Part shown: positions 1 through 64,000 of the stretch, piece by piece
Position numbering within the stretch: position 1 is the first letter of the stretch
Layout: every line of letters starts with the position of its first letter
NCBI GenBank assembly: GCA_965637545.1
Contig: OZ281494.1
Coordinates: forward strand, 1,674,001-1,738,000
Length of the DNA: 64,000 nt
Reading direction: 5' to 3'
Source of the DNA: Phallusia mammillata
Lineage: Eukaryota
Notes under the pieces: generated by a model
The model's input: the letters and a program-made list of their open reading frames with translations, nothing else
The model's database searches: none
What the model was told of the DNA's origin: nothing
Position numbers and translations under genes: made by a program

Positions 1-524
1 GTTCAGTATTTTCTATGATGAGAAGAGATTATAACGAAGCGAGTCTACAAGCGGCCAGAAGGTATGTCAAGGCAGTCGGTACAATCGAGAAAGAATATGG
101 CCATATCAGGTTTAATCACGCCTGCAAAGCGGCAGATATGTTACCAAAAAGCCTCCGCCTAGCTCCTCCAGACAAATCCAGATCGTCGTTTTTGATAGTT
201 CGCAAGTGTTGCTGGACACTGCTCAAAGACAGAATAACCGATTCGCATCAAAAAATCGGACAACTCAAACTACTCTGCAAAGACTTAAAACTACAACTCA
301 CGAAGGTTTTAACACAGCAATGTATGGATGTGTTGGAACAATATGCTACAAAACGTCAATGGTCGACCACAACCGGATGTTCCATAGTACATGAAAAGAA
401 GCTCCAGGCGCTACAAAAAGATCGGCAGACAAAAACTACGAGGAAAGGTAAAAACTTCAGCAAACAAAGATGGGTCAACAACGTTTCTTCTAAGATTCTA
501 ACCAAAGCGGAACACAGTGTTTTC
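1..524 (+). pseudogene. 3'-truncated copy of the Penelope-like ORF 5' end
   Basis: Identical to 4671-5194 (offset 4670). It breaks after ...GAACACAGTGTTTT into unrelated sequence. Confidence 0.93.
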
Positions 525-1311
525 TAACTTGTGCATAAATTTAGCTGAACGGAGCTAACTGTTTATGACGTCATAAACTGTATTGTGACGATTGCAGTGC
601 CTGTTTTTTCGCATTGTTTGCACATAATAAGCGGATAAAAAGCCTGGCACATATGGTTACTAGACTGCTAATCTTTTTTCCAGTCCCACGAAATCTGTTT
701 TAGCAGTTTAAAAATCAAAATATTTAGCAAAATAGATTGCGGCCGCAGGTTGTGCACCCCTGCGCAAAATTATTACATAGTATATTTTCAGCTTTATGCA
801 AATACGTTTGTTCATGACTGTACAAACATTGGTTGAAACGCTACAATTGTAATTGTTTCAAAAAAACAAGCGTTTGTTGCAACAAAGGCTGAACCACGTT
901 TTTTGTTGATAAAGTCCGAGTGCCAACATTAAACAAAAAGTACTGCAACGACCTAAACATGATCCAAAGTGACCAAAGTTTGGGCGTCAACAGTGCAAAG
1001 TGGGCTGTTTTTGAAAACGTGAATTGCTTTTACTTTTATCGAACGAAGAAATTGTGTCAAGTAACGATTTGCATAATAACGTGGCAGAAACAACAGGCAC
1101 GTGAAAAGTATCTGTGTTTAGTTCCAAAGTATCGAACGGGTACAGATACTGCATATGGCATTGGTATCGGCAAGTCGCACCCCCGGTATTTTTAAAAATC
1201 TGCGCCTGTGCTCATATTACTATTCAGCGTTACTCGGAAACATTTGGCGGGCCGCATAAACTCCTTTGGCGGGCCGCATGCGGCCCGCGTGCCGTAGTTT
1301 GCCCACCCCTG
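521..1311 (-). mobile_element. Truncated hAT MITE (one TIR only); mirror of 30681-31471
   Basis: TIR AGTTTGCCCACCCCTG ends at 1311. The other end was removed by the 4670-bp duplication breakpoint. Confidence 0.85.
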
Positions 1312-2178
1312 GTCTAGGTGGTAATGCAAGGTTTCTGTTTCTAAATCCGTTACCCAATAGTGCTTACAACGCAATAAGCAAATGCTAGCGCCTGCTATGG
1401 AATAACTTGAAAAGTGTAACATTTGGTAAAATCATCTTCAGTTTCTACGAAGTTTAAATTTAATCCACCGCTGATCGCCGGGAGTCAGAGATTCAGTTCG
1501 TGTTTGTCAAGACATTCACCTCAACATCTTTACCATATACCGGCCTTACTCAACTGATACTTTACAATATAAATCTGTCTGCCCGGCTTTCCGTATCAGC
1601 AATGGCTTGTTGTTTTGCCTCTGAGTAATTGTCTTCAAAACACATGCATGTGTGTGGGGAAACATGGCTGCGTGGGAGATCATGCACAACAGTTATCAAA
1701 ACCGTGTATACTTCAACTATTGGTTATTACAATTTATAAAAGTGATCTATCATTGGGATTTGTCGGGCGTTTAGCACTATGAGACTTTAGCAGACGGTAA
1801 TCTGTCGGGAAACAGATTATTACGCTAAAATAACGTATTTTTGTTGATATGTTTGTCATCAGTTATTGTACAAAAATAAAAGCAAAATTAATTCAGAGAT
1901 AAAATTAATGCAATGATTAAGCAGATCCGCGAAAACAACTGATCTCTCACAAGCGTCATTTCAACTCTCGAGTGTAACTGTGTTTAAAACGCCCAAGTTG
2001 AAAAGCAGTGCGTCAAACCAACTAACATCAGTCAAACGAATTTGTGTTATGCCCACAAATATTTTCACAAGTGTTCGTGTTTAATTTCCAAGGTTCAAAT
2101 AAGTGCAATCACTTCTAACACTGTTGAGTTGGACTGTAGTTGATCAATTGGCCAATATATTTTCCTAAACATATAGGA

Positions 2179-2250
2179 TACAGCAGTCGCAAAAACACGA
2201 ATAAGTATACAGCAGTCGCAAAAACACGAATAAGTATACAGCAGTCGCAA
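2179..2250 (+). repeat. 29-bp tandem repeat, about 2.5 copies (also mirrored near 29742-29813 and 34412-34483)
   Basis: Unit TACAGCAGTCGCAAAAACACGAATAAGTA. Confidence 0.85.
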
Positions 2251-2351
2251 ACCTTTTGTCGTAATGGCGATGCTCTACTACAAAGCTTACAGGTGCGGCA
2301 TAAGTGACATGCAACAGTGCTTATGGTTTGATATTGACGGGCTTACAAGTA

Positions 2352-2421
2352 AGCGTGTAGCTGAGTTGGTAGAGTGCGACCCCAGGAAATGCTTTTTGTC
2401 GTGGGTTTGTACTCCACCGCA
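2352..2421 (+). pseudogene. Degenerate tRNA-like sequence / SINE head
   Basis: A-box-like TAGCTGAGTTGG and degenerate B-box GGTTTGTACTCC with tRNA-like spacing. No convincing cloverleaf. Confidence 0.35.
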
Positions 2422-4525
2422 GTTATTACATTTCTAACGTATTGTCACATGAAAATGTTTGCGTTATCGGCTTAATTAGACATATCGCCTTCGACACGCC
2501 TGATTTATCCTTGTTTGGTTTTGTTTAATGTGAACATGAAAATTTTGAACAAGTCATTGATAATTGACACTTACTTTCAGTTTGTCCCTGTAAGCAATAA
2601 ACCAGTAGCGAAATTTCTAAAAACTTGTTTAACCAAATCGCCAATCATCGGGTTGGCGAACAGATTGGGCTGATCATACACTTTCGGTTGTGTCTACTAA
2701 TTGTCTTGAGATGAAGCAAAGTACTTGAAACAAACAAATATTTTCCTTGCAATGTCATGTTATTTTGGTTTGTGTTACCGAAGGTGATTGTGTTTATTAA
2801 AAACTTTTCGTGCTCATATAACCATTCACTAAAGCTAGCGGCTTCAGCAGAATGTTTTACAAGTTACTACATTTGTTTTTAAATTAACTAGCTCTTTGGT
2901 ATATGAAAATGTTTGTACAAAGCTGCAATTCTAATTAAAACTCTGATTGGTGGAAGTCAATTATACGGTTCTTGTTTGTCAGGCTACATCACCTCAACAT
3001 CTTAACCGTACAAAAGGGTTACTTAAATGATGTTTTGCGCTGCACATCTCTTCTAGGCATTTGGCACTAACCATGGCTTGTTGTTTTGCCTCTGAGCAAT
3101 TGACTCCAAAACAGACGCCTGTGTGTGGGAACATTACATTACGTTGCAAAAGCTCTACGTAGGGGATAATGAACAACACTTACCAAATAACGTTTTCACT
3201 GTGAGCTCTGTTAGTAGAGCGCCTCCTCATAGCAGGTTTCTGTTGTTGGTTGGATCTGACTTGTCCTAAGCTTTTCCTGCCTACGCCATGTTGCACGAGC
3301 AAACGTACATTGACTTGGTTTGCAATATTTCATCCTGTATGGCGTGTGCACTGTAGCAAACTAACTAAATCATTATTTAATGTGATTATGTTTAAACCTA
3401 TGTGTTTAGTTCAAGGTGATGTGCAACCCAGACAAGGAACGATCAAGTTAATATGTTTCTGAAAGAATACGACCTCAACGCTTAGTATGTCCAACCTCAC
3501 ATTGTATAGAACTTTTTCAAGGAGAAAACTTGAAAAAAGTTTCAAGGAGAAAAGAGTTACGAAGTAGCGTAACGTTACAGGACTTACATTTCTCTTCTGT
3601 TCTTGGACAGCAATTATGCAGCACAACGCGACACACAGAGTGAACTTCCACACTCAAGTGTTGGCCTCGTCAAGAGATCGCACACGGCTGCTGCATTCGA
3701 AGTTCCAACCTCAGCCCCAAGCAAAATGTGGATAAAAAATCGACCCAAAAAATTATCTAACCCTGTTCTCCAAAAATGTTGTTAATGAGATTAATGATTA
3801 AGCTGAAATGATTTACCGCTTTCACTGTGATTTTCACTTTATGCCGATCATACGATGTTTAGATACGGACGAATATCACGCTTTCTATGTATTGCTAAAT
3901 ACTTCTGTTGTCTGATGGACAGAGACCGTTTCAGCAGACAATGTTATTGTTGTAATAAGCGTGTGTCGCTTTGCACAATCACCGATTACCAAATAAAGCT
4001 TTCCGCATAAGAAGCAACAACCCTGATGATGTCCTTGATTTTGTGAATTTTGAAGTATGAGCGCCACCATCTACATGCAAAGCGCCATTTACGTTGTACC
4101 GCAGAGCGCAACGTATTTGCTAATTATGACGTTGATTCCGATGCAAGTCGGACTGTCACATCGACGTGTGGATACTTCTCGGCCAGAAAACGAACGCTGC
4201 AAACCGGCGGTTTTATGTGCGGTTCCTGGGTATTTGCAAAGTTTAAGTTTAATTTTCTAATAGTCGAAAAGATTGGTCTTTGAAAGTTGCCTCATAAATT
4301 CTAATTCAAATGTTTTAAACCGTAACGACGGCAAAAACCTCAGCCCAGTTTTCCGCGACATTTTGCGTTCGACTTCCTCTTCAAATATCGGGCATTAGTT
4401 ACGCACTGTCACAATATAGCACACTCAACCCATCACGATAAGCCTTTGTTCTCTTATAATTACTTTACGTTATATCCCGCTGCGCTTGTGCATTTTCGCC
4501 TGTTATGCTTGCACTATATCGTTCA

Positions 4526-4571
4526 TTGCTCTGATAAAGCCCTACCGTTCTGGTGGGCGAAACGTTAGCGA
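4526..4571 (+). ncRNA. Hammerhead copy in the 5' pLTR with a core mutation (CUGAUAA)
   Basis: Same as 7203-7248 except A at 4536 where 7213 has G (G8 of the core). Confidence 0.75.
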
Positions 4572-4645
4572 AATACAAGTTCTTAAAAACAACAATTAGT
4601 ATTTTGTTCAGCATTACACCAGTTGAACGACAAGTTTGTTTAAAT

Positions 4646-7075
4646 ATGCAACCTGGTGGACGAAACGCCTGTTCAGTATTTTCTATGATGAGAAGAGATT
4701 ATAACGAAGCGAGTCTACAAGCGGCCAGAAGGTATGTCAAGGCAGTCGGTACAATCGAGAAAGAATATGGCCATATCAGGTTTAATCACGCCTGCAAAGC
4801 GGCAGATATGTTACCAAAAAGCCTCCGCCTAGCTCCTCCAGACAAATCCAGATCGTCGTTTTTGATAGTTCGCAAGTGTTGCTGGACACTGCTCAAAGAC
4901 AGAATAACCGATTCGCATCAAAAAATCGGACAACTCAAACTACTCTGCAAAGACTTAAAACTACAACTCACGAAGGTTTTAACACAGCAATGTATGGATG
5001 TGTTGGAACAATATGCTACAAAACGTCAATGGTCGACCACAACCGGATGTTCCATAGTACATGAAAAGAAGCTCCAGGCGCTACAAAAAGATCGGCAGAC
5101 AAAAACTACGAGGAAAGGTAAAAACTTCAGCAAACAAAGATGGGTCAACAACGTTTCTTCTAAGATTCTAACCAAAGCGGAACACAGTGTTTTGGAAAAA
5201 GGCCACGGTTTCGCAATTGCACCCAAGAAGGTTCCTGTCCTAGAAATGGTTGGTGCCGCAGAGGCGGGTCTACTAGGGCTCGCTAACGACGATGCAGCTG
5301 CCGCGGATTTGGCTAGGAGTCGGATTGCGCAGGTTTTGAAGAAATCCACGGCACCCAAGCCAAATTTGTCTCCGGAAGAGACCCGCGCCCTAAGTGATCT
5401 GCGAAAGGATGAATCGGTGACAATCTTGAAAGCGGACAAAGGAAATTGCACAGTGGTTATGGATAGGAAACAATATGAACACAAGGCACAAGCACTTTTG
5501 GACGACAGCTCGGTATACCTACGATTGACAAAAAATCCACTCAAGGGCATAGAACGGGAACTAAACAAGTTCATTTGGAAACTACGCACGAACAACTGTC
5601 TCACCGACCAAGAATACCGTCACCTCAGAAGCACAGACGGACTTCTTCCAAAGTTTTACGGTTTGCCGAAGATTCATAAGGATAATATCCCTTTGCGACC
5701 TATTGTTTCTTTCGAAAACTCACCCACTTATAGTTTATCAAAATTTCTCGCCGCCATAATCTCGCCTATCGTTGGTCGTTCCGGTTACACAATTAAAAAC
5801 TCTTTGGATTTTTTAGACACTATTTCGAATTTTAATATAAAACCAAGCGAATGCCAAGTTTATTTTGATGTTGTCAGTTTGTTTACGTCCATACCTACCG
5901 ATTTGGCACTTTCGATCACTCTGGACAAACTCAAACACGACACTACACTACACGAACGCACCGGGTTAGATCTTTCTCACATACAAACAGCTTTACAGAA
6001 TTGCCTTAACGCAACAGTTTTTACTTACAGAGACACAATATACAAACAAATCTTTGTTACACCCATGGGCTCTCCTATTTCAGCTATTCTTGCTAATCTC
6101 ACTATGGAACACATAGAGCAGAAGGCACTTGCAACTTTCCACACACCGCCACGTCTATGGCTTCGATACGTTGATGACACATACGTCATTATCGACAGAA
6201 ACATGGTCTACACATTTCACACACACCTGAACACCATATCACCTACAATAGCTTTCACCATGGAAACCGAACAACACGATACCATTGCGTTTTTAGATGT
6301 GGCTGTTACCAGGCAGCCAGATCAAAAGCTCATCACTGGCATATACAAGAAGCCCACGAACACTGACCGCCACCTACACTACACGTCTCACCATCCACGG
6401 CACCAAAAACTTACAGTCGCCAAAACGCTTTACAACAGAGCCACAACTCACATCAAGGATACGGTTCTTCACAAACACGAATGCAAAAATATTGCACGCG
6501 TGTTAAAGAATAACGGTTTCCCGCGTAACTTACACCACTTGACCCATAACACAACCACCTTACAAAACAGACAGTTTAAATCATTCACATGCTTACCGTA
6601 TGTCCAGGGTGTATCGGAGCGCCTAAAACGTATCCTGAATGATGCTGGGGTAAAAGTGGCAATGAAACCTTTTAAAACTATTGGGCAGTTACTACCAAAA
6701 CCAAAAGATGCCACTATACCACAACATCGTACAGGAGTTGTTTACCAGTTCCCTTGCCGTGATTGTGATATGGTATACATTGGTCAAACTAAGCGGAATC
6801 TAAATTCACGTCTCAAGGAACACAAAGTGGCAGTCAGAAACATGGATGTTAACAAGTCCGCCTTATGCGAACACGTTTTTGTATGTGATCACCGCATAAA
6901 TTGGAACGATGCCCAAGTTTTGAAACAGGAACCTAATTGGTCGAAAAGATTGGTCTTTGAAAGTTGCCTCATAAATTCTAATTCAAATGTTTTAAACCGT
7001 AACGACGGCAAAAACCTCAGCCCAGTTTTCCGCGACATTTTGCGTTCGACTTCCTCTTCAAATATCGGGCATTAG
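4646..7075 (+). CDS. PLE polyprotein: reverse transcriptase + GIY-YIG endonuclease
   Basis: RT motifs FDVVSLFT, PMGSPIS, RYVDDT; endonuclease GVVYQFPCRDCDMVYIGQT...RLKEH with Cys/His residues. The first ATG (4646) lies just after the pLTR; the track's 4553 start is a GTG inside the ribozyme. Confidence 0.93.
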   Translation: MQPGGRNACSVFSMMRRDYNEASLQAARRYVKAVGTIEKEYGHIRFNHACKAADMLPKSLRLAPPDKSRSSFLIVRKCCWTLLKDRITDSHQKIGQLKLLCKDLKLQLTKVLTQQCMDVLEQYATKRQWSTTTGCSIVHEKKLQALQKDRQTKTTRKGKNFSKQRWVNNVSSKILTKAEHSVLEKGHGFAIAPKKVPVLEMVGAAEAGLLGLANDDAAAADLARSRIAQVLKKSTAPKPNLSPEETRALSDLRKDESVTILKADKGNCTVVMDRKQYEHKAQALLDDSSVYLRLTKNPLKGIERELNKFIWKLRTNNCLTDQEYRHLRSTDGLLPKFYGLPKIHKDNIPLRPIVSFENSPTYSLSKFLAAIISPIVGRSGYTIKNSLDFLDTISNFNIKPSECQVYFDVVSLFTSIPTDLALSITLDKLKHDTTLHERTGLDLSHIQTALQNCLNATVFTYRDTIYKQIFVTPMGSPISAILANLTMEHIEQKALATFHTPPRLWLRYVDDTYVIIDRNMVYTFHTHLNTISPTIAFTMETEQHDTIAFLDVAVTRQPDQKLITGIYKKPTNTDRHLHYTSHHPRHQKLTVAKTLYNRATTHIKDTVLHKHECKNIARVLKNNGFPRNLHHLTHNTTTLQNRQFKSFTCLPYVQGVSERLKRILNDAGVKVAMKPFKTIGQLLPKPKDATIPQHRTGVVYQFPCRDCDMVYIGQTKRNLNSRLKEHKVAVRNMDVNKSALCEHVFVCDHRINWNDAQVLKQEPNWSKRLVFESCLINSNSNVLNRNDGKNLSPVFRDILRSTSSSNIGH

Positions 7076-7202
7076 TTACGCACTGTCACAATATAGCACA
7101 CTCAACCCATCACGATAAGCCTTTGTTCTCTTATAATTACTTTACGTTATATCCCGCTGCGCTTGTGCATTTTCGCCTGTTATGCTTGCACTATATCGTT
7201 CA

Positions 7203-7248
7203 TTGCTCTGATGAAGCCCTACCGTTCTGGTGGGCGAAACGTTAGCGA
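7203..7248 (+). ncRNA. Minimal type I hammerhead ribozyme in the 3' pLTR (intact core)
   Basis: TTGCT-CTGATGA-A-GCCC-TACCGTTCTGGT-GGGC-GAAA-CGTT-AGCGA: CUGAUGA box, stem II hairpin, GAAA box, palindromic AACGTT in place of stem III, stem I GCT/AGC. Minimal hammerheads are known from PLE pLTRs. Confidence 0.85.
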
Positions 7249-8273
7249 AATACAAGTTCTTAAAAACAACAATTAGTATTTTGTTCAGCATTACACCAGT
7301 TGAACGACAAATTTGTTTAAGTACCCTATGGCCGCATACAGTGGAAGTGTTCATTGTGAGCAATGCAATACAAATAAAATACTGATATGCTTCTTTGCTG
7401 ATTTAACTTTGATAAAGTAACGATTTTTACAGATGTTGTGTACATTACTATTTCACTAGTTAATGTTTAAATGAAGGAATTCGCCCAAAAATGAATGCTC
7501 TTTACCTTTGAACATTAATCACTCAGTCTCATTGCACATACGTCACACTCGTTCAATATCACGCGCCTGTAACATGTTATCGCCGCAGTGGTTCTCAGTA
7601 CAAAGAGGAAAATGTGCATCTGACGTGACAAGAATGAACTGCCATGACACAACAGTATTGCAGGCGATGACGTTGGTTGATGTGTTTTTATCGACAAATT
7701 TCCGGGAGTTTAACGTCTACTGCTGCCCAGAGACAGTCGGATGAGAGGAACTCGGTATGTTTTTCAGTGACGTGGAATCGCTTTGAAGTGAAATTACTAC
7801 TAAATCACATTGCACAATAAAAGCCACAACACATAATAGAGTGCAGAATTTAAAAAGAAATCGAAGTGTAATAGTCCATAACACTAAACAAATTTTGGTA
7901 TTCTTGAAAGAATAATGGAGTTTTACCTGTAAAAAGTGAATTAACACATCTTAGACATCATATTTAAATCGACACTGTTTGCGCCAAAAAGTTTTAAATG
8001 TCTGCTGACACAGCAGGTGTGTAATCCCAATTTCAAACACAGATTCTTTTCGACTAAAACACAAATTTACGCGAAAGTTCAATTTTAGAGTTAAATCATC
8101 TGCCAATTGACACATTACAGTACAGTACAAGAAAGATAAGCAAAAATGCCAAATACATGAATGCAGCTTTCATGCAATGTTATAGAAGACAGGTTTATAT
8201 CAAGGTGACGAAGATCTTAGTATTAAGTACTCAACAAGTTTGAACGAATCGACAAAAAAGACTTTCACGCAAG

Positions 8274-11200
8274 TCACCCCCTAAAAGTTTGTCCTGTTAC
8301 TTGTGAATCAGACCCAACATCAGCTTCACGCTTGCACGGTAAAACTTCCTTTCTGACGTCATCATCAATGACACAATACAACAGAAAGACGACGATACCC
8401 TGCGATCCGTTAACCAAGCTGTGGATGTACATGAACACCTCGTTCGAAATCTCGTTGCCAATTCCTGCAGAAAAGAAAGGGTGCTTAACATTTATTGATG
8501 TAACTTTACATTGATGTAATTAATTTGTTAGTAATTCGAAACACACAATGTACAATTATTACCTGTGAAAAAAGCAAAAATCCAAGTTCCACCAAGCATG
8601 AGGAAGAGTAAGATGAAAGACTTTGATGCTCTTAATGCATCTCCTGTCCCCGGATCTTCTCCTCCGTTTCGCATCCGTCTCGAGTTCAGCATCACATGTG
8701 TTGTCTTCAGGATAATGATCAGGTTGATGAAGAGGACAAGAGCAAGAGGAGCGATGACCGTTGTGTAGAAGATCGGAGTACCGGGCACCAACCAGCATCG
8801 GTCGTATTTTTGAACCTGTATCAATTGGTTACACTGCTCGTTTAGCGGTTGGGGCTTCATGTAGATTCCCATGACAAACCCCACAGTAGTAGATATTCCC
8901 ACTAATAGAGCGGGAATAAGCCAGCCAGTGAGCATAAAAACCCTGAGACGTTTCGTTGAATCCTGAGTTTGAAACTCGACTGGAAAGGAAGTGGCCATAA
9001 ACAGACGAATTCCTTCGACCAGAGACCACATTCCTGAAACAAACGATTCAATCGATCACAAACAAATCTTTTAAGGGTTGAATTATGTGGTTAGTTATTT
9101 ACCTGCACAGAGTAATAAATATTGATTGGCTGCTGTGTGAATCACGCATGGAATCTCGTGCATCACGGCAAGATCATGGGATAGGTTGACTGCGTGGAAG
9201 AGTAGCAGAGCCATTGACAAGCTGATTTGAACCGGAACCCGATCAATGTTTTGTTTCGATTTGTATAGGATTACTATGGTGGCAATCAGAAATACGACTG
9301 ATGTTGATTCTGTGGCGTAAGATGTGATCTGAAATAAAATATTGCGTAATCATGTGCTGTTTGTTAAGATGACATTTGAATCTTTAAACTTTACATTCTA
9401 AAATAAAATATTTCTTAATAGTGAGCCATTCTTTAAATTACTTATTTGAATCTTTACCTTGATGCCCTTTGGTATGGTGGTGGTCTCGACAGCCAGCAGA
9501 ACAGTGAACAAGGTGAGATGGTGGCATTTGCAAGTGACGTTGCCTGTTACGTCATCAGTAATTGTGGCGCAACCACGATCTGAATACTTATCTTCAACTC
9601 TGTCGAAGTAGAGACAAATTGGTTTCATTTTGTTGATAATAAGGTTTGCATTGCTGATCTTTCCCAATTTGATTTTCTTGCAGACGGATTCTAGTGACAT
9701 TGGAGATACGGTGAAATTTGCTTTTCCTTGAAGATGATTGTTTTCCTCGTTGCTGGTTGAATGGTTGCTGGATATGGGTTCAAAGCTATCTGCATTGCGA
9801 CCAACAATATTAATAAAGGTGGTGTTCAATGCAGCTTCATACTTTGTTGTTGTCAGGGAGCCGACTTTGAGAGGTTGAATCTGTGCTGTTTCGGTTGTGT
9901 TTATCTGAAAGACATACACATCAATAACGATGCGTTGAACCCCGTTTGTCTGCAATGAGATGTCAATCTTAGATGATCCCAGCTGTATAGTCGAGTTATA
10001 TGTCTCTTGGTTGATGCTGGTAACAACGATGTACAGTTGAGCTTCTCCGTAATCATAAGTTGTTCCGTTGGTTTCAGCATGATTTTGGGAAAATATTCCA
10101 ATTTGTTTTGCAATGTTTTTGATTTCTCCAGTATTTGCTAAATTCTTATTTCGGAATCGTTGGAGGAATGACAGGGCTGCAAAAAACAACTCCGTTAAAA
10201 AATATATATAACGACTAGCTCGTTACTTTTATAAGACAAACACTTTTTTATCCTTAACTGCAAAACGTGCTTATACTACAATTCATTGTCACTTGTTGAG
10301 TCATTTCACATCAGAAAAAGATGTACATTAGGTATGGACAAAAGTATTTGAAAAAGGATTGAAAGCTGCATTTTTAATATTCTTTACACCAGGAAATCTT
10401 TTGTGTTTCAGTTCATGCATATTAGAACACTCACGTTTCACTTGACAAGCATAGTAAGCCGGTTCACCACTACAGTTCATGCTTGACTGCTTCCATCCGA
10501 TCCCATAATGCAACATTCCCTGCTGGCAAGATGTGACGTTGGAAACAGGAAAGTTTGCCGGAGATCCATCGCTCCAATACCAACCATTCAACGACGTGTT
10601 GTAACGAGCTCCAACAAACACTTTAACTTCTAGAAAGAAGGTAAATGCTTTTTGACATGAGAGCAGATGTATTACTATTTAAGATCAAACGCTCACTTGG
10701 TGCCAGGAATGATCCATCATATGTAGTAAAGTTTTCAAACGATTCATTGACACTTCGCAGTTTGCTTCCATACATTTCACCGATGCTTCTGTAGCTGAAT
10801 ATTTCGTGTTGACGTTTCCTTGATTTAGCGTCGAAAAACAAGGAATATCGTAGGTTCCATCCCGCATATATTTGTATGTGAGATACAAGACATTAAATAA
10901 AAAAGATTTTGTATCAAAACCTGACAAACCCAAAACATAAACTGTACATAATATGTTTTGGCAATAATATATTTTTGTGGTCCAACAAACTTTACTGAGG
11001 TAATAAAAACCAACCGGCCCAATCTCCATGAGGTAAAAGTCCGTCACAATTTCTTCCAATAGACACAAACCACTTTTCCATTTCAGGATTCCTGTCTTTC
11101 CAAGCCTCGCAGAAGTAAATTGGTTCCATCGCGTTTTCGAGATTCCTGTTCGAAAAAATTTAGGTTAATTGATAGTGACAAGTTTATAACTATCTGGTTT

Positions 11201-12014
11201 TAACCCTTATAGTAGTGATTTTGCTTTAATTTTTTGTTTTCTAAGGTTAACATTCAACTTTATAGACCGCTAATTCTCGAGTTGATGAAACGGGCCGCTA
11301 TGAACACATAACTGAAAAATTTTAGCCGCTGATCCAAATGATCATGAAAAGTTTATAATTATCTGCTTTTTACGTTTTGTACAAGTCGAAATACCACAGA
11401 TGTCCGAGAGATTTTGTACTTTTCCAGAAATCCACTTCAGCCGAACTACATGAGTATTTGCATCGTTCATATGTGTCCGGGTCAAAGAAAATATAAACCC
11501 GCTGCAAATCTGAAACAACGTTTTGTTGGGATAGGCAGTTAAGTCGTTTTGTTGTACTTTGTTGCCGAGCCTTAAAATTGTATACCAATATGCCAACCTT
11601 TCGTGTATTTGTCTGTCATGAGTTGAGTGAGAGTTGTGTTGATCTGTGGGTCATCAGTCATTGCAAGACTTCCACCCAGCAAAGAACATTTCTCCTGTGC
11701 AGTGTTTGCATCCACAAGATCGTCAGATAATATCAGCACACTGTCCTTCACTGCTTGCATCGTTTTGTTGCAACCTGGAAAACACCTCGTTGTTGCACTG
11801 TTTTCTGCAATTGTTTTGTCTAATAAGTTGTTAAACGCAACACCAGGCTTGAGTTCGGACAGTTGGCACAATTAATTGCAAAATTGGCAAAATTAAATTG
11901 CCCAACAAACGAATATTAACACTTTTAGTGGTAACACTTACGTTTAGTTTGTCCGTATACATTGTGAATCATCAGGAACAAAATCACAAACTTGCTGATG
12001 GAAAGCCCAGTCAT
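8274..12014 (-). CDS. Adhesion GPCR with split C-type-lectin-like N-terminal module (mirror copy of 19978-23718)
   Basis: Reverse complement of the + strand gene in the right arm; the ORF translations are identical. Confidence 0.85.
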
Positions 12015-12396
12015 CACGTTTGTCACAATGATCACATATACGGCCACTTTCTACTTGCCATTACTATTTGCTGCAGAAGTAGAAGACACGTTGTGTTTCA
12101 CTGGCTGCAATTATAACATAAACTTTGAGCTCACAGGTGGGCTGTGGACGTTTCAGTCTGTCCTGACGCTTTGGTGTGCTGTATTCTGGCTATAGCCAAT
12201 ACGGTCAATGTATTGTAACCAGCTGAACCGATTCGCCCTCATTTTCTCGCAATACTGCTTTGCTTCCGGACCAAGTGAACACAAGTGAACTGGACATTGT
12301 CTGTGCTTAAACTTTGTAACCAATGTAAGTTATTTTACAACAGGGAAGCTAAAATGCACAACACTTGATTTAAAATCTCCATGCAATGTGCTATGC

Positions 12397-13020
12397 CAGG
12401 GGTGGCCAAACTGCGGCTCTCGAGCCGCATGCGGCTCATTGAGCCTTTGATTGCGGCTCTTTGATGCTGCACATGCATTCCCATCTTGCAGTTGTTTGAC
12501 CAGTTGATAAAACAATGCATTTTATCACGTATTAACAATAGACTGACTGTTTGTCATAACCAATGTACATTCCGAAACCAGGCGAAAAGAACATTTTTGT
12601 ACAAAAGTGTGCTATAACTTGTGCATTATAGTCAAATATATTTTTAGATTTAAGCTGTAAGTCAGGGCTGACATTAAAAGCACTTTACATTTCTATTGCA
12701 GCTTCTACTAGCAATAACTGCAAAGTTTAAACCTGTGTGTCTTATCTGTCAAGCTTTGTTCAATCATTACAAAACTAGTGACTTCAAACGTCATTACGAA
12801 GCTAAACACAAAAACTTTTCCATTATATCAGCCAAATTTCAAACACCTTGCAGCCCAGGTGGAGACTCACAGTATCACCATACAACAATAATCATTATTT
12901 GATAGCTTATGCTTCGTGGTGATTAAATGAATTCGTTTTTTGATTTTTTTTGTGTTGCGGCTCTTCTAAAACTAAGTTATGTGATATGGCTCGAGCGTGA
13001 AGCAGGTCTGGCCACACCTG
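12397..13020 (+). mobile_element. Internally deleted hAT (Charlie/Buster-like) element
   Basis: Imperfect TIRs CAGGGGTGGCCAAAC / GTCTGGCCACACCTG, 8-bp TSD TGCTATGC on both sides, and a BED-finger remnant KPVCLICQ...KRHYEAKH (12696-12902). Confidence 0.9.
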
Positions 13021-13725
13021 TGCTATGCAAAGCAATATACAACACACCGTCTTACGCTACGCTTGCTTAGCACATTTGTTATGTGACCCAACTGTATACA
13101 AACGCGTGTACCTGATGTATCCCTTCATAACACTGCTGATGGCATGTGCCGAACTGTAAACTATGTCGCTTTTTATTTTCTTGGCGCTGTTATTTAAATC
13201 ATGAAGTAGGGAACCATTTACACAGATCTACTTCTGCTTCCTGTGCGTCAAGATTTTAACCCTAGAACAGGTACGACTACCCACTGCACATCTGCACAAC
13301 CGACACTGATTACTGACTCATAACACATTGTTGATTAGCTTTGATGGAGTTTTCTGTATGTTGTAAAAATGAACAGCTTCGTCTGAAAGAAAGAGCAATG
13401 CGTTGCAAAGCATGACTCAAAGCTGTCTGTATATCTCATCCTCCATTTGTTTTGTTTTATTCCTATAACGTGTAGGAGCGGCTAACGTAAAAAAAACACC
13501 GAGCAAGCAATAGGCGGTTATGTTGGTAGCAACGATGTACAGCTTTTCCGTAATCATAAGTGGTTCCGTCCAGAGTTGCAAGCGGGCCCGAAATCTGAGA
13601 CCGAATCCGGCCCGAACCCGAATGTATAAGCCCGAAGACTGGCCCGAACCCGAATGTATAAGCCCGAAGCCCGAAGCCCGGCCCGAACCCGAAACGTTTT
13701 TGCAAAGCCCGTTTGGGCCCGAAAT

Positions 13726-13925
13726 NNNNNNNNNNNNNNNNNNNNNNNNNNNNNNNNNNNNNNNNNNNNNNNNNNNNNNNNNNNNNNNNNNNNNNNNNNN
13801 NNNNNNNNNNNNNNNNNNNNNNNNNNNNNNNNNNNNNNNNNNNNNNNNNNNNNNNNNNNNNNNNNNNNNNNNNNNNNNNNNNNNNNNNNNNNNNNNNNNN
13901 NNNNNNNNNNNNNNNNNNNNNNNNN
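13726..13925. other. Assembly gap, exactly 200 N
   Basis: Run of N. The round length suggests a scaffolding placeholder rather than a measured gap. Confidence 0.98.
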
Positions 13926-14946
13926 GAACCAACAGTTGGCAAATGTGTGGAGGCCGTTACTTGTATTGACGGTCACGTTTATAACGCGGTCAACAAATGC
14001 AACTAAACAACGCAGAGGCGACACCTGACGACTACAAAAAAACATACATCGCCCACACAAAGAATTCAAATTATATTTTCGAATAGAATTCGTATCGTTT
14101 TCGATTTTTAAACAAATGTCTGACTTTATAAGTATCTGTCGATACGAAATAAACCATAAAGTGCACACACAATTAAAACCCTTTTCTCCCGTGTTAGAAA
14201 ATAAATTAATATAATTCTAAGTTAAATTGTTGTTTTGAACAATTTAGGCATGGTGTCTTTTATTGCGACACAGGTTTTTGAACAATTTGGACACCAGACA
14301 GCCTTTGTTAGACCTTGATATCACAACGACCAGTCTATTTGTTATCAAAACGACCGGTCTATCGGTTGTTTGGTAATACGTGTAGTGACCGTACTTTTTT
14401 CAAAGTCTGAGCAGCCTGGATGTCACCGACAACCGCACAAGGGTTTCCTAATTTGTCTCCAACGCAACACTGCCTGCCTGACGGGTACATTCAACAGTTT
14501 TGTTGCATTGGTGCTCTGTTAAACGAACAGAAAAGGTGTCACAAACACATTATAACGAATACGCTGAACAACGTACACCAAGAAACATGCTAAGAAATCA
14601 TTATTACGGTATTTCACATTCATAAGTTATCACAAAATAAATCTCATGCAATAAACACAATCAAAGTAAGTACCAACTTGTTGATAATCCAAGTTTAAAT
14701 TTCAGGATTTAATTGTACTTTGTTTGACAAAGACGTTTCAACAATTTAATTCACTTTCATCATTCACGTTGTTGTATTTTGACGTTAGAGTTTTCTCCAT
14801 CAATCATGACAGGCGCTTTGTCACAATAAAATGTCAAAACACAAGCGTGTAGCAGAAGCAGGGAAAAAAGAACAAGCAAGCAAATTGTCGCTGTAAAAAT
14901 GTGCGTTCCAAGTTAATGCTTTTTACAGTAAAAATGTAACATTCTT

Positions 14947-16540
14947 TTATAGTTGTACAAGGACAAAATATCCGTTCACTATGTCCAATGATATGCGCAA
15001 CGCCTCGATTCCGCATCGACCAAGTAAATTTAAATGCGGCATTCTGGAGACAAACATCGTAAGACTACATATGGTTGTCCCGTGTTTGACTTCTGCTTGG
15101 AATGCGCCGAGTATCGGCACCAGATGTTCCGTTGCAGAGTTGAAACGCTGATTGGTTTCCTTTAAACTCGGTTTCACAATTTTCTTCCAGAAATTTACAG
15201 AAACGAAATTTCCGCTTGTTGCTGTGTCAATCTCTAACAAACAAGCTTTACCGTTTATGCTGACGGTTACCTCGAGTTTCGGACTGAAATCTGCTTCTGG
15301 CTTCATCGAAAGTAGCGAATTTACATGTTGAACAGGCGAAACAGACGCCTGTTTCTTTCTGCAAACAATTTCCAAATGGCCTATACGTTTACAGAATTTG
15401 CAAGTGGCTCTTTTATAGCGGCAATCGGGTGCCAGGTGGTCAGGTTTTCCACATCGGTAACAAGATGTATTTTTCCTAAACTTGTCAATTGTAGGTGTGG
15501 ACGTACTAAAACCTTTCTTTGCATCCCGTACCTTGTGTACCGATCCGCGAGTTCCATACACAGTTTCCTTTGCAACCTTTGCAGCGTCTTCGGTTTGCAT
15601 TGCAACTTCAATAGCTCGGGTAAATGTCAACTTAGCGGCGTTGATTTTGAATTTGCCTTTAGCACTGCTTTGTTACCTATAGAACAAATGAACCTTGCAC
15701 GCAACGCTTCGTCCAGCGGGGCTTTAATTGAAGGAAAATCGCACGTGCCTGCGTCGTGACGAATGCGTGCAGCTAACTCTTGCACTGTTTCCCCGGGCTT
15801 GCGCTGCATGTTGCTCGAAAATTTAAAGCGTTCCCGAATAACAAACCTTTTCGGATCGAACTGTTCTTTCATGAAACCTTCAATTTCTGTGATTGAAAGA
15901 TCGTTCACAGTCTTGGCTGGGGAGCTTTGACCAGCCAGATTGGATAGAAGCTTGTACGTTGTAGGGGTTTGATTGGTGAGAAAAACTTGAGCCACCCTCG
16001 TTTCTGGAACAGCATGTGCTTGTATAAGCGTTGTAAACCTAGACCAGTAGTCGTCCCACAGCTCCGATGTTGAGTCGAATGAGGCAAAGCTTGGCGTAGC
16101 AACGGAAGGTGCAGCGTTGTGACTTGAACCAGCTTTCTCAACTAAGGCAAGAATTAGCTTCATTTGTTCATCATGGCGTCTTTGCTGCTCTTTTAGTTGT
16201 TCTTGCATCAGCTTTGCAATTTTCTCCATCGTTGAAAAGAACTATCTTCGATACCAAACTGCGTATAACTCGTTCAGTTGGTAGATCCCGTCCTCGTCGC
16301 CAATAAACTCTGTTGTATTTCTTTGTATTGTTCGCTCAAAGAGTAAAATAGAATGAATAACGAATAAATGAAACAAGCATTTATAGCTTGGATAATTTGC
16401 AATTTACATAGCACAGACGAATAGTAATCACCACAGGCAAAACAGTAATGAATGCGGTACAATTAATGAATCACGTGACTATGGAATGCGCGTGGGCGAT
16501 TCAATGCCTTAAGGAAAATGCACGAAGCGGAACCACAACA
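14947..16540 (-). mobile_element. Truncated Ty3/Gypsy (Mag-like) LTR retrotransposon: one LTR, PBS, frameshifted gag, protease
   Basis: Putative LTR 16311-16540 with TGTTGT...ACAACA ends. PBS TGGCGACGAGGACGGGAT (16285-16302) resembles the complement of a tRNA-Ser(GCU) 3' end. Gag starts at 16229 with a 1-nt frameshift near 15655. Two CCHC knuckles (CYRCGKPDHLAPDC, CKFCKRIGHLEIVC) and a protease-like EIDTATS...LLGR. No RT, RNase H, integrase or second LTR seen. Confidence 0.85.
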
Positions 16541-17508
16541 CAAACTATCTCTTTAGCATGATTACATTCGTGTGTATCGAACTGTCGTTGTCGCCTCAAA
16601 AGCCCGTTTTTAGTGTTGGTCAATCTTCTAACATTGAATTGCCGTTGACAAAAGTTTCAACCGATGTATGATTTTTATTGCTCATTCAGTTTTTTGTGAT
16701 TTATGTTGTATATTTAGATTTTGTGCTTGTGCATTAATGTCGTACAAAATCCACGATGTCTTGTCTATTTCGTTGCATTAAGGTAGAACAGCAAACTGTT
16801 TGTCAAACCGAAGCAAATTGTTCACAATTAATATGTTGATTTAGTAATAATTAGATTTGTCATCGGAACTATGTAAACAATACTGCTCAATTACACTAAT
16901 AGTTGTTTTAAAACTTTAAAATGGTATTGTCTCACTGAAAATCAACACCATGAAACAATGAAGCTTAGTTGCTGAGTTGTGTGAGGATGTATTTATGGAT
17001 CCACAAGCATAAGTGAAACCATCGGAAGTGTGTTCGATAATTCAATATTTGCGATTTGAAGGTGTCGACCACTCTGTATTTGTAAGTTGCAAGGACGTTA
17101 GGTGGCGTAAGAGGGTCATTTGTGACGGGATGCGTTGACTGCAAATACTTGGCATCAGTCTTTGCCAAAAAATCTCAATCACATTGCTTCTTTCCAACTG
17201 ATTTAGATGTTAGTCGGGTTTTTCCTTTTGGTTTTTTGAGGTTGAAGTCTAATCAAGTGTCGTAATTTTCACGTTCGAATTGGTAACTTTCGTCAATTGA
17301 GCTCTGAATTTAAGAAATTACGGATCAGGAAATTACGGATGAATTTAAGAAATTTTCGATCCTGCTTGCAACTTCATACTTTAGTCATCAATTATTGCAT
17401 ATATTTTGTTAACTTCCTCAAGGTTGTTGACTACGTCAAATCCAATACCTACATTTACCACCCGGAAGTGACAAGGAGACTGGCCTGTATACGTTCAACG
17501 CCTCTTAC

Positions 17509-18480
17509 AAACTTTTCCGTTTCATAGGATACAACTTGCCAGCATGGAGCGTTGTATTATGGGATTGGATGGGAGAAGTCAAGCATGGAGTGCAGTGGGG
17601 AACCGGCTTGCCATGCTTTTCAAGTGAAACGTGAGTATTCTATATACGTGTACTAATATACAAAAGATTCCCTAGTGTAGTGAATTTTAAAAACGCTACC
17701 TAAAATCTTTCGTAGCCATTTCTTTCAATGCCTCATTGCGCTGTTTTCTTATGGTAAAATTACTGAACGAATGACAATGAAGTGTAGTATAAGTTCGATT
17801 TGCAGTTAAAGATGAAAAAGTGTTTGTCTTATCACAGTATCGAGAACCAGTACTTTTTTTGACGGTACTGTTTTTTGCAGCCCTGTTATTTCTCCAACAT
17901 TTGGGAAATAAGAATTTAGCAACTACTGGAGAAATAAAAACATTGAAAAACAAATTGGATTTTTTCCCTAAAATCATGCTGAAACCGACGGAGTTGCAAG
18001 TAGGGCCGGGTTCGGGTTCGGGCCTGGTTCGGAATCGGAAAACAGGCTCAAAACGGACCCGACTTGACGTTCCGTGTCCGCCATTGTTTTTTAAATAAAA
18101 TCACTTAGCTAAGTAACAATTCTCTGGCTTTGACCTCATGCCCACCCTCCTCTAAAACGTATCGTTTTACCCATTGTCTACTATTGTTCAATGTGTTCGT
18201 TGTCTTTCTCTTTTTTCTTTCTCATCCTTTGTTGCAAGGCTTTCGTGGGTAGGCCTGTCAATCAAAATTTCGGGCCCAAACGGGCTTTGCAAAAACGTTT
18301 CGGGTTCGGGCCGGGCTTCGGGCTTCGGGCTTATACATTCGGGTTCGGGCCAGTCTTCGGGCTTATACATTCGGGTTCGGGCCGGATTCGGTCTCAGATT
18401 TCGGGCCCGCTTGCAACTCTGGACGGAACCACTTATGATTACGGAAAAGCTGTACATCGTTGCTACCAACATAACCGCCT
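17509..18480 (+). pseudogene. Decayed fragment of a further CTL-aGPCR paralog (end of lectin exon E, intron, start of GAIN exon)
   Basis: 17509-17630 matches exon E including its GTGAG donor, and the intron is homologous. 17881 onward matches the GAIN exon with a 1-nt deletion; it is interrupted at 17991-18421 and resumes with GACGGAACCACTTATGATTACGG. Confidence 0.85.
17991..18421. mobile_element. MITE-like insertion with TTCGGG-rich internal repeats
   Basis: Inverted termini GAGTTGCAAG (17991-18000) / CTTGCAACTC (18410-18419). It interrupts a recognisable exon. A related short copy lies at 52474-52558 and a mirror part at 13571-13725. Confidence 0.65.
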
Positions 18481-18971
18481 ATTGCTTGCTCGGTGTTTTT
18501 TTTACGTTAGCCGCTCCTACACGTTATAGGAATAAAACAAAACAAATGGAGGATGAGATATACAGACAGCTTTGAGTCATGCTTTGCAACGCATTGCTCT
18601 TTCTTTCAGACGAAGCTGTTCATTTTTACAACATACAGAAAACTCCATCAAAGCTAATCAACAATGTGTTATGAGTCAGTAATCAGTGTCGGTTGTGCAG
18701 ATGTGCAGTGGGTAGTCGTACCTGTTCTAGGGTTAAAATCTTGACGCACAGGAAGCAGAAGTAGATCTGTGTAAATGGTTCCCTACTTCATGATTTAAAT
18801 AACAGCGCCAAGAAAATAAAAAGCGACATAGTTTACAGTTCGGCACATGCCATCAGCAGTGTTATGAAGGGATACATCAGGTACACGCGTTTGTATACAG
18901 TTGGGTCACATAACAAATGTGCTAAGCAAGCGTAGCGTAAGACGGTGTGTTGTATATTGCTTTGCATAGCA

Positions 18972-19595
18972 CAGGTGTGGCCAGACCTGCTTCACGCTCG
19001 AGCCATATCACATAACTTAGTTTTAGAAGAGCCGCAACACAAAAAAAATCAAAAAACGAATTCATTTAATCACCACGAAGCATAAGCTATCAAATAATGA
19101 TTATTGTTGTATGGTGATACTGTGAGTCTCCACCTGGGCTGCAAGGTGTTTGAAATTTGGCTGATATAATGGAAAAGTTTTTGTGTTTAGCTTCGTAATG
19201 ACGTTTGAAGTCACTAGTTTTGTAATGATTGAACAAAGCTTGACAGATAAGACACACAGGTTTAAACTTTGCAGTTATTGCTAGTAGAAGCTGCAATAGA
19301 AATGTAAAGTGCTTTTAATGTCAGCCCTGACTTACAGCTTAAATCTAAAAATATATTTGACTATAATGCACAAGTTATAGCACACTTTTGTACAAAAATG
19401 TTCTTTTCGCCTGGTTTCGGAATGTACATTGGTTATGACAAACAGTCAGTCTATTGTTAATACGTGATAAAATGCATTGTTTTATCAACTGGTCAAACAA
19501 CTGCAAGATGGGAATGCATGTGCAGCATCAAAGAGCCGCAATCAAAGGCTCAATGAGCCGCATGCGGCTCGAGAGCCGCAGTTTGGCCACCCCTG
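18972..19595 (-). mobile_element. hAT element, mirror of 12397-13020
   Basis: Reverse complement of 12397-13020. Confidence 0.9.
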
Positions 19596-19977
19596 GCATA
19601 GCACATTGCATGGAGATTTTAAATCAAGTGTTGTGCATTTTAGCTTCCCTGTTGTAAAATAACTTACATTGGTTACAAAGTTTAAGCACAGACAATGTCC
19701 AGTTCACTTGTGTTCACTTGGTCCGGAAGCAAAGCAGTATTGCGAGAAAATGAGGGCGAATCGGTTCAGCTGGTTACAATACATTGACCGTATTGGCTAT
19801 AGCCAGAATACAGCACACCAAAGCGTCAGGACAGACTGAAACGTCCACAGCCCACCTGTGAGCTCAAAGTTTATGTTATAATTGCAGCCAGTGAAACACA
19901 ACGTGTCTTCTACTTCTGCAGCAAATAGTAATGGCAAGTAGAAAGTGGCCGTATATGTGATCATTGTGACAAACGTG

Positions 19978-22900
19978 ATGACTGGGCTTTCCATCAGCAA
20001 GTTTGTGATTTTGTTCCTGATGATTCACAATGTATACGGACAAACTAAACGTAAGTGTTACCACTAAAAGTGTTAATATTCGTTTGTTGGGCAATTTAAT
20101 TTTGCCAATTTTGCAATTAATTGTGCCAACTGTCCGAACTCAAGCCTGGTGTTGCGTTTAACAACTTATTAGACAAAACAATTGCAGAAAACAGTGCAAC
20201 AACGAGGTGTTTTCCAGGTTGCAACAAAACGATGCAAGCAGTGAAGGACAGTGTGCTGATATTATCTGACGATCTTGTGGATGCAAACACTGCACAGGAG
20301 AAATGTTCTTTGCTGGGTGGAAGTCTTGCAATGACTGATGACCCACAGATCAACACAACTCTCACTCAACTCATGACAGACAAATACACGAAAGGTTGGC
20401 ATATTGGTATACAATTTTAAGGCTCGGCAACAAAGTACAACAAAACGACTTAACTGCCTATCCCAACAAAACGTTGTTTCAGATTTGCAGCGGGTTTATA
20501 TTTTCTTTGACCCGGACACATATGAACGATGCAAATACTCATGTAGTTCGGCTGAAGTGGATTTCTGGAAAAGTACAAAATCTCTCGGACATCTGTGGTA
20601 TTTCGACTTGTACAAAACGTAAAAAGCAGATAATTATAAACTTTTCATGATCATTTGGATCAGCGGCTAAAATTTTTCAGTTATGTGTTCATAGCGGCCC
20701 GTTTCATCAACTCGAGAATTAGCGGTCTATAAAGTTGAATGTTAACCTTAGAAAACAAAAAATTAAAGCAAAATCACTACTATAAGGGTTAAAACCAGAT
20801 AGTTATAAACTTGTCACTATCAATTAACCTAAATTTTTTCGAACAGGAATCTCGAAAACGCGATGGAACCAATTTACTTCTGCGAGGCTTGGAAAGACAG
20901 GAATCCTGAAATGGAAAAGTGGTTTGTGTCTATTGGAAGAAATTGTGACGGACTTTTACCTCATGGAGATTGGGCCGGTTGGTTTTTATTACCTCAGTAA
21001 AGTTTGTTGGACCACAAAAATATATTATTGCCAAAACATATTATGTACAGTTTATGTTTTGGGTTTGTCAGGTTTTGATACAAAATCTTTTTTATTTAAT
21101 GTCTTGTATCTCACATACAAATATATGCGGGATGGAACCTACGATATTCCTTGTTTTTCGACGCTAAATCAAGGAAACGTCAACACGAAATATTCAGCTA
21201 CAGAAGCATCGGTGAAATGTATGGAAGCAAACTGCGAAGTGTCAATGAATCGTTTGAAAACTTTACTACATATGATGGATCATTCCTGGCACCAAGTGAG
21301 CGTTTGATCTTAAATAGTAATACATCTGCTCTCATGTCAAAAAGCATTTACCTTCTTTCTAGAAGTTAAAGTGTTTGTTGGAGCTCGTTACAACACGTCG
21401 TTGAATGGTTGGTATTGGAGCGATGGATCTCCGGCAAACTTTCCTGTTTCCAACGTCACATCTTGCCAGCAGGGAATGTTGCATTATGGGATCGGATGGA
21501 AGCAGTCAAGCATGAACTGTAGTGGTGAACCGGCTTACTATGCTTGTCAAGTGAAACGTGAGTGTTCTAATATGCATGAACTGAAACACAAAAGATTTCC
21601 TGGTGTAAAGAATATTAAAAATGCAGCTTTCAATCCTTTTTCAAATACTTTTGTCCATACCTAATGTACATCTTTTTCTGATGTGAAATGACTCAACAAG
21701 TGACAATGAATTGTAGTATAAGCACGTTTTGCAGTTAAGGATAAAAAAGTGTTTGTCTTATAAAAGTAACGAGCTAGTCGTTATATATATTTTTTAACGG
21801 AGTTGTTTTTTGCAGCCCTGTCATTCCTCCAACGATTCCGAAATAAGAATTTAGCAAATACTGGAGAAATCAAAAACATTGCAAAACAAATTGGAATATT
21901 TTCCCAAAATCATGCTGAAACCAACGGAACAACTTATGATTACGGAGAAGCTCAACTGTACATCGTTGTTACCAGCATCAACCAAGAGACATATAACTCG
22001 ACTATACAGCTGGGATCATCTAAGATTGACATCTCATTGCAGACAAACGGGGTTCAACGCATCGTTATTGATGTGTATGTCTTTCAGATAAACACAACCG
22101 AAACAGCACAGATTCAACCTCTCAAAGTCGGCTCCCTGACAACAACAAAGTATGAAGCTGCATTGAACACCACCTTTATTAATATTGTTGGTCGCAATGC
22201 AGATAGCTTTGAACCCATATCCAGCAACCATTCAACCAGCAACGAGGAAAACAATCATCTTCAAGGAAAAGCAAATTTCACCGTATCTCCAATGTCACTA
22301 GAATCCGTCTGCAAGAAAATCAAATTGGGAAAGATCAGCAATGCAAACCTTATTATCAACAAAATGAAACCAATTTGTCTCTACTTCGACAGAGTTGAAG
22401 ATAAGTATTCAGATCGTGGTTGCGCCACAATTACTGATGACGTAACAGGCAACGTCACTTGCAAATGCCACCATCTCACCTTGTTCACTGTTCTGCTGGC
22501 TGTCGAGACCACCACCATACCAAAGGGCATCAAGGTAAAGATTCAAATAAGTAATTTAAAGAATGGCTCACTATTAAGAAATATTTTATTTTAGAATGTA
22601 AAGTTTAAAGATTCAAATGTCATCTTAACAAACAGCACATGATTACGCAATATTTTATTTCAGATCACATCTTACGCCACAGAATCAACATCAGTCGTAT
22701 TTCTGATTGCCACCATAGTAATCCTATACAAATCGAAACAAAACATTGATCGGGTTCCGGTTCAAATCAGCTTGTCAATGGCTCTGCTACTCTTCCACGC
22801 AGTCAACCTATCCCATGATCTTGCCGTGATGCACGAGATTCCATGCGTGATTCACACAGCAGCCAATCAATATTTATTACTCTGTGCAGGTAAATAACTA

Positions 22901-23718
22901 ACCACATAATTCAACCCTTAAAAGATTTGTTTGTGATCGATTGAATCGTTTGTTTCAGGAATGTGGTCTCTGGTCGAAGGAATTCGTCTGTTTATGGCCA
23001 CTTCCTTTCCAGTCGAGTTTCAAACTCAGGATTCAACGAAACGTCTCAGGGTTTTTATGCTCACTGGCTGGCTTATTCCCGCTCTATTAGTGGGAATATC
23101 TACTACTGTGGGGTTTGTCATGGGAATCTACATGAAGCCCCAACCGCTAAACGAGCAGTGTAACCAATTGATACAGGTTCAAAAATACGACCGATGCTGG
23201 TTGGTGCCCGGTACTCCGATCTTCTACACAACGGTCATCGCTCCTCTTGCTCTTGTCCTCTTCATCAACCTGATCATTATCCTGAAGACAACACATGTGA
23301 TGCTGAACTCGAGACGGATGCGAAACGGAGGAGAAGATCCGGGGACAGGAGATGCATTAAGAGCATCAAAGTCTTTCATCTTACTCTTCCTCATGCTTGG
23401 TGGAACTTGGATTTTTGCTTTTTTCACAGGTAATAATTGTACATTGTGTGTTTCGAATTACTAACAAATTAATTACATCAATGTAAAGTTACATCAATAA
23501 ATGTTAAGCACCCTTTCTTTTCTGCAGGAATTGGCAACGAGATTTCGAACGAGGTGTTCATGTACATCCACAGCTTGGTTAACGGATCGCAGGGTATCGT
23601 CGTCTTTCTGTTGTATTGTGTCATTGATGATGACGTCAGAAAGGAAGTTTTACCGTGCAAGCGTGAAGCTGATGTTGGGTCTGATTCACAAGTAACAGGA
23701 CAAACTTTTAGGGGGTGA
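19978..23718 (+). CDS. Adhesion GPCR: signal peptide, split CTL-like module, GAIN/GPS, 7TM
   Basis: Phase-compatible exons 19978-20050 (MTGLSISKFVILFLMIHNVYG), 20218-20394, 20483-20618, 20847-20977, 21131-21295 (acceptor is GG, not AG), 21363-21557, 21816-22534 (GPS CLYF...GC...CKCHHLTLF), 22664-22889, 22959-23429 (MWSLVEG), 23528-23718 (NGSQGIVVFLLYC, TGA). Confidence 0.88.
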
Positions 23719-24743
23719 CTTGCGTGAAAGTCTTTTTTGTCGATTCGTTCAAACTTGTTGAGTACTTAATACTAAGATCTTCGTCACCTTGATATAAACC
23801 TGTCTTCTATAACATTGCATGAAAGCTGCATTCATGTATTTGGCATTTTTGCTTATCTTTCTTGTACTGTACTGTAATGTGTCAATTGGCAGATGATTTA
23901 ACTCTAAAATTGAACTTTCGCGTAAATTTGTGTTTTAGTCGAAAAGAATCTGTGTTTGAAATTGGGATTACACACCTGCTGTGTCAGCAGACATTTAAAA
24001 CTTTTTGGCGCAAACAGTGTCGATTTAAATATGATGTCTAAGATGTGTTAATTCACTTTTTACAGGTAAAACTCCATTATTCTTTCAAGAATACCAAAAT
24101 TTGTTTAGTGTTATGGACTATTACACTTCGATTTCTTTTTAAATTCTGCACTCTATTATGTGTTGTGGCTTTTATTGTGCAATGTGATTTAGTAGTAATT
24201 TCACTTCAAAGCGATTCCACGTCACTGAAAAACATACCGAGTTCCTCTCATCCGACTGTCTCTGGGCAGCAGTAGACGTTAAACTCCCGGAAATTTGTCG
24301 ATAAAAACACATCAACCAACGTCATCGCCTGCAATACTGTTGTGTCATGGCAGTTCATTCTTGTCACGTCAGATGCACATTTTCCTCTTTGTACTGAGAA
24401 CCACTGCGGCGATAACATGTTACAGGCGCGTGATATTGAACGAGTGTGACGTATGTGCAATGAGACTGAGTGATTAATGTTCAAAGGTAAAGAGCATTCA
24501 TTTTTGGGCGAATTCCTTCATTTAAACATTAACTAGTGAAATAGTAATGTACACAACATCTGTAAAAATCGTTACTTTATCAAAGTTAAATCAGCAAAGA
24601 AGCATATCAGTATTTTATTTGTATTGCATTGCTCACAATGAACACTTCCACTGTATGCGGCCATAGGGTACTTAAACAAATTTGTCGTTCAACTGGTGTA
24701 ATGCTGAACAAAATACTAATTGTTGTTTTTAAGAACTTGTATT

Positions 24744-24789
24744 TCGCTAACGTTTCGCCCACCAGAACGGTAGGGCTTCATCAGAGCAA
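24744..24789 (-). ncRNA. Hammerhead ribozyme, intact core (mirror of 7203-7248)
   Basis: The plus strand reads GGGCTTCATCAGAGC, i.e. CUGAUGA on the minus strand. The copies at 27421-27466 and 32091-32136 read GGGCTTTATCAGAGC (mutant). Confidence 0.85.
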
Positions 24790-24916
24790 TGAACGATATA
24801 GTGCAAGCATAACAGGCGAAAATGCACAAGCGCAGCGGGATATAACGTAAAGTAATTATAAGAGAACAAAGGCTTATCGTGATGGGTTGAGTGTGCTATA
24901 TTGTGACAGTGCGTAA

Positions 24917-27346
24917 CTAATGCCCGATATTTGAAGAGGAAGTCGAACGCAAAATGTCGCGGAAAACTGGGCTGAGGTTTTTGCCGTCGTTACGGTTTAA
25001 AACATTTGAATTAGAATTTATGAGGCAACTTTCAAAGACCAATCTTTTCGACCAATTAGGTTCCTGTTTCAAAACTTGGGCATCGTTCCAATTTATGCGG
25101 TGATCACATACAAAAACGTGTTCGCATAAGGCGGACTTGTTAACATCCATGTTTCTGACTGCCACTTTGTGTTCCTTGAGACGTGAATTTAGATTCCGCT
25201 TAGTTTGACCAATGTATACCATATCACAATCACGGCAAGGGAACTGGTAAACAACTCCTGTACGATGTTGTGGTATAGTGGCATCTTTTGGTTTTGGTAG
25301 TAACTGCCCAATAGTTTTAAAAGGTTTCATTGCCACTTTTACCCCAGCATCATTCAGGATACGTTTTAGGCGCTCCGATACACCCTGGACATACGGTAAG
25401 CATGTGAATGATTTAAACTGTCTGTTTTGTAAGGTGGTTGTGTTATGGGTCAAGTGGTGTAAGTTACGCGGGAAACCGTTATTCTTTAACACGCGTGCAA
25501 TATTTTTGCATTCGTGTTTGTGAAGAACCGTATCCTTGATGTGAGTTGTGGCTCTGTTGTAAAGCGTTTTGGCGACTGTAAGTTTTTGGTGCCGTGGATG
25601 GTGAGACGTGTAGTGTAGGTGGCGGTCAGTGTTCGTGGGCTTCTTGTATATGCCAGTGATGAGCTTTTGATCTGGCTGCCTGGTAACAGCCACATCTAAA
25701 AACGCAATGGTATCGTGTTGTTCGGTTTCCATGGTGAAAGCTATTGTAGGTGATATGGTGTTCAGGTGTGTGTGAAATGTGTAGACCATGTTTCTGTCGA
25801 TAATGACGTATGTGTCATCAACGTATCGAAGCCATAGACGTGGCGGTGTGTGGAAAGTTGCAAGTGCCTTCTGCTCTATGTGTTCCATAGTGAGATTAGC
25901 AAGAATAGCTGAAATAGGAGAGCCCATGGGTGTAACAAAGATTTGTTTGTATATTGTGTCTCTGTAAGTAAAAACTGTTGCGTTAAGGCAATTCTGTAAA
26001 GCTGTTTGTATGTGAGAAAGATCTAACCCGGTGCGTTCGTGTAGTGTAGTGTCGTGTTTGAGTTTGTCCAGAGTGATCGAAAGTGCCAAATCGGTAGGTA
26101 TGGACGTAAACAAACTGACAACATCAAAATAAACTTGGCATTCGCTTGGTTTTATATTAAAATTCGAAATAGTGTCTAAAAAATCCAAAGAGTTTTTAAT
26201 TGTGTAACCGGAACGACCAACGATAGGCGAGATTATGGCGGCGAGAAATTTTGATAAACTATAAGTGGGTGAGTTTTCGAAAGAAACAATAGGTCGCAAA
26301 GGGATATTATCCTTATGAATCTTCGGCAAACCGTAAAACTTTGGAAGAAGTCCGTCTGTGCTTCTGAGGTGACGGTATTCTTGGTCGGTGAGACAGTTGT
26401 TCGTGCGTAGTTTCCAAATGAACTTGTTTAGTTCCCGTTCTATGCCCTTGAGTGGATTTTTTGTCAATCGTAGGTATACCGAGCTGTCGTCCAAAAGTGC
26501 TTGTGCCTTGTGTTCATATTGTTTCCTATCCATAACCACTGTGCAATTTCCTTTGTCCGCTTTCAAGATTGTCACCGATTCATCCTTTCGCAGATCACTT
26601 AGGGCGCGGGTCTCTTCCGGAGACAAATTTGGCTTGGGTGCCGTGGATTTCTTCAAAACCTGCGCAATCCGACTCCTAGCCAAATCCGCGGCAGCTGCAT
26701 CGTCGTTAGCGAGCCCTAGTAGACCCGCCTCTGCGGCACCAACCATTTCTAGGACAGGAACCTTCTTGGGTGCAATTGCGAAACCGTGGCCTTTTTCCAA
26801 AACACTGTGTTCCGCTTTGGTTAGAATCTTAGAAGAAACGTTGTTGACCCATCTTTGTTTGCTGAAGTTTTTACCTTTCCTCGTAGTTTTTGTCTGCCGA
26901 TCTTTTTGTAGCGCCTGGAGCTTCTTTTCATGTACTATGGAACATCCGGTTGTGGTCGACCATTGACGTTTTGTAGCATATTGTTCCAACACATCCATAC
27001 ATTGCTGTGTTAAAACCTTCGTGAGTTGTAGTTTTAAGTCTTTGCAGAGTAGTTTGAGTTGTCCGATTTTTTGATGCGAATCGGTTATTCTGTCTTTGAG
27101 CAGTGTCCAGCAACACTTGCGAACTATCAAAAACGACGATCTGGATTTGTCTGGAGGAGCTAGGCGGAGGCTTTTTGGTAACATATCTGCCGCTTTGCAG
27201 GCGTGATTAAACCTGATATGGCCATATTCTTTCTCGATTGTACCGACTGCCTTGACATACCTTCTGGCCGCTTGTAGACTCGCTTCGTTATAATCTCTTC
27301 TCATCATAGAAAATACTGAACAGGCGTTTCGTCCACCAGGTTGCAT
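24917..27346 (-). CDS. PLE RT + GIY-YIG ORF (mirror copy)
   Basis: Translation identical to the + strand copy. Confidence 0.93.
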   Translation of the reverse strand: MQPGGRNACSVFSMMRRDYNEASLQAARRYVKAVGTIEKEYGHIRFNHACKAADMLPKSLRLAPPDKSRSSFLIVRKCCWTLLKDRITDSHQKIGQLKLLCKDLKLQLTKVLTQQCMDVLEQYATKRQWSTTTGCSIVHEKKLQALQKDRQTKTTRKGKNFSKQRWVNNVSSKILTKAEHSVLEKGHGFAIAPKKVPVLEMVGAAEAGLLGLANDDAAAADLARSRIAQVLKKSTAPKPNLSPEETRALSDLRKDESVTILKADKGNCTVVMDRKQYEHKAQALLDDSSVYLRLTKNPLKGIERELNKFIWKLRTNNCLTDQEYRHLRSTDGLLPKFYGLPKIHKDNIPLRPIVSFENSPTYSLSKFLAAIISPIVGRSGYTIKNSLDFLDTISNFNIKPSECQVYFDVVSLFTSIPTDLALSITLDKLKHDTTLHERTGLDLSHIQTALQNCLNATVFTYRDTIYKQIFVTPMGSPISAILANLTMEHIEQKALATFHTPPRLWLRYVDDTYVIIDRNMVYTFHTHLNTISPTIAFTMETEQHDTIAFLDVAVTRQPDQKLITGIYKKPTNTDRHLHYTSHHPRHQKLTVAKTLYNRATTHIKDTVLHKHECKNIARVLKNNGFPRNLHHLTHNTTTLQNRQFKSFTCLPYVQGVSERLKRILNDAGVKVAMKPFKTIGQLLPKPKDATIPQHRTGVVYQFPCRDCDMVYIGQTKRNLNSRLKEHKVAVRNMDVNKSALCEHVFVCDHRINWNDAQVLKQEPNWSKRLVFESCLINSNSNVLNRNDGKNLSPVFRDILRSTSSSNIGH

Positions 27347-30300
27347 ATTTAAACAAACTTGTCGTTCAACTGGTGTAATGCTGAACAAAATACTAATTGT
27401 TGTTTTTAAGAACTTGTATTTCGCTAACGTTTCGCCCACCAGAACGGTAGGGCTTTATCAGAGCAATGAACGATATAGTGCAAGCATAACAGGCGAAAAT
27501 GCACAAGCGCAGCGGGATATAACGTAAAGTAATTATAAGAGAACAAAGGCTTATCGTGATGGGTTGAGTGTGCTATATTGTGACAGTGCGTAACTAATGC
27601 CCGATATTTGAAGAGGAAGTCGAACGCAAAATGTCGCGGAAAACTGGGCTGAGGTTTTTGCCGTCGTTACGGTTTAAAACATTTGAATTAGAATTTATGA
27701 GGCAACTTTCAAAGACCAATCTTTTCGACTATTAGAAAATTAAACTTAAACTTTGCAAATACCCAGGAACCGCACATAAAACCGCCGGTTTGCAGCGTTC
27801 GTTTTCTGGCCGAGAAGTATCCACACGTCGATGTGACAGTCCGACTTGCATCGGAATCAACGTCATAATTAGCAAATACGTTGCGCTCTGCGGTACAACG
27901 TAAATGGCGCTTTGCATGTAGATGGTGGCGCTCATACTTCAAAATTCACAAAATCAAGGACATCATCAGGGTTGTTGCTTCTTATGCGGAAAGCTTTATT
28001 TGGTAATCGGTGATTGTGCAAAGCGACACACGCTTATTACAACAATAACATTGTCTGCTGAAACGGTCTCTGTCCATCAGACAACAGAAGTATTTAGCAA
28101 TACATAGAAAGCGTGATATTCGTCCGTATCTAAACATCGTATGATCGGCATAAAGTGAAAATCACAGTGAAAGCGGTAAATCATTTCAGCTTAATCATTA
28201 ATCTCATTAACAACATTTTTGGAGAACAGGGTTAGATAATTTTTTGGGTCGATTTTTTATCCACATTTTGCTTGGGGCTGAGGTTGGAACTTCGAATGCA
28301 GCAGCCGTGTGCGATCTCTTGACGAGGCCAACACTTGAGTGTGGAAGTTCACTCTGTGTGTCGCGTTGTGCTGCATAATTGCTGTCCAAGAACAGAAGAG
28401 AAATGTAAGTCCTGTAACGTTACGCTACTTCGTAACTCTTTTCTCCTTGAAACTTTTTTCAAGTTTTCTCCTTGAAAAAGTTCTATACAATGTGAGGTTG
28501 GACATACTAAGCGTTGAGGTCGTATTCTTTCAGAAACATATTAACTTGATCGTTCCTTGTCTGGGTTGCACATCACCTTGAACTAAACACATAGGTTTAA
28601 ACATAATCACATTAAATAATGATTTAGTTAGTTTGCTACAGTGCACACGCCATACAGGATGAAATATTGCAAACCAAGTCAATGTACGTTTGCTCGTGCA
28701 ACATGGCGTAGGCAGGAAAAGCTTAGGACAAGTCAGATCCAACCAACAACAGAAACCTGCTATGAGGAGGCGCTCTACTAACAGAGCTCACAGTGAAAAC
28801 GTTATTTGGTAAGTGTTGTTCATTATCCCCTACGTAGAGCTTTTGCAACGTAATGTAATGTTCCCACACACAGGCGTCTGTTTTGGAGTCAATTGCTCAG
28901 AGGCAAAACAACAAGCCATGGTTAGTGCCAAATGCCTAGAAGAGATGTGCAGCGCAAAACATCATTTAAGTAACCCTTTTGTACGGTTAAGATGTTGAGG
29001 TGATGTAGCCTGACAAACAAGAACCGTATAATTGACTTCCACCAATCAGAGTTTTAATTAGAATTGCAGCTTTGTACAAACATTTTCATATACCAAAGAG
29101 CTAGTTAATTTAAAAACAAATGTAGTAACTTGTAAAACATTCTGCTGAAGCCGCTAGCTTTAGTGAATGGTTATATGAGCACGAAAAGTTTTTAATAAAC
29201 ACAATCACCTTCGGTAACACAAACCAAAATAACATGACATTGCAAGGAAAATATTTGTTTGTTTCAAGTACTTTGCTTCATCTCAAGACAATTAGTAGAC
29301 ACAACCGAAAGTGTATGATCAGCCCAATCTGTTCGCCAACCCGATGATTGGCGATTTGGTTAAACAAGTTTTTAGAAATTTCGCTACTGGTTTATTGCTT
29401 ACAGGGACAAACTGAAAGTAAGTGTCAATTATCAATGACTTGTTCAAAATTTTCATGTTCACATTAAACAAAACCAAACAAGGATAAATCAGGCGTGTCG
29501 AAGGCGATATGTCTAATTAAGCCGATAACGCAAACATTTTCATGTGACAATACGTTAGAAATGTAATAACTGCGGTGGAGTACAAACCCACGACAAAAAG
29601 CATTTCCTGGGGTCGCACTCTACCAACTCAGCTACACGCTTACTTGTAAGCCCGTCAATATCAAACCATAAGCACTGTTGCATGTCACTTATGCCGCACC
29701 TGTAAGCTTTGTAGTAGAGCATCGCCATTACGACAAAAGGTTTGCGACTGCTGTATACTTATTCGTGTTTTTGCGACTGCTGTATACTTATTCGTGTTTT
29801 TGCGACTGCTGTATCCTATATGTTTAGGAAAATATATTGGCCAATTGATCAACTACAGTCCAACTCAACAGTGTTAGAAGTGATTGCACTTATTTGAACC
29901 TTGGAAATTAAACACGAACACTTGTGAAAATATTTGTGGGCATAACACAAATTCGTTTGACTGATGTTAGTTGGTTTGACGCACTGCTTTTCAACTTGGG
30001 CGTTTTAAACACAGTTACACTCGAGAGTTGAAATGACGCTTGTGAGAGATCAGTTGTTTTCGCGGATCTGCTTAATCATTGCATTAATTTTATCTCTGAA
30101 TTAATTTTGCTTTTATTTTTGTACAATAACTGATGACAAACATATCAACAAAAATACGTTATTTTAGCGTAATAATCTGTTTCCCGACAGATTACCGTCT
30201 GCTAAAGTCTCATAGTGCTAAACGCCCGACAAATCCCAATGATAGATCACTTTTATAAATTGTAATAACCAATAGTTGAAGTATACACGGTTTTGATAAC

Positions 30301-33300
30301 TGTTGTGCATGATCTCCCACGCAGCCATGTTTCCCCACACACATGCATGTGTTTTGAAGACAATTACTCAGAGGCAAAACAACAAGCCATTGCTGATACG
30401 GAAAGCCGGGCAGACAGATTTATATTGTAAAGTATCAGTTGAGTAAGGCCGGTATATGGTAAAGATGTTGAGGTGAATGTCTTGACAAACACGAACTGAA
30501 TCTCTGACTCCCGGCGATCAGCGGTGGATTAAATTTAAACTTCGTAGAAACTGAAGATGATTTTACCAAATGTTACACTTTTCAAGTTATTCCATAGCAG
30601 GCGCTAGCATTTGCTTATTGCGTTGTAAGCACTATTGGGTAACGGATTTAGAAACAGAAACCTTGCATTACCACCTAGACCAGGGGTGGGCAAACTACGG
30701 CACGCGGGCCGCATGCGGCCCGCCAAAGGAGTTTATGCGGCCCGCCAAATGTTTCCGAGTAACGCTGAATAGTACTATGAGCACAGGCGCAGATTTTTAA
30801 AAATACCGGGGGTGCGACTTGCCGATACCAATGCCATATGCAGTATCTGTACCCGTTCGATACTTTGGAACTAAACACAGATACTTTTCACGTGCCTGTT
30901 GTTTCTGCCACGTTATTATGCAAATCGTTACTTGACACAATTTCTTCGTTCGATAAAAGTAAAAGCAATTCACGTTTTCAAAAACAGCCCACTTTGCACT
31001 GTTGACGCCCAAACTTTGGTCACTTTGGATCATGTTTAGGTCGTTGCAGTACTTTTTGTTTAATGTTGGCACTCGGACTTTATCAACAAAAAACGTGGTT
31101 CAGCCTTTGTTGCAACAAACGCTTGTTTTTTTGAAACAATTACAATTGTAGCGTTTCAACCAATGTTTGTACAGTCATGAACAAACGTATTTGCATAAAG
31201 CTGAAAATATACTATGTAATAATTTTGCGCAGGGGTGCACAACCTGCGGCCGCAATCTATTTTGCTAAATATTTTGATTTTTAAACTGCTAAAACAGATT
31301 TCGTGGGACTGGAAAAAAGATTAGCAGTCTAGTAACCATATGTGCCAGGCTTTTTATCCGCTTATTATGTGCAAACAATGCGAAAAAACAGGCACTGCAA
31401 TCGTCACAATACAGTTTATGACGTCATAAACAGTTAGCTCCGTTCAGCTAAATTTATGCACAAGTTAGAAAACACTGTGTTCCGCTTTGGTTAGAATCTT
31501 AGAAGAAACGTTGTTGACCCATCTTTGTTTGCTGAAGTTTTTACCTTTCCTCGTAGTTTTTGTCTGCCGATCTTTTTGTAGCGCCTGGAGCTTCTTTTCA
31601 TGTACTATGGAACATCCGGTTGTGGTCGACCATTGACGTTTTGTAGCATATTGTTCCAACACATCCATACATTGCTGTGTTAAAACCTTCGTGAGTTGTA
31701 GTTTAAAGTCTTTGCAGAGTAGTTTGAGTTGTCCGATTTTTTGATGCGAATCGGTTATTCTGTCTTTGAGCAGTGTCCAGCAACACTTGCGAACTATCAA
31801 AAACGACGATCTGGATTTGTCTGGAGGAGCTAGGCGGAGGCTTTTTGGTAACATATCTGCCGCTTTGCAGGCGTGATTAAACCTGATATGGCCATATTCT
31901 TTCTCGATTGTACCGACTGCCTTGACATACCTTCTGGCCGCTTGTAGACTCGCTTCGTTATAATCTCTTCTCATCATAGAAAATACTGAACAGGCGTTTC
32001 GTCCACCAGGTTGCATATTTAAACAAACTTGTCGTTCAACTGGTGTAATGCTGAACAAAATACTAATTGTTGTTTTTAAGAACTTGTATTTCGCTAACGT
32101 TTCGCCCACCAGAACGGTAGGGCTTTATCAGAGCAATGAACGATATAGTGCAAGCATAACAGGCGAAAATGCACAAGCGCAGCGGGATATAACGTAAAGT
32201 AATTATAAGAGAACAAAGGCTTATCGTGATGGGTTGAGTGTGCTATATTGTGACAGTGCGTAACTAATGCCCGATATTTGAAGAGGAAGTCGAACGCAAA
32301 ATGTCGCGGAAAACTGGGCTGAGGTTTTTGCCGTCGTTACGGTTTAAAACATTTGAATTAGAATTTATGAGGCAACTTTCAAAGACCAATCTTTTCGACT
32401 ATTAGAAAATTAAACTTAAACTTTGCAAATACCCAGGAACCGCACATAAAACCGCCGGTTTGCAGCGTTCGTTTTCTGGCCGAGAAGTATCCACACGTCG
32501 ATGTGACAGTCCGACTTGCATCGGAATCAACGTCATAATTAGCAAATACGTTGCGCTCTGCGGTACAACGTAAATGGCGCTTTGCATGTAGATGGTGGCG
32601 CTCATACTTCAAAATTCACAAAATCAAGGACATCATCAGGGTTGTTGCTTCTTATGCGGAAAGCTTTATTTGGTAATCGGTGATTGTGCAAAGCGACACA
32701 CGCTTATTACAACAATAACATTGTCTGCTGAAACGGTCTCTGTCCATCAGACAACAGAAGTATTTAGCAATACATAGAAAGCGTGATATTCGTCCGTATC
32801 TAAACATCGTATGATCGGCATAAAGTGAAAATCACAGTGAAAGCGGTAAATCATTTCAGCTTAATCATTAATCTCATTAACAACATTTTTGGAGAACAGG
32901 GTTAGATAATTTTTTGGGTCGATTTTTTATCCACATTTTGCTTGGGGCTGAGGTTGGAACTTCGAATGCAGCAGCCGTGTGCGATCTCTTGACGAGGCCA
33001 ACACTTGAGTGTGGAAGTTCACTCTGTGTGTCGCGTTGTGCTGCATAATTGCTGTCCAAGAACAGAAGAGAAATGTAAGTCCTGTAACGTTACGCTACTT
33101 CGTAACTCTTTTCTCCTTGAAACTTTTTTCAAGTTTTCTCCTTGAAAAAGTTCTATACAATGTGAGGTTGGACATACTAAGCGTTGAGGTCGTATTCTTT
33201 CAGAAACATATTAACTTGATCGTTCCTTGTCTGGGTTGCACATCACCTTGAACTAAACACATAGGTTTAAACATAATCACATTAAATAATGATTTAGTTA

Positions 33301-36141
33301 GTTTGCTACAGTGCACACGCCATACAGGATGAAATATTGCAAACCAAGTCAATGTACGTTTGCTCGTGCAACATGGCGTAGGCAGGAAAAGCTTAGGACA
33401 AGTCAGATCCAACCAACAACAGAAACCTGCTATGAGGAGGCGCTCTACTAACAGAGCTCACAGTGAAAACGTTATTTGGTAAGTGTTGTTCATTATCCCC
33501 TACGTAGAGCTTTTGCAACGTAATGTAATGTTCCACACACAGGCGTCTGTTTTGGAGTCAATTGCTCAGAGGCAAAACAACAAGCCATGGTTAGTGCCAA
33601 ATGCCTAGAAGAGATGTGCAGCGCAAAACATCATTTAAGTAACCCTTTTGTACGGTTAAGATGTTGAGGTGATGTAGCCTGACAAACAAGAACCGTATAA
33701 TTGACTTCCACCAATCAGAGTTTTAATTAGAATTGCAGCTTTGTACAAACATTTTCATATACCAAAGAGCTAGTTAATTTAAAAACAAATGTAGTAACTT
33801 GTAAAACATTCTGCTGAAGCCGCTAGCTTTAGTGAATGGTTATATGAGCACGAAAAGTTTTTAATAAACACAATCACCTTCGGTAACACAAACCAAAATA
33901 ACATGACATTGCAAGGAAAATATTTGTTTGTTTCAAGTACTTTGCTTCATCTCAAGACAATTAGTAGACACAACCGAAAGTGTATGATCAGCCCAATCTG
34001 TTCGCCAACCCGATGATTGGCGATTTGGTTAAACAAGTTTTTAGAAATTTCGCTACTGGTTTATTGCTTACAGGGACAAACTGAAAGTAAGTGTCAATTA
34101 TCAATGACTTGTTCAAAATTTTCATGTTCACATTAAACAAAACCAAACAAGGATAAATCAGGCGTGTCGAAGGCGATATGTCTAATTAAGCCGATAACGC
34201 AAACATTTTCATGTGACAATACGTTAGAAATGTAATAACTGCGGTGGAGTACAAACCCACGACAAAAAGCATTTCCTGGGGTCGCACTCTACCAACTCAG
34301 CTACACGCTTACTTGTAAGCCCGTCAAATATCAAACCATAAGCACTGTTGCATGTCACTTATGCCGCACCTGTAAGCTTTGTAGTAGAGCATCGCCATTA
34401 CGACAAAAGGTTTGCGACTGCTGTATACTTATTCGTGTTTTTGCGACTGCTGTATACTTATTCGTGTTTTTGCGACTGCTGTATCCTATATGTTTAGGAA
34501 AATATATTGGCCAATTGATCAACTACAGTCCAACTCAACAGTGTTAGAAGTGATTGCACTTATTTGAACCTTGGAAATTAAACACGAACACTTGTGAAAA
34601 TATTTGTGGGCATAACACAAATTCGTTTGACTGATGTTAGTTGGTTTGACGCACTGCTTTTCAACTTGGGCGTTTTAAACACAGTTACACTCGAGAGTTG
34701 AAATGACGCTTGTGAGAGATCAGTTGTTTTCGCGGATCTGCTTAATCATTGCATTAATTTTATCTCTGAATTAATTTTGCTTTTATTTTTGTACAATAAC
34801 TGATGACAAACATATCAACAAAAATACGTTATTTTAGCGTAATAATCTGTTTCCCGACAGATTACCGTCTGCTAAAGTCTCATAGTGCTAAACGCCCGAC
34901 AAATCCCAATGATAGATCACTTTTATAAATTGTAATAACCAATAGTTGAAGTATACACGGTTTTGATAACTGTTGTGCATGATCTCCCACGCAGCCATGT
35001 TTCCCCACACACATGCATGTGTTTTGAAGACAATTACTCAGAGGCAAAACAACAAGCCATTGCTGATACGGAAAGCCGGGCAGACAGATTTATATTGTAA
35101 AGTATCAGTTGAGTAAGGCCGGTATATGGTAAAGATGTTGAGGTGAATGTCTTGACAAACACGAACTGAATCTCTGACTCCCGGCGATCAGCGGTGGATT
35201 AAATTTAAACTTCGTAGAAACTGAAGATGATTTTACCAAATGTTACACTTTTCAAGTTATTCCATAGCAGGCGCTAGCATTTGCTTATTGCGTTGTAAGC
35301 ACTATTGGGTAACGGATTTAGAAACAGAAACCTTGCATTACCACCTAGACCAGGGGTGGGCAAACTACGGCACGCGGGCCGCATGCGGCCCGCCAAAGGA
35401 GTTTATGCGGCCCGCCAAATGTTTCCGAGTAACGCTGAATAGTACTATGAGCACAGGCGCAGAGTTTTAAAAATACCGGGGGTGCGACTTGCCGATACCA
35501 ATGCCATATGCAGTATCTGTACCCGTTCGATACTTTGGAACTAAACACAGATACTTTTCACGTGCCTGTTGTTTCTGCCACGTTATTTTGCAAATCGTTA
35601 CTTGACACAATTTCTTCGTTCGATAAAAGTAAAAGCGATTCACGTTTTCAAAAACAGCCCACTTTGCACTGTTGACGCCCAAACTTTGGTCACTTTGGAT
35701 CATGTTTAGGTCGTTGCAGTACTTTTTGTTTAATGTTGGCACTCGGACTTTATCAACAAAAAACGTGGTTCAGCCTTTGTTGCAACAAACGCTTGTTTTT
35801 TTGAAACAATTACAATTGTAGCGTTTCAACCAATGTTTGTACAGTCATGAACAAACGTATTTGCATAAAGCTGAAAATATACTATGTAATAATTTTGCGC
35901 AGGGGTGCACAACCTGCGGCCGCAATCTATTTTGCTAAATATTTTGATTTTTAAACTGCTAAAACAGATTTCGTGGGACTGGAAAAAAGATTAGCAGTCT
36001 AGTAACCATATGTGCCAGGCTTTTTATCCGCTTATTATGTGCAAACAATGCAAAAAAACAGGCACTGCAATCGTCACAATACAGTTTATGACGTCATAAA
36101 CAGTTAGCTCCGTTCAGCTAAATTTATGCACAAGTTAGAAA
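26799..36141. repeat. 4670-bp tandem direct duplication (26799-31471 / 31469-36141)
   Basis: Offset of 4670 between ORF pairs (27709/32379, 30570/35240). Junction at 31469-31471 (AAA shared by both parents). A handful of SNPs and two compensating 1-nt indels separate the copies. Confidence 0.95.
31469..32399 (-). pseudogene. PLE pLTR plus the first part of the ORF, truncated by the tandem duplication
   Basis: The 214-aa ORF 31465-32109 matches the PLE N-terminus and then stops. Confidence 0.92.
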
Positions 36142-36330
36142 TTGTTAATCAGAGCAATTTAGGCGACTTTAAATGGTATATATATGATACAAACCTTATT
36201 CTTTGCATCAGTTGTTTTAAAACAAAACAACAAGCAAGCAATTGGCGGTCGTTGGTGAAATACTATGCGGCCCGGTAAGATTATAAACTTTTGAATGCGG
36301 CCCTTGCACTGAAAAGTTTGCCCACCCCTG
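35351..36330 (+). mobile_element. Complete non-autonomous hAT MITE (980 bp)
   Basis: Perfect 16-bp TIR CAGGGGTGGGCAAACT / AGTTTGCCCACCCCTG, 8-bp TSD ACCTAGAC (35343-35350 and 36331-36338), subterminal GCGGCCC repeats. Confidence 0.95.
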
Positions 36331-36685
36331 ACCTAGACTTTGAAATCGTACAAATCGTTACGGCTTCTGTTTTTATCTTGCATGCCTAAAAATCTGAAGA
36401 TGTGCTCCTGCCTTTGTGTTGCACAAAACAGCGGCAATTTATATCGCGAACAACATTTGAGCATTTGAAATAAGGTTGGCTGATCACAATTAAAAGTGTT
36501 CTCTACGAAATAACTTTAGATTGTATTCGCGGCGACTAAAAGGCTTGTGGGTAGTTTCAAAACCATTATTAGTTTTTTTTGTTAAGCTTCAAGTTGATAA
36601 ACAAACCAGTAGCAAAATATTAACACTTTTTGTTCCAGGGTGTTTGAAAAAATATATATAACGCATTTTTCACAATATTTTTTGA

Positions 36686-39600
36686 ATGATGGTGGTCAGA
36701 GCTTTGCCGTTTGTGTTTTTGTTGATCGTTCAATGCTCATCAACTGAAACAACAAGTAAAAGTTACTTTGTGGTGAAATACCGTAGAAACACTATTACAT
36801 GCTTAAATTGATTTGTCAGGTTGCGGAACGACCATGGAAGCAGAGAAAGACAGTGTTTTGATATTATCTGACGATCTTGTGGATGCAAACACTGCACAGG
36901 AGAAATGTTCTTTGCTGGGTGGAAATCTTGCAATGACTGATGACCCACAGATCAGCACAACTCTCTTTCAACTCATGACTGACAAATACACAACAGGTTT
37001 GCCAGGATGCAAAATAACACAGACTATGTTGTAACCATAGTTCGGCATAAATTTAGCTTTAAATCAACACGTTGCACGTCATTGTCGCAAATAGATTAGA
37101 GAGAAAGCAAGTAATCGTAACATTTTTAGATTTAGAGCGAGTTTATATTTATTACAATTCCACCGATCCTAAACGATACAAATACTCAAAGAATTCCACT
37201 GAAGTGGGTTGGACGAGCACAAAATCATTTGGACATCTGTGGTATTTCGACTTGTACAAAAGGTGAAAAATAAAAAACATACTTATTGATGTATATTAGT
37301 TATACAGACTTTTGTCCAACAGCAATCCTGGAATTCGTAGACAAAAAATTAACTTCTGCAATTATGAAAACAAGAGAGTCAATGACACAGAGAGGTGGAA
37401 TGTGACAATTGGAAGAGCTTGTCAGGTCCAAGGTTTGCGTTTCAAAGAGCTTAGTAACTACGAATACACTGTTGCAGCCAGGAATAATGTATCAACAAAA
37501 TTTTAGCTCTTCCGGCAGTTTTTGTTTTAATATGCCAACGTTTCGATGTCCCATACGAAACACCTTTATCAGGGTAATGACATAAATTGCAAACACAAGT
37601 TATTATAAAGCGAAAGAGCGACGAAACACACACACACAAATGGGCGGTGGTAAAAAAACGCAGTGCGCACCAATGGTCGAGTGATAACACCCAGCTCAAT
37701 GGTGCAAAAGCGACCGATATATTATCGGCATTAGAACGTCCGTTTTAACGTTCATCGTGTTGGTGTGAGAATGTATGTATGTTCCACGACTCCAGTAAAC
37801 CTCGCTTGTGAAAGTCAGTTTCTCTCGCTAACACCTGGGCAGCAGAGAATTTTATGGCGTGATTAAGGACAGTAGCATGTTGTGCCAATGCCGATTTTTA
37901 GCATATTTCTTAGCTATATCCCTTTCATGTTCTTTACGGCGCGTATTGAAAGACCTTCCCGTTTCGCCAATGTAAATCTCGTTGCACTGTTCACATGGGA
38001 TTGCGTACAATACACCCCCTTACCGCATTTGTATCAATGGAGTCTTAGGGGTGCGACAGCATCTGACGTAGGGTGTTGACTGGTTTAATCCCTACCGTAA
38101 CTACGGTCCACAACAAAATGATGGTGCCAAAATTTTATGTTAACTGTTCATATTGATACCTAAATTTACCTAAAAATAAACACACTACGGTCTGTAAAGT
38201 CTCCAACAACAACCAAAAAAATTCATAAATAGCAAAATGTTAATTAGACTGTTTTATTTAAACTGTGTAGATTTCCAATAAAACTACTATTGTGTTACTA
38301 TCTTGCTATTTATCCCGTTTTAACTAATACGTTCTTCCCTTTATCTTTATTACTGTAGTCAAACAAAAACGTTTCTACATAGGGTTGACCTGCAAGCAAA
38401 TTCGTATTGTTTTCAGGATGGCAATTCCAGTATTCCTTGTTTTCCGAAATTAACACCCTGGGGCAACAAAAACAAATATTTACCTATGGAAGATATACAT
38501 ATCCATATTCTAGCAAGTTGCGAGGTATCAATGAGCCGTATGAAACGTTTACCAAATACGAAGGATCGTTTCTGACACCAAGTGAGCGTTTGGTTTGAAA
38601 ACATACAAAGACAAAAATTTTTGATCTTGTAATTTATATTTTTAAATAACATTCGCAAATTTTGTTTAGACATTAACATTCTGCTTGGAGCTCGTTACAA
38701 CATGTCGTCGAATGGTTGGCATTGGAGCGGCGGATCTCCGGCAAACTTTTCTGTTTTCAACGTTACAACTTGCCAGCAGGGAGCGTTGCATTATGGGATC
38801 GGATGGGAGCAGTCAAGCATGAAATGCAGTGGGGAGACGGCTTACTACGCTTGCCAAGCTAAATGTAAGTAATTATAAAACAAATTTATTTAGGTCAGGT
38901 AAACATAGACATAAAATGATTCTCCTTATTTTTTAATTCGTTTTTGAACTCACTGATCCAAACAATACAATTTGTTTAAATTGCAGACTATGTTTCCTAA
39001 TATCTTTTGCGATTTCATTACTTGCTTTTTAATGATACAGTGCATGACTTTCTTGTGACGTTTCTTTAAATATTGCAGCTTTGAGTGATTTGTGTGTATA
39101 AAAAAATTACTGTGTAGGCATTTAACCTTTTTATCCACAATTAGTCAAGGCTCATGTGAAGAAATCTAAGTGCAACGCATCAACTGTGTTTGTCAGTTGG
39201 ACTGGACTTGATCAATTCATCACGAATAACAATCTTAATGCAAAGGTAATGTTTTATCACATCATTTTTTTGACATGTGTATACTATGTCTTTTTGCAAA
39301 TGTTGTATTTAGGTTGAAATTTATGTTTTGGAAATAAACAAGAGGATCTTAGCATCCTATGCAGATCAAAACACATTCGTTGAAAACGTTGGTTTTGAAA
39401 CAGAGTATACCATCACTGTAAGTAGTGTAAAAATATTCACTGAACAAGTTTTCATCCAATGAGATAATGGCTCTCAACTTGAATTTAAATTCAATTTATG
39501 TTGCTTGATGGCATAATTAAATTCGAGAGGCAACCAAACACTTTATTACCAAATGGTGTAACCAAAAATAAAACATACAATAACAGTTTACTTCCTCTTA

Positions 39601-42600
39601 ACTTTTTTTGTTCTGGAAGCCTTAAACAAATAACAAATTCAAACAAATTTGAAATTCACAGATCACTGCAATGCTTATGGGATGCATAAACGCCAAGGTC
39701 TCAACATCCAAATCAGTAACAACTTATGAAAATCCACCATCGAGTTGCTATCCTCCAGGTAAGCTAACGTGTTTATAATTATGGTGCACATGGTGTGTCT
39801 TAACTTATCTTTGTCTTTCTTAGTAAACACGACTGCAGAGACATTTCCATGCAACGCTTCAACTGTGCTTGTCAGTTGGACTGGACTTGATGAATTCATC
39901 AAATACAACGATCTAATTGCGCAGGTTTGAAAAGTTTGTGTTTTGTTGAATTGTTTTTGAATCCTATACACATGCAGGTTGTGGTTCAAGTCCATGGGTT
40001 ACACCAAACAATTTCTTTTCCGTATTCTGACAATTCGACAATAATAGAAGATCTCATTCACTCCACTTTGTATGAAATTCAGGTAATGAACCACTTTTAT
40101 TTTGTTCATTTTCAACATACACTTTATGTATTACCAAAAATCATAACATGACTTCAAAACAACCAAGACATGAACCATAATTTTATGTATCGCAGGTTAC
40201 AGTGATTGTCACCGGTTCAATCAATACAAACATCACATCCAATCTGACAGTAACAACTCCGGGTAATCCACCTCAAAGCTGCTATCCTGAAGGTAAAAAT
40301 AAACGTTAGCAGGTTGAAAGTTACACTGAAATTGAGGAAAACAAACTTAATGTAATCATTTTTTAGTGAATATAGTTTCCGAGAAACGAGATAAACTTTT
40401 GACAACCCGCCCATATTGTAAACCACAAACAGTAGAGTTTTCTTATTTGCATTGCAGTAAACATGTCTACAGAGACATTTCCATGCAACGCTTCAACTGT
40501 GCTTGTCAGTTGGACTGGACTTGATCAATTCATCAACAATAACAAACTTATTGCACAGGTGCAGATAAAATTTGTTTTGCTGCTGTCAAACATAACTTTG
40601 TTAAACTTTTCTTGCTAACATCAACATGTAGGTTGACATTCATGTCCAGGGTTTGAATCAAATCATCTTCGTCCCGTATTATGATAATTCTACAATAATA
40701 ACAGATGTCATTTCCTCTACTTCGTATGACATCATGGTAAGCACAGTTTTTATAATTTGGTGCGCCCAAACACACTAACAAAAGCAGTTTTTTGCTATCA
40801 GATGTGTGTGACAGTTACTGGTTCAATCAACACAAACATCACAACCAATACGACAGTAACAACTCCGGGTAACCCCTCACCACGTTGTTTACGAGATAAC
40901 ACGGTCAATCCTGCAACGAGTGTTGGAATGATTGCTGGTCTGGTGATCGGGCTGTTGCTTCTGTTACTTATCATTGTTGGGCTGGTCGTTATGATTAAAC
41001 GTCGAAATCACAGGTTTGTGTATAGTTGAGTTTTCGCCGTAGGAATGTACGTTGCAGCTTTTATAGATGCTATGGTTCGTCTCATATTGATATGACTGAT
41101 CGCGAATTCACTTTGTATCAATGTTATGACAAAGTACCATCGTGATTTCACATTTAACCGAAAGTTTTTCGAAAACCATTTCGAGCAAAAAGTCATTGTA
41201 CAAACATATAGTTTATTCCTACCTCTCAATCCTCATGATCCGAAATTCTGATACGATGCATTTAAGCAACTGAAATATAAATAAGGAGGCGATGGTTCAG
41301 GAGGGAAATGAGAAACAACACGTTACGCTTTTATTGCTTTTATAGAATCAGCAAAGGTCAATCTCCCCAAGTAAACATTTCTACCGAAGCAACCCACACA
41401 GGTAAGGTTTACAATCATCAGCTGGCTTACAATAAATAAGAATATATGCGTTGCAACAAAATATCCTCCTACCATACTTAACTGTTTAAACAGGAAAAAT
41501 GACATACGAAAACCTATCTCCTTCTGCTGGTGCACCCAGAAACTGTAAAGTCACCAAATTGTTTGATGTGTACAAGAAAAATGTTGAGTCAGAACTTTTC
41601 TTTGCAAACGAGTTTAGGGTAAGGGGTAAAACAATGGAAAAAATCTATATGCAAAGTCCAGTTAAACAAACTAGAGTTACCTAATACCTTGTCTTTCATT
41701 TGTTTTTGTTTCTATTTCCAGGGGATTAAAGAACAAAGCAAAAATAACCAGCGAACGAATGACGCGTCACAGTTGCCGCAAAATGCTGTGAAAAACCGCT
41801 ACAAGAATGTTTTCCCTTGTGAGTATTGAAACACGATATGCAAAGTAGTTTTATGAATGAGTTTATGGGATTGGATTTTTTACATTCATCAAAATCTCGG
41901 GCAAAAGGGTATTTTGTTGATTTAACTTGTGTTTGTTCAATAGACGATCATGCTCGAGTGGTTTTGCAAGGTAGCGGTGGAAACGATTACATCAACGCCG
42001 CTTATATACCGGGTTACGATAACGAGAGGAAGTTCATCGCCACTCAGGGTCCGAAGAAGGAGACAGTCAACGATTTCTGGTTGATGGTTTGGCAGGAAAA
42101 CTCCAACATCATCGTAATGCTAACTGGCTTGGTGGAAAACGGAAAGGTAATTCTTAGCTTTGAATTCTTCTTAAAAATGTGGGGTTTGAATGTATTCCAA
42201 GAAATAAAAAAAACGTTTATCCTTTTTTAACGTGTTTTGCATGCAGGCAAAGTGTGAACAGTATTGGCCTGACAATGAATCCGAAATTAAGTTGTTGTCG
42301 AATTTGAAAGTTCGAACACAACATGAAGTAACCTTCGGTGGCATCGTTCAACGACAGATCGTTTTATCCTCAACCAAGGTATGTGTCAACATAATAAAAA
42401 CGTAAATGTCCAACATATATTTGTCCCACACAAACGGTATCGTATAATGTTTTCCTGTAAAATCAAACCCGCTTGAGATTGGATAACAACAATAGCAGGC
42501 AGAAAGTTGCACAAGATATTTTTGAGTGTTTGTAGCATTAACAAAAACAAACCTACTTTTCTGACTACCTTGACTATAATTAGAGTTTTGTCATGCAAAA

Positions 42601-45104
42601 TTTCAGGAAGAAATTCAAAAACATGATCCCGCGTGTTTTATCCTTAGGAACAACGAACCATAACACAGTTGCAGTTTACAACTTGGCCCGATCATGGGAT
42701 TCCAGTAACTACATCCAACATGATCCACCTACGTAACATGGTCGATGATTTGCAAAACACAAATGCTCCGATCATTGTGCACTGCAGGTAAATAATTGAC
42801 ATACCCTGTGTTAGTTTGATCGACCAATAACCATATGTTTGGATGCAGCGCTGGAGTGGGACGTACAGGTACTTACATAGCGATGGACACTTTGTTTCAT
42901 GAACTTGACGACAAAGGAACAGTTGATGTTCCACGAACTGTTCTAAAAATGAGAGAAAATCGAACAGACATGATTCAAAATTCGGTAAACTGTTGTTGCA
43001 TGTTTTCTATCTCGACTAACAAATAGAAAAATTGGTTTTCAGTTACAATCCACGTTCGCTTCTCTTGTGGAGAGGATATGATGTAAATAAGTCCAGCAAC
43101 GCATTGTCAATCATGTCTATCTTATTAAATCTGTATTTCTACAGAATCAATACATGTACGTCTACAAGCTACTTGTGGAGCGTGAGAGTTCAATGGAAAC
43201 AGATAAAGATGTAACAGAACTACAACTGATGACTTCAAGTGAATTGTGAGCAGTTTGTAGTATAGTAACTCGAACCAAATCTGCAAGCTAGTATTTCTGT
43301 TGTTGTGATTCACACATTAGCCAATGATTTTTAACTTGTGTTACAGCCAGAAAACGCAAGACAAAGAATTTAAAGCATTGTTATCGTGGAGATTTGGCGA
43401 GGAATGGCAAGAAAATCACCCAGATCTGAGAACATGTAAATCAGTGATTCCCAACTTTATAGTGGTCGCTTCAAGGCTACGCGTCGTCAACGCGTACCAA
43501 CTGGCGAACTAATTTTGCACCAGATAGCAAGTTATATACGCAACCTGGTGTTTTAAGTAATAAACGTTTAATGTCAGAATAGGCGATTCGAGTGCAAAAA
43601 CACGAAATAAATAAAATACCTGAAGGTGACTGAAAATACTTCATTTGGTTATAACTTATACCCATTTTACAGACAAGAACACGGTGGTCAAACTTTGGGA
43701 CAATAAAAGCCAAAGCATTCAACACTTGGATGCTTCCTATATTCAGGTCAGAATTAAAGTTGCTTTCAAATTGGTTGAAGCTCATTCTTTTTCGCGAAGT
43801 GCCTGATTTATATTTAATACCGCCATCTTTTTTAAAATTGTTACTTCAACGTTTCTCCTTACAGGAGCATGGCTCTTCAGACCTTATCATCGCTGCGAGA
43901 AATCCTGCTCCAGGAGAAGAAGAAAACTTCTGGAAGATGATTGTTGAACGAGGAGCCTCACTTGTCGTTGATTTGGACAACAGCATTCAAGTAATTTTGA
44001 CATTTTGCATCTTCATGAAATAGCCGTACCCTCTACTTTATACCATACATCGTTTTCAGATTCTAACCAATGCGGCTTTGCAATATGAAGACATTTCGGT
44101 GTCTGTATGTGATGTGAATGAAAGCAACGTTCACAATCTCATAACTGTCGACGTCTGGTCAACAACCAACGCTTTTGTAAGTTGAAAACTACACTAACGT
44201 CATTTTAAGCAACCTAGTTGTTACGTTAAGTTTAACATTTTTCTATAATAAGGCACTATGGCCCTTTGTAAATACCGTGTTAGGTAGCAATGCTGATGGA
44301 AACTCATTATTACGTTTTTAGGCTGCACAGCAAGTGATGCTTCTGCAAGTCAAGGGATGGAGTGACGTGGAACGACCCCCGAAAGAAATGGATTTCATCA
44401 AAATTATCGAGGAAATGCAAAGGCAAAAGACCAAACAGAATTGTCAGTGTGTGTTGGTGGGATGCAGGTAAACAAATGAGTTTTCCTCATTAAGAAATTC
44501 CTATTGTAATTTAAATTCCGTCTCAAGTAACACGATGTAGCTTCAGCGCGTTTGGTTATGATTCACCATTTGTGCCATTCACTACTTTGCGCTTCATAAT
44601 GGTTCCACGTTGCGCAGCTATTTTCGGCTTGTTGATTGTTCTGTTCCATTGTGAAGTTGCATGTGTTTTTACCAACCGAAATAAACCCATATCCACTCAA
44701 ATCAATAGAACTTCCCAAAATGCATCTAAAATTAAGTAAACAACTTTATCATTACCAAACTGCTTTATTCCTAAAGTTACAAAACGCCGCAAACATCATA
44801 CGTTTACACACTGTTTATCACAGTAACGGATCGACAAGAACTGGAACCTTCATCGCTCTGGTGAACATTCTCGAACGTTTGAAGGCACAAAAGCGGGTGG
44901 ATGTATTCCGAACTGTGAAAGACCTGAGAGATATGAGACCGAATATGGTCGACAACAAGGTAATGTTTTACTTAAGACAAAGTGTTTATATAAATGGAAA
45001 TCATTTTAATTTAGTTTATGTGCTTACAGGAACTATACAAATACTGCTACTCGGTCGTCTTCGAATATCTGTCAAATTTTGACACGTATTCAAATTTCAA
45101 GTAA
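36686..45104 (+). CDS. Receptor-type protein tyrosine phosphatase: signal peptide, split CTL-like module, 3 FN3-like repeats, TM, PTP D1 + D2
   Basis: Signal exon 36686-36755. Lectin-module exons 36820-36996, 37130-37262, 37323-37432, 38417-38581, 38670-38864. FN3-like exons 39145-40890. [31 protein letters not shown]1 motifs [52 protein letters not shown]. Degenerate D2 ends ...FDTYSNFK*. The splicing near 43430-43865 was not resolved. Confidence 0.9.
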
Positions 45105-46222
45105 ACTGTGCAGAACACGAAGTGAAATGCGAAAATACACAAATACAAACGTGACTGTTTTAATATTATAAAACGCCCTCTAAGACGTAATCCGTGGTTG
45201 GTATACACGTTATGATGATGCTTAAGCCTTGTCGACATTTCTACGTAACACTCACAACGCTTCATGCTGCACTTCACCAAAAGTAATTGTCATATTAATT
45301 GTCATAAGTTGTTTTTTATTGTAAGCATCTTTGTGTCCCATCTAGAACATATCATAGTTTAATGGTTTCCGGTAAACACAGAGAACTGCTTTTGTCCTTG
45401 TTATATCTGTATCGGACTTTGGACTTTTAATTTAAAATATATTACTTGCATGCATTTTTCGTGACGTATTGACCCGGTCAAACTCGGTCAAACCTGTTTT
45501 CTAATCACCGCACTGGTCATATACTGGCTTAAGGCTATCGTTGTATCGCTTTTAACGTGTTAACGGGAACCACGTCTTAAACGGCTTCGAGCCATGTTAC
45601 ATTTGACGTTTCTGTAAAGCAATTTAACGAATAATTACGTTTCAGAACTCAGTCAATATTCTCGGCCGTACGTATTTTACAACTATACCTGCTTTACAAC
45701 TCATAACAAAATGTGACCTGAACGCTATATAAATCGACGCATCTTAAACTTAAAATCAGTTGCTACAGAGGCATAAGTTACCGAGTGTGCATTCGAGTTG
45801 ATATCCCACAGTTGATTCGTGGCGGGTGACAATTGTGTTGCGTGTACAGTCGTAATGGCACTGTTGTTTCATGCTTCGTCTAAAATACAGATTTGGGATG
45901 TTACTTTAATTTTGCGTCTTCATAGGTTTAGTTAATCAGCGTTAGTTTGTTTATTAGAGTCAGACAAATGGAGTGTTGTTAGTTGTCTACCCAAGAGGCA
46001 GTACATATCCAATGTAACTTTTAAAACGTGTATGTAACAAAATCTCTACGCTAGAAGTGCTTTGTGATGCTCAATCTTTTTATTTTTGTAAAGTATTAAA
46101 CCGCAAATGCTTATTTTGTTTTATTCTTATTTGATTTCTTGTTTTGTTTTGCTAAGTTGACGAACTAAGTTGAAAACCGCTGTTTAAGAACAATGGATAT
46201 GAGAGTGTTTGTTCAGATAAGA

Positions 46223-46796
46223 CAGTGGTTCTTAAACTTTTTTGACTGAGACCCAAATCGGAGTTTTATGACCCAAGCTTCAAACGTATAAAATGTATTA
46301 ACGAAACGGACTGCAATTTCGAGGCCACGTCGTCGCCGCATAGAGTCTGCCCATGTCAAAATGGCTGCAGGCTTAACGAGGTCGATTCGTTCGCCAACAC
46401 TACATAACACAACACACATTGTGGCTTTGCAGCACCATGATCATTGATAGAAGTGAATGCCAAATCTAAAAATGTTTCCTTGTACGAATACTTACTCATC
46501 CTTAAACGCTTACTGTTATATCTCCAAGTTCAGTTTCGCATGATTAACTTGTCCTATTATTTCCGGTGCTATGACGATACAATCGCCATGTACGTAGCAG
46601 TAAAGTTGGAAGGCTATTGTCCTATGTGGTAATGGTTGGTTCATTTTACTGTACAACGTGGTCGAGTGTGGTGACTATACTACTACTTTAAGTTAATTCG
46701 TTTGTGTTTACAGTAGTAGTTCGTTTGGGCATAATTGAATCACCACAGCGCGACCCATTTTTTTACCCTGCGCGACCCATACTTTGAGAACCACTG
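46223..46796. mobile_element. Older hAT MITE
   Basis: Imperfect TIRs CAGTGGTTCTTAAACT / ACTTTGAGAACCACTG. The flanks (AGATAAGA, GTTTATGA) both have a central TA but are not identical. Confidence 0.65.
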
Positions 46797-47100
46797 GTTT
46801 ATGACGTCAATTACGCGGTTTCGTTTCAATGACAAGTTCCAAAAATAAGCCGCAGACAGAGCACGCCGTTTCGACCTACAAGGGCTAATCGGTGCAGCTG
46901 GTGACAAGTGATCGGCTGTATTGTGTAGCTATCCAACGGCACTCCAGTTTGTTTATACGACCTATCTCTCGTCACCAGCTGCATCGATGAGACCTTATAG
47001 GCCGAAAGAGTGTGCACTGTCTGCAGCTTATCATTTATTGGCTCTATGCTTTTACAAGTTCCAATATATTGTGAAGTTATTGTTCGTTTCAAATTGCTTT

Positions 47101-47421
47101 GCAATCTTAAAGCTGGTTTCCTATCGAGCTTCGTGCAGTCAACCACAGCGCTTGTTACATGCACGACTTTGCAAGCTTAAAGCTGGTTTCCTATCGAGCT
47201 TCGTGCAGTCAACCACAGCGCTTGTTACATGCACGACTTTGCAAGCTTAAAGCTGGTTTCCTATCGAGCTTCGTGCAGTCAATCATAGCGCTTGTTACAT
47301 GTACGACTTTGCAAGCTTAAAGCTGGTTTCCTATCTAGCTTCGTGCAATGAACCATAGCGCTTGTTACATGCACTACATCGCAAGCCCAAAGCTGGTTTC
47401 CTATCGAGCTTCGTGCAGTCA
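47101..47421 (+). repeat. 70-bp minisatellite, about 4.6 copies
   Basis: Units start at 47101, 47171, 47241, 47311, 47381 (GCAAGCTTAAAGCTGGTTTCCTATCGAGCTTCGTGCAGTC...). Confidence 0.95.
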
Positions 47422-47477
47422 AGATCCTAAAAAGTGTATTTTAACTGTTTATGTAGAGCAAAATATGTCTTAGCCTA

Positions 47478-47730
47478 CTCAGGCAAGTCTTTCCATCTTT
47501 TATCAGGAAATATCCTTGAGGACAAGAACAGTAAGCTACACCTGTCGTGTCGATACCACACATGTGAGAGCATCCCAATTCCTCCTAAAAAGCAATAAAA
47601 GTTAGAATCAACATATTCCTCACACTCTAATGGAGTGGAACCTTTTTGATATTTGGGGGCAAAAGGTAGTTTTTCAGTGTGTACGAAGCAGCAAATAAAC
47701 GAATGCGAGATTGCAGCAAACAACAACAAT
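47478..47730 (-). pseudogene. Degenerate duplicate of the EGF-domain exon pair
   Basis: The minus strand encodes EELGCSHMCGIDTTGVAYCSCPQGYFLIKDGKTCL between AG and GT. The upstream exon (...STPLECE) lacks a GT donor. Confidence 0.6.
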
Positions 47731-48387
47731 CTGAATAGTTGCAGAAAGCTTGCTGATTCTGACTAATGAGACACAATGCCCTAAACAATTTATATGTAAT
47801 TATCCACGGTAATAGATTGATTGGGTTGAATCCAGATAGTGTTTAATATGCTGCTTTGTAAACTTTTATAAATTTTTTTTGCTGCGCAAAATAAGTAGTT
47901 GGGAGCCGCATGAGGCCCTGAGTGCCGCAGCTGAGAATCAATGCACTGGTGTTAGTCCCTGCCACATAACACTTATAGTAACGGTGTAACTGCAGCGCGT
48001 CCACCATCCATCCACCAATTGCGCCCTTAACTTTGTCGCGCCTTATAACGTCCTAACGTTGCGCAGCTATGTGCGGCTTGGTGAAATTTTAAGCGAAATT
48101 GTGCTGCTACGATTTGTTTCATCGGCGAAATAAACTCAACTCATTTCAATGTGCAGTTCGTCATAAATAATGTTTTCCTAAACTTTAATTCAAAAATTAA
48201 ATGTAGTGCACATTCTACAAAAAAGGTAAATGAAACCTTGCAATCACATTATACAACTTGTAAAAACAAACCAATGTAAGTGGGTTATTTTTGTATTAAA
48301 CAACCACACGAAAGTCAATTGCAATCTGTGTATATGCCCAATATAGTTATCAGTTTATCCTTTCAGTTTTTCATCATCATCTCATTG

Positions 48388-48969
48388 TCATTCTTCCAAA
48401 TCCTCATCAGTCTTCTTGTTTCTTCCAAAACCCGACATAGGAGAGTCTTCCATCAGATTCTCAATAAACTGCTGGACCTCTAACAAATAAGTGTAATGCT
48501 AAAATTAAAGACCAATTCATGTTGCTTACTGAATTAGATAATAACCACATTTTGACATAGGTAGTTTGGGTTTAACTTGGATTACAGAACGATTGTTAAA
48601 CTGTCTAGTTATAAGTAAATTCAGAACACAGAATAAGATTTGTAGATTGTGAGAAACATATTTGAGTCTTACCAACACAAGTCTTTCTATCTTTCATCAG
48701 GAAATATCCTTCAGGGCAAATACAGCGAGCTTCACCTGTCGTGTCGATACCACACATGTGAGAGCATCCCAATTCCCCCTAGAAAGCAATTTAAGGAAGT
48801 TTCATGCAAAATATTCACACATCGAATAACAATAGAAGATTTACCTTGTTGCAAACAAGTTGGCCATCACTATCAAGTTCAGGTGCAAGAACAAAAGGTC
48901 CGTGAGAGATTTTCTTTGTTGCATCCTCAGTTTCGTCAGTGATTGATCTTTTGACTGGTTGCGCCTGAC
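48388..48969 (-). CDS. Last three exons of a minus-strand gene with one EGF-like domain and an acidic tail (5' exons not found)
   Basis: Phase-compatible exons 48969-48845, 48778-48673, 48479-48388 give GQAQPVKRSITDETEDATKKISHGPFVLAPELDSDGQLVCNKGELGCSHMCGIDTTGEARCICPEGYFLMKDRKTCVEVQQF...DEDLEE*. Six-Cys EGF with GYxLxxDxKTC. Confidence 0.75.
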
Positions 48970-50068
48970 CTGAAAAGCCCGACATTCACTTAAAAACATA
49001 GGATATCTCCAAAATTGTCGCTTAAGTAAAAAACAAAACAAAAACATTGTTTCTAGGTTGATGAAGATCGATATAATTGTTTTATTTATTTGATTTGATT
49101 TTCAGGAACTCTTAACTAAAGTATTCGTTTTAGATGCGTGAATATTGTTTTGCTTTGTTATGAACACTTGCTTTGTTATGGCCTTAACTGTGAGTATTTT
49201 TAGATATATATGTATTTTTAAATGACAAGATGCTCGTTGCGCCACCTATCGAAAATTAGCTACAGGTGGGTTTGCTCTGGGGTATGGTGTCAGTAGAATT
49301 CTCCAAACCAAAAATTGTTTTGTTTTTTTGCTACTGACTCGTCAATGAAACTTCCTTACAGAGCAATTAGGAAATCTTTTTTTTAATATGAAAAGTTTGC
49401 ATAATTAAACAATGTTGTAGTTTTGTTGTATGAAAATGTCATGGCATAGTAGCCTGTGAATTGAAGTTTTCTCGTAAGAAACATGAACGGTTAATAATAT
49501 TAATAGCTTTAGTCGTACTAAATATAAGTTTACAGTCATTTTGAAGTTGGAAAGCAGTTAAGTTTCGGAGCATTTAAGAAAGTGCTACATAAAATAGTCC
49601 TGTGCAAGCTAAACTACGTCATTTCCATCTCAAAGGTCGTGGAAGATAACGTTATCACGCTGCGATGCATCTTACGGTTTCAGGTTTAAAAAGGGCTAAA
49701 CCTACATGGGATTTTTCCAACTACTGACTCGTCTAGAGATTTTCGCATCGGAAACTTAAACCGTCAATCACAGCTTTCCCGAGTATTTTTTTCATACACG
49801 GAAGTGTTGAATATTGCTTATTCGTGAGTGATGGTGACTATACGGGCTTCAGTAATATAAGGTGTGCTTTCGGTCGAGTTAAAAACTAATCACTTTTTGT
49901 TTATCAAAAGGGCGAATGTGGGAGAGTGAGGAAAGTTTACACGTTTATACATTGGTCGAGTGCTTGAAATGATGAGATGTAGAAGGACTTTAAGATACTG
50001 TTTTTAATTCATTCAACAATACAGTGCTTGTCTATTCATGTATTAGGAAGGTCTGGATCTGAAATAAG

Positions 50069-50560
50069 ATGCGACATATCTGGTATTGTGCGGTTGGAGT
50101 CGCATTCTTTTTGATCCTCTGTTGCTGTCAGGCGAAACCAAACGGTAAGTTTATTTTACTGTACGCTTTAAATGCGCAAACAAAATATCAGCCAAGGTAC
50201 CAATAATCTAACTATAAAACTATTAATATAAACTATAAACAGATACTTAGTTTGCTTTTATGTGACCTTTTTGTAACTGTTACGCCACTTAAGCAACTAA
50301 GTTTTGTTATTTTTAAAACTTTTGTGTTTGATTTTTAGTAAAAGCCTAAAATTCATCGTTGTGTTTATGTGACATAATTATAAATTAAGTACCGAGTTAA
50401 CTGATACGTTCTATTGCTACTTTTATACTTAAAAACAAGCTCACTGATATCCAACATTATCTAGTTAGTCTTATTTCCAGGTTGCTACACAGACAATGCA
50501 AGCAGTGAAAGACAGTGTGTTGATATTATCTGATGATCTGGTGGATGCAAACACTGCACA
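50069..50560 (+). pseudogene. Stub of a CTL-module gene: signal-peptide exon plus frameshifted, truncated lectin exon A
   Basis: 50069-50144 encodes MRHIWYCAVGVAFFLILCCCQAKPN with a phase-1 GTAAG donor. 50481-50560 matches exon A with a 1-nt insertion and breaks after DANTA. Confidence 0.8.
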
Positions 50561-51189
50561 CGATAATCAGAAAAAAATAATAGAATTCTTATGTGACAGT
50601 CAGCCTCACCCACACTGTAGAAGCGAGGCGCATCCGGGAGATTATGATCACTGTAGAAGTTCAGGCCTTATCTTGAACCAACATACCCCGGCATAATGCT
50701 TTATAGGATGGTCACGTTTCATCGTTGCAATAACAGCACAATACGCTTTGGGATTCTGATGAGTTTAGCATGGTCGAACTAATGTACTTTGCTACCATCT
50801 CTCTCACTGCTACCAATCTTCGGTGGAGTACTTTGCTCGAGTCTGATGGCGCACTACTAAGTGACGCTCTGCATTGAGTGTCTGGATTTCCCATACCAAC
50901 GATCTGTTTCAGTAGGCATGCTGTGAATCCTGCTTCGCCCAAAAGCTGATCTTTTTCTAAGGTTGCCTACACAAAGGTCCGAATACTTACTTCAATATGG
51001 GATTCTGTCTTAGCGCTACGCAGAATAGCGGCAACTCATATTTGAAAACATATTAAAGAATTTAAATAAGTTGAGCAACGTAACTATTTGGGCAGGTCAC
51101 AATTGAAAGATGGAGTTAAGAGGAAGTGCACTATCCTACTACATTGGTTTATTAGTTGCTTTAAGTCTTCACTAACGGAAATGCACTTT

Positions 51190-51380
51190 TTCGCACCTGC
51201 CCGAGTCAATCTCAATCGCCTTCGAATCGGCGTTTGTATTTTCCGCTCCACAAAGTGCAGATGGATGTGGTGTAGAACAGAGGACCACATGATAACATCC
51301 TGCCCCAGTAAACACCAATCAAATGGATCTCGGAATCTGGCAGCAAAACAACGGAGGTTTGCTCACCGTGTTGCCTGACA
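51190..51380 (+). mobile_element. Degenerate 3' fragment of a non-LTR retrotransposon ORF
   Basis: VNLNRLRIGVCIF...EDHMITSCP resembles the LNRLRTG...H-x4-CP C-terminal Zn-knuckle region of LINE ORF2 proteins (recalled pattern, not searched). Confidence 0.45.
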
Positions 51381-52955
51381 TATGTCCAGCCGGTAACGGG
51401 TCAAGCCTATTAGATTTCTTAAGTTTTGTCACGAAACAGAGTCCGTCCAGTTTTAACACAGGCGTTTATTACATACTGATGTTTTAACGAGACAAGTAAC
51501 ACTCGAAAATTGTTAGCTTTTAAGTAATGTTGCCAACCATATTTTAAAAGAAGTAGTTAAACAATTCAGGAAACAGTCAAGGATCGAGTAACATCTGACA
51601 TGTTCAGACTTGCTTTTGCGATTGTTTATTAAATGCTCATAAACAACGATTGATATACCAAACTTCATTACACCTGAACACACAATTGAGCAGTCAGCAC
51701 TTTTTTTTATCGGAAACCATGAACGCACAGCACATAAAGGGCTATTAAGTCGTAAAGTAGAAGAAACACTATATTTTTAGCTTCAATAAAGATTTAACAC
51801 TCACCAACACAATGCTTGCGCTAGATCACACCTAATTAAACGAGTCGGTAAACAGTGAAAGTCAATGTGAAAATCGTTAAAGATCAAACCACTTTCGTTT
51901 CTTAAGGTGAAACAGTTCGGTGTTTAAGGTCGCAATAGCTTCGCTTAATCTTTCCTAATTGTATAATTTGCTCTTTTCTGGCAGTATACTAAGTACTGAT
52001 GTAATGGTAAATTAAAATATGCACTGTTAACTTGGATACAAAGCGTTTTACTGTAAGATAAATGTGACACCAGATGTGTCAAAAAAACATTTTTTCACCC
52101 AGAATGTTTAATGCGATTCAGAGGCCTAATTTGAAGTTAATAACAATTTCCAGTTTTGTCATAGAGTTGCCATATGAGAATATTGTTGAGATGTTGAAGC
52201 TTTCTTAGCCTCTTCTGTGAAATATCACTTAATTAACCAGCCTTGAAGTAGTTTATCTTCGACAGAAAGTTTGTCACAGCGGTAATCACTTTGTTGAAGT
52301 TAGACAACGTAGAAGTTATACGATGATGATGCACGGATTTATGATACTTGTGTTCATGTTGCTTGTTCAATTACCATCAGCTCAACCAAATAGTAAGTTG
52401 TACTTTTCCCTAATACAGTGTCATGAATCTTTTTTCCTAGCCGTTCGGATAACTTAAAAAACGTGCGAGGACCCAGAGTTGTAAAGGAGCCTGAAAATCC
52501 GGTCCGAAACCGAGTCGTTTCGGAAAAGCACGGCCCGAAAGTTTGATTGACAGGCCTATACAATCAAGCCTCATGAAAGATCAAAACAACATACACAATA
52601 AACTATCATAGACAATTGGTCACGACGCAACTAGCTACTTAGCTAGTTAAATTTACACAAAATAATGATGGCACAGAGGGTAAAGTCAGGCCCGTATGTT
52701 AGGGAAAGACAAAAAAAAAACAAATTACAACGATCTGCAGGAAAAAAACTCACGTTTATAACATATAGCAATTAACACGTTTATAGCATATAGAAATTAA
52801 CTTTGCAACCATTGATGTCTAATACACTTTAACAACATTTATCGGAACAATTCAAACACTGTTGGGGCGATTAAAATGACGATGAGTGGGGCTGCAGTTT
52901 TTGACCGCGAACCTTTATAAGTCACACAAATACAATGCTATAAACTTGTTTTCAG

Positions 52956-55900
52956 GCTGCAACAAGACCATGCAAGCAGTAAACAACAATATATTGATAT
53001 TACCTGACGATCTTTTTGATGCAAACACTGCACAGAAGAAATGTTTTTTGCTTGGTGGAAATCTTGCAATGACTGATGACCCACAGATCAATACAACTCT
53101 CACTCAACTCATGACAGACAAATACACAACAGGTGTGAGTTGATGCAAGAGAATAACCTCAGCAACATTTACTATCCACATGTTACAACATCAATTTTGA
53201 AATCATGAAATATATTGTAGATCAGTGTTGGAAACGTGATCGTCAGTTTTTGTAGTCAACGTGGACGTTTCTGAAAAAATAATCTCATCTAAATAATGTA
53301 ATCATGAATTGTTTTAGATTTACAGCGAATCTATATCTTGTACCAAAGGAATAAAATTGATCACTACAAATACTCATATAATACGACTGAAGTGGGTTGG
53401 AAAAGCACAAAATCTCTCGGACATCTGTGGTATTTTGACTGATATAAGCGGTAACAGCTTTTAACTGATTCAAATTCGTAACCATGAAACAGTCGTTTTG
53501 TCCAACAGCAATCCTGAAAACATGGGTCAACCAATTTACTTCTGCAATTATGTAACAGGCACGAATTCGGAGAGGTGGTTTGTAACCATCGGAAGCTATT
53601 GTGGAGGTCCAGGTTTAGGCTCTACGTTTCTTAGTAACATTTTTAAGTTTAAACAAGCACACAAATTACAGAAACATTCAGGTCTATAAAAGCACCGAAA
53701 CAACATAATAAACCATAAATTTCCACACGACAGATATCATCTGTTTAATTAAATCATGTATATTTTAATTTTTTTCGTTGTTCATCATTCAGTTTTTACT
53801 TATACGTGTTATAATTTTCCTTAATTATAATTTTTATTAGCTAAGTTAAAAACAAATATTTTTACAAAGGATCAGGATGGAAATTTCGGTATTCCTTGTT
53901 TTCGGAAAACAACACAAGCAAACGTCAGAAACAAATGTTTAACTATAGAAGCGGAGGAATGATAGACATTACAAGCAAGTTGCGAGGTGTCAATGAATCG
54001 TTTGATAGATTCGATGTATATGAAGGATCGTTCCTGGCACCAGGTGAGTGTTTGGTCTTACAAACAACAAACGACAAGGTTGCATCAATAGTGTTTGCAG
54101 CTGTGTTTTAGATAATAACGTTTTCATTGGAGCTCGTTACAACACTTCGTTGCATGGTTGGTATTGGAGCGACGGATCTCAAGCAAACTTTCCCGTTTCC
54201 AACGTTACAACTTGCCAACAGGGAGCGTTGCATTATGGGATCGAATGGGAGCAGTCAAGCATGAACTGCAGTGGTGAAGTGGCTTACTACGCTTGCCAAG
54301 TACGATGTGAGTAATTAAATTTACAATACTTTTTTCCCTATTGGACTCTTACCCATATAATTTATTTTTTGTCAATGCTACTGTGGAGAAAATCATATGC
54401 AATGCTTCAACTGTGGTGGTCAGTTGGACTGGACTAGATCAGATCATCGAAGTCAATAATCTATTAGCAGAGGTAACACATAATTATACCACCAAGCCGA
54501 GCGTTTGGTGTTCTGCGGCGAAGTTTCCAACATTAAGATGCTTCGGCAATTGCGGTTGCTAAAAATCTTTCCTAGAAAGTTAGGTGCATGACCCTGCAAT
54601 AAACACATAGTTAGCGCTGTGAGCACTGGAGGGTGTTTCGCCTGTCTCGGTATTGGCTTTATTGATAGCAAAGCAGCATGGTGGCAGGAACTTGGCCGAA
54701 TGGCCTGGCGCGCCTGACCCATATACAGATATATAAAAAAATCCTGACCTGAATTCGTCCCCGGGAGTGTCCTGAGTTCGAACCCCGTGAAGTTGAAAAA
54801 AAAATGCAAAGCAGCATGGTGGTTTAATTTCATATTTGTCGCTTCAGTACCGAGTAAATCTATTAAATTGAGACTAAAGTCCAGCATGCAAGTTCTGCGG
54901 AAAAGGTTTGGCACAAGATGCTTCGACAATATGTGACATGTGAAGTGGCTACACCAATAGTTTTAATACCTTTTTAGGGTAGTTTTTGACAAATGTCGTT
55001 TTTAGGTTGAAATTTATGTTTCGAAACTGAACGAAAGAATCTTGGCACCATATTTAGATCTGTCGACAACGATTGGAAACTTAAATTTCGCAACAGAATA
55101 TAGTTTTGAGGTAACGTGTGTTTTATTGACAATAACGTTTTTTTATTTGCAATTGGTCAAGTTTGATTTAGTTGTCACATCGATGGCTGATTAAGTGTTG
55201 TTTTTGAGCTGCAACGTACTATTGTAATTTACTAAAAGATGGGAATATAACTGATACGAAAATAGTTTTAAAATGATTTGATCAAATTAGGTTTGGAAAA
55301 CATAAAACACTTGCATGGGAAGTCGATTAATTTTATCACACAAAATTCACCAACAGATCACTACAATGCTTACCGGATGCCTAAACGCTAACGTCTCAAC
55401 ATCCAAATCAGTGACAACTTTTGGAAATCCCCCATCGAGTTGCTATCCTCCACGTAAGCGAACAAGCTAGAAGTGGAATTTGAATTTAAATTCTTAACAA
55501 CTATTATTGCAGTAAATGCGACTGCAGAGACATTTCCATGCACGCTTCATCGGTGCTTGTCAGTTGGACTGGACTTGATCAATTCATCTACGAAAATGAT
55601 CCAATTGCACAGGTTTAAATCAAGTTTGCGTTAGTTAAACGACCATTCATAACGAAACTTCATGCAGGTCGAGATGAAAATTGAAGGTTTAAACGAAACA
55701 ATCTCTGTTCTGTATTTTGACGATTCCATTATATTAGAAGATCTTATTCACTCGACGTTCTATGAAATTCGGGTAAACAAATATTTTTTCGTGAGGTAAT
55801 TGTTCAAGAATAACATGCGGGGCACTGTGTGAATAAAAATCTACACTTTTTAAACATGACATTTTTTTACTTAAATTCTGTTTTTTAGGTCACAGCAATT

Positions 55901-57091
55901 GTCACTGGTTCAATCAACACAAACATCACATCCAATTTGACAGTAACAACTCCGGGTAACCCCCCTCAAAGCTGCTATCCAAAAGGTAAAAAGATATATT
56001 TTTGTTTTTCAGAACAGGCATTGTGGAAAACGATAGCAATAATAATTGTGAGAACTAGACTAAAATGTTTTATCAACCATGCACTAACATTAGACTTTCA
56101 TATTTTTGTAACGGCCTGTGAGCGCCCCTCGGTACTAAGCGCAGAACGTCACAAGAGGGGGCATTAAAACGTTTCTCCTAAAGGCTTTAAACAAACTCTA
56201 CTGTTGCAAATCTTGTTTGAGCGAGCAGGTTAAAATGTCCAAAAGGAGACGGTTTCGACATAAAAGCGCAAGAACACTGCATGAACGAATGCAACTCAGT
56301 CACCCTGACTAACTTAACTTCACGTGCATGGCAAATATTGCATAAGCGAACTTAGCGGCATGGCATATAGGGTCAACTTAGGAGACACGACCGATACAAC
56401 CGACGTAGCACCTCGCTACACGGAAGTCAGGAACAAAAAGAACTTAACCAAGATGCGTTGTTATTGTTACGTCAACGCAAAAGACATGTAATCAGAAAAA
56501 ACGGGAATTAATTAAAATCACTAATTACTGGCAAATAAGATGTAACATTTTTATGCTAGTAAACACTACTACAGAGACATTTCCATGCAACGTTTCACTG
56601 GTGCTTGTCAGTTGGACTGGACTTATTCAATTCATTAACGACAACAATCTGAGGGCGCAGGTTGAGATTCAAGTTAATGGTTTGAGTCAAACAATCTCTG
56701 TTCCTTATTTAGAAAATTCTGCGATAATAGAAGATCTTATTCACTCAACATTCTATAAAATTCAGGTGAAAAGTGTTTTGTTTTTCGTCGCAGTTAAAAT
56801 CTGTTGCACGACATGCTCTGTTTTGCGCCGTGATTTCCATCAGCAAACAACGTCACAAATTGATGTATTTTAGGTCACAGTCATATTTTGTATATTCCAG
56901 GTCACAGTGATAGTCACTGGTTCAATCAACACAAACATCACATCCAATCTCACAGTAACAACTCCGGGTAATCCCCCTACAAGATGTTTTCGTACAATTA
57001 ATGTTGGAATGATTGCAGGTCTGGTGATCGGGCTGTTGCTTCTGGTGCTTGTCATTGGTTGGCTGGTGGATATGTTTACACGAAGACAGAG
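52956..57091 (+). pseudogene. Decayed paralog of the receptor PTP ectodomain: CTL module + 3 FN3-like repeats + TM, no phosphatase domains
   Basis: Exons A-E at 52956-53132, 53318-53449, 53509-53612, 53876-54043, 54112-54306; FN3-like exons to 56990; TM at about 57000-57070. Lesions: 1-nt deletion and TGA in exon B, TG instead of AG acceptor at 54370-54371, 1-nt deletion near 55542. Confidence 0.85.
54685..54805 (+). mobile_element. tRNA-derived SINE in an intron
   Basis: A-box TGGCCGAATGG, B-box GAGTTCGAACC, A-rich tail, 17-bp TSD GCAAAGCAGCATGGTGG (54668-54684 and 54806-54822). Confidence 0.85.
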
Positions 57092-57955
57092 GTACAAAGT
57101 TTACAAATACAAAGTTTTACTGTTGTAATAAAATTATATTTTGGAAGTCTGGTTTTTAGTTGATAAGGCTTAATTGTAAACAGACCTGAAAAGTAATGCA
57201 GTGTATTAATACGTTACATGCAGCAATGCAGAAAACACATTTTGAGCAGCATTTGTGATATTTTTCAGGAAAAATCTGAATAAGCGAACTCAAAAGCAAA
57301 CAACACAAGCCCAGCTTCCACATAAAGGGTCTGAATGTAGGGAAATTTTCTCCGAGTAAAAATGTAGTGTATAAATCGAAGACGAATACGAAACAGTTAT
57401 AAAGTTAGAACAGACGGATCCAAACCCCACATATGAAATAATTATGTAATTTTGTTACTTCAAACTCGGTTTGACACCATTGTCATTTGACTTTTTATGC
57501 TGTCTGTCTTGTTTAGTTCACATCCTTCGTTTGTTTCCTTTCAACTGAATTTTTGGAAACGTTCGAACCGCAAACATTATTCGTATCTTTTGCATGAAAA
57601 CACTTTCAGATATTGACCCTGCTACGTCGTCTTTCATGTTGTGAAGCTGATAATGCGTGCCTTGGAGATCGTGAAGATGCTCGCTGATTGTTTGCAAAAA
57701 AAATCAATAAACAACACAAAAGAGCGAGACCACTTTAAAGACAAGATTTATTGCAACCGAACAGCAACAAAACAATGTTTCTAGAGTGAAACATCTTTAA
57801 ACAAAACTAAGATCTTGTAAAAAAAACATACGATTCACCAACTGCTATTGTCTACATGATTTTGCGTTTGGATTCAGATTAAGCTAGTTGCTGAGTACCC
57901 GGACTTTATATCATCAGACTGTTTTGGGAAACAAGTTTTAAAAGTTAGACTAGAC

Positions 57956-58777
57956 CAGGGGCGTCCAACCCGTGGCCCGCGGGCAACATGTGGCCCGCAG
58001 GAAGGTTCTGAGTGGCCCGCGTGGTATTTTTTGAAATGACAACTTAATCGCCTACGTAATTTATTGCAAACTTTCATTCCGAAAAATTGACATTTTAATT
58101 GTTGTTTGCCTTATTTCTTTGTTAATAGAGTAGTATTAAACAACTGTTCAAGTTACTTTTGTTGCGTCACAATGCACATTGTTACGCATCACAATTTGTA
58201 CATTGTTCCGTCACAATCCGACTTGTGCTTAAAGAGTCAGTCAGTAGCCTAATGTTTCTTGGTTCATTGAAATAGCCTACATCTGGTATCAGAGACTCGC
58301 GCAAAACGCATTTAGCAGTAAAACATCTTCCGCTCTCTGCAGTGATATAAATTATGCCAAACAGGAAATAAAAAGCAAGTAACGCCAACAGAACTTTCCA
58401 AGAAAGGTTGACAAGTGATCCCCTGTAAGATCAGTAATTTCAGTCATATGGAAAAATCGCTCTGCATTTCTCCATCGTCCATCTCACCGAGTATTGCCAA
58501 ATTTGTCAGAGAAAAACAGTGCCAAACTTCACACTGAAATGTCGACGTGTGGGAAAAACTTTGTTGACTTTACTATATCTTGGTGTTTTTATTGTTCTTA
58601 TAACTGTAAACGAGGATAATTCACATTTCTAAGGTTAGAATTTCCGTGGAGGATTTTAATAAGAAATTATAAGACAGCTATTTCTAAGATTCCAAATTGG
58701 CAGTAACACTCAAGTGGCCCGCGCAATCATTCGTAAACAGCGTGTGGCCCTTTGACCAAAAAGGTTGGACACCCCTG
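57956..58777. mobile_element. Complete non-autonomous hAT MITE (822 bp)
   Basis: TIR CAGGGGCGTCCAACC / GGTTGGACACCCCTG (1 mismatch), 8-bp TSD GACTAGAC on both sides. Confidence 0.93.
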
Positions 58778-59111
58778 GACTAGACAAAACGTAAGAGCTA
58801 CTGAAACAACTGAAGCAAGCGAGATATTGTAACAAGTTTGTTCGTGTAACCTAGATCAGATAAAACAACAATCTTTTAACCATAAATTTGAGTTTACAAA
58901 TTGCGAATTTAAACGCTTACTTAGTTTGTTGCTTCACACATTGCACTAAATGTTTAAATGAATACCCTACATACGTTGCTTGATTGAAATTCTAATATCC
59001 GTTATAAATTAAGAATTCGGTTGTAACAATTGTTTGTCCGTCGATGCCAAGTGCTAGTTTGTTTTCGTTGCTGCTTGTTTTGTTTTGGTATTTCCATAAT
59101 GCAAGATTTAG

Positions 59112-59215
59112 TTTTTTTTTTTCACAAGATTCGAACCCAGGACACTCCCGAATCCCGATGTGTTTTTTATCACTGTACATGGGCCAGGCGCGCCCGGCCA
59201 TTCGGCCAAGTTTGT
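59112..59215 (-). mobile_element. Second copy of the tRNA-derived SINE family
   Basis: The minus strand reads CTTGGCCGAATGGCCGGGCGCGCCTGGCCCAT...GGGAGTGTCCTGGGTTCGAATC followed by poly-A; homologous to 54685-54805. Confidence 0.8.
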
Positions 59216-60144
59216 TTACAATAAAATACAGACAGATTTAAAATGCGCAGATTGAGGATGGTAAAAAACTGAAGGTGTAGGGCCTGTTGCAACGAAAGCG
59301 GAACTGTGTTGAACATTGCGTTTAAATTTGTAGTTTTATGAATTTTTCATCACAGTAAAAAATCCTGCTCCAGGCGAAGTAGAATTTTCATGCTGTGATG
59401 CGTTACAAATTTTAAGCTGCCAAAAATGTAAAACATACCAATGCATTATTTTACGTCGTAGTAAAACAAATCGGTAAACAGTTAAGGATAAAGTAACATC
59501 TGAAGTGTTTCGAATTTTCGATTGCTCATTGAATGCTCATGAATAACGGTTAAAATCCAAACATCATTACACCTGAAGGTAACTTACATTTGAGCATTCA
59601 GCACTCTTTCAGACGAAAACATAAACGCACAGCACATAATGAACTATTAACTCGTAAAGTACAAGAAATACGTAGATCAATACACATAATTAAACGAGTC
59701 GGTAAACAGTCAACGTCAATGTGATTATCGTTAAAGATCCAACCACTTTCGTTTTTACAGGTGCAACAGTTCGGTGTTTCATGTCACAAAGGCTTCGCAG
59801 AATCTTTCCCAATGGTATCTTTTGGAAATGTAATGGTGAAATGAAATATGTAAAATTATTTTGTGTTTTGAATTGCTTTAGCGTTGTGATGGTAGTAAAC
59901 ATTTCAAGCAGCCGTTTGATTTGACAAACACCAGATGTATCAAAAAACAAGAAAGGCTAAATAACTTTCGTTTTACTTGAATCTGTGGGCCGTTCTAGAG
60001 TTAATCGTAATTTTCAACTCAGTGTTGCCATGTGAGAATAAAGTGGAAATGCTGCAGCTTCATTTGTTGTTTCAGTGACTAAAAGCACTTATTAAACTAG
60101 CCTTGGGGTAGTTTTATTTCGACAGGAGGTTCAAGAATCAAGAA

Positions 60145-60746
60145 CTTGTATACTTGTGTACTTGTGTACTAGTGTACTAGTGTACTCGTGTACTCGTGTA
60201 CTCGTGTACTCGTGTACTCGTGTACTCGTGTACTCGTGTACTCGTGTACTCGTGTACTCGTGTACTCGTGTACTCGTGTACTCGTGTACTCGTGTACTCG
60301 TGTACTCGTGTACTCGTGTACTCGTGTACTCGTGTACTCGTGTACTCGTGTACTCGTGTACTCGTGTACTCGTGTACTCGTGTACTCGTGTACTCGTGTA
60401 CTCGTGTACTCGTGTACTCGTGTACTCGTGTACTCGTGTACTCGTGTACTCGTGTACTCGTGTACTCGTGTACTCGTGTACTCGTGTACTCGTGTACTCG
60501 TGTACTCGTGTACTCGTGTACTCGTGTACTCGTGTACTCGTGTACTCGTGTACTCGTGTACTCGTGTACTCGTGTACTCGTGTACTCGTGTACTCGTGTA
60601 CTCGTGTACTCGTGTACTCGTGTACTCGTGTACTCGTGTACTCGTGTACTCGTGTACTCGTGTACTCGTGTACTCGTGTACTCGTGTACTCGTGTACTCG
60701 TGTACTCGTGTACTCGTGTACTCGTGTACTCGTGTACTCGTGTACT
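60145..60746 (+). repeat. 8-bp microsatellite (CTCGTGTA)n, about 70 perfect units plus 5 variant units
   Basis: Perfect array 60185-60744, preceded by CTTGTATA, CTTGTGTA x2, CTAGTGTA x2. Confidence 0.97.
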
Positions 60747-63080
60747 TTAAAATACTATTCGAGGCGGGTGAAATGACGGCACAAGCCATAGTTTGGTACC
60801 CGTACCATGATGAAACACAAAAATACAAAATCCCCAATTTTTTGGTCAGGTTGTAACCCAACACAGTTTATAAAATATTTAGAATCAACCGTTATACAGG
60901 GTATTTTCACAAAATATATATTCACAAAATGTTTTTGGCGTCTTCAGTTCTTGTGAGCGAATACAGCACTGTAATAAAAAAGCAATTAAATAGTTAAACA
61001 GTAAAACAATAAAATAGTTACACAATAAACAGTAAACAACACTAACCATTGTAACTTACGCTATAAGCATAATTATTCAACGCCTTTGGAAACAAAAACC
61101 TGACGTGATCACCTGGACTTGCACGTACATGTGTTCGTTTTTATTTTTATTTTCGTACATGTGAGTTTTTTTTTTGGAACGAATAATATACGCAATCGAA
61201 AGTTCATCAGAACCGATTCTATTTGACAATTCAGAACTGAAGTGATGAGATTGATCGGACAAGTTTCGCTAATGATATTTTTTACTTACATGGGTAAACA
61301 GAATCTAAGTATCAAATTGAATAAAAAACACGCAGGATGAAATCTAAATAAGTCAAACGTCTGTAAGAGAGCGAAAACATTTTTAAGCTCTCAATAACAA
61401 GTGTGTTGATATTATTTGACGATGTTGTTTATGCAAGCACATACCTCAATAGTTGCTGCAAATACACGTTACCGATCCTACTGTTGCCTATGGCGTCACT
61501 TACATAACTTCCAATTTTGCGATGTCACTCCCGGGTCCTAAAACATGATGAACGATTGATTGTGTTGTTTATAGTAATAATTTTAGTTTTATTGTACACC
61601 CATCCACAGCGACAATCATTTTAGGAAGTTAGTTATTACAATCGCTTCAATCAAACGCACTGCACTCTCCATATTGAGAAACCGACTTGACGCTTCGCAT
61701 GTTGTGTTTGAATGCCTGCAACAAAGGACACTCTGTATGTTTTAGCAGGAGCTTTGAGAAACAACTGTTCTGTTTTTTGCCGTTACTGCTCAAAATTCTG
61801 GACACCTACTCCAGGACGGGTGTCTTGGGGCAGTTCTGTCTTTTGGTTGCATTGGGCAGCAATGGAGTTACGAGTAAGTAACTGACTTGTTGATTAGTTG
61901 CGTTTGCCCTTAATTCAACGGAAATGCAGTTTTACAAACCAACCTGGGTCAAGCCTAATCTCTCAATCTCTTGAACGGTCGTTAGTACGTTTCACTCAAC
62001 AACGCACAGATAGTTGCTTTTTTTGCAGCGAAGCAGACCGCATTATTACATACTGACCCACAAACAAATGGCTATCGAATTTTTGCAGCTATTGTCGGAA
62101 GTTTGCTGTCAAATTTTGTCTAGCAAATGCCCATTCGTTTAAACGCCAAAAACGAAACCGACATGTGCCCTAAATTGTAACACAAAGCATAGATCCTCCA
62201 CATTTATTACTTTTAACTAGAAAAGTGATGTGCGAAATTTAAGTTACAAAATTGGGCGAAGAGTGAAGGATAAAGTAAGAATGATGTACTTCGAAATCTT
62301 TATGAATAACAGTTAAAAGTCAAACTTTAATACACCTAAACACACAATTTCGCAGTCAGCAAATTTATGAGCTGTTAACTCGTACAGTGAAAGTAACACT
62401 GAATTTTCAGCCTTAGCAAATATTTACCGCTCACCAATATAATGTTTGCGGTAGGTCAATACACACAGTTGAATGAGTCGGTAAATAGTCAACGCAAATG
62501 TGAGAATCGGGAAACACCAAACCACTTTCGTTTTCGTAGGTACTGTGATTTCGTGTTTTAATGTCACAAACGCTTTGAAAGCTTTAAATCTTGCTATTTT
62601 GCATGTGCTGTTCTTTCTTCCGTCTGTATTGCTCAAACATTTAACGAATTGAAGTTTGTAAAATCAAATGTACACGATTGGCTTGAGTCGGGATTTACTT
62701 GTATTACTGTCAGATAGATTTTGTAAAAAAAAAGCAGGCGCTGGGATAAAAGTAAACTATTTCAAGTAGTCGTAAGATTTATCAAATGCCAAATTAGTCA
62801 AGAATCGTAAAAGGAGAAATAAATCGTTTTATTTTGCTAGGATTATAGGCGAGTAGGTTGTTTTAGAAGTAATAAGAATTTTCAGCTGAGGATTTCAGTT
62901 GCCAGATAAGAAATATATTGTAATGTAGAAGTTGCATTTGTCTATTCTGTGTCAGATATTACTAACTCAAACCCGTTTTGTGATGATAACATTTCTTGTA
63001 GCAGGTTGTTTGGAAAAATAAAATATCTTTCAAGGTCAATTGTTATTACTAAAGTAATAACCAAATTGTATTTTTGGATA

Positions 63081-63898
63081 ATGATGACCAGAGGAGTGGC
63101 GATTGTGATGATTTTGATTGCTCAATGGTCATCAGCCCTGCCAAAAAGTAAGATGTTCTCTGCTAAAACAAAAGGTAGAAACACCATTATATTCTTCGCA
63201 ACTTGTTTATAAGGTTGCAACAAAACTTTTCAAGCAGTGAAGGACAGTGTGTTGATGTTATCTGATGATCTTGTGGATGCAAACACTGCACAGGAGATAT
63301 GTTCTTTGCTCGGTGGAAATCTTGCAATGACTGATGACCCACAGATCAACGCAACTCTCACTCAAATCATGACAGACAAATATACATCAGGTTTGAGTGT
63401 GCACTTAAAGAGTGGCAATTTTAACATTGCAGAAAAAAAGATGTGAAACAAAATTTACTTCACACATATTAACTTATTAACATCTGTAATAATTTCTAAA
63501 TCAGTTAAGTGTTGCACAACTCAAATCGATTATGTCGTTAAATTATTCGGCAATTGACCTGCAAAATTCGCATGTACACTAATCAATTGCTTGCTGTTTT
63601 AGAATTGCAGAGGGTTTATATTTTTTACGCAACAATAGAGAATGAACGATACAAATACTCAAAGAATCCGGCTGAGTTGGGCTGGACGAGCACAAAATCT
63701 CTGGGACATCTGTGGTATTTCGACTTGTATAAATGGTAACAAGTTTCAACAGAAACAAACTCGTTAGCATAAAATAATTCGTTTTGTTCAACAGTAATCC
63801 TAAAAACACGATACAAACAGTATACTTCTGCAATTATGTAAATGGCATGGACACCGAAAGATGGTTTGTGACCATCGGAACAAATTGTGAAGGCGGAG
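63081..63898 (+). CDS. 5' part of another CTL-module gene (continues beyond the window; C-terminal tail unknown)
   Basis: Intact phase-compatible exons 63081-63147 (signal peptide MMTRGVAIVMILIAQWSSALP), 63214-63390 (A), 63603-63735 (B), 63795-63898 (C). Confidence 0.85.
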
Positions 63899-64000
63899 GT
63901 TAGAAATTAATTTACCTCAGTAACAATTATCGGACATCAACAATTTGTTGACGCGCAACTTTTTTCAAAGATCATTTTCCGCTGGAAGATTTTGCGTAAT

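What the first reader, a model, noticed from the sequence alone, without database searches (positions are those of the whole stretch)
19978..63898. One lectin-like sensor module recently swapped between an adhesion GPCR and a receptor tyrosine phosphatase: candidate mix-and-match receptor cluster
Seen in sequence: the same five-exon ectodomain module (A-E) follows a signal-peptide exon in the adhesion GPCR (20218-21557 and its mirror), the receptor PTP (36820-38864), a phosphatase-less paralog (52956-54306) and the gene starting at 63081, with stubs at 17509 and 50481. Exon A is 177 nt and exon E 195 nt in each complete copy. GPCR and PTP exon A share a run of about 65 identical nucleotides. 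Both module borders are phase-1 introns. Established knowledge: phase 1-1 modules are the classic substrate for exon shuffling, and aGPCRs and R-PTPs are unrelated signalling families. Inference: a similar ligand would be routed to G-protein signalling or to tyrosine dephosphorylation, like paired activating/inhibitory receptors in immune or self/non-self recognition. The many pseudogenes fit birth-and-death evolution.
Basis: partly seen in the sequence, partly recalled or inferred. Interest (0 to 1): 0.88.

Follow-up and report, generated by a model that had tools for sequence, protein, structure and literature searches.

The report
Lectin-like module shared by GPCR and phosphatase
In a sea-squirt gene cluster, the same five-exon lectin-like outer module sits on a tyrosine-phosphatase receptor, on phosphatase-less relatives and on one adhesion GPCR. 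This is a real case of exon shuffling, but it is not shown to be recent, and the GPCR copy is not shown to be expressed or working.

Summary
A signal exon followed by exons A-E (A 177 nt, E 195 nt, phase-1 borders) occurs in four genes:
- an adhesion GPCR (GPS and 7tm_2 confirmed);
- an intact 30-exon, 1208-aa tandem-domain receptor phosphatase;
- a phosphatase-less copy;
- a gene that runs off the window.

Two stubs are also present.

Four points qualify the reading.
- **Mirror GPCR.** It lies in a 100% identical inverted copy that abuts an N gap. Its read depth equals the unique spacer, so it is probably a false duplication.
- **GPCR splice sites.** The GPCR has lost the family's exon C donor (AT) and exon D acceptor (GG, confirmed in two DNA runs). 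Several in-frame alternatives exist. No RNA contig covered it.
- **Phosphatase-less copy.** It is a pseudogene, with a stop, a frameshift and a lost acceptor.
- **Age of the sharing.** All copies are about equally distant (overall dS 0.43-0.53). Exons A and E have low dS (0.18-0.42) in every pair. Their cores occur at roughly 130-600 times single-copy depth in the DNA runs. The 66-nt identical run therefore reflects family-wide homogenisation, not a recent GPCR-phosphatase swap.

Exon E is the C-terminal half of an NK-receptor-like C-type lectin-like domain.

The scan had already found the lectin-FN3-phosphatase/short-tail family elsewhere in this genome. The GPCR tail is the new element. The paired-receptor logic is untested.

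The parts
19978..20050 (+). Adhesion GPCR gene, signal-peptide exon (73 nt, ends in phase 1)
   Evidence: ATG, hydrophobic 24 aa and a GTAAGT donor
20218..20394 (+). GPCR exon A, N-terminal half of the C-type lectin-like domain (177 nt, phase 1-1)
20483..20618 (+). GPCR exon B, first insert exon (136 nt, phase 1 to 2)
20847..20996 (+). GPCR exon C. The family donor position (20969) reads AT. Possible donors lie after 20977 (phase 1) or 20996 (phase 2).
21131..21295 (+). GPCR exon D. The reading frame is open and conserved, but the acceptor is GG instead of AG. Phase-2 acceptors lie inside it at 21173, 21197 and 21203.
   Evidence: DNA contigs confirm the letters
21363..21557 (+). GPCR exon E, C-terminal half of the C-type lectin-like domain (195 nt, phase 1-1)
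21816..22534 (+). GPCR GAIN/GPS exon with the CxC..HL|T cleavage motif; no start codon of its own
   Evidence: Pfam GPS E=5e-8; PDB hits to the ADGRF1/D1/L3 GPS region
22664..23718 (+). GPCR seven-transmembrane exons (22664-22889, 22959-23429, 23528-23718 including the stop)
   Evidence: 7tm_2 E=5e-17; ADGRG6; 67% identical to a Phallusia mammillata ADGRD1-like protein; splice model
36686..38864 (+). Receptor phosphatase gene: signal exon 36686-36755, A 36820-36996, B 37130-37262, C 37323-37432, D 38417-38581, E 38670-38864
39145..41013 (+). Phosphatase gene: three units of two FN3-like exons plus a Thr/Asn-rich linker exon, then the transmembrane exon 40802-41013
   Evidence: the fn3 match is only weak
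41346..45104 (+). Phosphatase gene: juxtamembrane exon, catalytic domain D1 (WPD loop and [10 protein letters not shown] present) and domain D2, 15 exons to the stop
   Evidence: Y_phosphatase E=7e-27, 9e-11, 2e-10; PTPRS/E/A/LAR in PDB; model
52323..57125 (+). Third gene with the same module, FN3-like units and TM but no phosphatase. It is a pseudogene: TGA in exon B (53318-53450), acceptor TG at the first FN3-like exon (about 54370), and a 1-nt deletion in the exon near 55540.
63081..63898 (+). Fourth gene: signal exon 63081-63147, A 63214-63390, B 63603-63735, C 63795-63898. Its tail lies beyond the window.
17508..18095 (+). Decayed tandem duplicate of the GPCR: an exon E fragment (17508-17637), an alignable intron and a GAIN-exon fragment, interrupted by a high-copy repeat
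   Evidence: (I14-I16)
50069..50566 (+). Truncated family member: signal exon 50069-50144 and the first half of exon A (50481-50566), which then runs into unrelated sequence. RNA contigs of run X4 show the 50144-to-50481 splice.
   Evidence: (loose ends at 20232 and 20296)
8274..12014 (-). Mirror copy of the GPCR gene inside the inverted arm 1-13725; probably a false duplication of the assembly

Best explanation
The window holds part of a large, fast-turning-over sea-squirt receptor family (earlier notes name Phallusia mammillata). Its outer end is a signal peptide plus an NK-receptor-like C-type lectin-like domain (exons A and E) split by a three-exon insert (B-D). Most members continue with FN3-like/Thr-rich stalk units and a transmembrane helix, then either two tyrosine-phosphatase domains or a short tail. 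Here one adhesion GPCR body (GAIN/GPS plus 7TM) carries the same module. The most economical origin is a single illegitimate or unequal recombination in the phase-1 intron after exon E. This joined the 5' part of a lectin-receptor gene to the 3' part of a neighbouring same-strand adhesion GPCR. That fusion was later duplicated in tandem, giving stub17. The event is lineage-specific but not recent, and it was not a swap with the neighbouring phosphatase gene. The strong nucleotide identity of exons A and E is family-wide homogenisation or conservation. Inferred, not shown: the module binds an unknown ligand, more likely a protein or complex surface than a simple calcium-dependent sugar. In the phosphatase this would alter clustering and so dephosphorylation. 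In the GPCR, pulling on the cleaved GAIN domain would expose the tethered agonist. Whether the GPCR copy still works is open, because two of its module splice sites are damaged.
For: Module homology and exon sizes and phases. Intact 1208-aa, 30-exon phosphatase gene with all GT-AG introns. GPS, 7tm_2 and Y_phosphatase; PDB relatives. A 15-sequence exon E profile hits 35 C-type lectin-like chains among 36 PDB matches, best CD94 and NKG2D at E=6.5e-4 to 3e-3, over their C-terminal halves. A Lectin_C protein (P0014) is among the exon E hits. Equidistant copies, with dS low in A and E and high in B-D for every pair. Depth of about 275,000 at exon A and 60,000-104,000 at exon E against a baseline of about 455. 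Exon E, the intron and the GAIN exon are bridged by 412-nt contigs without mismatch in two DNA runs. Stub17 repeats the exon E-intron-GAIN order at 76-86% identity. In contigs from other samples, exon E relatives (39-56% aa identity) are followed in at least three read-through ORFs by FN3-like exons; no GAIN or 7TM match turned up in any of the 13 loci. All genes lie on the + strand.
Against: No RNA contig covers the GPCR exons, and the phosphatase gene was not tested with reads. The GPCR lacks the family's exon C donor and exon D acceptor. Homology of the GPCR signal exon to the other signal exons is not demonstrable, so a two-breakpoint insertion of A-E into an existing GPCR cannot be excluded. 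Flanking introns give no breakpoint. The exon A profile has no significant PDB match, and Pfam Lectin_C does not hit either half alone. The copy-number estimate rests on summed contig depth, which the tool warns is not a copy number.
Confidence: 0.7

Rival explanations
1. The lectin-GPCR chimera is a dead or dying by-product of rearrangement in an unstable cluster. It is a pseudogene that still has open exons, not a working receptor.
For: The family exon C donor is AT and the exon D acceptor is GG, fixed in two DNA runs. No RNA contig lies on any GPCR exon in the two RNA-like runs laid, and 12 runs of the species hold 0-2% of its words. Its neighbours stub17, stub50 and the third gene are broken.
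Against: All ten exons are open. At least four in-frame splice alternatives give 773-820 aa. The HL|T site and the TM6/TM7 hallmark motifs are intact. Module dN/dS for GPCR pairs (0.41-0.50) is no higher than for other pairs (0.32-0.51), and GPCR exon A has the fewest private changes, 4 against 9-11. The available RNA runs are small and, judging by their dates and sizes, probably embryonic (not verified).
Confidence: 0.4
2. One reading: a recent gene-conversion or exon swap specifically between the GPCR and the neighbouring phosphatase gene created the 66-nt identical run.
For: The longest identical run, 66 nt, is about twice that of other pairs (31-38 nt). The concordant run of 9 polymorphic sites gives p=0.026.
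Against: That p-value is about 0.16 after correction for six pairs. Exon A dS for GPCR-PTP is 0.23, against 0.18 for GPCR-fourth and PTP-third. GPCR exon A is closer overall to the fourth gene, 91.5% against 89.8%. Exons B-D differ at dS 0.68-0.94. With hundreds of near-identical exon A cores in the genome, the true donor need not be in this window.
Confidence: 0.15
3. The junction between exon E and the GAIN exon is an assembly error in a region that is visibly misassembled.
For: A perfect palindrome abuts an N gap, with its inner boundary (18267) inside a repeat of depth 10^5. There are also perfect 4,670-nt tandem copies.
Against: Short-read contigs of two runs cover 20871-21400 and 21534-21945 with no mismatch. 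They span exons C and D and the start of E, and the end of E, the intron and the GAIN exon. Stub17 shows the same exon order independently.
Confidence: 0.03

Closest known systems
Amphioxus adhesion GPCRs with Lectin C-type domains in the N-terminus (Nordstrom et al. 2008, PMC2246102)
   Same: An adhesion GPCR (GPS plus 7TM) carries a C-type lectin-like domain acquired by lineage-specific domain shuffling in an invertebrate chordate.
   Different: Here the lectin-like domain is split by a roughly 135-145 aa three-exon insert. It is a close paralogue (84-91% nt in exon A) of modules on neighbouring non-GPCR receptors. The Ciona survey (PMC2396169) listed LRR or EGF repeats for three of its 24 unclassified adhesion GPCR models and only a GPS domain for the other 21.
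Lectin-FN3 receptor family of this same genome with a tandem-phosphatase or short tyrosine tail (earlier scan notes s1-375385, s1-392393, s1-355916, s1-394850, s1-351711)
   Same: Same split lectin-like module, same FN3-like stalk, same alternative of phosphatase or no phosphatase, and the same mixture of intact and broken copies. The phosphatase gene, third gene and fourth gene here are members.
   Different: None of those notes reports the module on an adhesion GPCR. That third kind of body is what this window adds.
NK-cell C-type lectin-like receptors (CD94, NKG2D, KLRB1) and their ascidian relatives (Botryllus and Ciona CD94-like; PMC2247398, PMC5465252)
   Same: These are the best structural-sequence relatives of exon E. 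The domain is compact, no EPN/QPD or WND calcium-sugar motif was seen by eye, and the genes sit in a fast-evolving cluster.
   Different: NK receptors are type II proteins with short tails that signal through ITIMs or adaptor chains. Here the domain is N-terminal on type I or 7TM proteins, is split by an insert, and is wired directly to a phosphatase or a GPCR.
Classical tandem-domain receptor tyrosine phosphatases (PTPRA/E, LAR/PTPRS)
   Same: Signal peptide, single TM, an active-looking D1 ([13 protein letters not shown]) and a D2; closest PDB chains are PTPRS, PTPRE, LAR and PTPRA.
   Different: The ectodomain is a split lectin-like module plus FN3-like/Thr-rich units. I found no paper describing such an ectodomain on a phosphatase. 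From memory only, and unverified, a lectin-type receptor phosphatase class was named in the sea-urchin phosphatome.

Membership tests
Adhesion GPCR | GPS motif with the HL|T/S autoproteolysis site just before TM1 | tested here: met
   Pfam GPS E=5.1e-8, 33.8 bits against a cutoff of 22.5. CxC..HHL|T is followed by a hydrophobic tethered peptide. PDB GPS regions of ADGRF1, ADGRD1 and ADGRL3 match.
Adhesion GPCR | Family B2 seven-transmembrane domain | tested here: met
   7tm_2 E=5.2e-17 on one exon. ADGRG6 is the only PDB hit. 67% identity to a Phallusia mammillata protein named ADGRD1-like. Seven hydrophobic segments are visible in the model.
Adhesion GPCR | Complete GAIN fold | tested here: inconclusive
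   The single-sequence AlphaFold model had mean pLDDT 32 and was unusable. No homologues were found to build an alignment.
Classical receptor protein tyrosine phosphatase | Y_phosphatase domain(s) with a WPD loop and C(X)5R after a single TM | tested here: met
   Y_phosphatase E=6.6e-27, 9.1e-11 and 2e-10 on D1 and D2 exons. WPDHG and [10 protein letters not shown] are in D1 and CSNGSTR in D2 of the 1208-aa model.
C-type lectin-like domain (CTLD) | Sequence match to the CTLD family over the whole domain | tested here: inconclusive
   The C-terminal half (exon E profile) hits 35 CTLD chains of 36 PDB matches, best E=6.5e-4. The N-terminal half (exon A profile) has no significant hit. Pfam Lectin_C hits neither half alone. 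The spliced domain could not be submitted because it has no reference.
C-type lectin (calcium-dependent sugar binder) | EPN/QPD and WND calcium and sugar ligand motifs in the long loop | tested here: not met
   By inspection of the exon E translations in all copies. The loop region is short, as in CD94 and NKG2D. So the domain is lectin-like, not a demonstrated lectin.
Fibronectin type III domain | Significant match to fn3 or an FN3 fold | tested here: inconclusive
   fn3 is the only Pfam family matched, at E=0.15 and 12.7 bits against a cutoff of 25. There was no PDB sequence hit. The model had pLDDT 50.
Exon-shuffled 1-1 module | Module bounded by introns of the same phase (1-1) and found in otherwise unrelated genes | tested here: met
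   The signal exon ends in phase 1, and exons A and E are 1-1 in all copies. The GAIN exon and the first FN3-like exon both start in phase 1.
Paired activating/inhibitory receptor system | Near-identical ectodomains binding the same ligand, opposite signalling outputs, co-expression in the same cells | not testable with these tools
   Ectodomain amino-acid identity between GPCR and PTP ranges from about 40-47% over exons C and D to 85-88% in exon A. No ligand, expression or signalling data are available.

The most novel reading that the evidence does not exclude
The split lectin-like module is the common sensor of a three-output recognition system of ascidians. The outputs are G-protein signalling through a cleavable adhesion GPCR, tyrosine dephosphorylation through a tandem phosphatase, and tyrosine-motif tails. 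All are encoded in one rapidly evolving complex and used together, for example by blood cells, for self/non-self or microbe recognition. This would be a chordate analogue of the NK gene complex built on different signalling hardware.
Probability: 0.1. Interest if true: 0.8.

Novelty: new variant of a known kind. Interest (0 to 1): 0.42.

Why it matters
The case shows in sequence detail how a phase-1-bounded extracellular module moved between two unrelated receptor superfamilies inside one gene cluster. It adds an adhesion GPCR to a large, unstudied sea-squirt family of lectin-like receptors that was so far seen only with phosphatase or short tails. If the GPCR copy is expressed, one binding module could be compared across different signalling outputs in the closest invertebrate relatives of vertebrates. 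If it is not expressed, the locus still documents the raw material and failure rate of exon shuffling: one intact gene, one doubtful chimera and three wrecks in 45 kb.

Tried and rejected
- **Pfam on single exons.** Exons A, B, D and E gave no Lectin_C match.
- **Exon A profile against PDB.** Only chance hits.
- **HMMER search of 1.84 billion representatives with exon E.** It gave only 15 hits. The 13 significant module relatives are genomic ORF fragments of 72-228 aa, so there was no full-length protein to fold or to read tails from.
- **Ten contig places from six look-ups** (13 loci in all). They showed tandem module copies but no phosphatase, GAIN or 7TM match.
- **GAIN exon homologue search.** Nothing found.
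- **Structure prediction.** Models of the GAIN exon and of the one intron-less FN3-like unit had pLDDT 32 and 50 and were unusable, so no fold search was run.
- **PDB sequence search with the FN3-like unit.** Nothing found.
- **The spliced A+E or A-E module.** It could not be folded or scanned because it has no contiguous reference, and I did not type it in.
- **RNA evidence.** No run holds the GPCR as RNA. Reads were laid on the GPCR and the palindrome boundary, so the phosphatase gene has no read evidence.
- **Literature.** Three strict searches returned nothing. Broader ones gave the amphioxus, Ciona and tunicate immunity papers but nothing on lectin-type receptor phosphatases in ascidians.
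- **Signal exon homology.** I rejected a homology claim for the GPCR signal exon, because its alignment score to the PTP signal exon (35) was below that of an unrelated region (39).
Full report
**What the window is.** It is eukaryotic DNA of about 39% GC. Earlier notes of this scan name the genome a sea squirt, Phallusia mammillata. In agreement, the GPCR's 7TM exon is 67% identical to a UniRef protein of Phallusia mammillata named ADGRD1-like.

**Observation.**
- Repeat finding, BLAST and local alignments recover the claimed module copies at the stated places.
- I built splice models by hand with a simple donor/acceptor score.
- The phosphatase gene (36686-45104) is a clean 30-exon model. Every intron is GT-AG and there is no stop. 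It encodes 1208 aa, in this order:
  - signal peptide;
  - exons A-E;
  - three units of two FN3-like exons plus a Thr/Asn-rich linker exon;
  - a transmembrane helix;
  - phosphatase domain D1, with WPD and [10 protein letters not shown];
  - domain D2.
- Pfam confirms Y_phosphatase on D1 and D2 exons. The nearest solved chains are PTPRS, PTPRE, LAR and PTPRA.
- The GPCR gene (19978-23718) has a signal exon, A-E, a 719-nt exon with the GPS motif (Pfam E=5e-8) and three 7TM exons (7tm_2 E=5e-17).
- The GAIN exon starts in phase 1 and has no ATG or signal peptide of its own. It must therefore be spliced to something upstream, and exon E, 258 nt away and also phase 1, is the obvious partner.
- Exon A is 177 nt and exon E 195 nt in all complete copies. 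All five signal exons (67-76 nt) end in phase 1.
- The identical run between GPCR and PTP exon A is 66 nt.

**Four corrections.**
1. **The mirror.**
   - It is one arm of a perfect 13,725-nt inverted repeat. The repeat ends exactly at a 200-N gap.
   - Further perfect matches continue the inverted duplication to 36141.
   - In two DNA runs, contig depth inside the arm (455-471 and 222-238) equals depth in the unique spacer (451 and 219.5).
   - The inner boundary at 18267 lies in a repeat with depth above 10^5.
   - The second GPCR copy is therefore probably an assembly duplication.
2. **GPCR splice sites.**
   - The GPCR cannot be spliced like its relatives.
   - The donor the other three copies use after exon C (AG|GTT) reads AG|ATT in the GPCR. 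The exon D acceptor reads GG instead of AG.
   - Contigs of both DNA runs cover 20871-21400 (X1) and 20871-21262 (X2) without a mismatch, so these are real letters.
   - In-frame ways out exist. Donor GCCG|GTTGGT (phase 1) joined directly to exon E gives 773 aa. Donor CA|GTAAAG (phase 2) joined to acceptors inside exon D gives 810-820 aa. Skipping B-D altogether gives 683 aa. Nothing shows which, if any, is used.
3. **The third gene.** It is a pseudogene, with TGA in exon B, TG in place of an acceptor, and a 1-nt deletion in an FN3-like exon. No phosphatase remnant follows it.
4. **The stubs.**
   - Stub17 is a decayed tandem duplicate of the GPCR's exon E, intron and GAIN start, at 76-86% identity.
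   - Stub50 has its own signal exon (50069-50144) and half of exon A.
   - The loose ends of two RNA contigs of run X4 match 50130-50144 exactly and the sequence after 50566 with one change. That truncated gene, or a twin of it, is therefore transcribed and spliced from the signal exon to exon A.

**What the module is.**
- A profile of exon E was built from three window copies and twelve relatives found among 1.84 billion proteins.
- It matches 36 PDB sequences at E up to 10, and 35 of them are C-type lectin-like domains. CD94, NKG2D and KLRB1 lead, at E=6.5e-4 to 9e-3, and the matches cover their C-terminal halves.
- One of the weaker database hits, P0014, is a bona fide Lectin_C protein.
- Exon A could not be placed by sequence. 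Its pattern of hydrophobic residues and the conserved Cys and GG..LA motif looks to me like the first half of such a domain. That is an inference.
- I saw no EPN/QPD or WND motif. The module is lectin-like, not a shown lectin.
- Exons B-D lie between the two halves. Earlier notes (s1-394850, s1-380843, s1-351711) describe this insert as a nested beta-rich module. I did not test that.

**Is the sharing recent?**
- NG86 estimates on codon alignments give overall dS of 0.43-0.53 for all six pairs. The GPCR is no closer to the phosphatase gene than the FN3-type genes are to each other.
- Within every pair, exons A and E have dS 0.18-0.42, and exons B-D 0.57-1.09. GPCR exon A is closest to the fourth gene, at 91.5%.
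- A GENECONV-style permutation gives p=0.026 for the GPCR-PTP run, which does not survive correction for six pairs.
- Summed contig depth is about 275,000 at 20323 and 60,000-104,000 in exon E, against a baseline of about 455. Depth falls to about 10,000-13,500 over exon B and about 1,100-2,600 over C and D.
- With the tool's warning that depth is not copy number, this still says the cores of exons A and E exist in very many near-identical copies. It fits family-wide homogenisation, as note s1-394850 also concluded, rather than a private swap.
- Relatives in contigs from other samples are 39-56% identical in exon E. They stand in tandem arrays. In at least three read-through ORFs they are followed by FN3-like exons. 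No GAIN, 7TM or phosphatase match turned up within the flanks held.
- The lectin-FN3 plan is thus older than the GPCR fusion, which I found only here.

**Origin and mechanism.**
- All genes are on the + strand. The simplest path is one recombination in the phase-1 intron after exon E, joining the 5' part of a lectin receptor gene to the GAIN-7TM part of an adhesion GPCR.
- Insertion of A-E alone by two breakpoints remains possible, because the GPCR signal exon is not demonstrably homologous to the others.
- The functional reading is inference from the families: ligand binding by the module, clustering control of the phosphatase, and tethered-agonist exposure in the GPCR. There is no expression, ligand or signalling evidence.

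**Comparison and novelty.**
- Adhesion GPCRs with Lectin C-type domains are described in amphioxus (PMC2246102).
- The Ciona survey listed only GPS, LRR or EGF domains for its 24 unclassified adhesion GPCR models (PMC2396169).
- CD94-like lectin receptors are known in Botryllus and Ciona (PMC2247398, PMC5465252).
- The lectin-FN3-phosphatase/short-tail family was already noted by this scan at several other places in this genome.
- The new element is a third kind of body, an adhesion GPCR, on the same split module in the same cluster. This is a new variant of known domain shuffling.
- Interest is moderate. It would rise if the GPCR proves to be expressed.

Noticed in passing
window 1-13725 and 18267-31991 (further perfect matches continue the inverted copy to 36141): A perfect inverted duplication whose left arm ends at the N gap 13726-13925. 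Its inner boundary lies in a very high-copy repeat. Read depth in the arm equals that of the unique spacer, so this is probably a false duplication in the assembly.
   Followed up: partly
window 26799-31468 and 31469-36138: Two 100% identical tandem copies of a 4,670-nt unit, holding no family exons. They may be a real very recent duplication or another assembly artefact.
   Followed up: no
window 17990-18589: A short element with summed contig depth of 10^5 or more in DNA runs, also present in RNA contigs. It is inserted in the GAIN-exon fragment of stub17 and looks like a MITE-like high-copy repeat.
   Followed up: no
window 50069-50700: A truncated family member is apparently transcribed. 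RNA contigs of run X4 join the signal exon end (50144) to exon A (50481) and read on into the unrelated sequence after 50566.
   Followed up: partly
window 56559-56768: In the third gene's last FN3-like unit, the two exons that are split elsewhere are contiguous. This looks like intron loss, or gene conversion from a processed copy.
   Followed up: no
window 39171-39247, 39850-39926, 40484-40560, 54397-54474, 55541-55615, 56586-56663: All six copies of the first FN3-like exon share an invariant run of about 20 nt (GTCAGTTGGACTGGACT), so nucleotide-level homogenisation also occurs outside the lectin-like exons.
   Followed up: no
window 59992-60750: A tandem array of an 8-nt unit about 750 nt long (at least 76 register shifts reported).
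   Followed up: no
window 47027-47446: A tandem array of a 70-nt unit, about six copies at 79-100% identity.
   Followed up: no
L001, L006-L013 (ENA ERZ27241785/86/89/99; JGI 3300001463, 3300001689, 3300001539, 3300027611; Logan SRR5247211): Contigs filed as metagenome assemblies carry tandem copies of the split lectin-like module at 39-56% amino-acid identity in exon E. This is presumably host DNA of other sea squirts in those samples.
   Followed up: partly

What the first reader, a model, noticed from the sequence alone, without database searches (positions are those of the whole stretch)
20218..21557. C-type-lectin-like domain split by a three-exon variable insert of about 135-145 aa
Seen: exon A encodes a CTLD N-half (C...[14 protein letters not shown]..D). 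Exon E encodes the C-half (VFVGARYN...WYWSDGS...C...W...C...YYAC), supplying the four canonical Cys between them. Exons B-D (432 nt in the GPCR, 408 nt in the PTP) sit between the predicted alpha2 helix and beta2 strand. A and E are well conserved among paralogs. Exon C varies in sequence and length (131, 110, 104, 104 nt), e.g. CEAWKDRNPEMEKWFVSIGRNC vs [22 protein letters not shown] vs CNYVTGTNSERWFVTIGSYC, around fixed residues ([10 protein letters not shown], two Cys, SKLR, GSFLxP). No EPN/QPD/WND motifs, so Ca-dependent sugar binding is unlikely. Inference: the insert is a separately folded, diversifying recognition domain displayed on a lectin scaffold. I do not recognise this architecture.
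Basis: partly seen in the sequence, partly recalled or inferred. Interest (0 to 1): 0.78.

Follow-up and report, generated by a model that had tools for sequence, protein, structure and literature searches.

The report
Lectin-like domain split by insert
In this sea-squirt receptor gene cluster, two or three extra exons place a conserved piece of about 135 residues, of unknown fold, in the middle of a natural-killer-receptor-type lectin-like domain; I found no description of this layout, and the idea that the piece is under diversifying selection is not supported.

Summary
Exons A (20218-20394) and E (21363-21557) are the N- and C-halves of one C-type lectin-like domain (CTLD). Profiles of each half retrieve almost only CTLDs from the PDB. 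In the nearest full-length relative (Clavelina), NKR-P1A residues 5-62 and 65-89 align on either side of a 132-residue gap, at the alpha2/beta2 junction.

Exons B-D (136+131+165 = 432 nt) fill that gap. Spliced RNA contigs of paralogs include them. The same exon order occurs in a second ascidian (Clavelina) and in contigs of unidentified origin from metagenome assemblies.

The module starts and ends in intron phase 1. It sits on an adhesion GPCR, a receptor tyrosine phosphatase and a short single-pass protein.

- Both structure predictions failed (pLDDT 42 and 38), so an autonomous fold is not shown.
- The only family hint is a sub-threshold match to Pfam DUF7023.
- dN/dS is below 1 in every exon, including the variable Cys-Cys loop. 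B-D differ more than A/E at synonymous sites too, so there is no excess of amino-acid change.

In this GPCR copy exon D has GG instead of AG at its acceptor, and the copy at 10435-11774 is an exact mirror duplicate next to an assembly gap. Other first-stage notes of this scan describe the same family elsewhere on this chromosome.

The parts
19978..20050 (+). Exon 1 of the GPCR copy: start codon and signal peptide (MTGLSISKFVILFLMIHNVYG/QTK). It ends in phase 1 with a GTAAGT donor.
   Evidence: Read from the sequence. The frame joins exon A in phase 1. Signal-peptide character is inferred from the hydrophobic core.
20218..20394 (+). Exon A, 177 nt, phase 1-1. CTLD N-half: beta1, alpha1 with Cys C1, GGxLA, alpha2.
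   Evidence: The exon A profile hits CTLD N-halves in the PDB. RNA contigs start or stop matching at 20218.
20483..20618 (+). Exon B, 136 nt, phase 1-2. First insert exon (DLQRVYIFF ... [10 protein letters not shown]).
   Evidence: A to B is joined in a paralog RNA contig (X5 record 19).
20847..20977 (+). Exon C, 131 nt, phase 2-1. Insert exon with two conserved Cys around a loop of variable length (PIYFC-x(6-13)-[KR]W-x-V-x(3-4)-C).
   Evidence: B to C is joined in a paralog RNA contig (X3 record 9). The donor G|GTTGGT is homologous to the donors of copies 3-5.
21131..21295 (+). Exon D, 165 nt, phase 1-1. Third insert exon (GW..YSLF ... SKLR ... GSFLAP). In this copy the acceptor dinucleotide is GG, not AG.
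   Evidence: The letters are confirmed by a DNA contig (X1 record 3). D to E is joined in paralog RNA contigs (X3 record 10, X5 record 21).
21363..21557 (+). Exon E, 195 nt, phase 1-1. CTLD C-half: beta2 (VFVGARYN), WYWSDGS, Cys C2, C3, C4.
   Evidence: The profile hits 48 CTLDs among 49 PDB matches. RNA contigs leave the stretch at 21552-21557 into the next exon of paralogs.
21816..22549 (+). Next exon of the same gene: stalk and GPS motif (CKCHHLT/LFTVLL). The exon end is approximate.
   Evidence: Pfam GPS, E 5.9e-8, 33.5 bits against a cut-off of 22.5. It is in frame with exon E in phase 1.
22961..23464 (+). Part of the seven-helix region of the adhesion GPCR.
   Evidence: Pfam 7tm_2, E 2.2e-17.
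10435..11774 (-). Exact mirror copy of the module, inside the 13725-nt inverted duplicate 1-13725 / 18267-31991 that ends at the N gap. It is not an independent copy.
36820..38864 (+). Paralog module of the receptor tyrosine phosphatase gene: A 36820-36996, B 37130-37262, C 37323-37432, D 38417-38581, E 38670-38864. The transmembrane segment lies in 40730-41026 and the PTP exons in 41823-45079.
   Evidence: Pfam Y_phosphatase, E 3.6e-27 and further hits.
52956..54306 (+). Paralog module of a single-pass membrane protein gene: A 52956-53132, B from 53318, C 53509-53612, D 53876-54043, E 54112-54306. Exon B has an in-frame TGA at 53440-53442.
63214..63898 (+). Fourth paralog module, exons A-C only (A 63214-63390, B 63603-63735, C 63795-63898). 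It is cut by the window end.

Best explanation
**What it is.** An ascidian-specific ectodomain module: a Ca-independent, NK-receptor-like C-type lectin-like domain. Its alpha2-beta2 connection is interrupted by a conserved polypeptide of about 130-145 residues, encoded by extra exons (three in Phallusia, two in Clavelina).

**Shown.**
- The two halves are CTLD halves.
- The insert lies exactly at the junction between them.
- It is in mature RNA of paralogs.
- It is conserved in order and motifs in Phallusia, Clavelina and contigs of unidentified origin.
- It is under purifying selection.
- The five-exon unit begins and ends in phase 1.
- It is the membrane-distal end of three receptor types: an adhesion GPCR with GPS and seven helices, a receptor tyrosine phosphatase, and a short single-pass protein.
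- These genes lie in a tandem cluster and belong to a large family.

**Inferred.**
- The insert is a folded, disulfide-braced element, including a beta-hairpin whose tip loop varies in length.
- It adds to or replaces the binding surface of the lectin-like scaffold for a non-sugar ligand.
- The module spread by exon shuffling and tandem duplication.
- The paralogs differ because they are old and diverged, not because of detectable positive selection.
For: - **CTLD halves.** Profile searches against the PDB. Colinear match to NKR-P1A with a 132-residue gap. Pfam Lectin_C at 22.9 bits against 22.6, in two stretches, on P0026. Foldseek on the poor model still lists almost only CTLDs, at E 0.25 or weaker.
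- **Inclusion in RNA.** Intron-free contigs of paralogs join A-B, B-C and D-E. One 739-nt contig carries A and E with about 413 nt between them.
- **Conservation across taxa.** Clavelina proteins P0015, P0021 and P0026 carry the whole module. The Clavelina gene has the same A|B, B|C and D|E introns. Locus L004, from a metagenome assembly, has all five exons in order.
- **Constraint.** dN/dS is 0.18-0.56 in B and D. Aromatic and Cys positions are conserved.
- **Receptor types.** GPS and 7tm_2; Y_phosphatase; Clavelina RPTPs and a 592-aa transmembrane protein.
- **Family size.** 53-54 distinct DNA contigs differ from the window at single sites of exons A and E in one DNA run.
Against: - No confident structure: pLDDT 41.9 for the whole module and 37.7 for the insert alone. 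An independent fold, the hairpin and the disulfide are therefore not shown.
- The joined Phallusia model was not searched or folded. The structural and Pfam evidence for a single CTLD rests on Clavelina relatives, which are 33-48% identical in exons A and E.
- This particular copy may not make the full module, because the exon D acceptor is GG. No RNA contig matches this copy at 99% or more.
- No ligand, expression site or function is known.
- Only three or four paralogs were available for the selection tests.
Confidence: 0.62

Rival explanations
1. B-D are optional cassette exons. The default product is an ordinary 124-residue CTLD (A joined to E), and the insert is added only in some isoforms or tissues.
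For: A ends and E begins in phase 1. B+C together and D alone are also frame-neutral, so A-E, A-B-C-E, A-D-E and A-B-C-D-E all stay in frame. A plus E has the size of a normal CTLD. Exon D of this copy lacks an AG acceptor, and skipping it would keep the frame.
Against: None of the RNA contigs shown joins A directly to E. The ones listed join A-B, B-C and D-E, and one spans A to E with about 413 nt between. The Clavelina gene models include the insert. The insert is under purifying selection. Data are few: contigs only, no read-level counts.
Confidence: 0.15
2. The insert is not an autonomous domain. It is an overgrown loop or an extension that packs onto and remodels the CTLD, so the unit is one enlarged domain.
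For: AlphaFold2 finds no confident fold for the insert alone (pLDDT 37.7). The N-terminal Cys of exon A has lost its usual partner (CY is replaced by LI/LF), so it may pair with something outside the canonical CTLD. The conserved Cys count is odd: 2 in A, 2 in C, 3 in E.
Against: The insert matches a free-standing Pfam entry, DUF7023, over profile positions 26-111 of 185, at E 1.8e-5, though below the cut-off. It is delimited exactly by introns. A length of 130-145 residues is domain-sized. The low pLDDT may only reflect the shallow alignment of 14 rows.
Confidence: 0.25
3. One reading: a hypervariable recognition domain under diversifying selection, displayed on a lectin scaffold.
For: Exon C is the least conserved exon (40-49% identity) and varies in length between two fixed Cys. 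The family is large and tandemly arrayed. Other first-stage notes report the same pattern 267 kb away.
Against: dN/dS is below 1 in every exon and pair. pN is below pS within the loop. The non-synonymous to synonymous ratio is the same in B-D as in A/E (p 0.14-0.72). The contrast comes largely from unusually low synonymous divergence in A and E.
Confidence: 0.15
4. The copy at 20218-21557 itself is a decaying member of a birth-and-death family and makes no functional full module.
For: The exon D acceptor is GG, and the letters agree with a DNA contig. No RNA contig is 99% or more identical to it. The neighbouring copy 4 has a stop in exon B. Pseudo-exons lie nearby at 17510-17632 and 50490-50564.
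Against: All five exons and the GPS and 7TM exons are open. Skipping D, or pairing the in-frame GTAAAG donor at 20997 with the AG at about 21165, would keep the frame. RNA sampling was thin.
Confidence: 0.3

Closest known systems
NK-receptor-type (group V-like) C-type lectin-like domains: CD94, NKR-P1, CLEC9A, KLRG1
   Same: These are the best sequence matches of both halves. They share the order of the canonical Cys, a short loop region without Ca/sugar motifs, and a WIGL-type beta2 followed by W-x-W-x-[DN]-G-S.
   Different: Here 130-145 residues are inserted between alpha2 and beta2. The domain is at the N-terminus of type I receptors (adhesion GPCR, RPTP) instead of the C-terminus of type II proteins. 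WIGL is F[IV]GAR. The partner of the N-terminal Cys is missing.
Pfam DUF7023 (PF22894)
   Same: It is the only family matching the insert: E 1.8e-5 to 2e-4 in three Clavelina proteins, over the end of exon B, exon C and the start of exon D, against profile positions 26-111 of 185.
   Different: The match is below the gathering score (25.0 against 27 bits) and covers under half of the profile. Single Phallusia exons do not match. I could not look up which proteins define DUF7023, and no paper mentions it.
CTLD-bearing receptors with a GPS/GAIN region (polycystin-1 / sea-urchin REJ; amphioxus adhesion GPCRs with lectin domains)
   Same: A CTLD lies in the ectodomain upstream of a GPS cleavage motif and a membrane-spanning region. 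This comparison is from general knowledge. The Ciona GPCR survey (PMC2396169) reports 21 unclassified adhesion GPCRs in which only the GPS is recognised.
   Different: Those CTLDs are uninterrupted. The present receptor has only this module plus the stalk and GPS.
Variable proteins of diversity-generating retroelements (Mtd, TvpA) with a C-type lectin fold
   Same: Analogy only, recalled from the literature and not tested here: a CTLD-type scaffold that tolerates inserts and displays variable residues.
   Different: They are prokaryotic or phage proteins. Their variability is made by mutagenic retrohoming at defined sites, not by a nested exon-encoded insert. No homology is claimed.
Intelectins with a nested beta-sandwich insert in the same genome
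   Same: Another lectin fold in the same genome is interrupted by a multi-exon insert, and also in a multi-copy family.
   Different: The scaffold and the insert are different. I did not check those notes.

Membership tests
C-type lectin-like domain superfamily (Pfam Lectin_C, PF00059) | Profile match at or above the curated score | tested here: met
   The Clavelina relative P0026:31-288 scores 22.9 bits against a cut-off of 22.6, in two stretches. P0021 scores 19.4 and P0015 16.1, both below the cut-off. Single Phallusia exons give no hit. The joined Phallusia model was not searched.
C-type lectin-like domain superfamily (Pfam Lectin_C, PF00059) | Four canonical Cys (C1 in alpha1, C2 in beta3, C3 after beta4, C4 in beta5) in order, with WIGL-type beta2 and W-x-W motifs | tested here: met
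   The alignments show EKC in exon A, and TSC, MNC and YAC in exon E. They also show F[IV]GAR and W-x-W-S-D-G-S. The aligned columns agree with CD94 and NKR-P1A.
C-type lectin-like domain superfamily (Pfam Lectin_C, PF00059) | CTLD three-dimensional fold formed by both halves together | tested here: inconclusive
   The AlphaFold2 model has pLDDT 41.9. The order of secondary structure fits (beta-alpha-beta-alpha, then insert, then four strands). Foldseek lists almost only CTLDs, but at E 0.25 or weaker.
Ca-dependent carbohydrate-recognition domains (classical C-type lectins) | EPN or QPD motif plus WND motif at Ca site 2 | tested here: not met
   These motifs are absent from all copies and relatives (alignment of exon E). 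The loop between W-x-W-S-D-G-S and C2 is only about 12 residues.
Adhesion GPCR (this copy) | GPS motif followed by a secretin-type seven-helix region | tested here: met
   Pfam GPS 33.5 bits (cut-off 22.5) and 7tm_2 63.6 bits (cut-off 20.6). The fold of the GAIN domain was not tested.
Receptor protein tyrosine phosphatase (copy at 36820-45079) | Ectodomain, one membrane span, tandem PTP domains | tested here: met
   Y_phosphatase matches four exon ORFs, E 3.6e-27 to 3.9e-11, covering a first domain and part of a second. A hydrophobic span lies in 40730-41026. The Clavelina relatives P0021 and P0026 have the same layout.
Pfam DUF7023 (PF22894) | Profile match at or above the curated score of 27 bits | tested here: not met
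   The best score is 25.0 bits, E 1.8e-5, on P0026:88-218, covering profile positions 26-111 of 185. It is a lead to distant kinship, not membership.

The most novel reading that the evidence does not exclude
The insert is an autonomous, DUF7023-related binding domain nested in an NK-type lectin-like scaffold. The large tandem family, wired to GPCR, phosphatase and short-tail receptors, is an ascidian-specific repertoire of variable recognition receptors (self/non-self, gamete or microbe recognition). In this reading the scaffold exons are kept uniform by exon-limited gene conversion while the insert exons keep old, distinct specificities.
Probability: 0.15. Interest if true: 0.8.

Novelty: new variant of a known kind. 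Interest (0 to 1): 0.52.

Why it matters
CTLDs are among the most studied recognition folds in animals. Their variation is normally confined to the loop region near the binding face. A domain-sized, intron-delimited insertion at the alpha2/beta2 junction is an unusual way to modify this scaffold. Here it is conserved in at least two ascidian lineages and re-used on three signalling receptor types.

It gives a name and a boundary to the unrecognised N-terminal region of some ascidian adhesion GPCRs. Surveys of Ciona found only a GPS motif in most such receptors (PMC2396169).

It also offers a test case for how nested domains arise by exon gain inside a domain.

The unexplained threefold difference in synonymous divergence between scaffold and insert exons is a concrete question about concerted evolution at exon scale.

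No function is known, so the value for now is descriptive and evolutionary.

Tried and rejected
1. **Deeper alignments for structure prediction.** MAFFT repeatedly misplaced exon-sized fragments (alignments A1, A3-A5, A8-A11). Only A6 (A, B and E fragments) and A12 (C and D fragments) were usable, and both predictions stayed below pLDDT 42.
2. **Word-index protein searches.** Searches with the Clavelina modules and with alignment A1 found nothing beyond three Clavelina proteins. The exhaustive search with exon E found only 25 proteins, mostly exon-sized ORF fragments.
3. **Internal repeat, exon B against the second half of exon D.** Rejected: hhalign probability 0.3%.
4. **Arrays of alternative exon C (Dscam-like).** Rejected: an HMM scan finds one C-like exon per copy.
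5. **The insert against PDB sequences.** No meaningful hit.
6. **Positive selection.** Not found at exon level, at loop level, or as a ratio contrast.
7. **Literature.** No paper for DUF7023 or PF22894, and none for a CTLD with a nested domain or a CTLD-bearing ascidian RPTP or GPCR.
8. **Organism check.** Exact look-up of a window ORF found nothing on record. 'Phallusia mammillata' rests on other notes of this scan.
9. **RNA for this exact copy.** None of the listed runs holds it at 99% identity or more. Only paralog transcripts were seen.
Full report
**What is at the coordinates.**

The stretch 20218-21557 holds five plus-strand exons with these boundaries:

| Exon | Coordinates | Length | Phase |
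|---|---|---|---|
| A | 20218-20394 | 177 nt | 1-1 |
| B | 20483-20618 | 136 nt | 1-2 |
| C | 20847-20977 | 131 nt | 2-1 |
| D | 21131-21295 | 165 nt | 1-1 |
| E | 21363-21557 | 195 nt | 1-1 |

- An upstream exon (19978-20050) supplies a start codon and a signal peptide in phase 1.
- Downstream exons carry a GPS motif (Pfam E 5.9e-8) and a secretin-type seven-helix region (E 2.2e-17). The gene is therefore an adhesion GPCR whose whole recognisable ectodomain is this module.
- One detail differs from a clean gene model. The acceptor of exon D is GG here, where the paralogs have AG. A DNA contig of run X1 has the same letters (record 3).

**Copies.**

tblastn finds further modules in the window:
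- 36820-38864, in a receptor tyrosine phosphatase gene. Four exon ORFs match Y_phosphatase, E 3.6e-27 and weaker.
- 52956-54306, in a single-pass membrane protein gene. Its exon B has an in-frame TGA.
- 63214-63898, cut by the window end.

The identical copy at 10435-11774 on the minus strand is not independent. Window positions 1-13725 are the exact reverse complement of 18267-31991, and this duplicate ends at the N gap.

In one DNA run, 53-54 distinct contigs differ from the window at single sites in exons A and E, against 10-15 in exon D. The family is therefore large, and A and E are its most conserved parts at the DNA level.

**Is it a split CTLD?**

Single Phallusia exons give no Pfam hit.

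- The exhaustive protein search with exon E found only 25 proteins. Among them were three full-length proteins of the ascidian Clavelina lepadiformis, two RPTPs and one 592-aa membrane protein. All three carry the complete module at their N-terminus.
- A profile of 22 exon E sequences hits 48 CTLDs among 49 PDB matches. The best is CD94 at E 2e-4, aligned to the C-terminal half of the domain.
- A profile of 8 exon A sequences hits 11 CTLDs among 12, aligned at alpha1.
- phmmer of the Clavelina module places NKR-P1A residues 5-62 on module residues 1-58, and NKR-P1A 65-89 on module residues 191-215. The two halves are contiguous in an ordinary CTLD and 132 residues apart here, exactly between alpha2 and beta2.
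- P0026 reaches Pfam Lectin_C just above the curated score, in two stretches (22.9 against 22.6 bits).
- The canonical Cys are in place, and EPN/QPD and WND are absent.

So it is a lectin-like domain of the Ca-independent, NK-receptor-like kind.

**Is the insert real and expressed?**

Runs X3-X5 are labelled RNA only as a guess. Their contigs lack the introns and break exactly at the exon edges, so they are cDNA-derived. They come from paralogs (85-99% identity), not from this copy.

- They join A to B, B to C and D to E.
- One 739-nt contig has A and E with about 413 nt between them.
- They continue from E into the next exon of the RPTP/TM-type paralogs.
- The Clavelina gene has introns at the same A|B, B|C and D|E positions, with C and D fused into one exon.
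- A locus from a metagenome assembly (L004), of unidentified origin, has all five exons in order.

The insert is thus an old, fixed part of the module.

**What the insert looks like.**

Per-exon alignments show these conserved motifs:
- In B: [DE]-L-x-R-[VI]-Y, K-Y-S and [YH]-[FV]-[DN]-L-Y.
- In C: P-[IV]-Y-F-C, then 6-13 variable residues, then [KR]-W-x-V-x(3-4)-C.
- In D: G-[WF]-x(3)-[FY], [EK]-I-F, [WY]-S-x-[KR]-L and a final hydrophobic-x-P.

Both AlphaFold2 runs failed: pLDDT 41.9 for the whole module and 37.7 for the insert alone. They agree only in drawing the two halves of exon C as strands. Foldseek on the poor model lists almost only CTLDs, but weakly.

The only family match of the insert is Pfam DUF7023. 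It is below the cut-off (25.0 against 27 bits, E 1.8e-5), on profile positions 26-111 of 185, and is consistent in all three Clavelina proteins. I could not find out what DUF7023 is.

An internal repeat (B against D) and arrays of alternative C exons were tested and rejected.

**Selection.**

Among the window's paralogs:
- dN/dS is below 1 everywhere: A 0.33-0.76, B 0.18-0.37, C 0.29-0.74, D 0.41-0.56, E 0.24-0.58.
- Inside the Cys-Cys loop, pN is still below pS.
- B-D differ more than A/E at both kinds of site. pS is 0.42-0.49 against 0.18-0.27, with Fisher p of 8e-5, 3e-4 and 0.06 for the three pairs.
- The ratio of non-synonymous to synonymous differences is not higher in B-D (p 0.14-0.72).
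- The conserved DNA tract of exon A stops at the exon edges, and the introns do not align.

The insert is therefore variable but constrained. The striking contrast is the low synonymous divergence of the scaffold exons, which I cannot explain. Candidates are exon-limited conversion, selection on synonymous sites, or different ages of the exons.

**Most likely working.**

Shown: the module is a phase 1-1 exon set that forms the membrane-distal tip of three receptor types, in Phallusia and, for two of them, in Clavelina.

Inferred:
- It spread by exon shuffling and tandem duplication.
- The lectin-like scaffold with its nested insert binds a non-sugar ligand. The variable hairpin loop of exon C contributes to specificity.
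- Binding is read out through GPS/7TM signalling, phosphatase activity, or a short tail.

Because all sub-combinations of the insert exons keep the frame, optional inclusion remains possible. It is not seen in the few RNA contigs available.

**Limits.**
- The structural argument leans on Clavelina proteins that are 33-48% identical in A and E.
- RNA evidence is from contigs of paralogs only.
- The organism name (Phallusia mammillata) comes from other notes of this scan and was not verified.
- Literature searches found no description of this architecture.

Noticed in passing
window 1-13725 and 18267-31991; N gap 13726-13925: An exact 13725-nt inverted duplicate ends at the assembly gap. It is most likely an assembly fold-back, so everything in 1-13725 is a mirror of the GPCR locus.
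   Followed up: partly
window about 26799-31990 and 31469-36660: A direct duplication with an offset of 4670 nt, shown by identical ORF sets and repeat pairs. It includes part of the retroelement below.
   Followed up: no
window 24917-27439 (-): An 840-aa ORF with reverse transcriptase (RVT_1, E 4e-7) and a GIY-YIG nuclease motif (E 5e-4). This is a Penelope-like retroelement just downstream of the GPCR gene.
   Followed up: partly
window 60096-60853: A minisatellite of a 24-nt unit, open in three frames (CTRVLVYS repeats).
   Followed up: no
window 50469-50693: The first 25 codons of an exon A-like sequence run on into an unrelated open frame. A near-identical chimeric form is present in an RNA contig of a paralog ([X4 record 15], 38).
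   Followed up: no
window 17510-17632: An exon E-like pseudo-exon with an in-frame stop lies in the unique stretch between the two arms of the inverted duplicate.
   Followed up: no
window 53440-53442: In-frame TGA in exon B of the single-pass copy (GHLWYFD*YK). Either a pseudogene or a polymorphism; not checked against reads.
   Followed up: no
window exons A and E against B-D of the copies at 20218, 36820, 52956 and 63214: Synonymous divergence is about threefold lower in the CTLD exons than in the insert exons. The conserved DNA stops at the exon edges.
   Followed up: partly
window 39126-40775, 54311-56870: Repeated exons with the motif CNAST[VL].VSWTGL lie between the module and the membrane span of the RPTP and single-pass genes. 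They have no Pfam match. Other notes of this scan call them FN3.
   Followed up: no
L004 2180-4742 and 7635-10366: Two tandem modules of the same family lie on one contig from a metagenome assembly (ERZ27241785), of unidentified origin. For the upstream one only exons D and E were found.
   Followed up: partly
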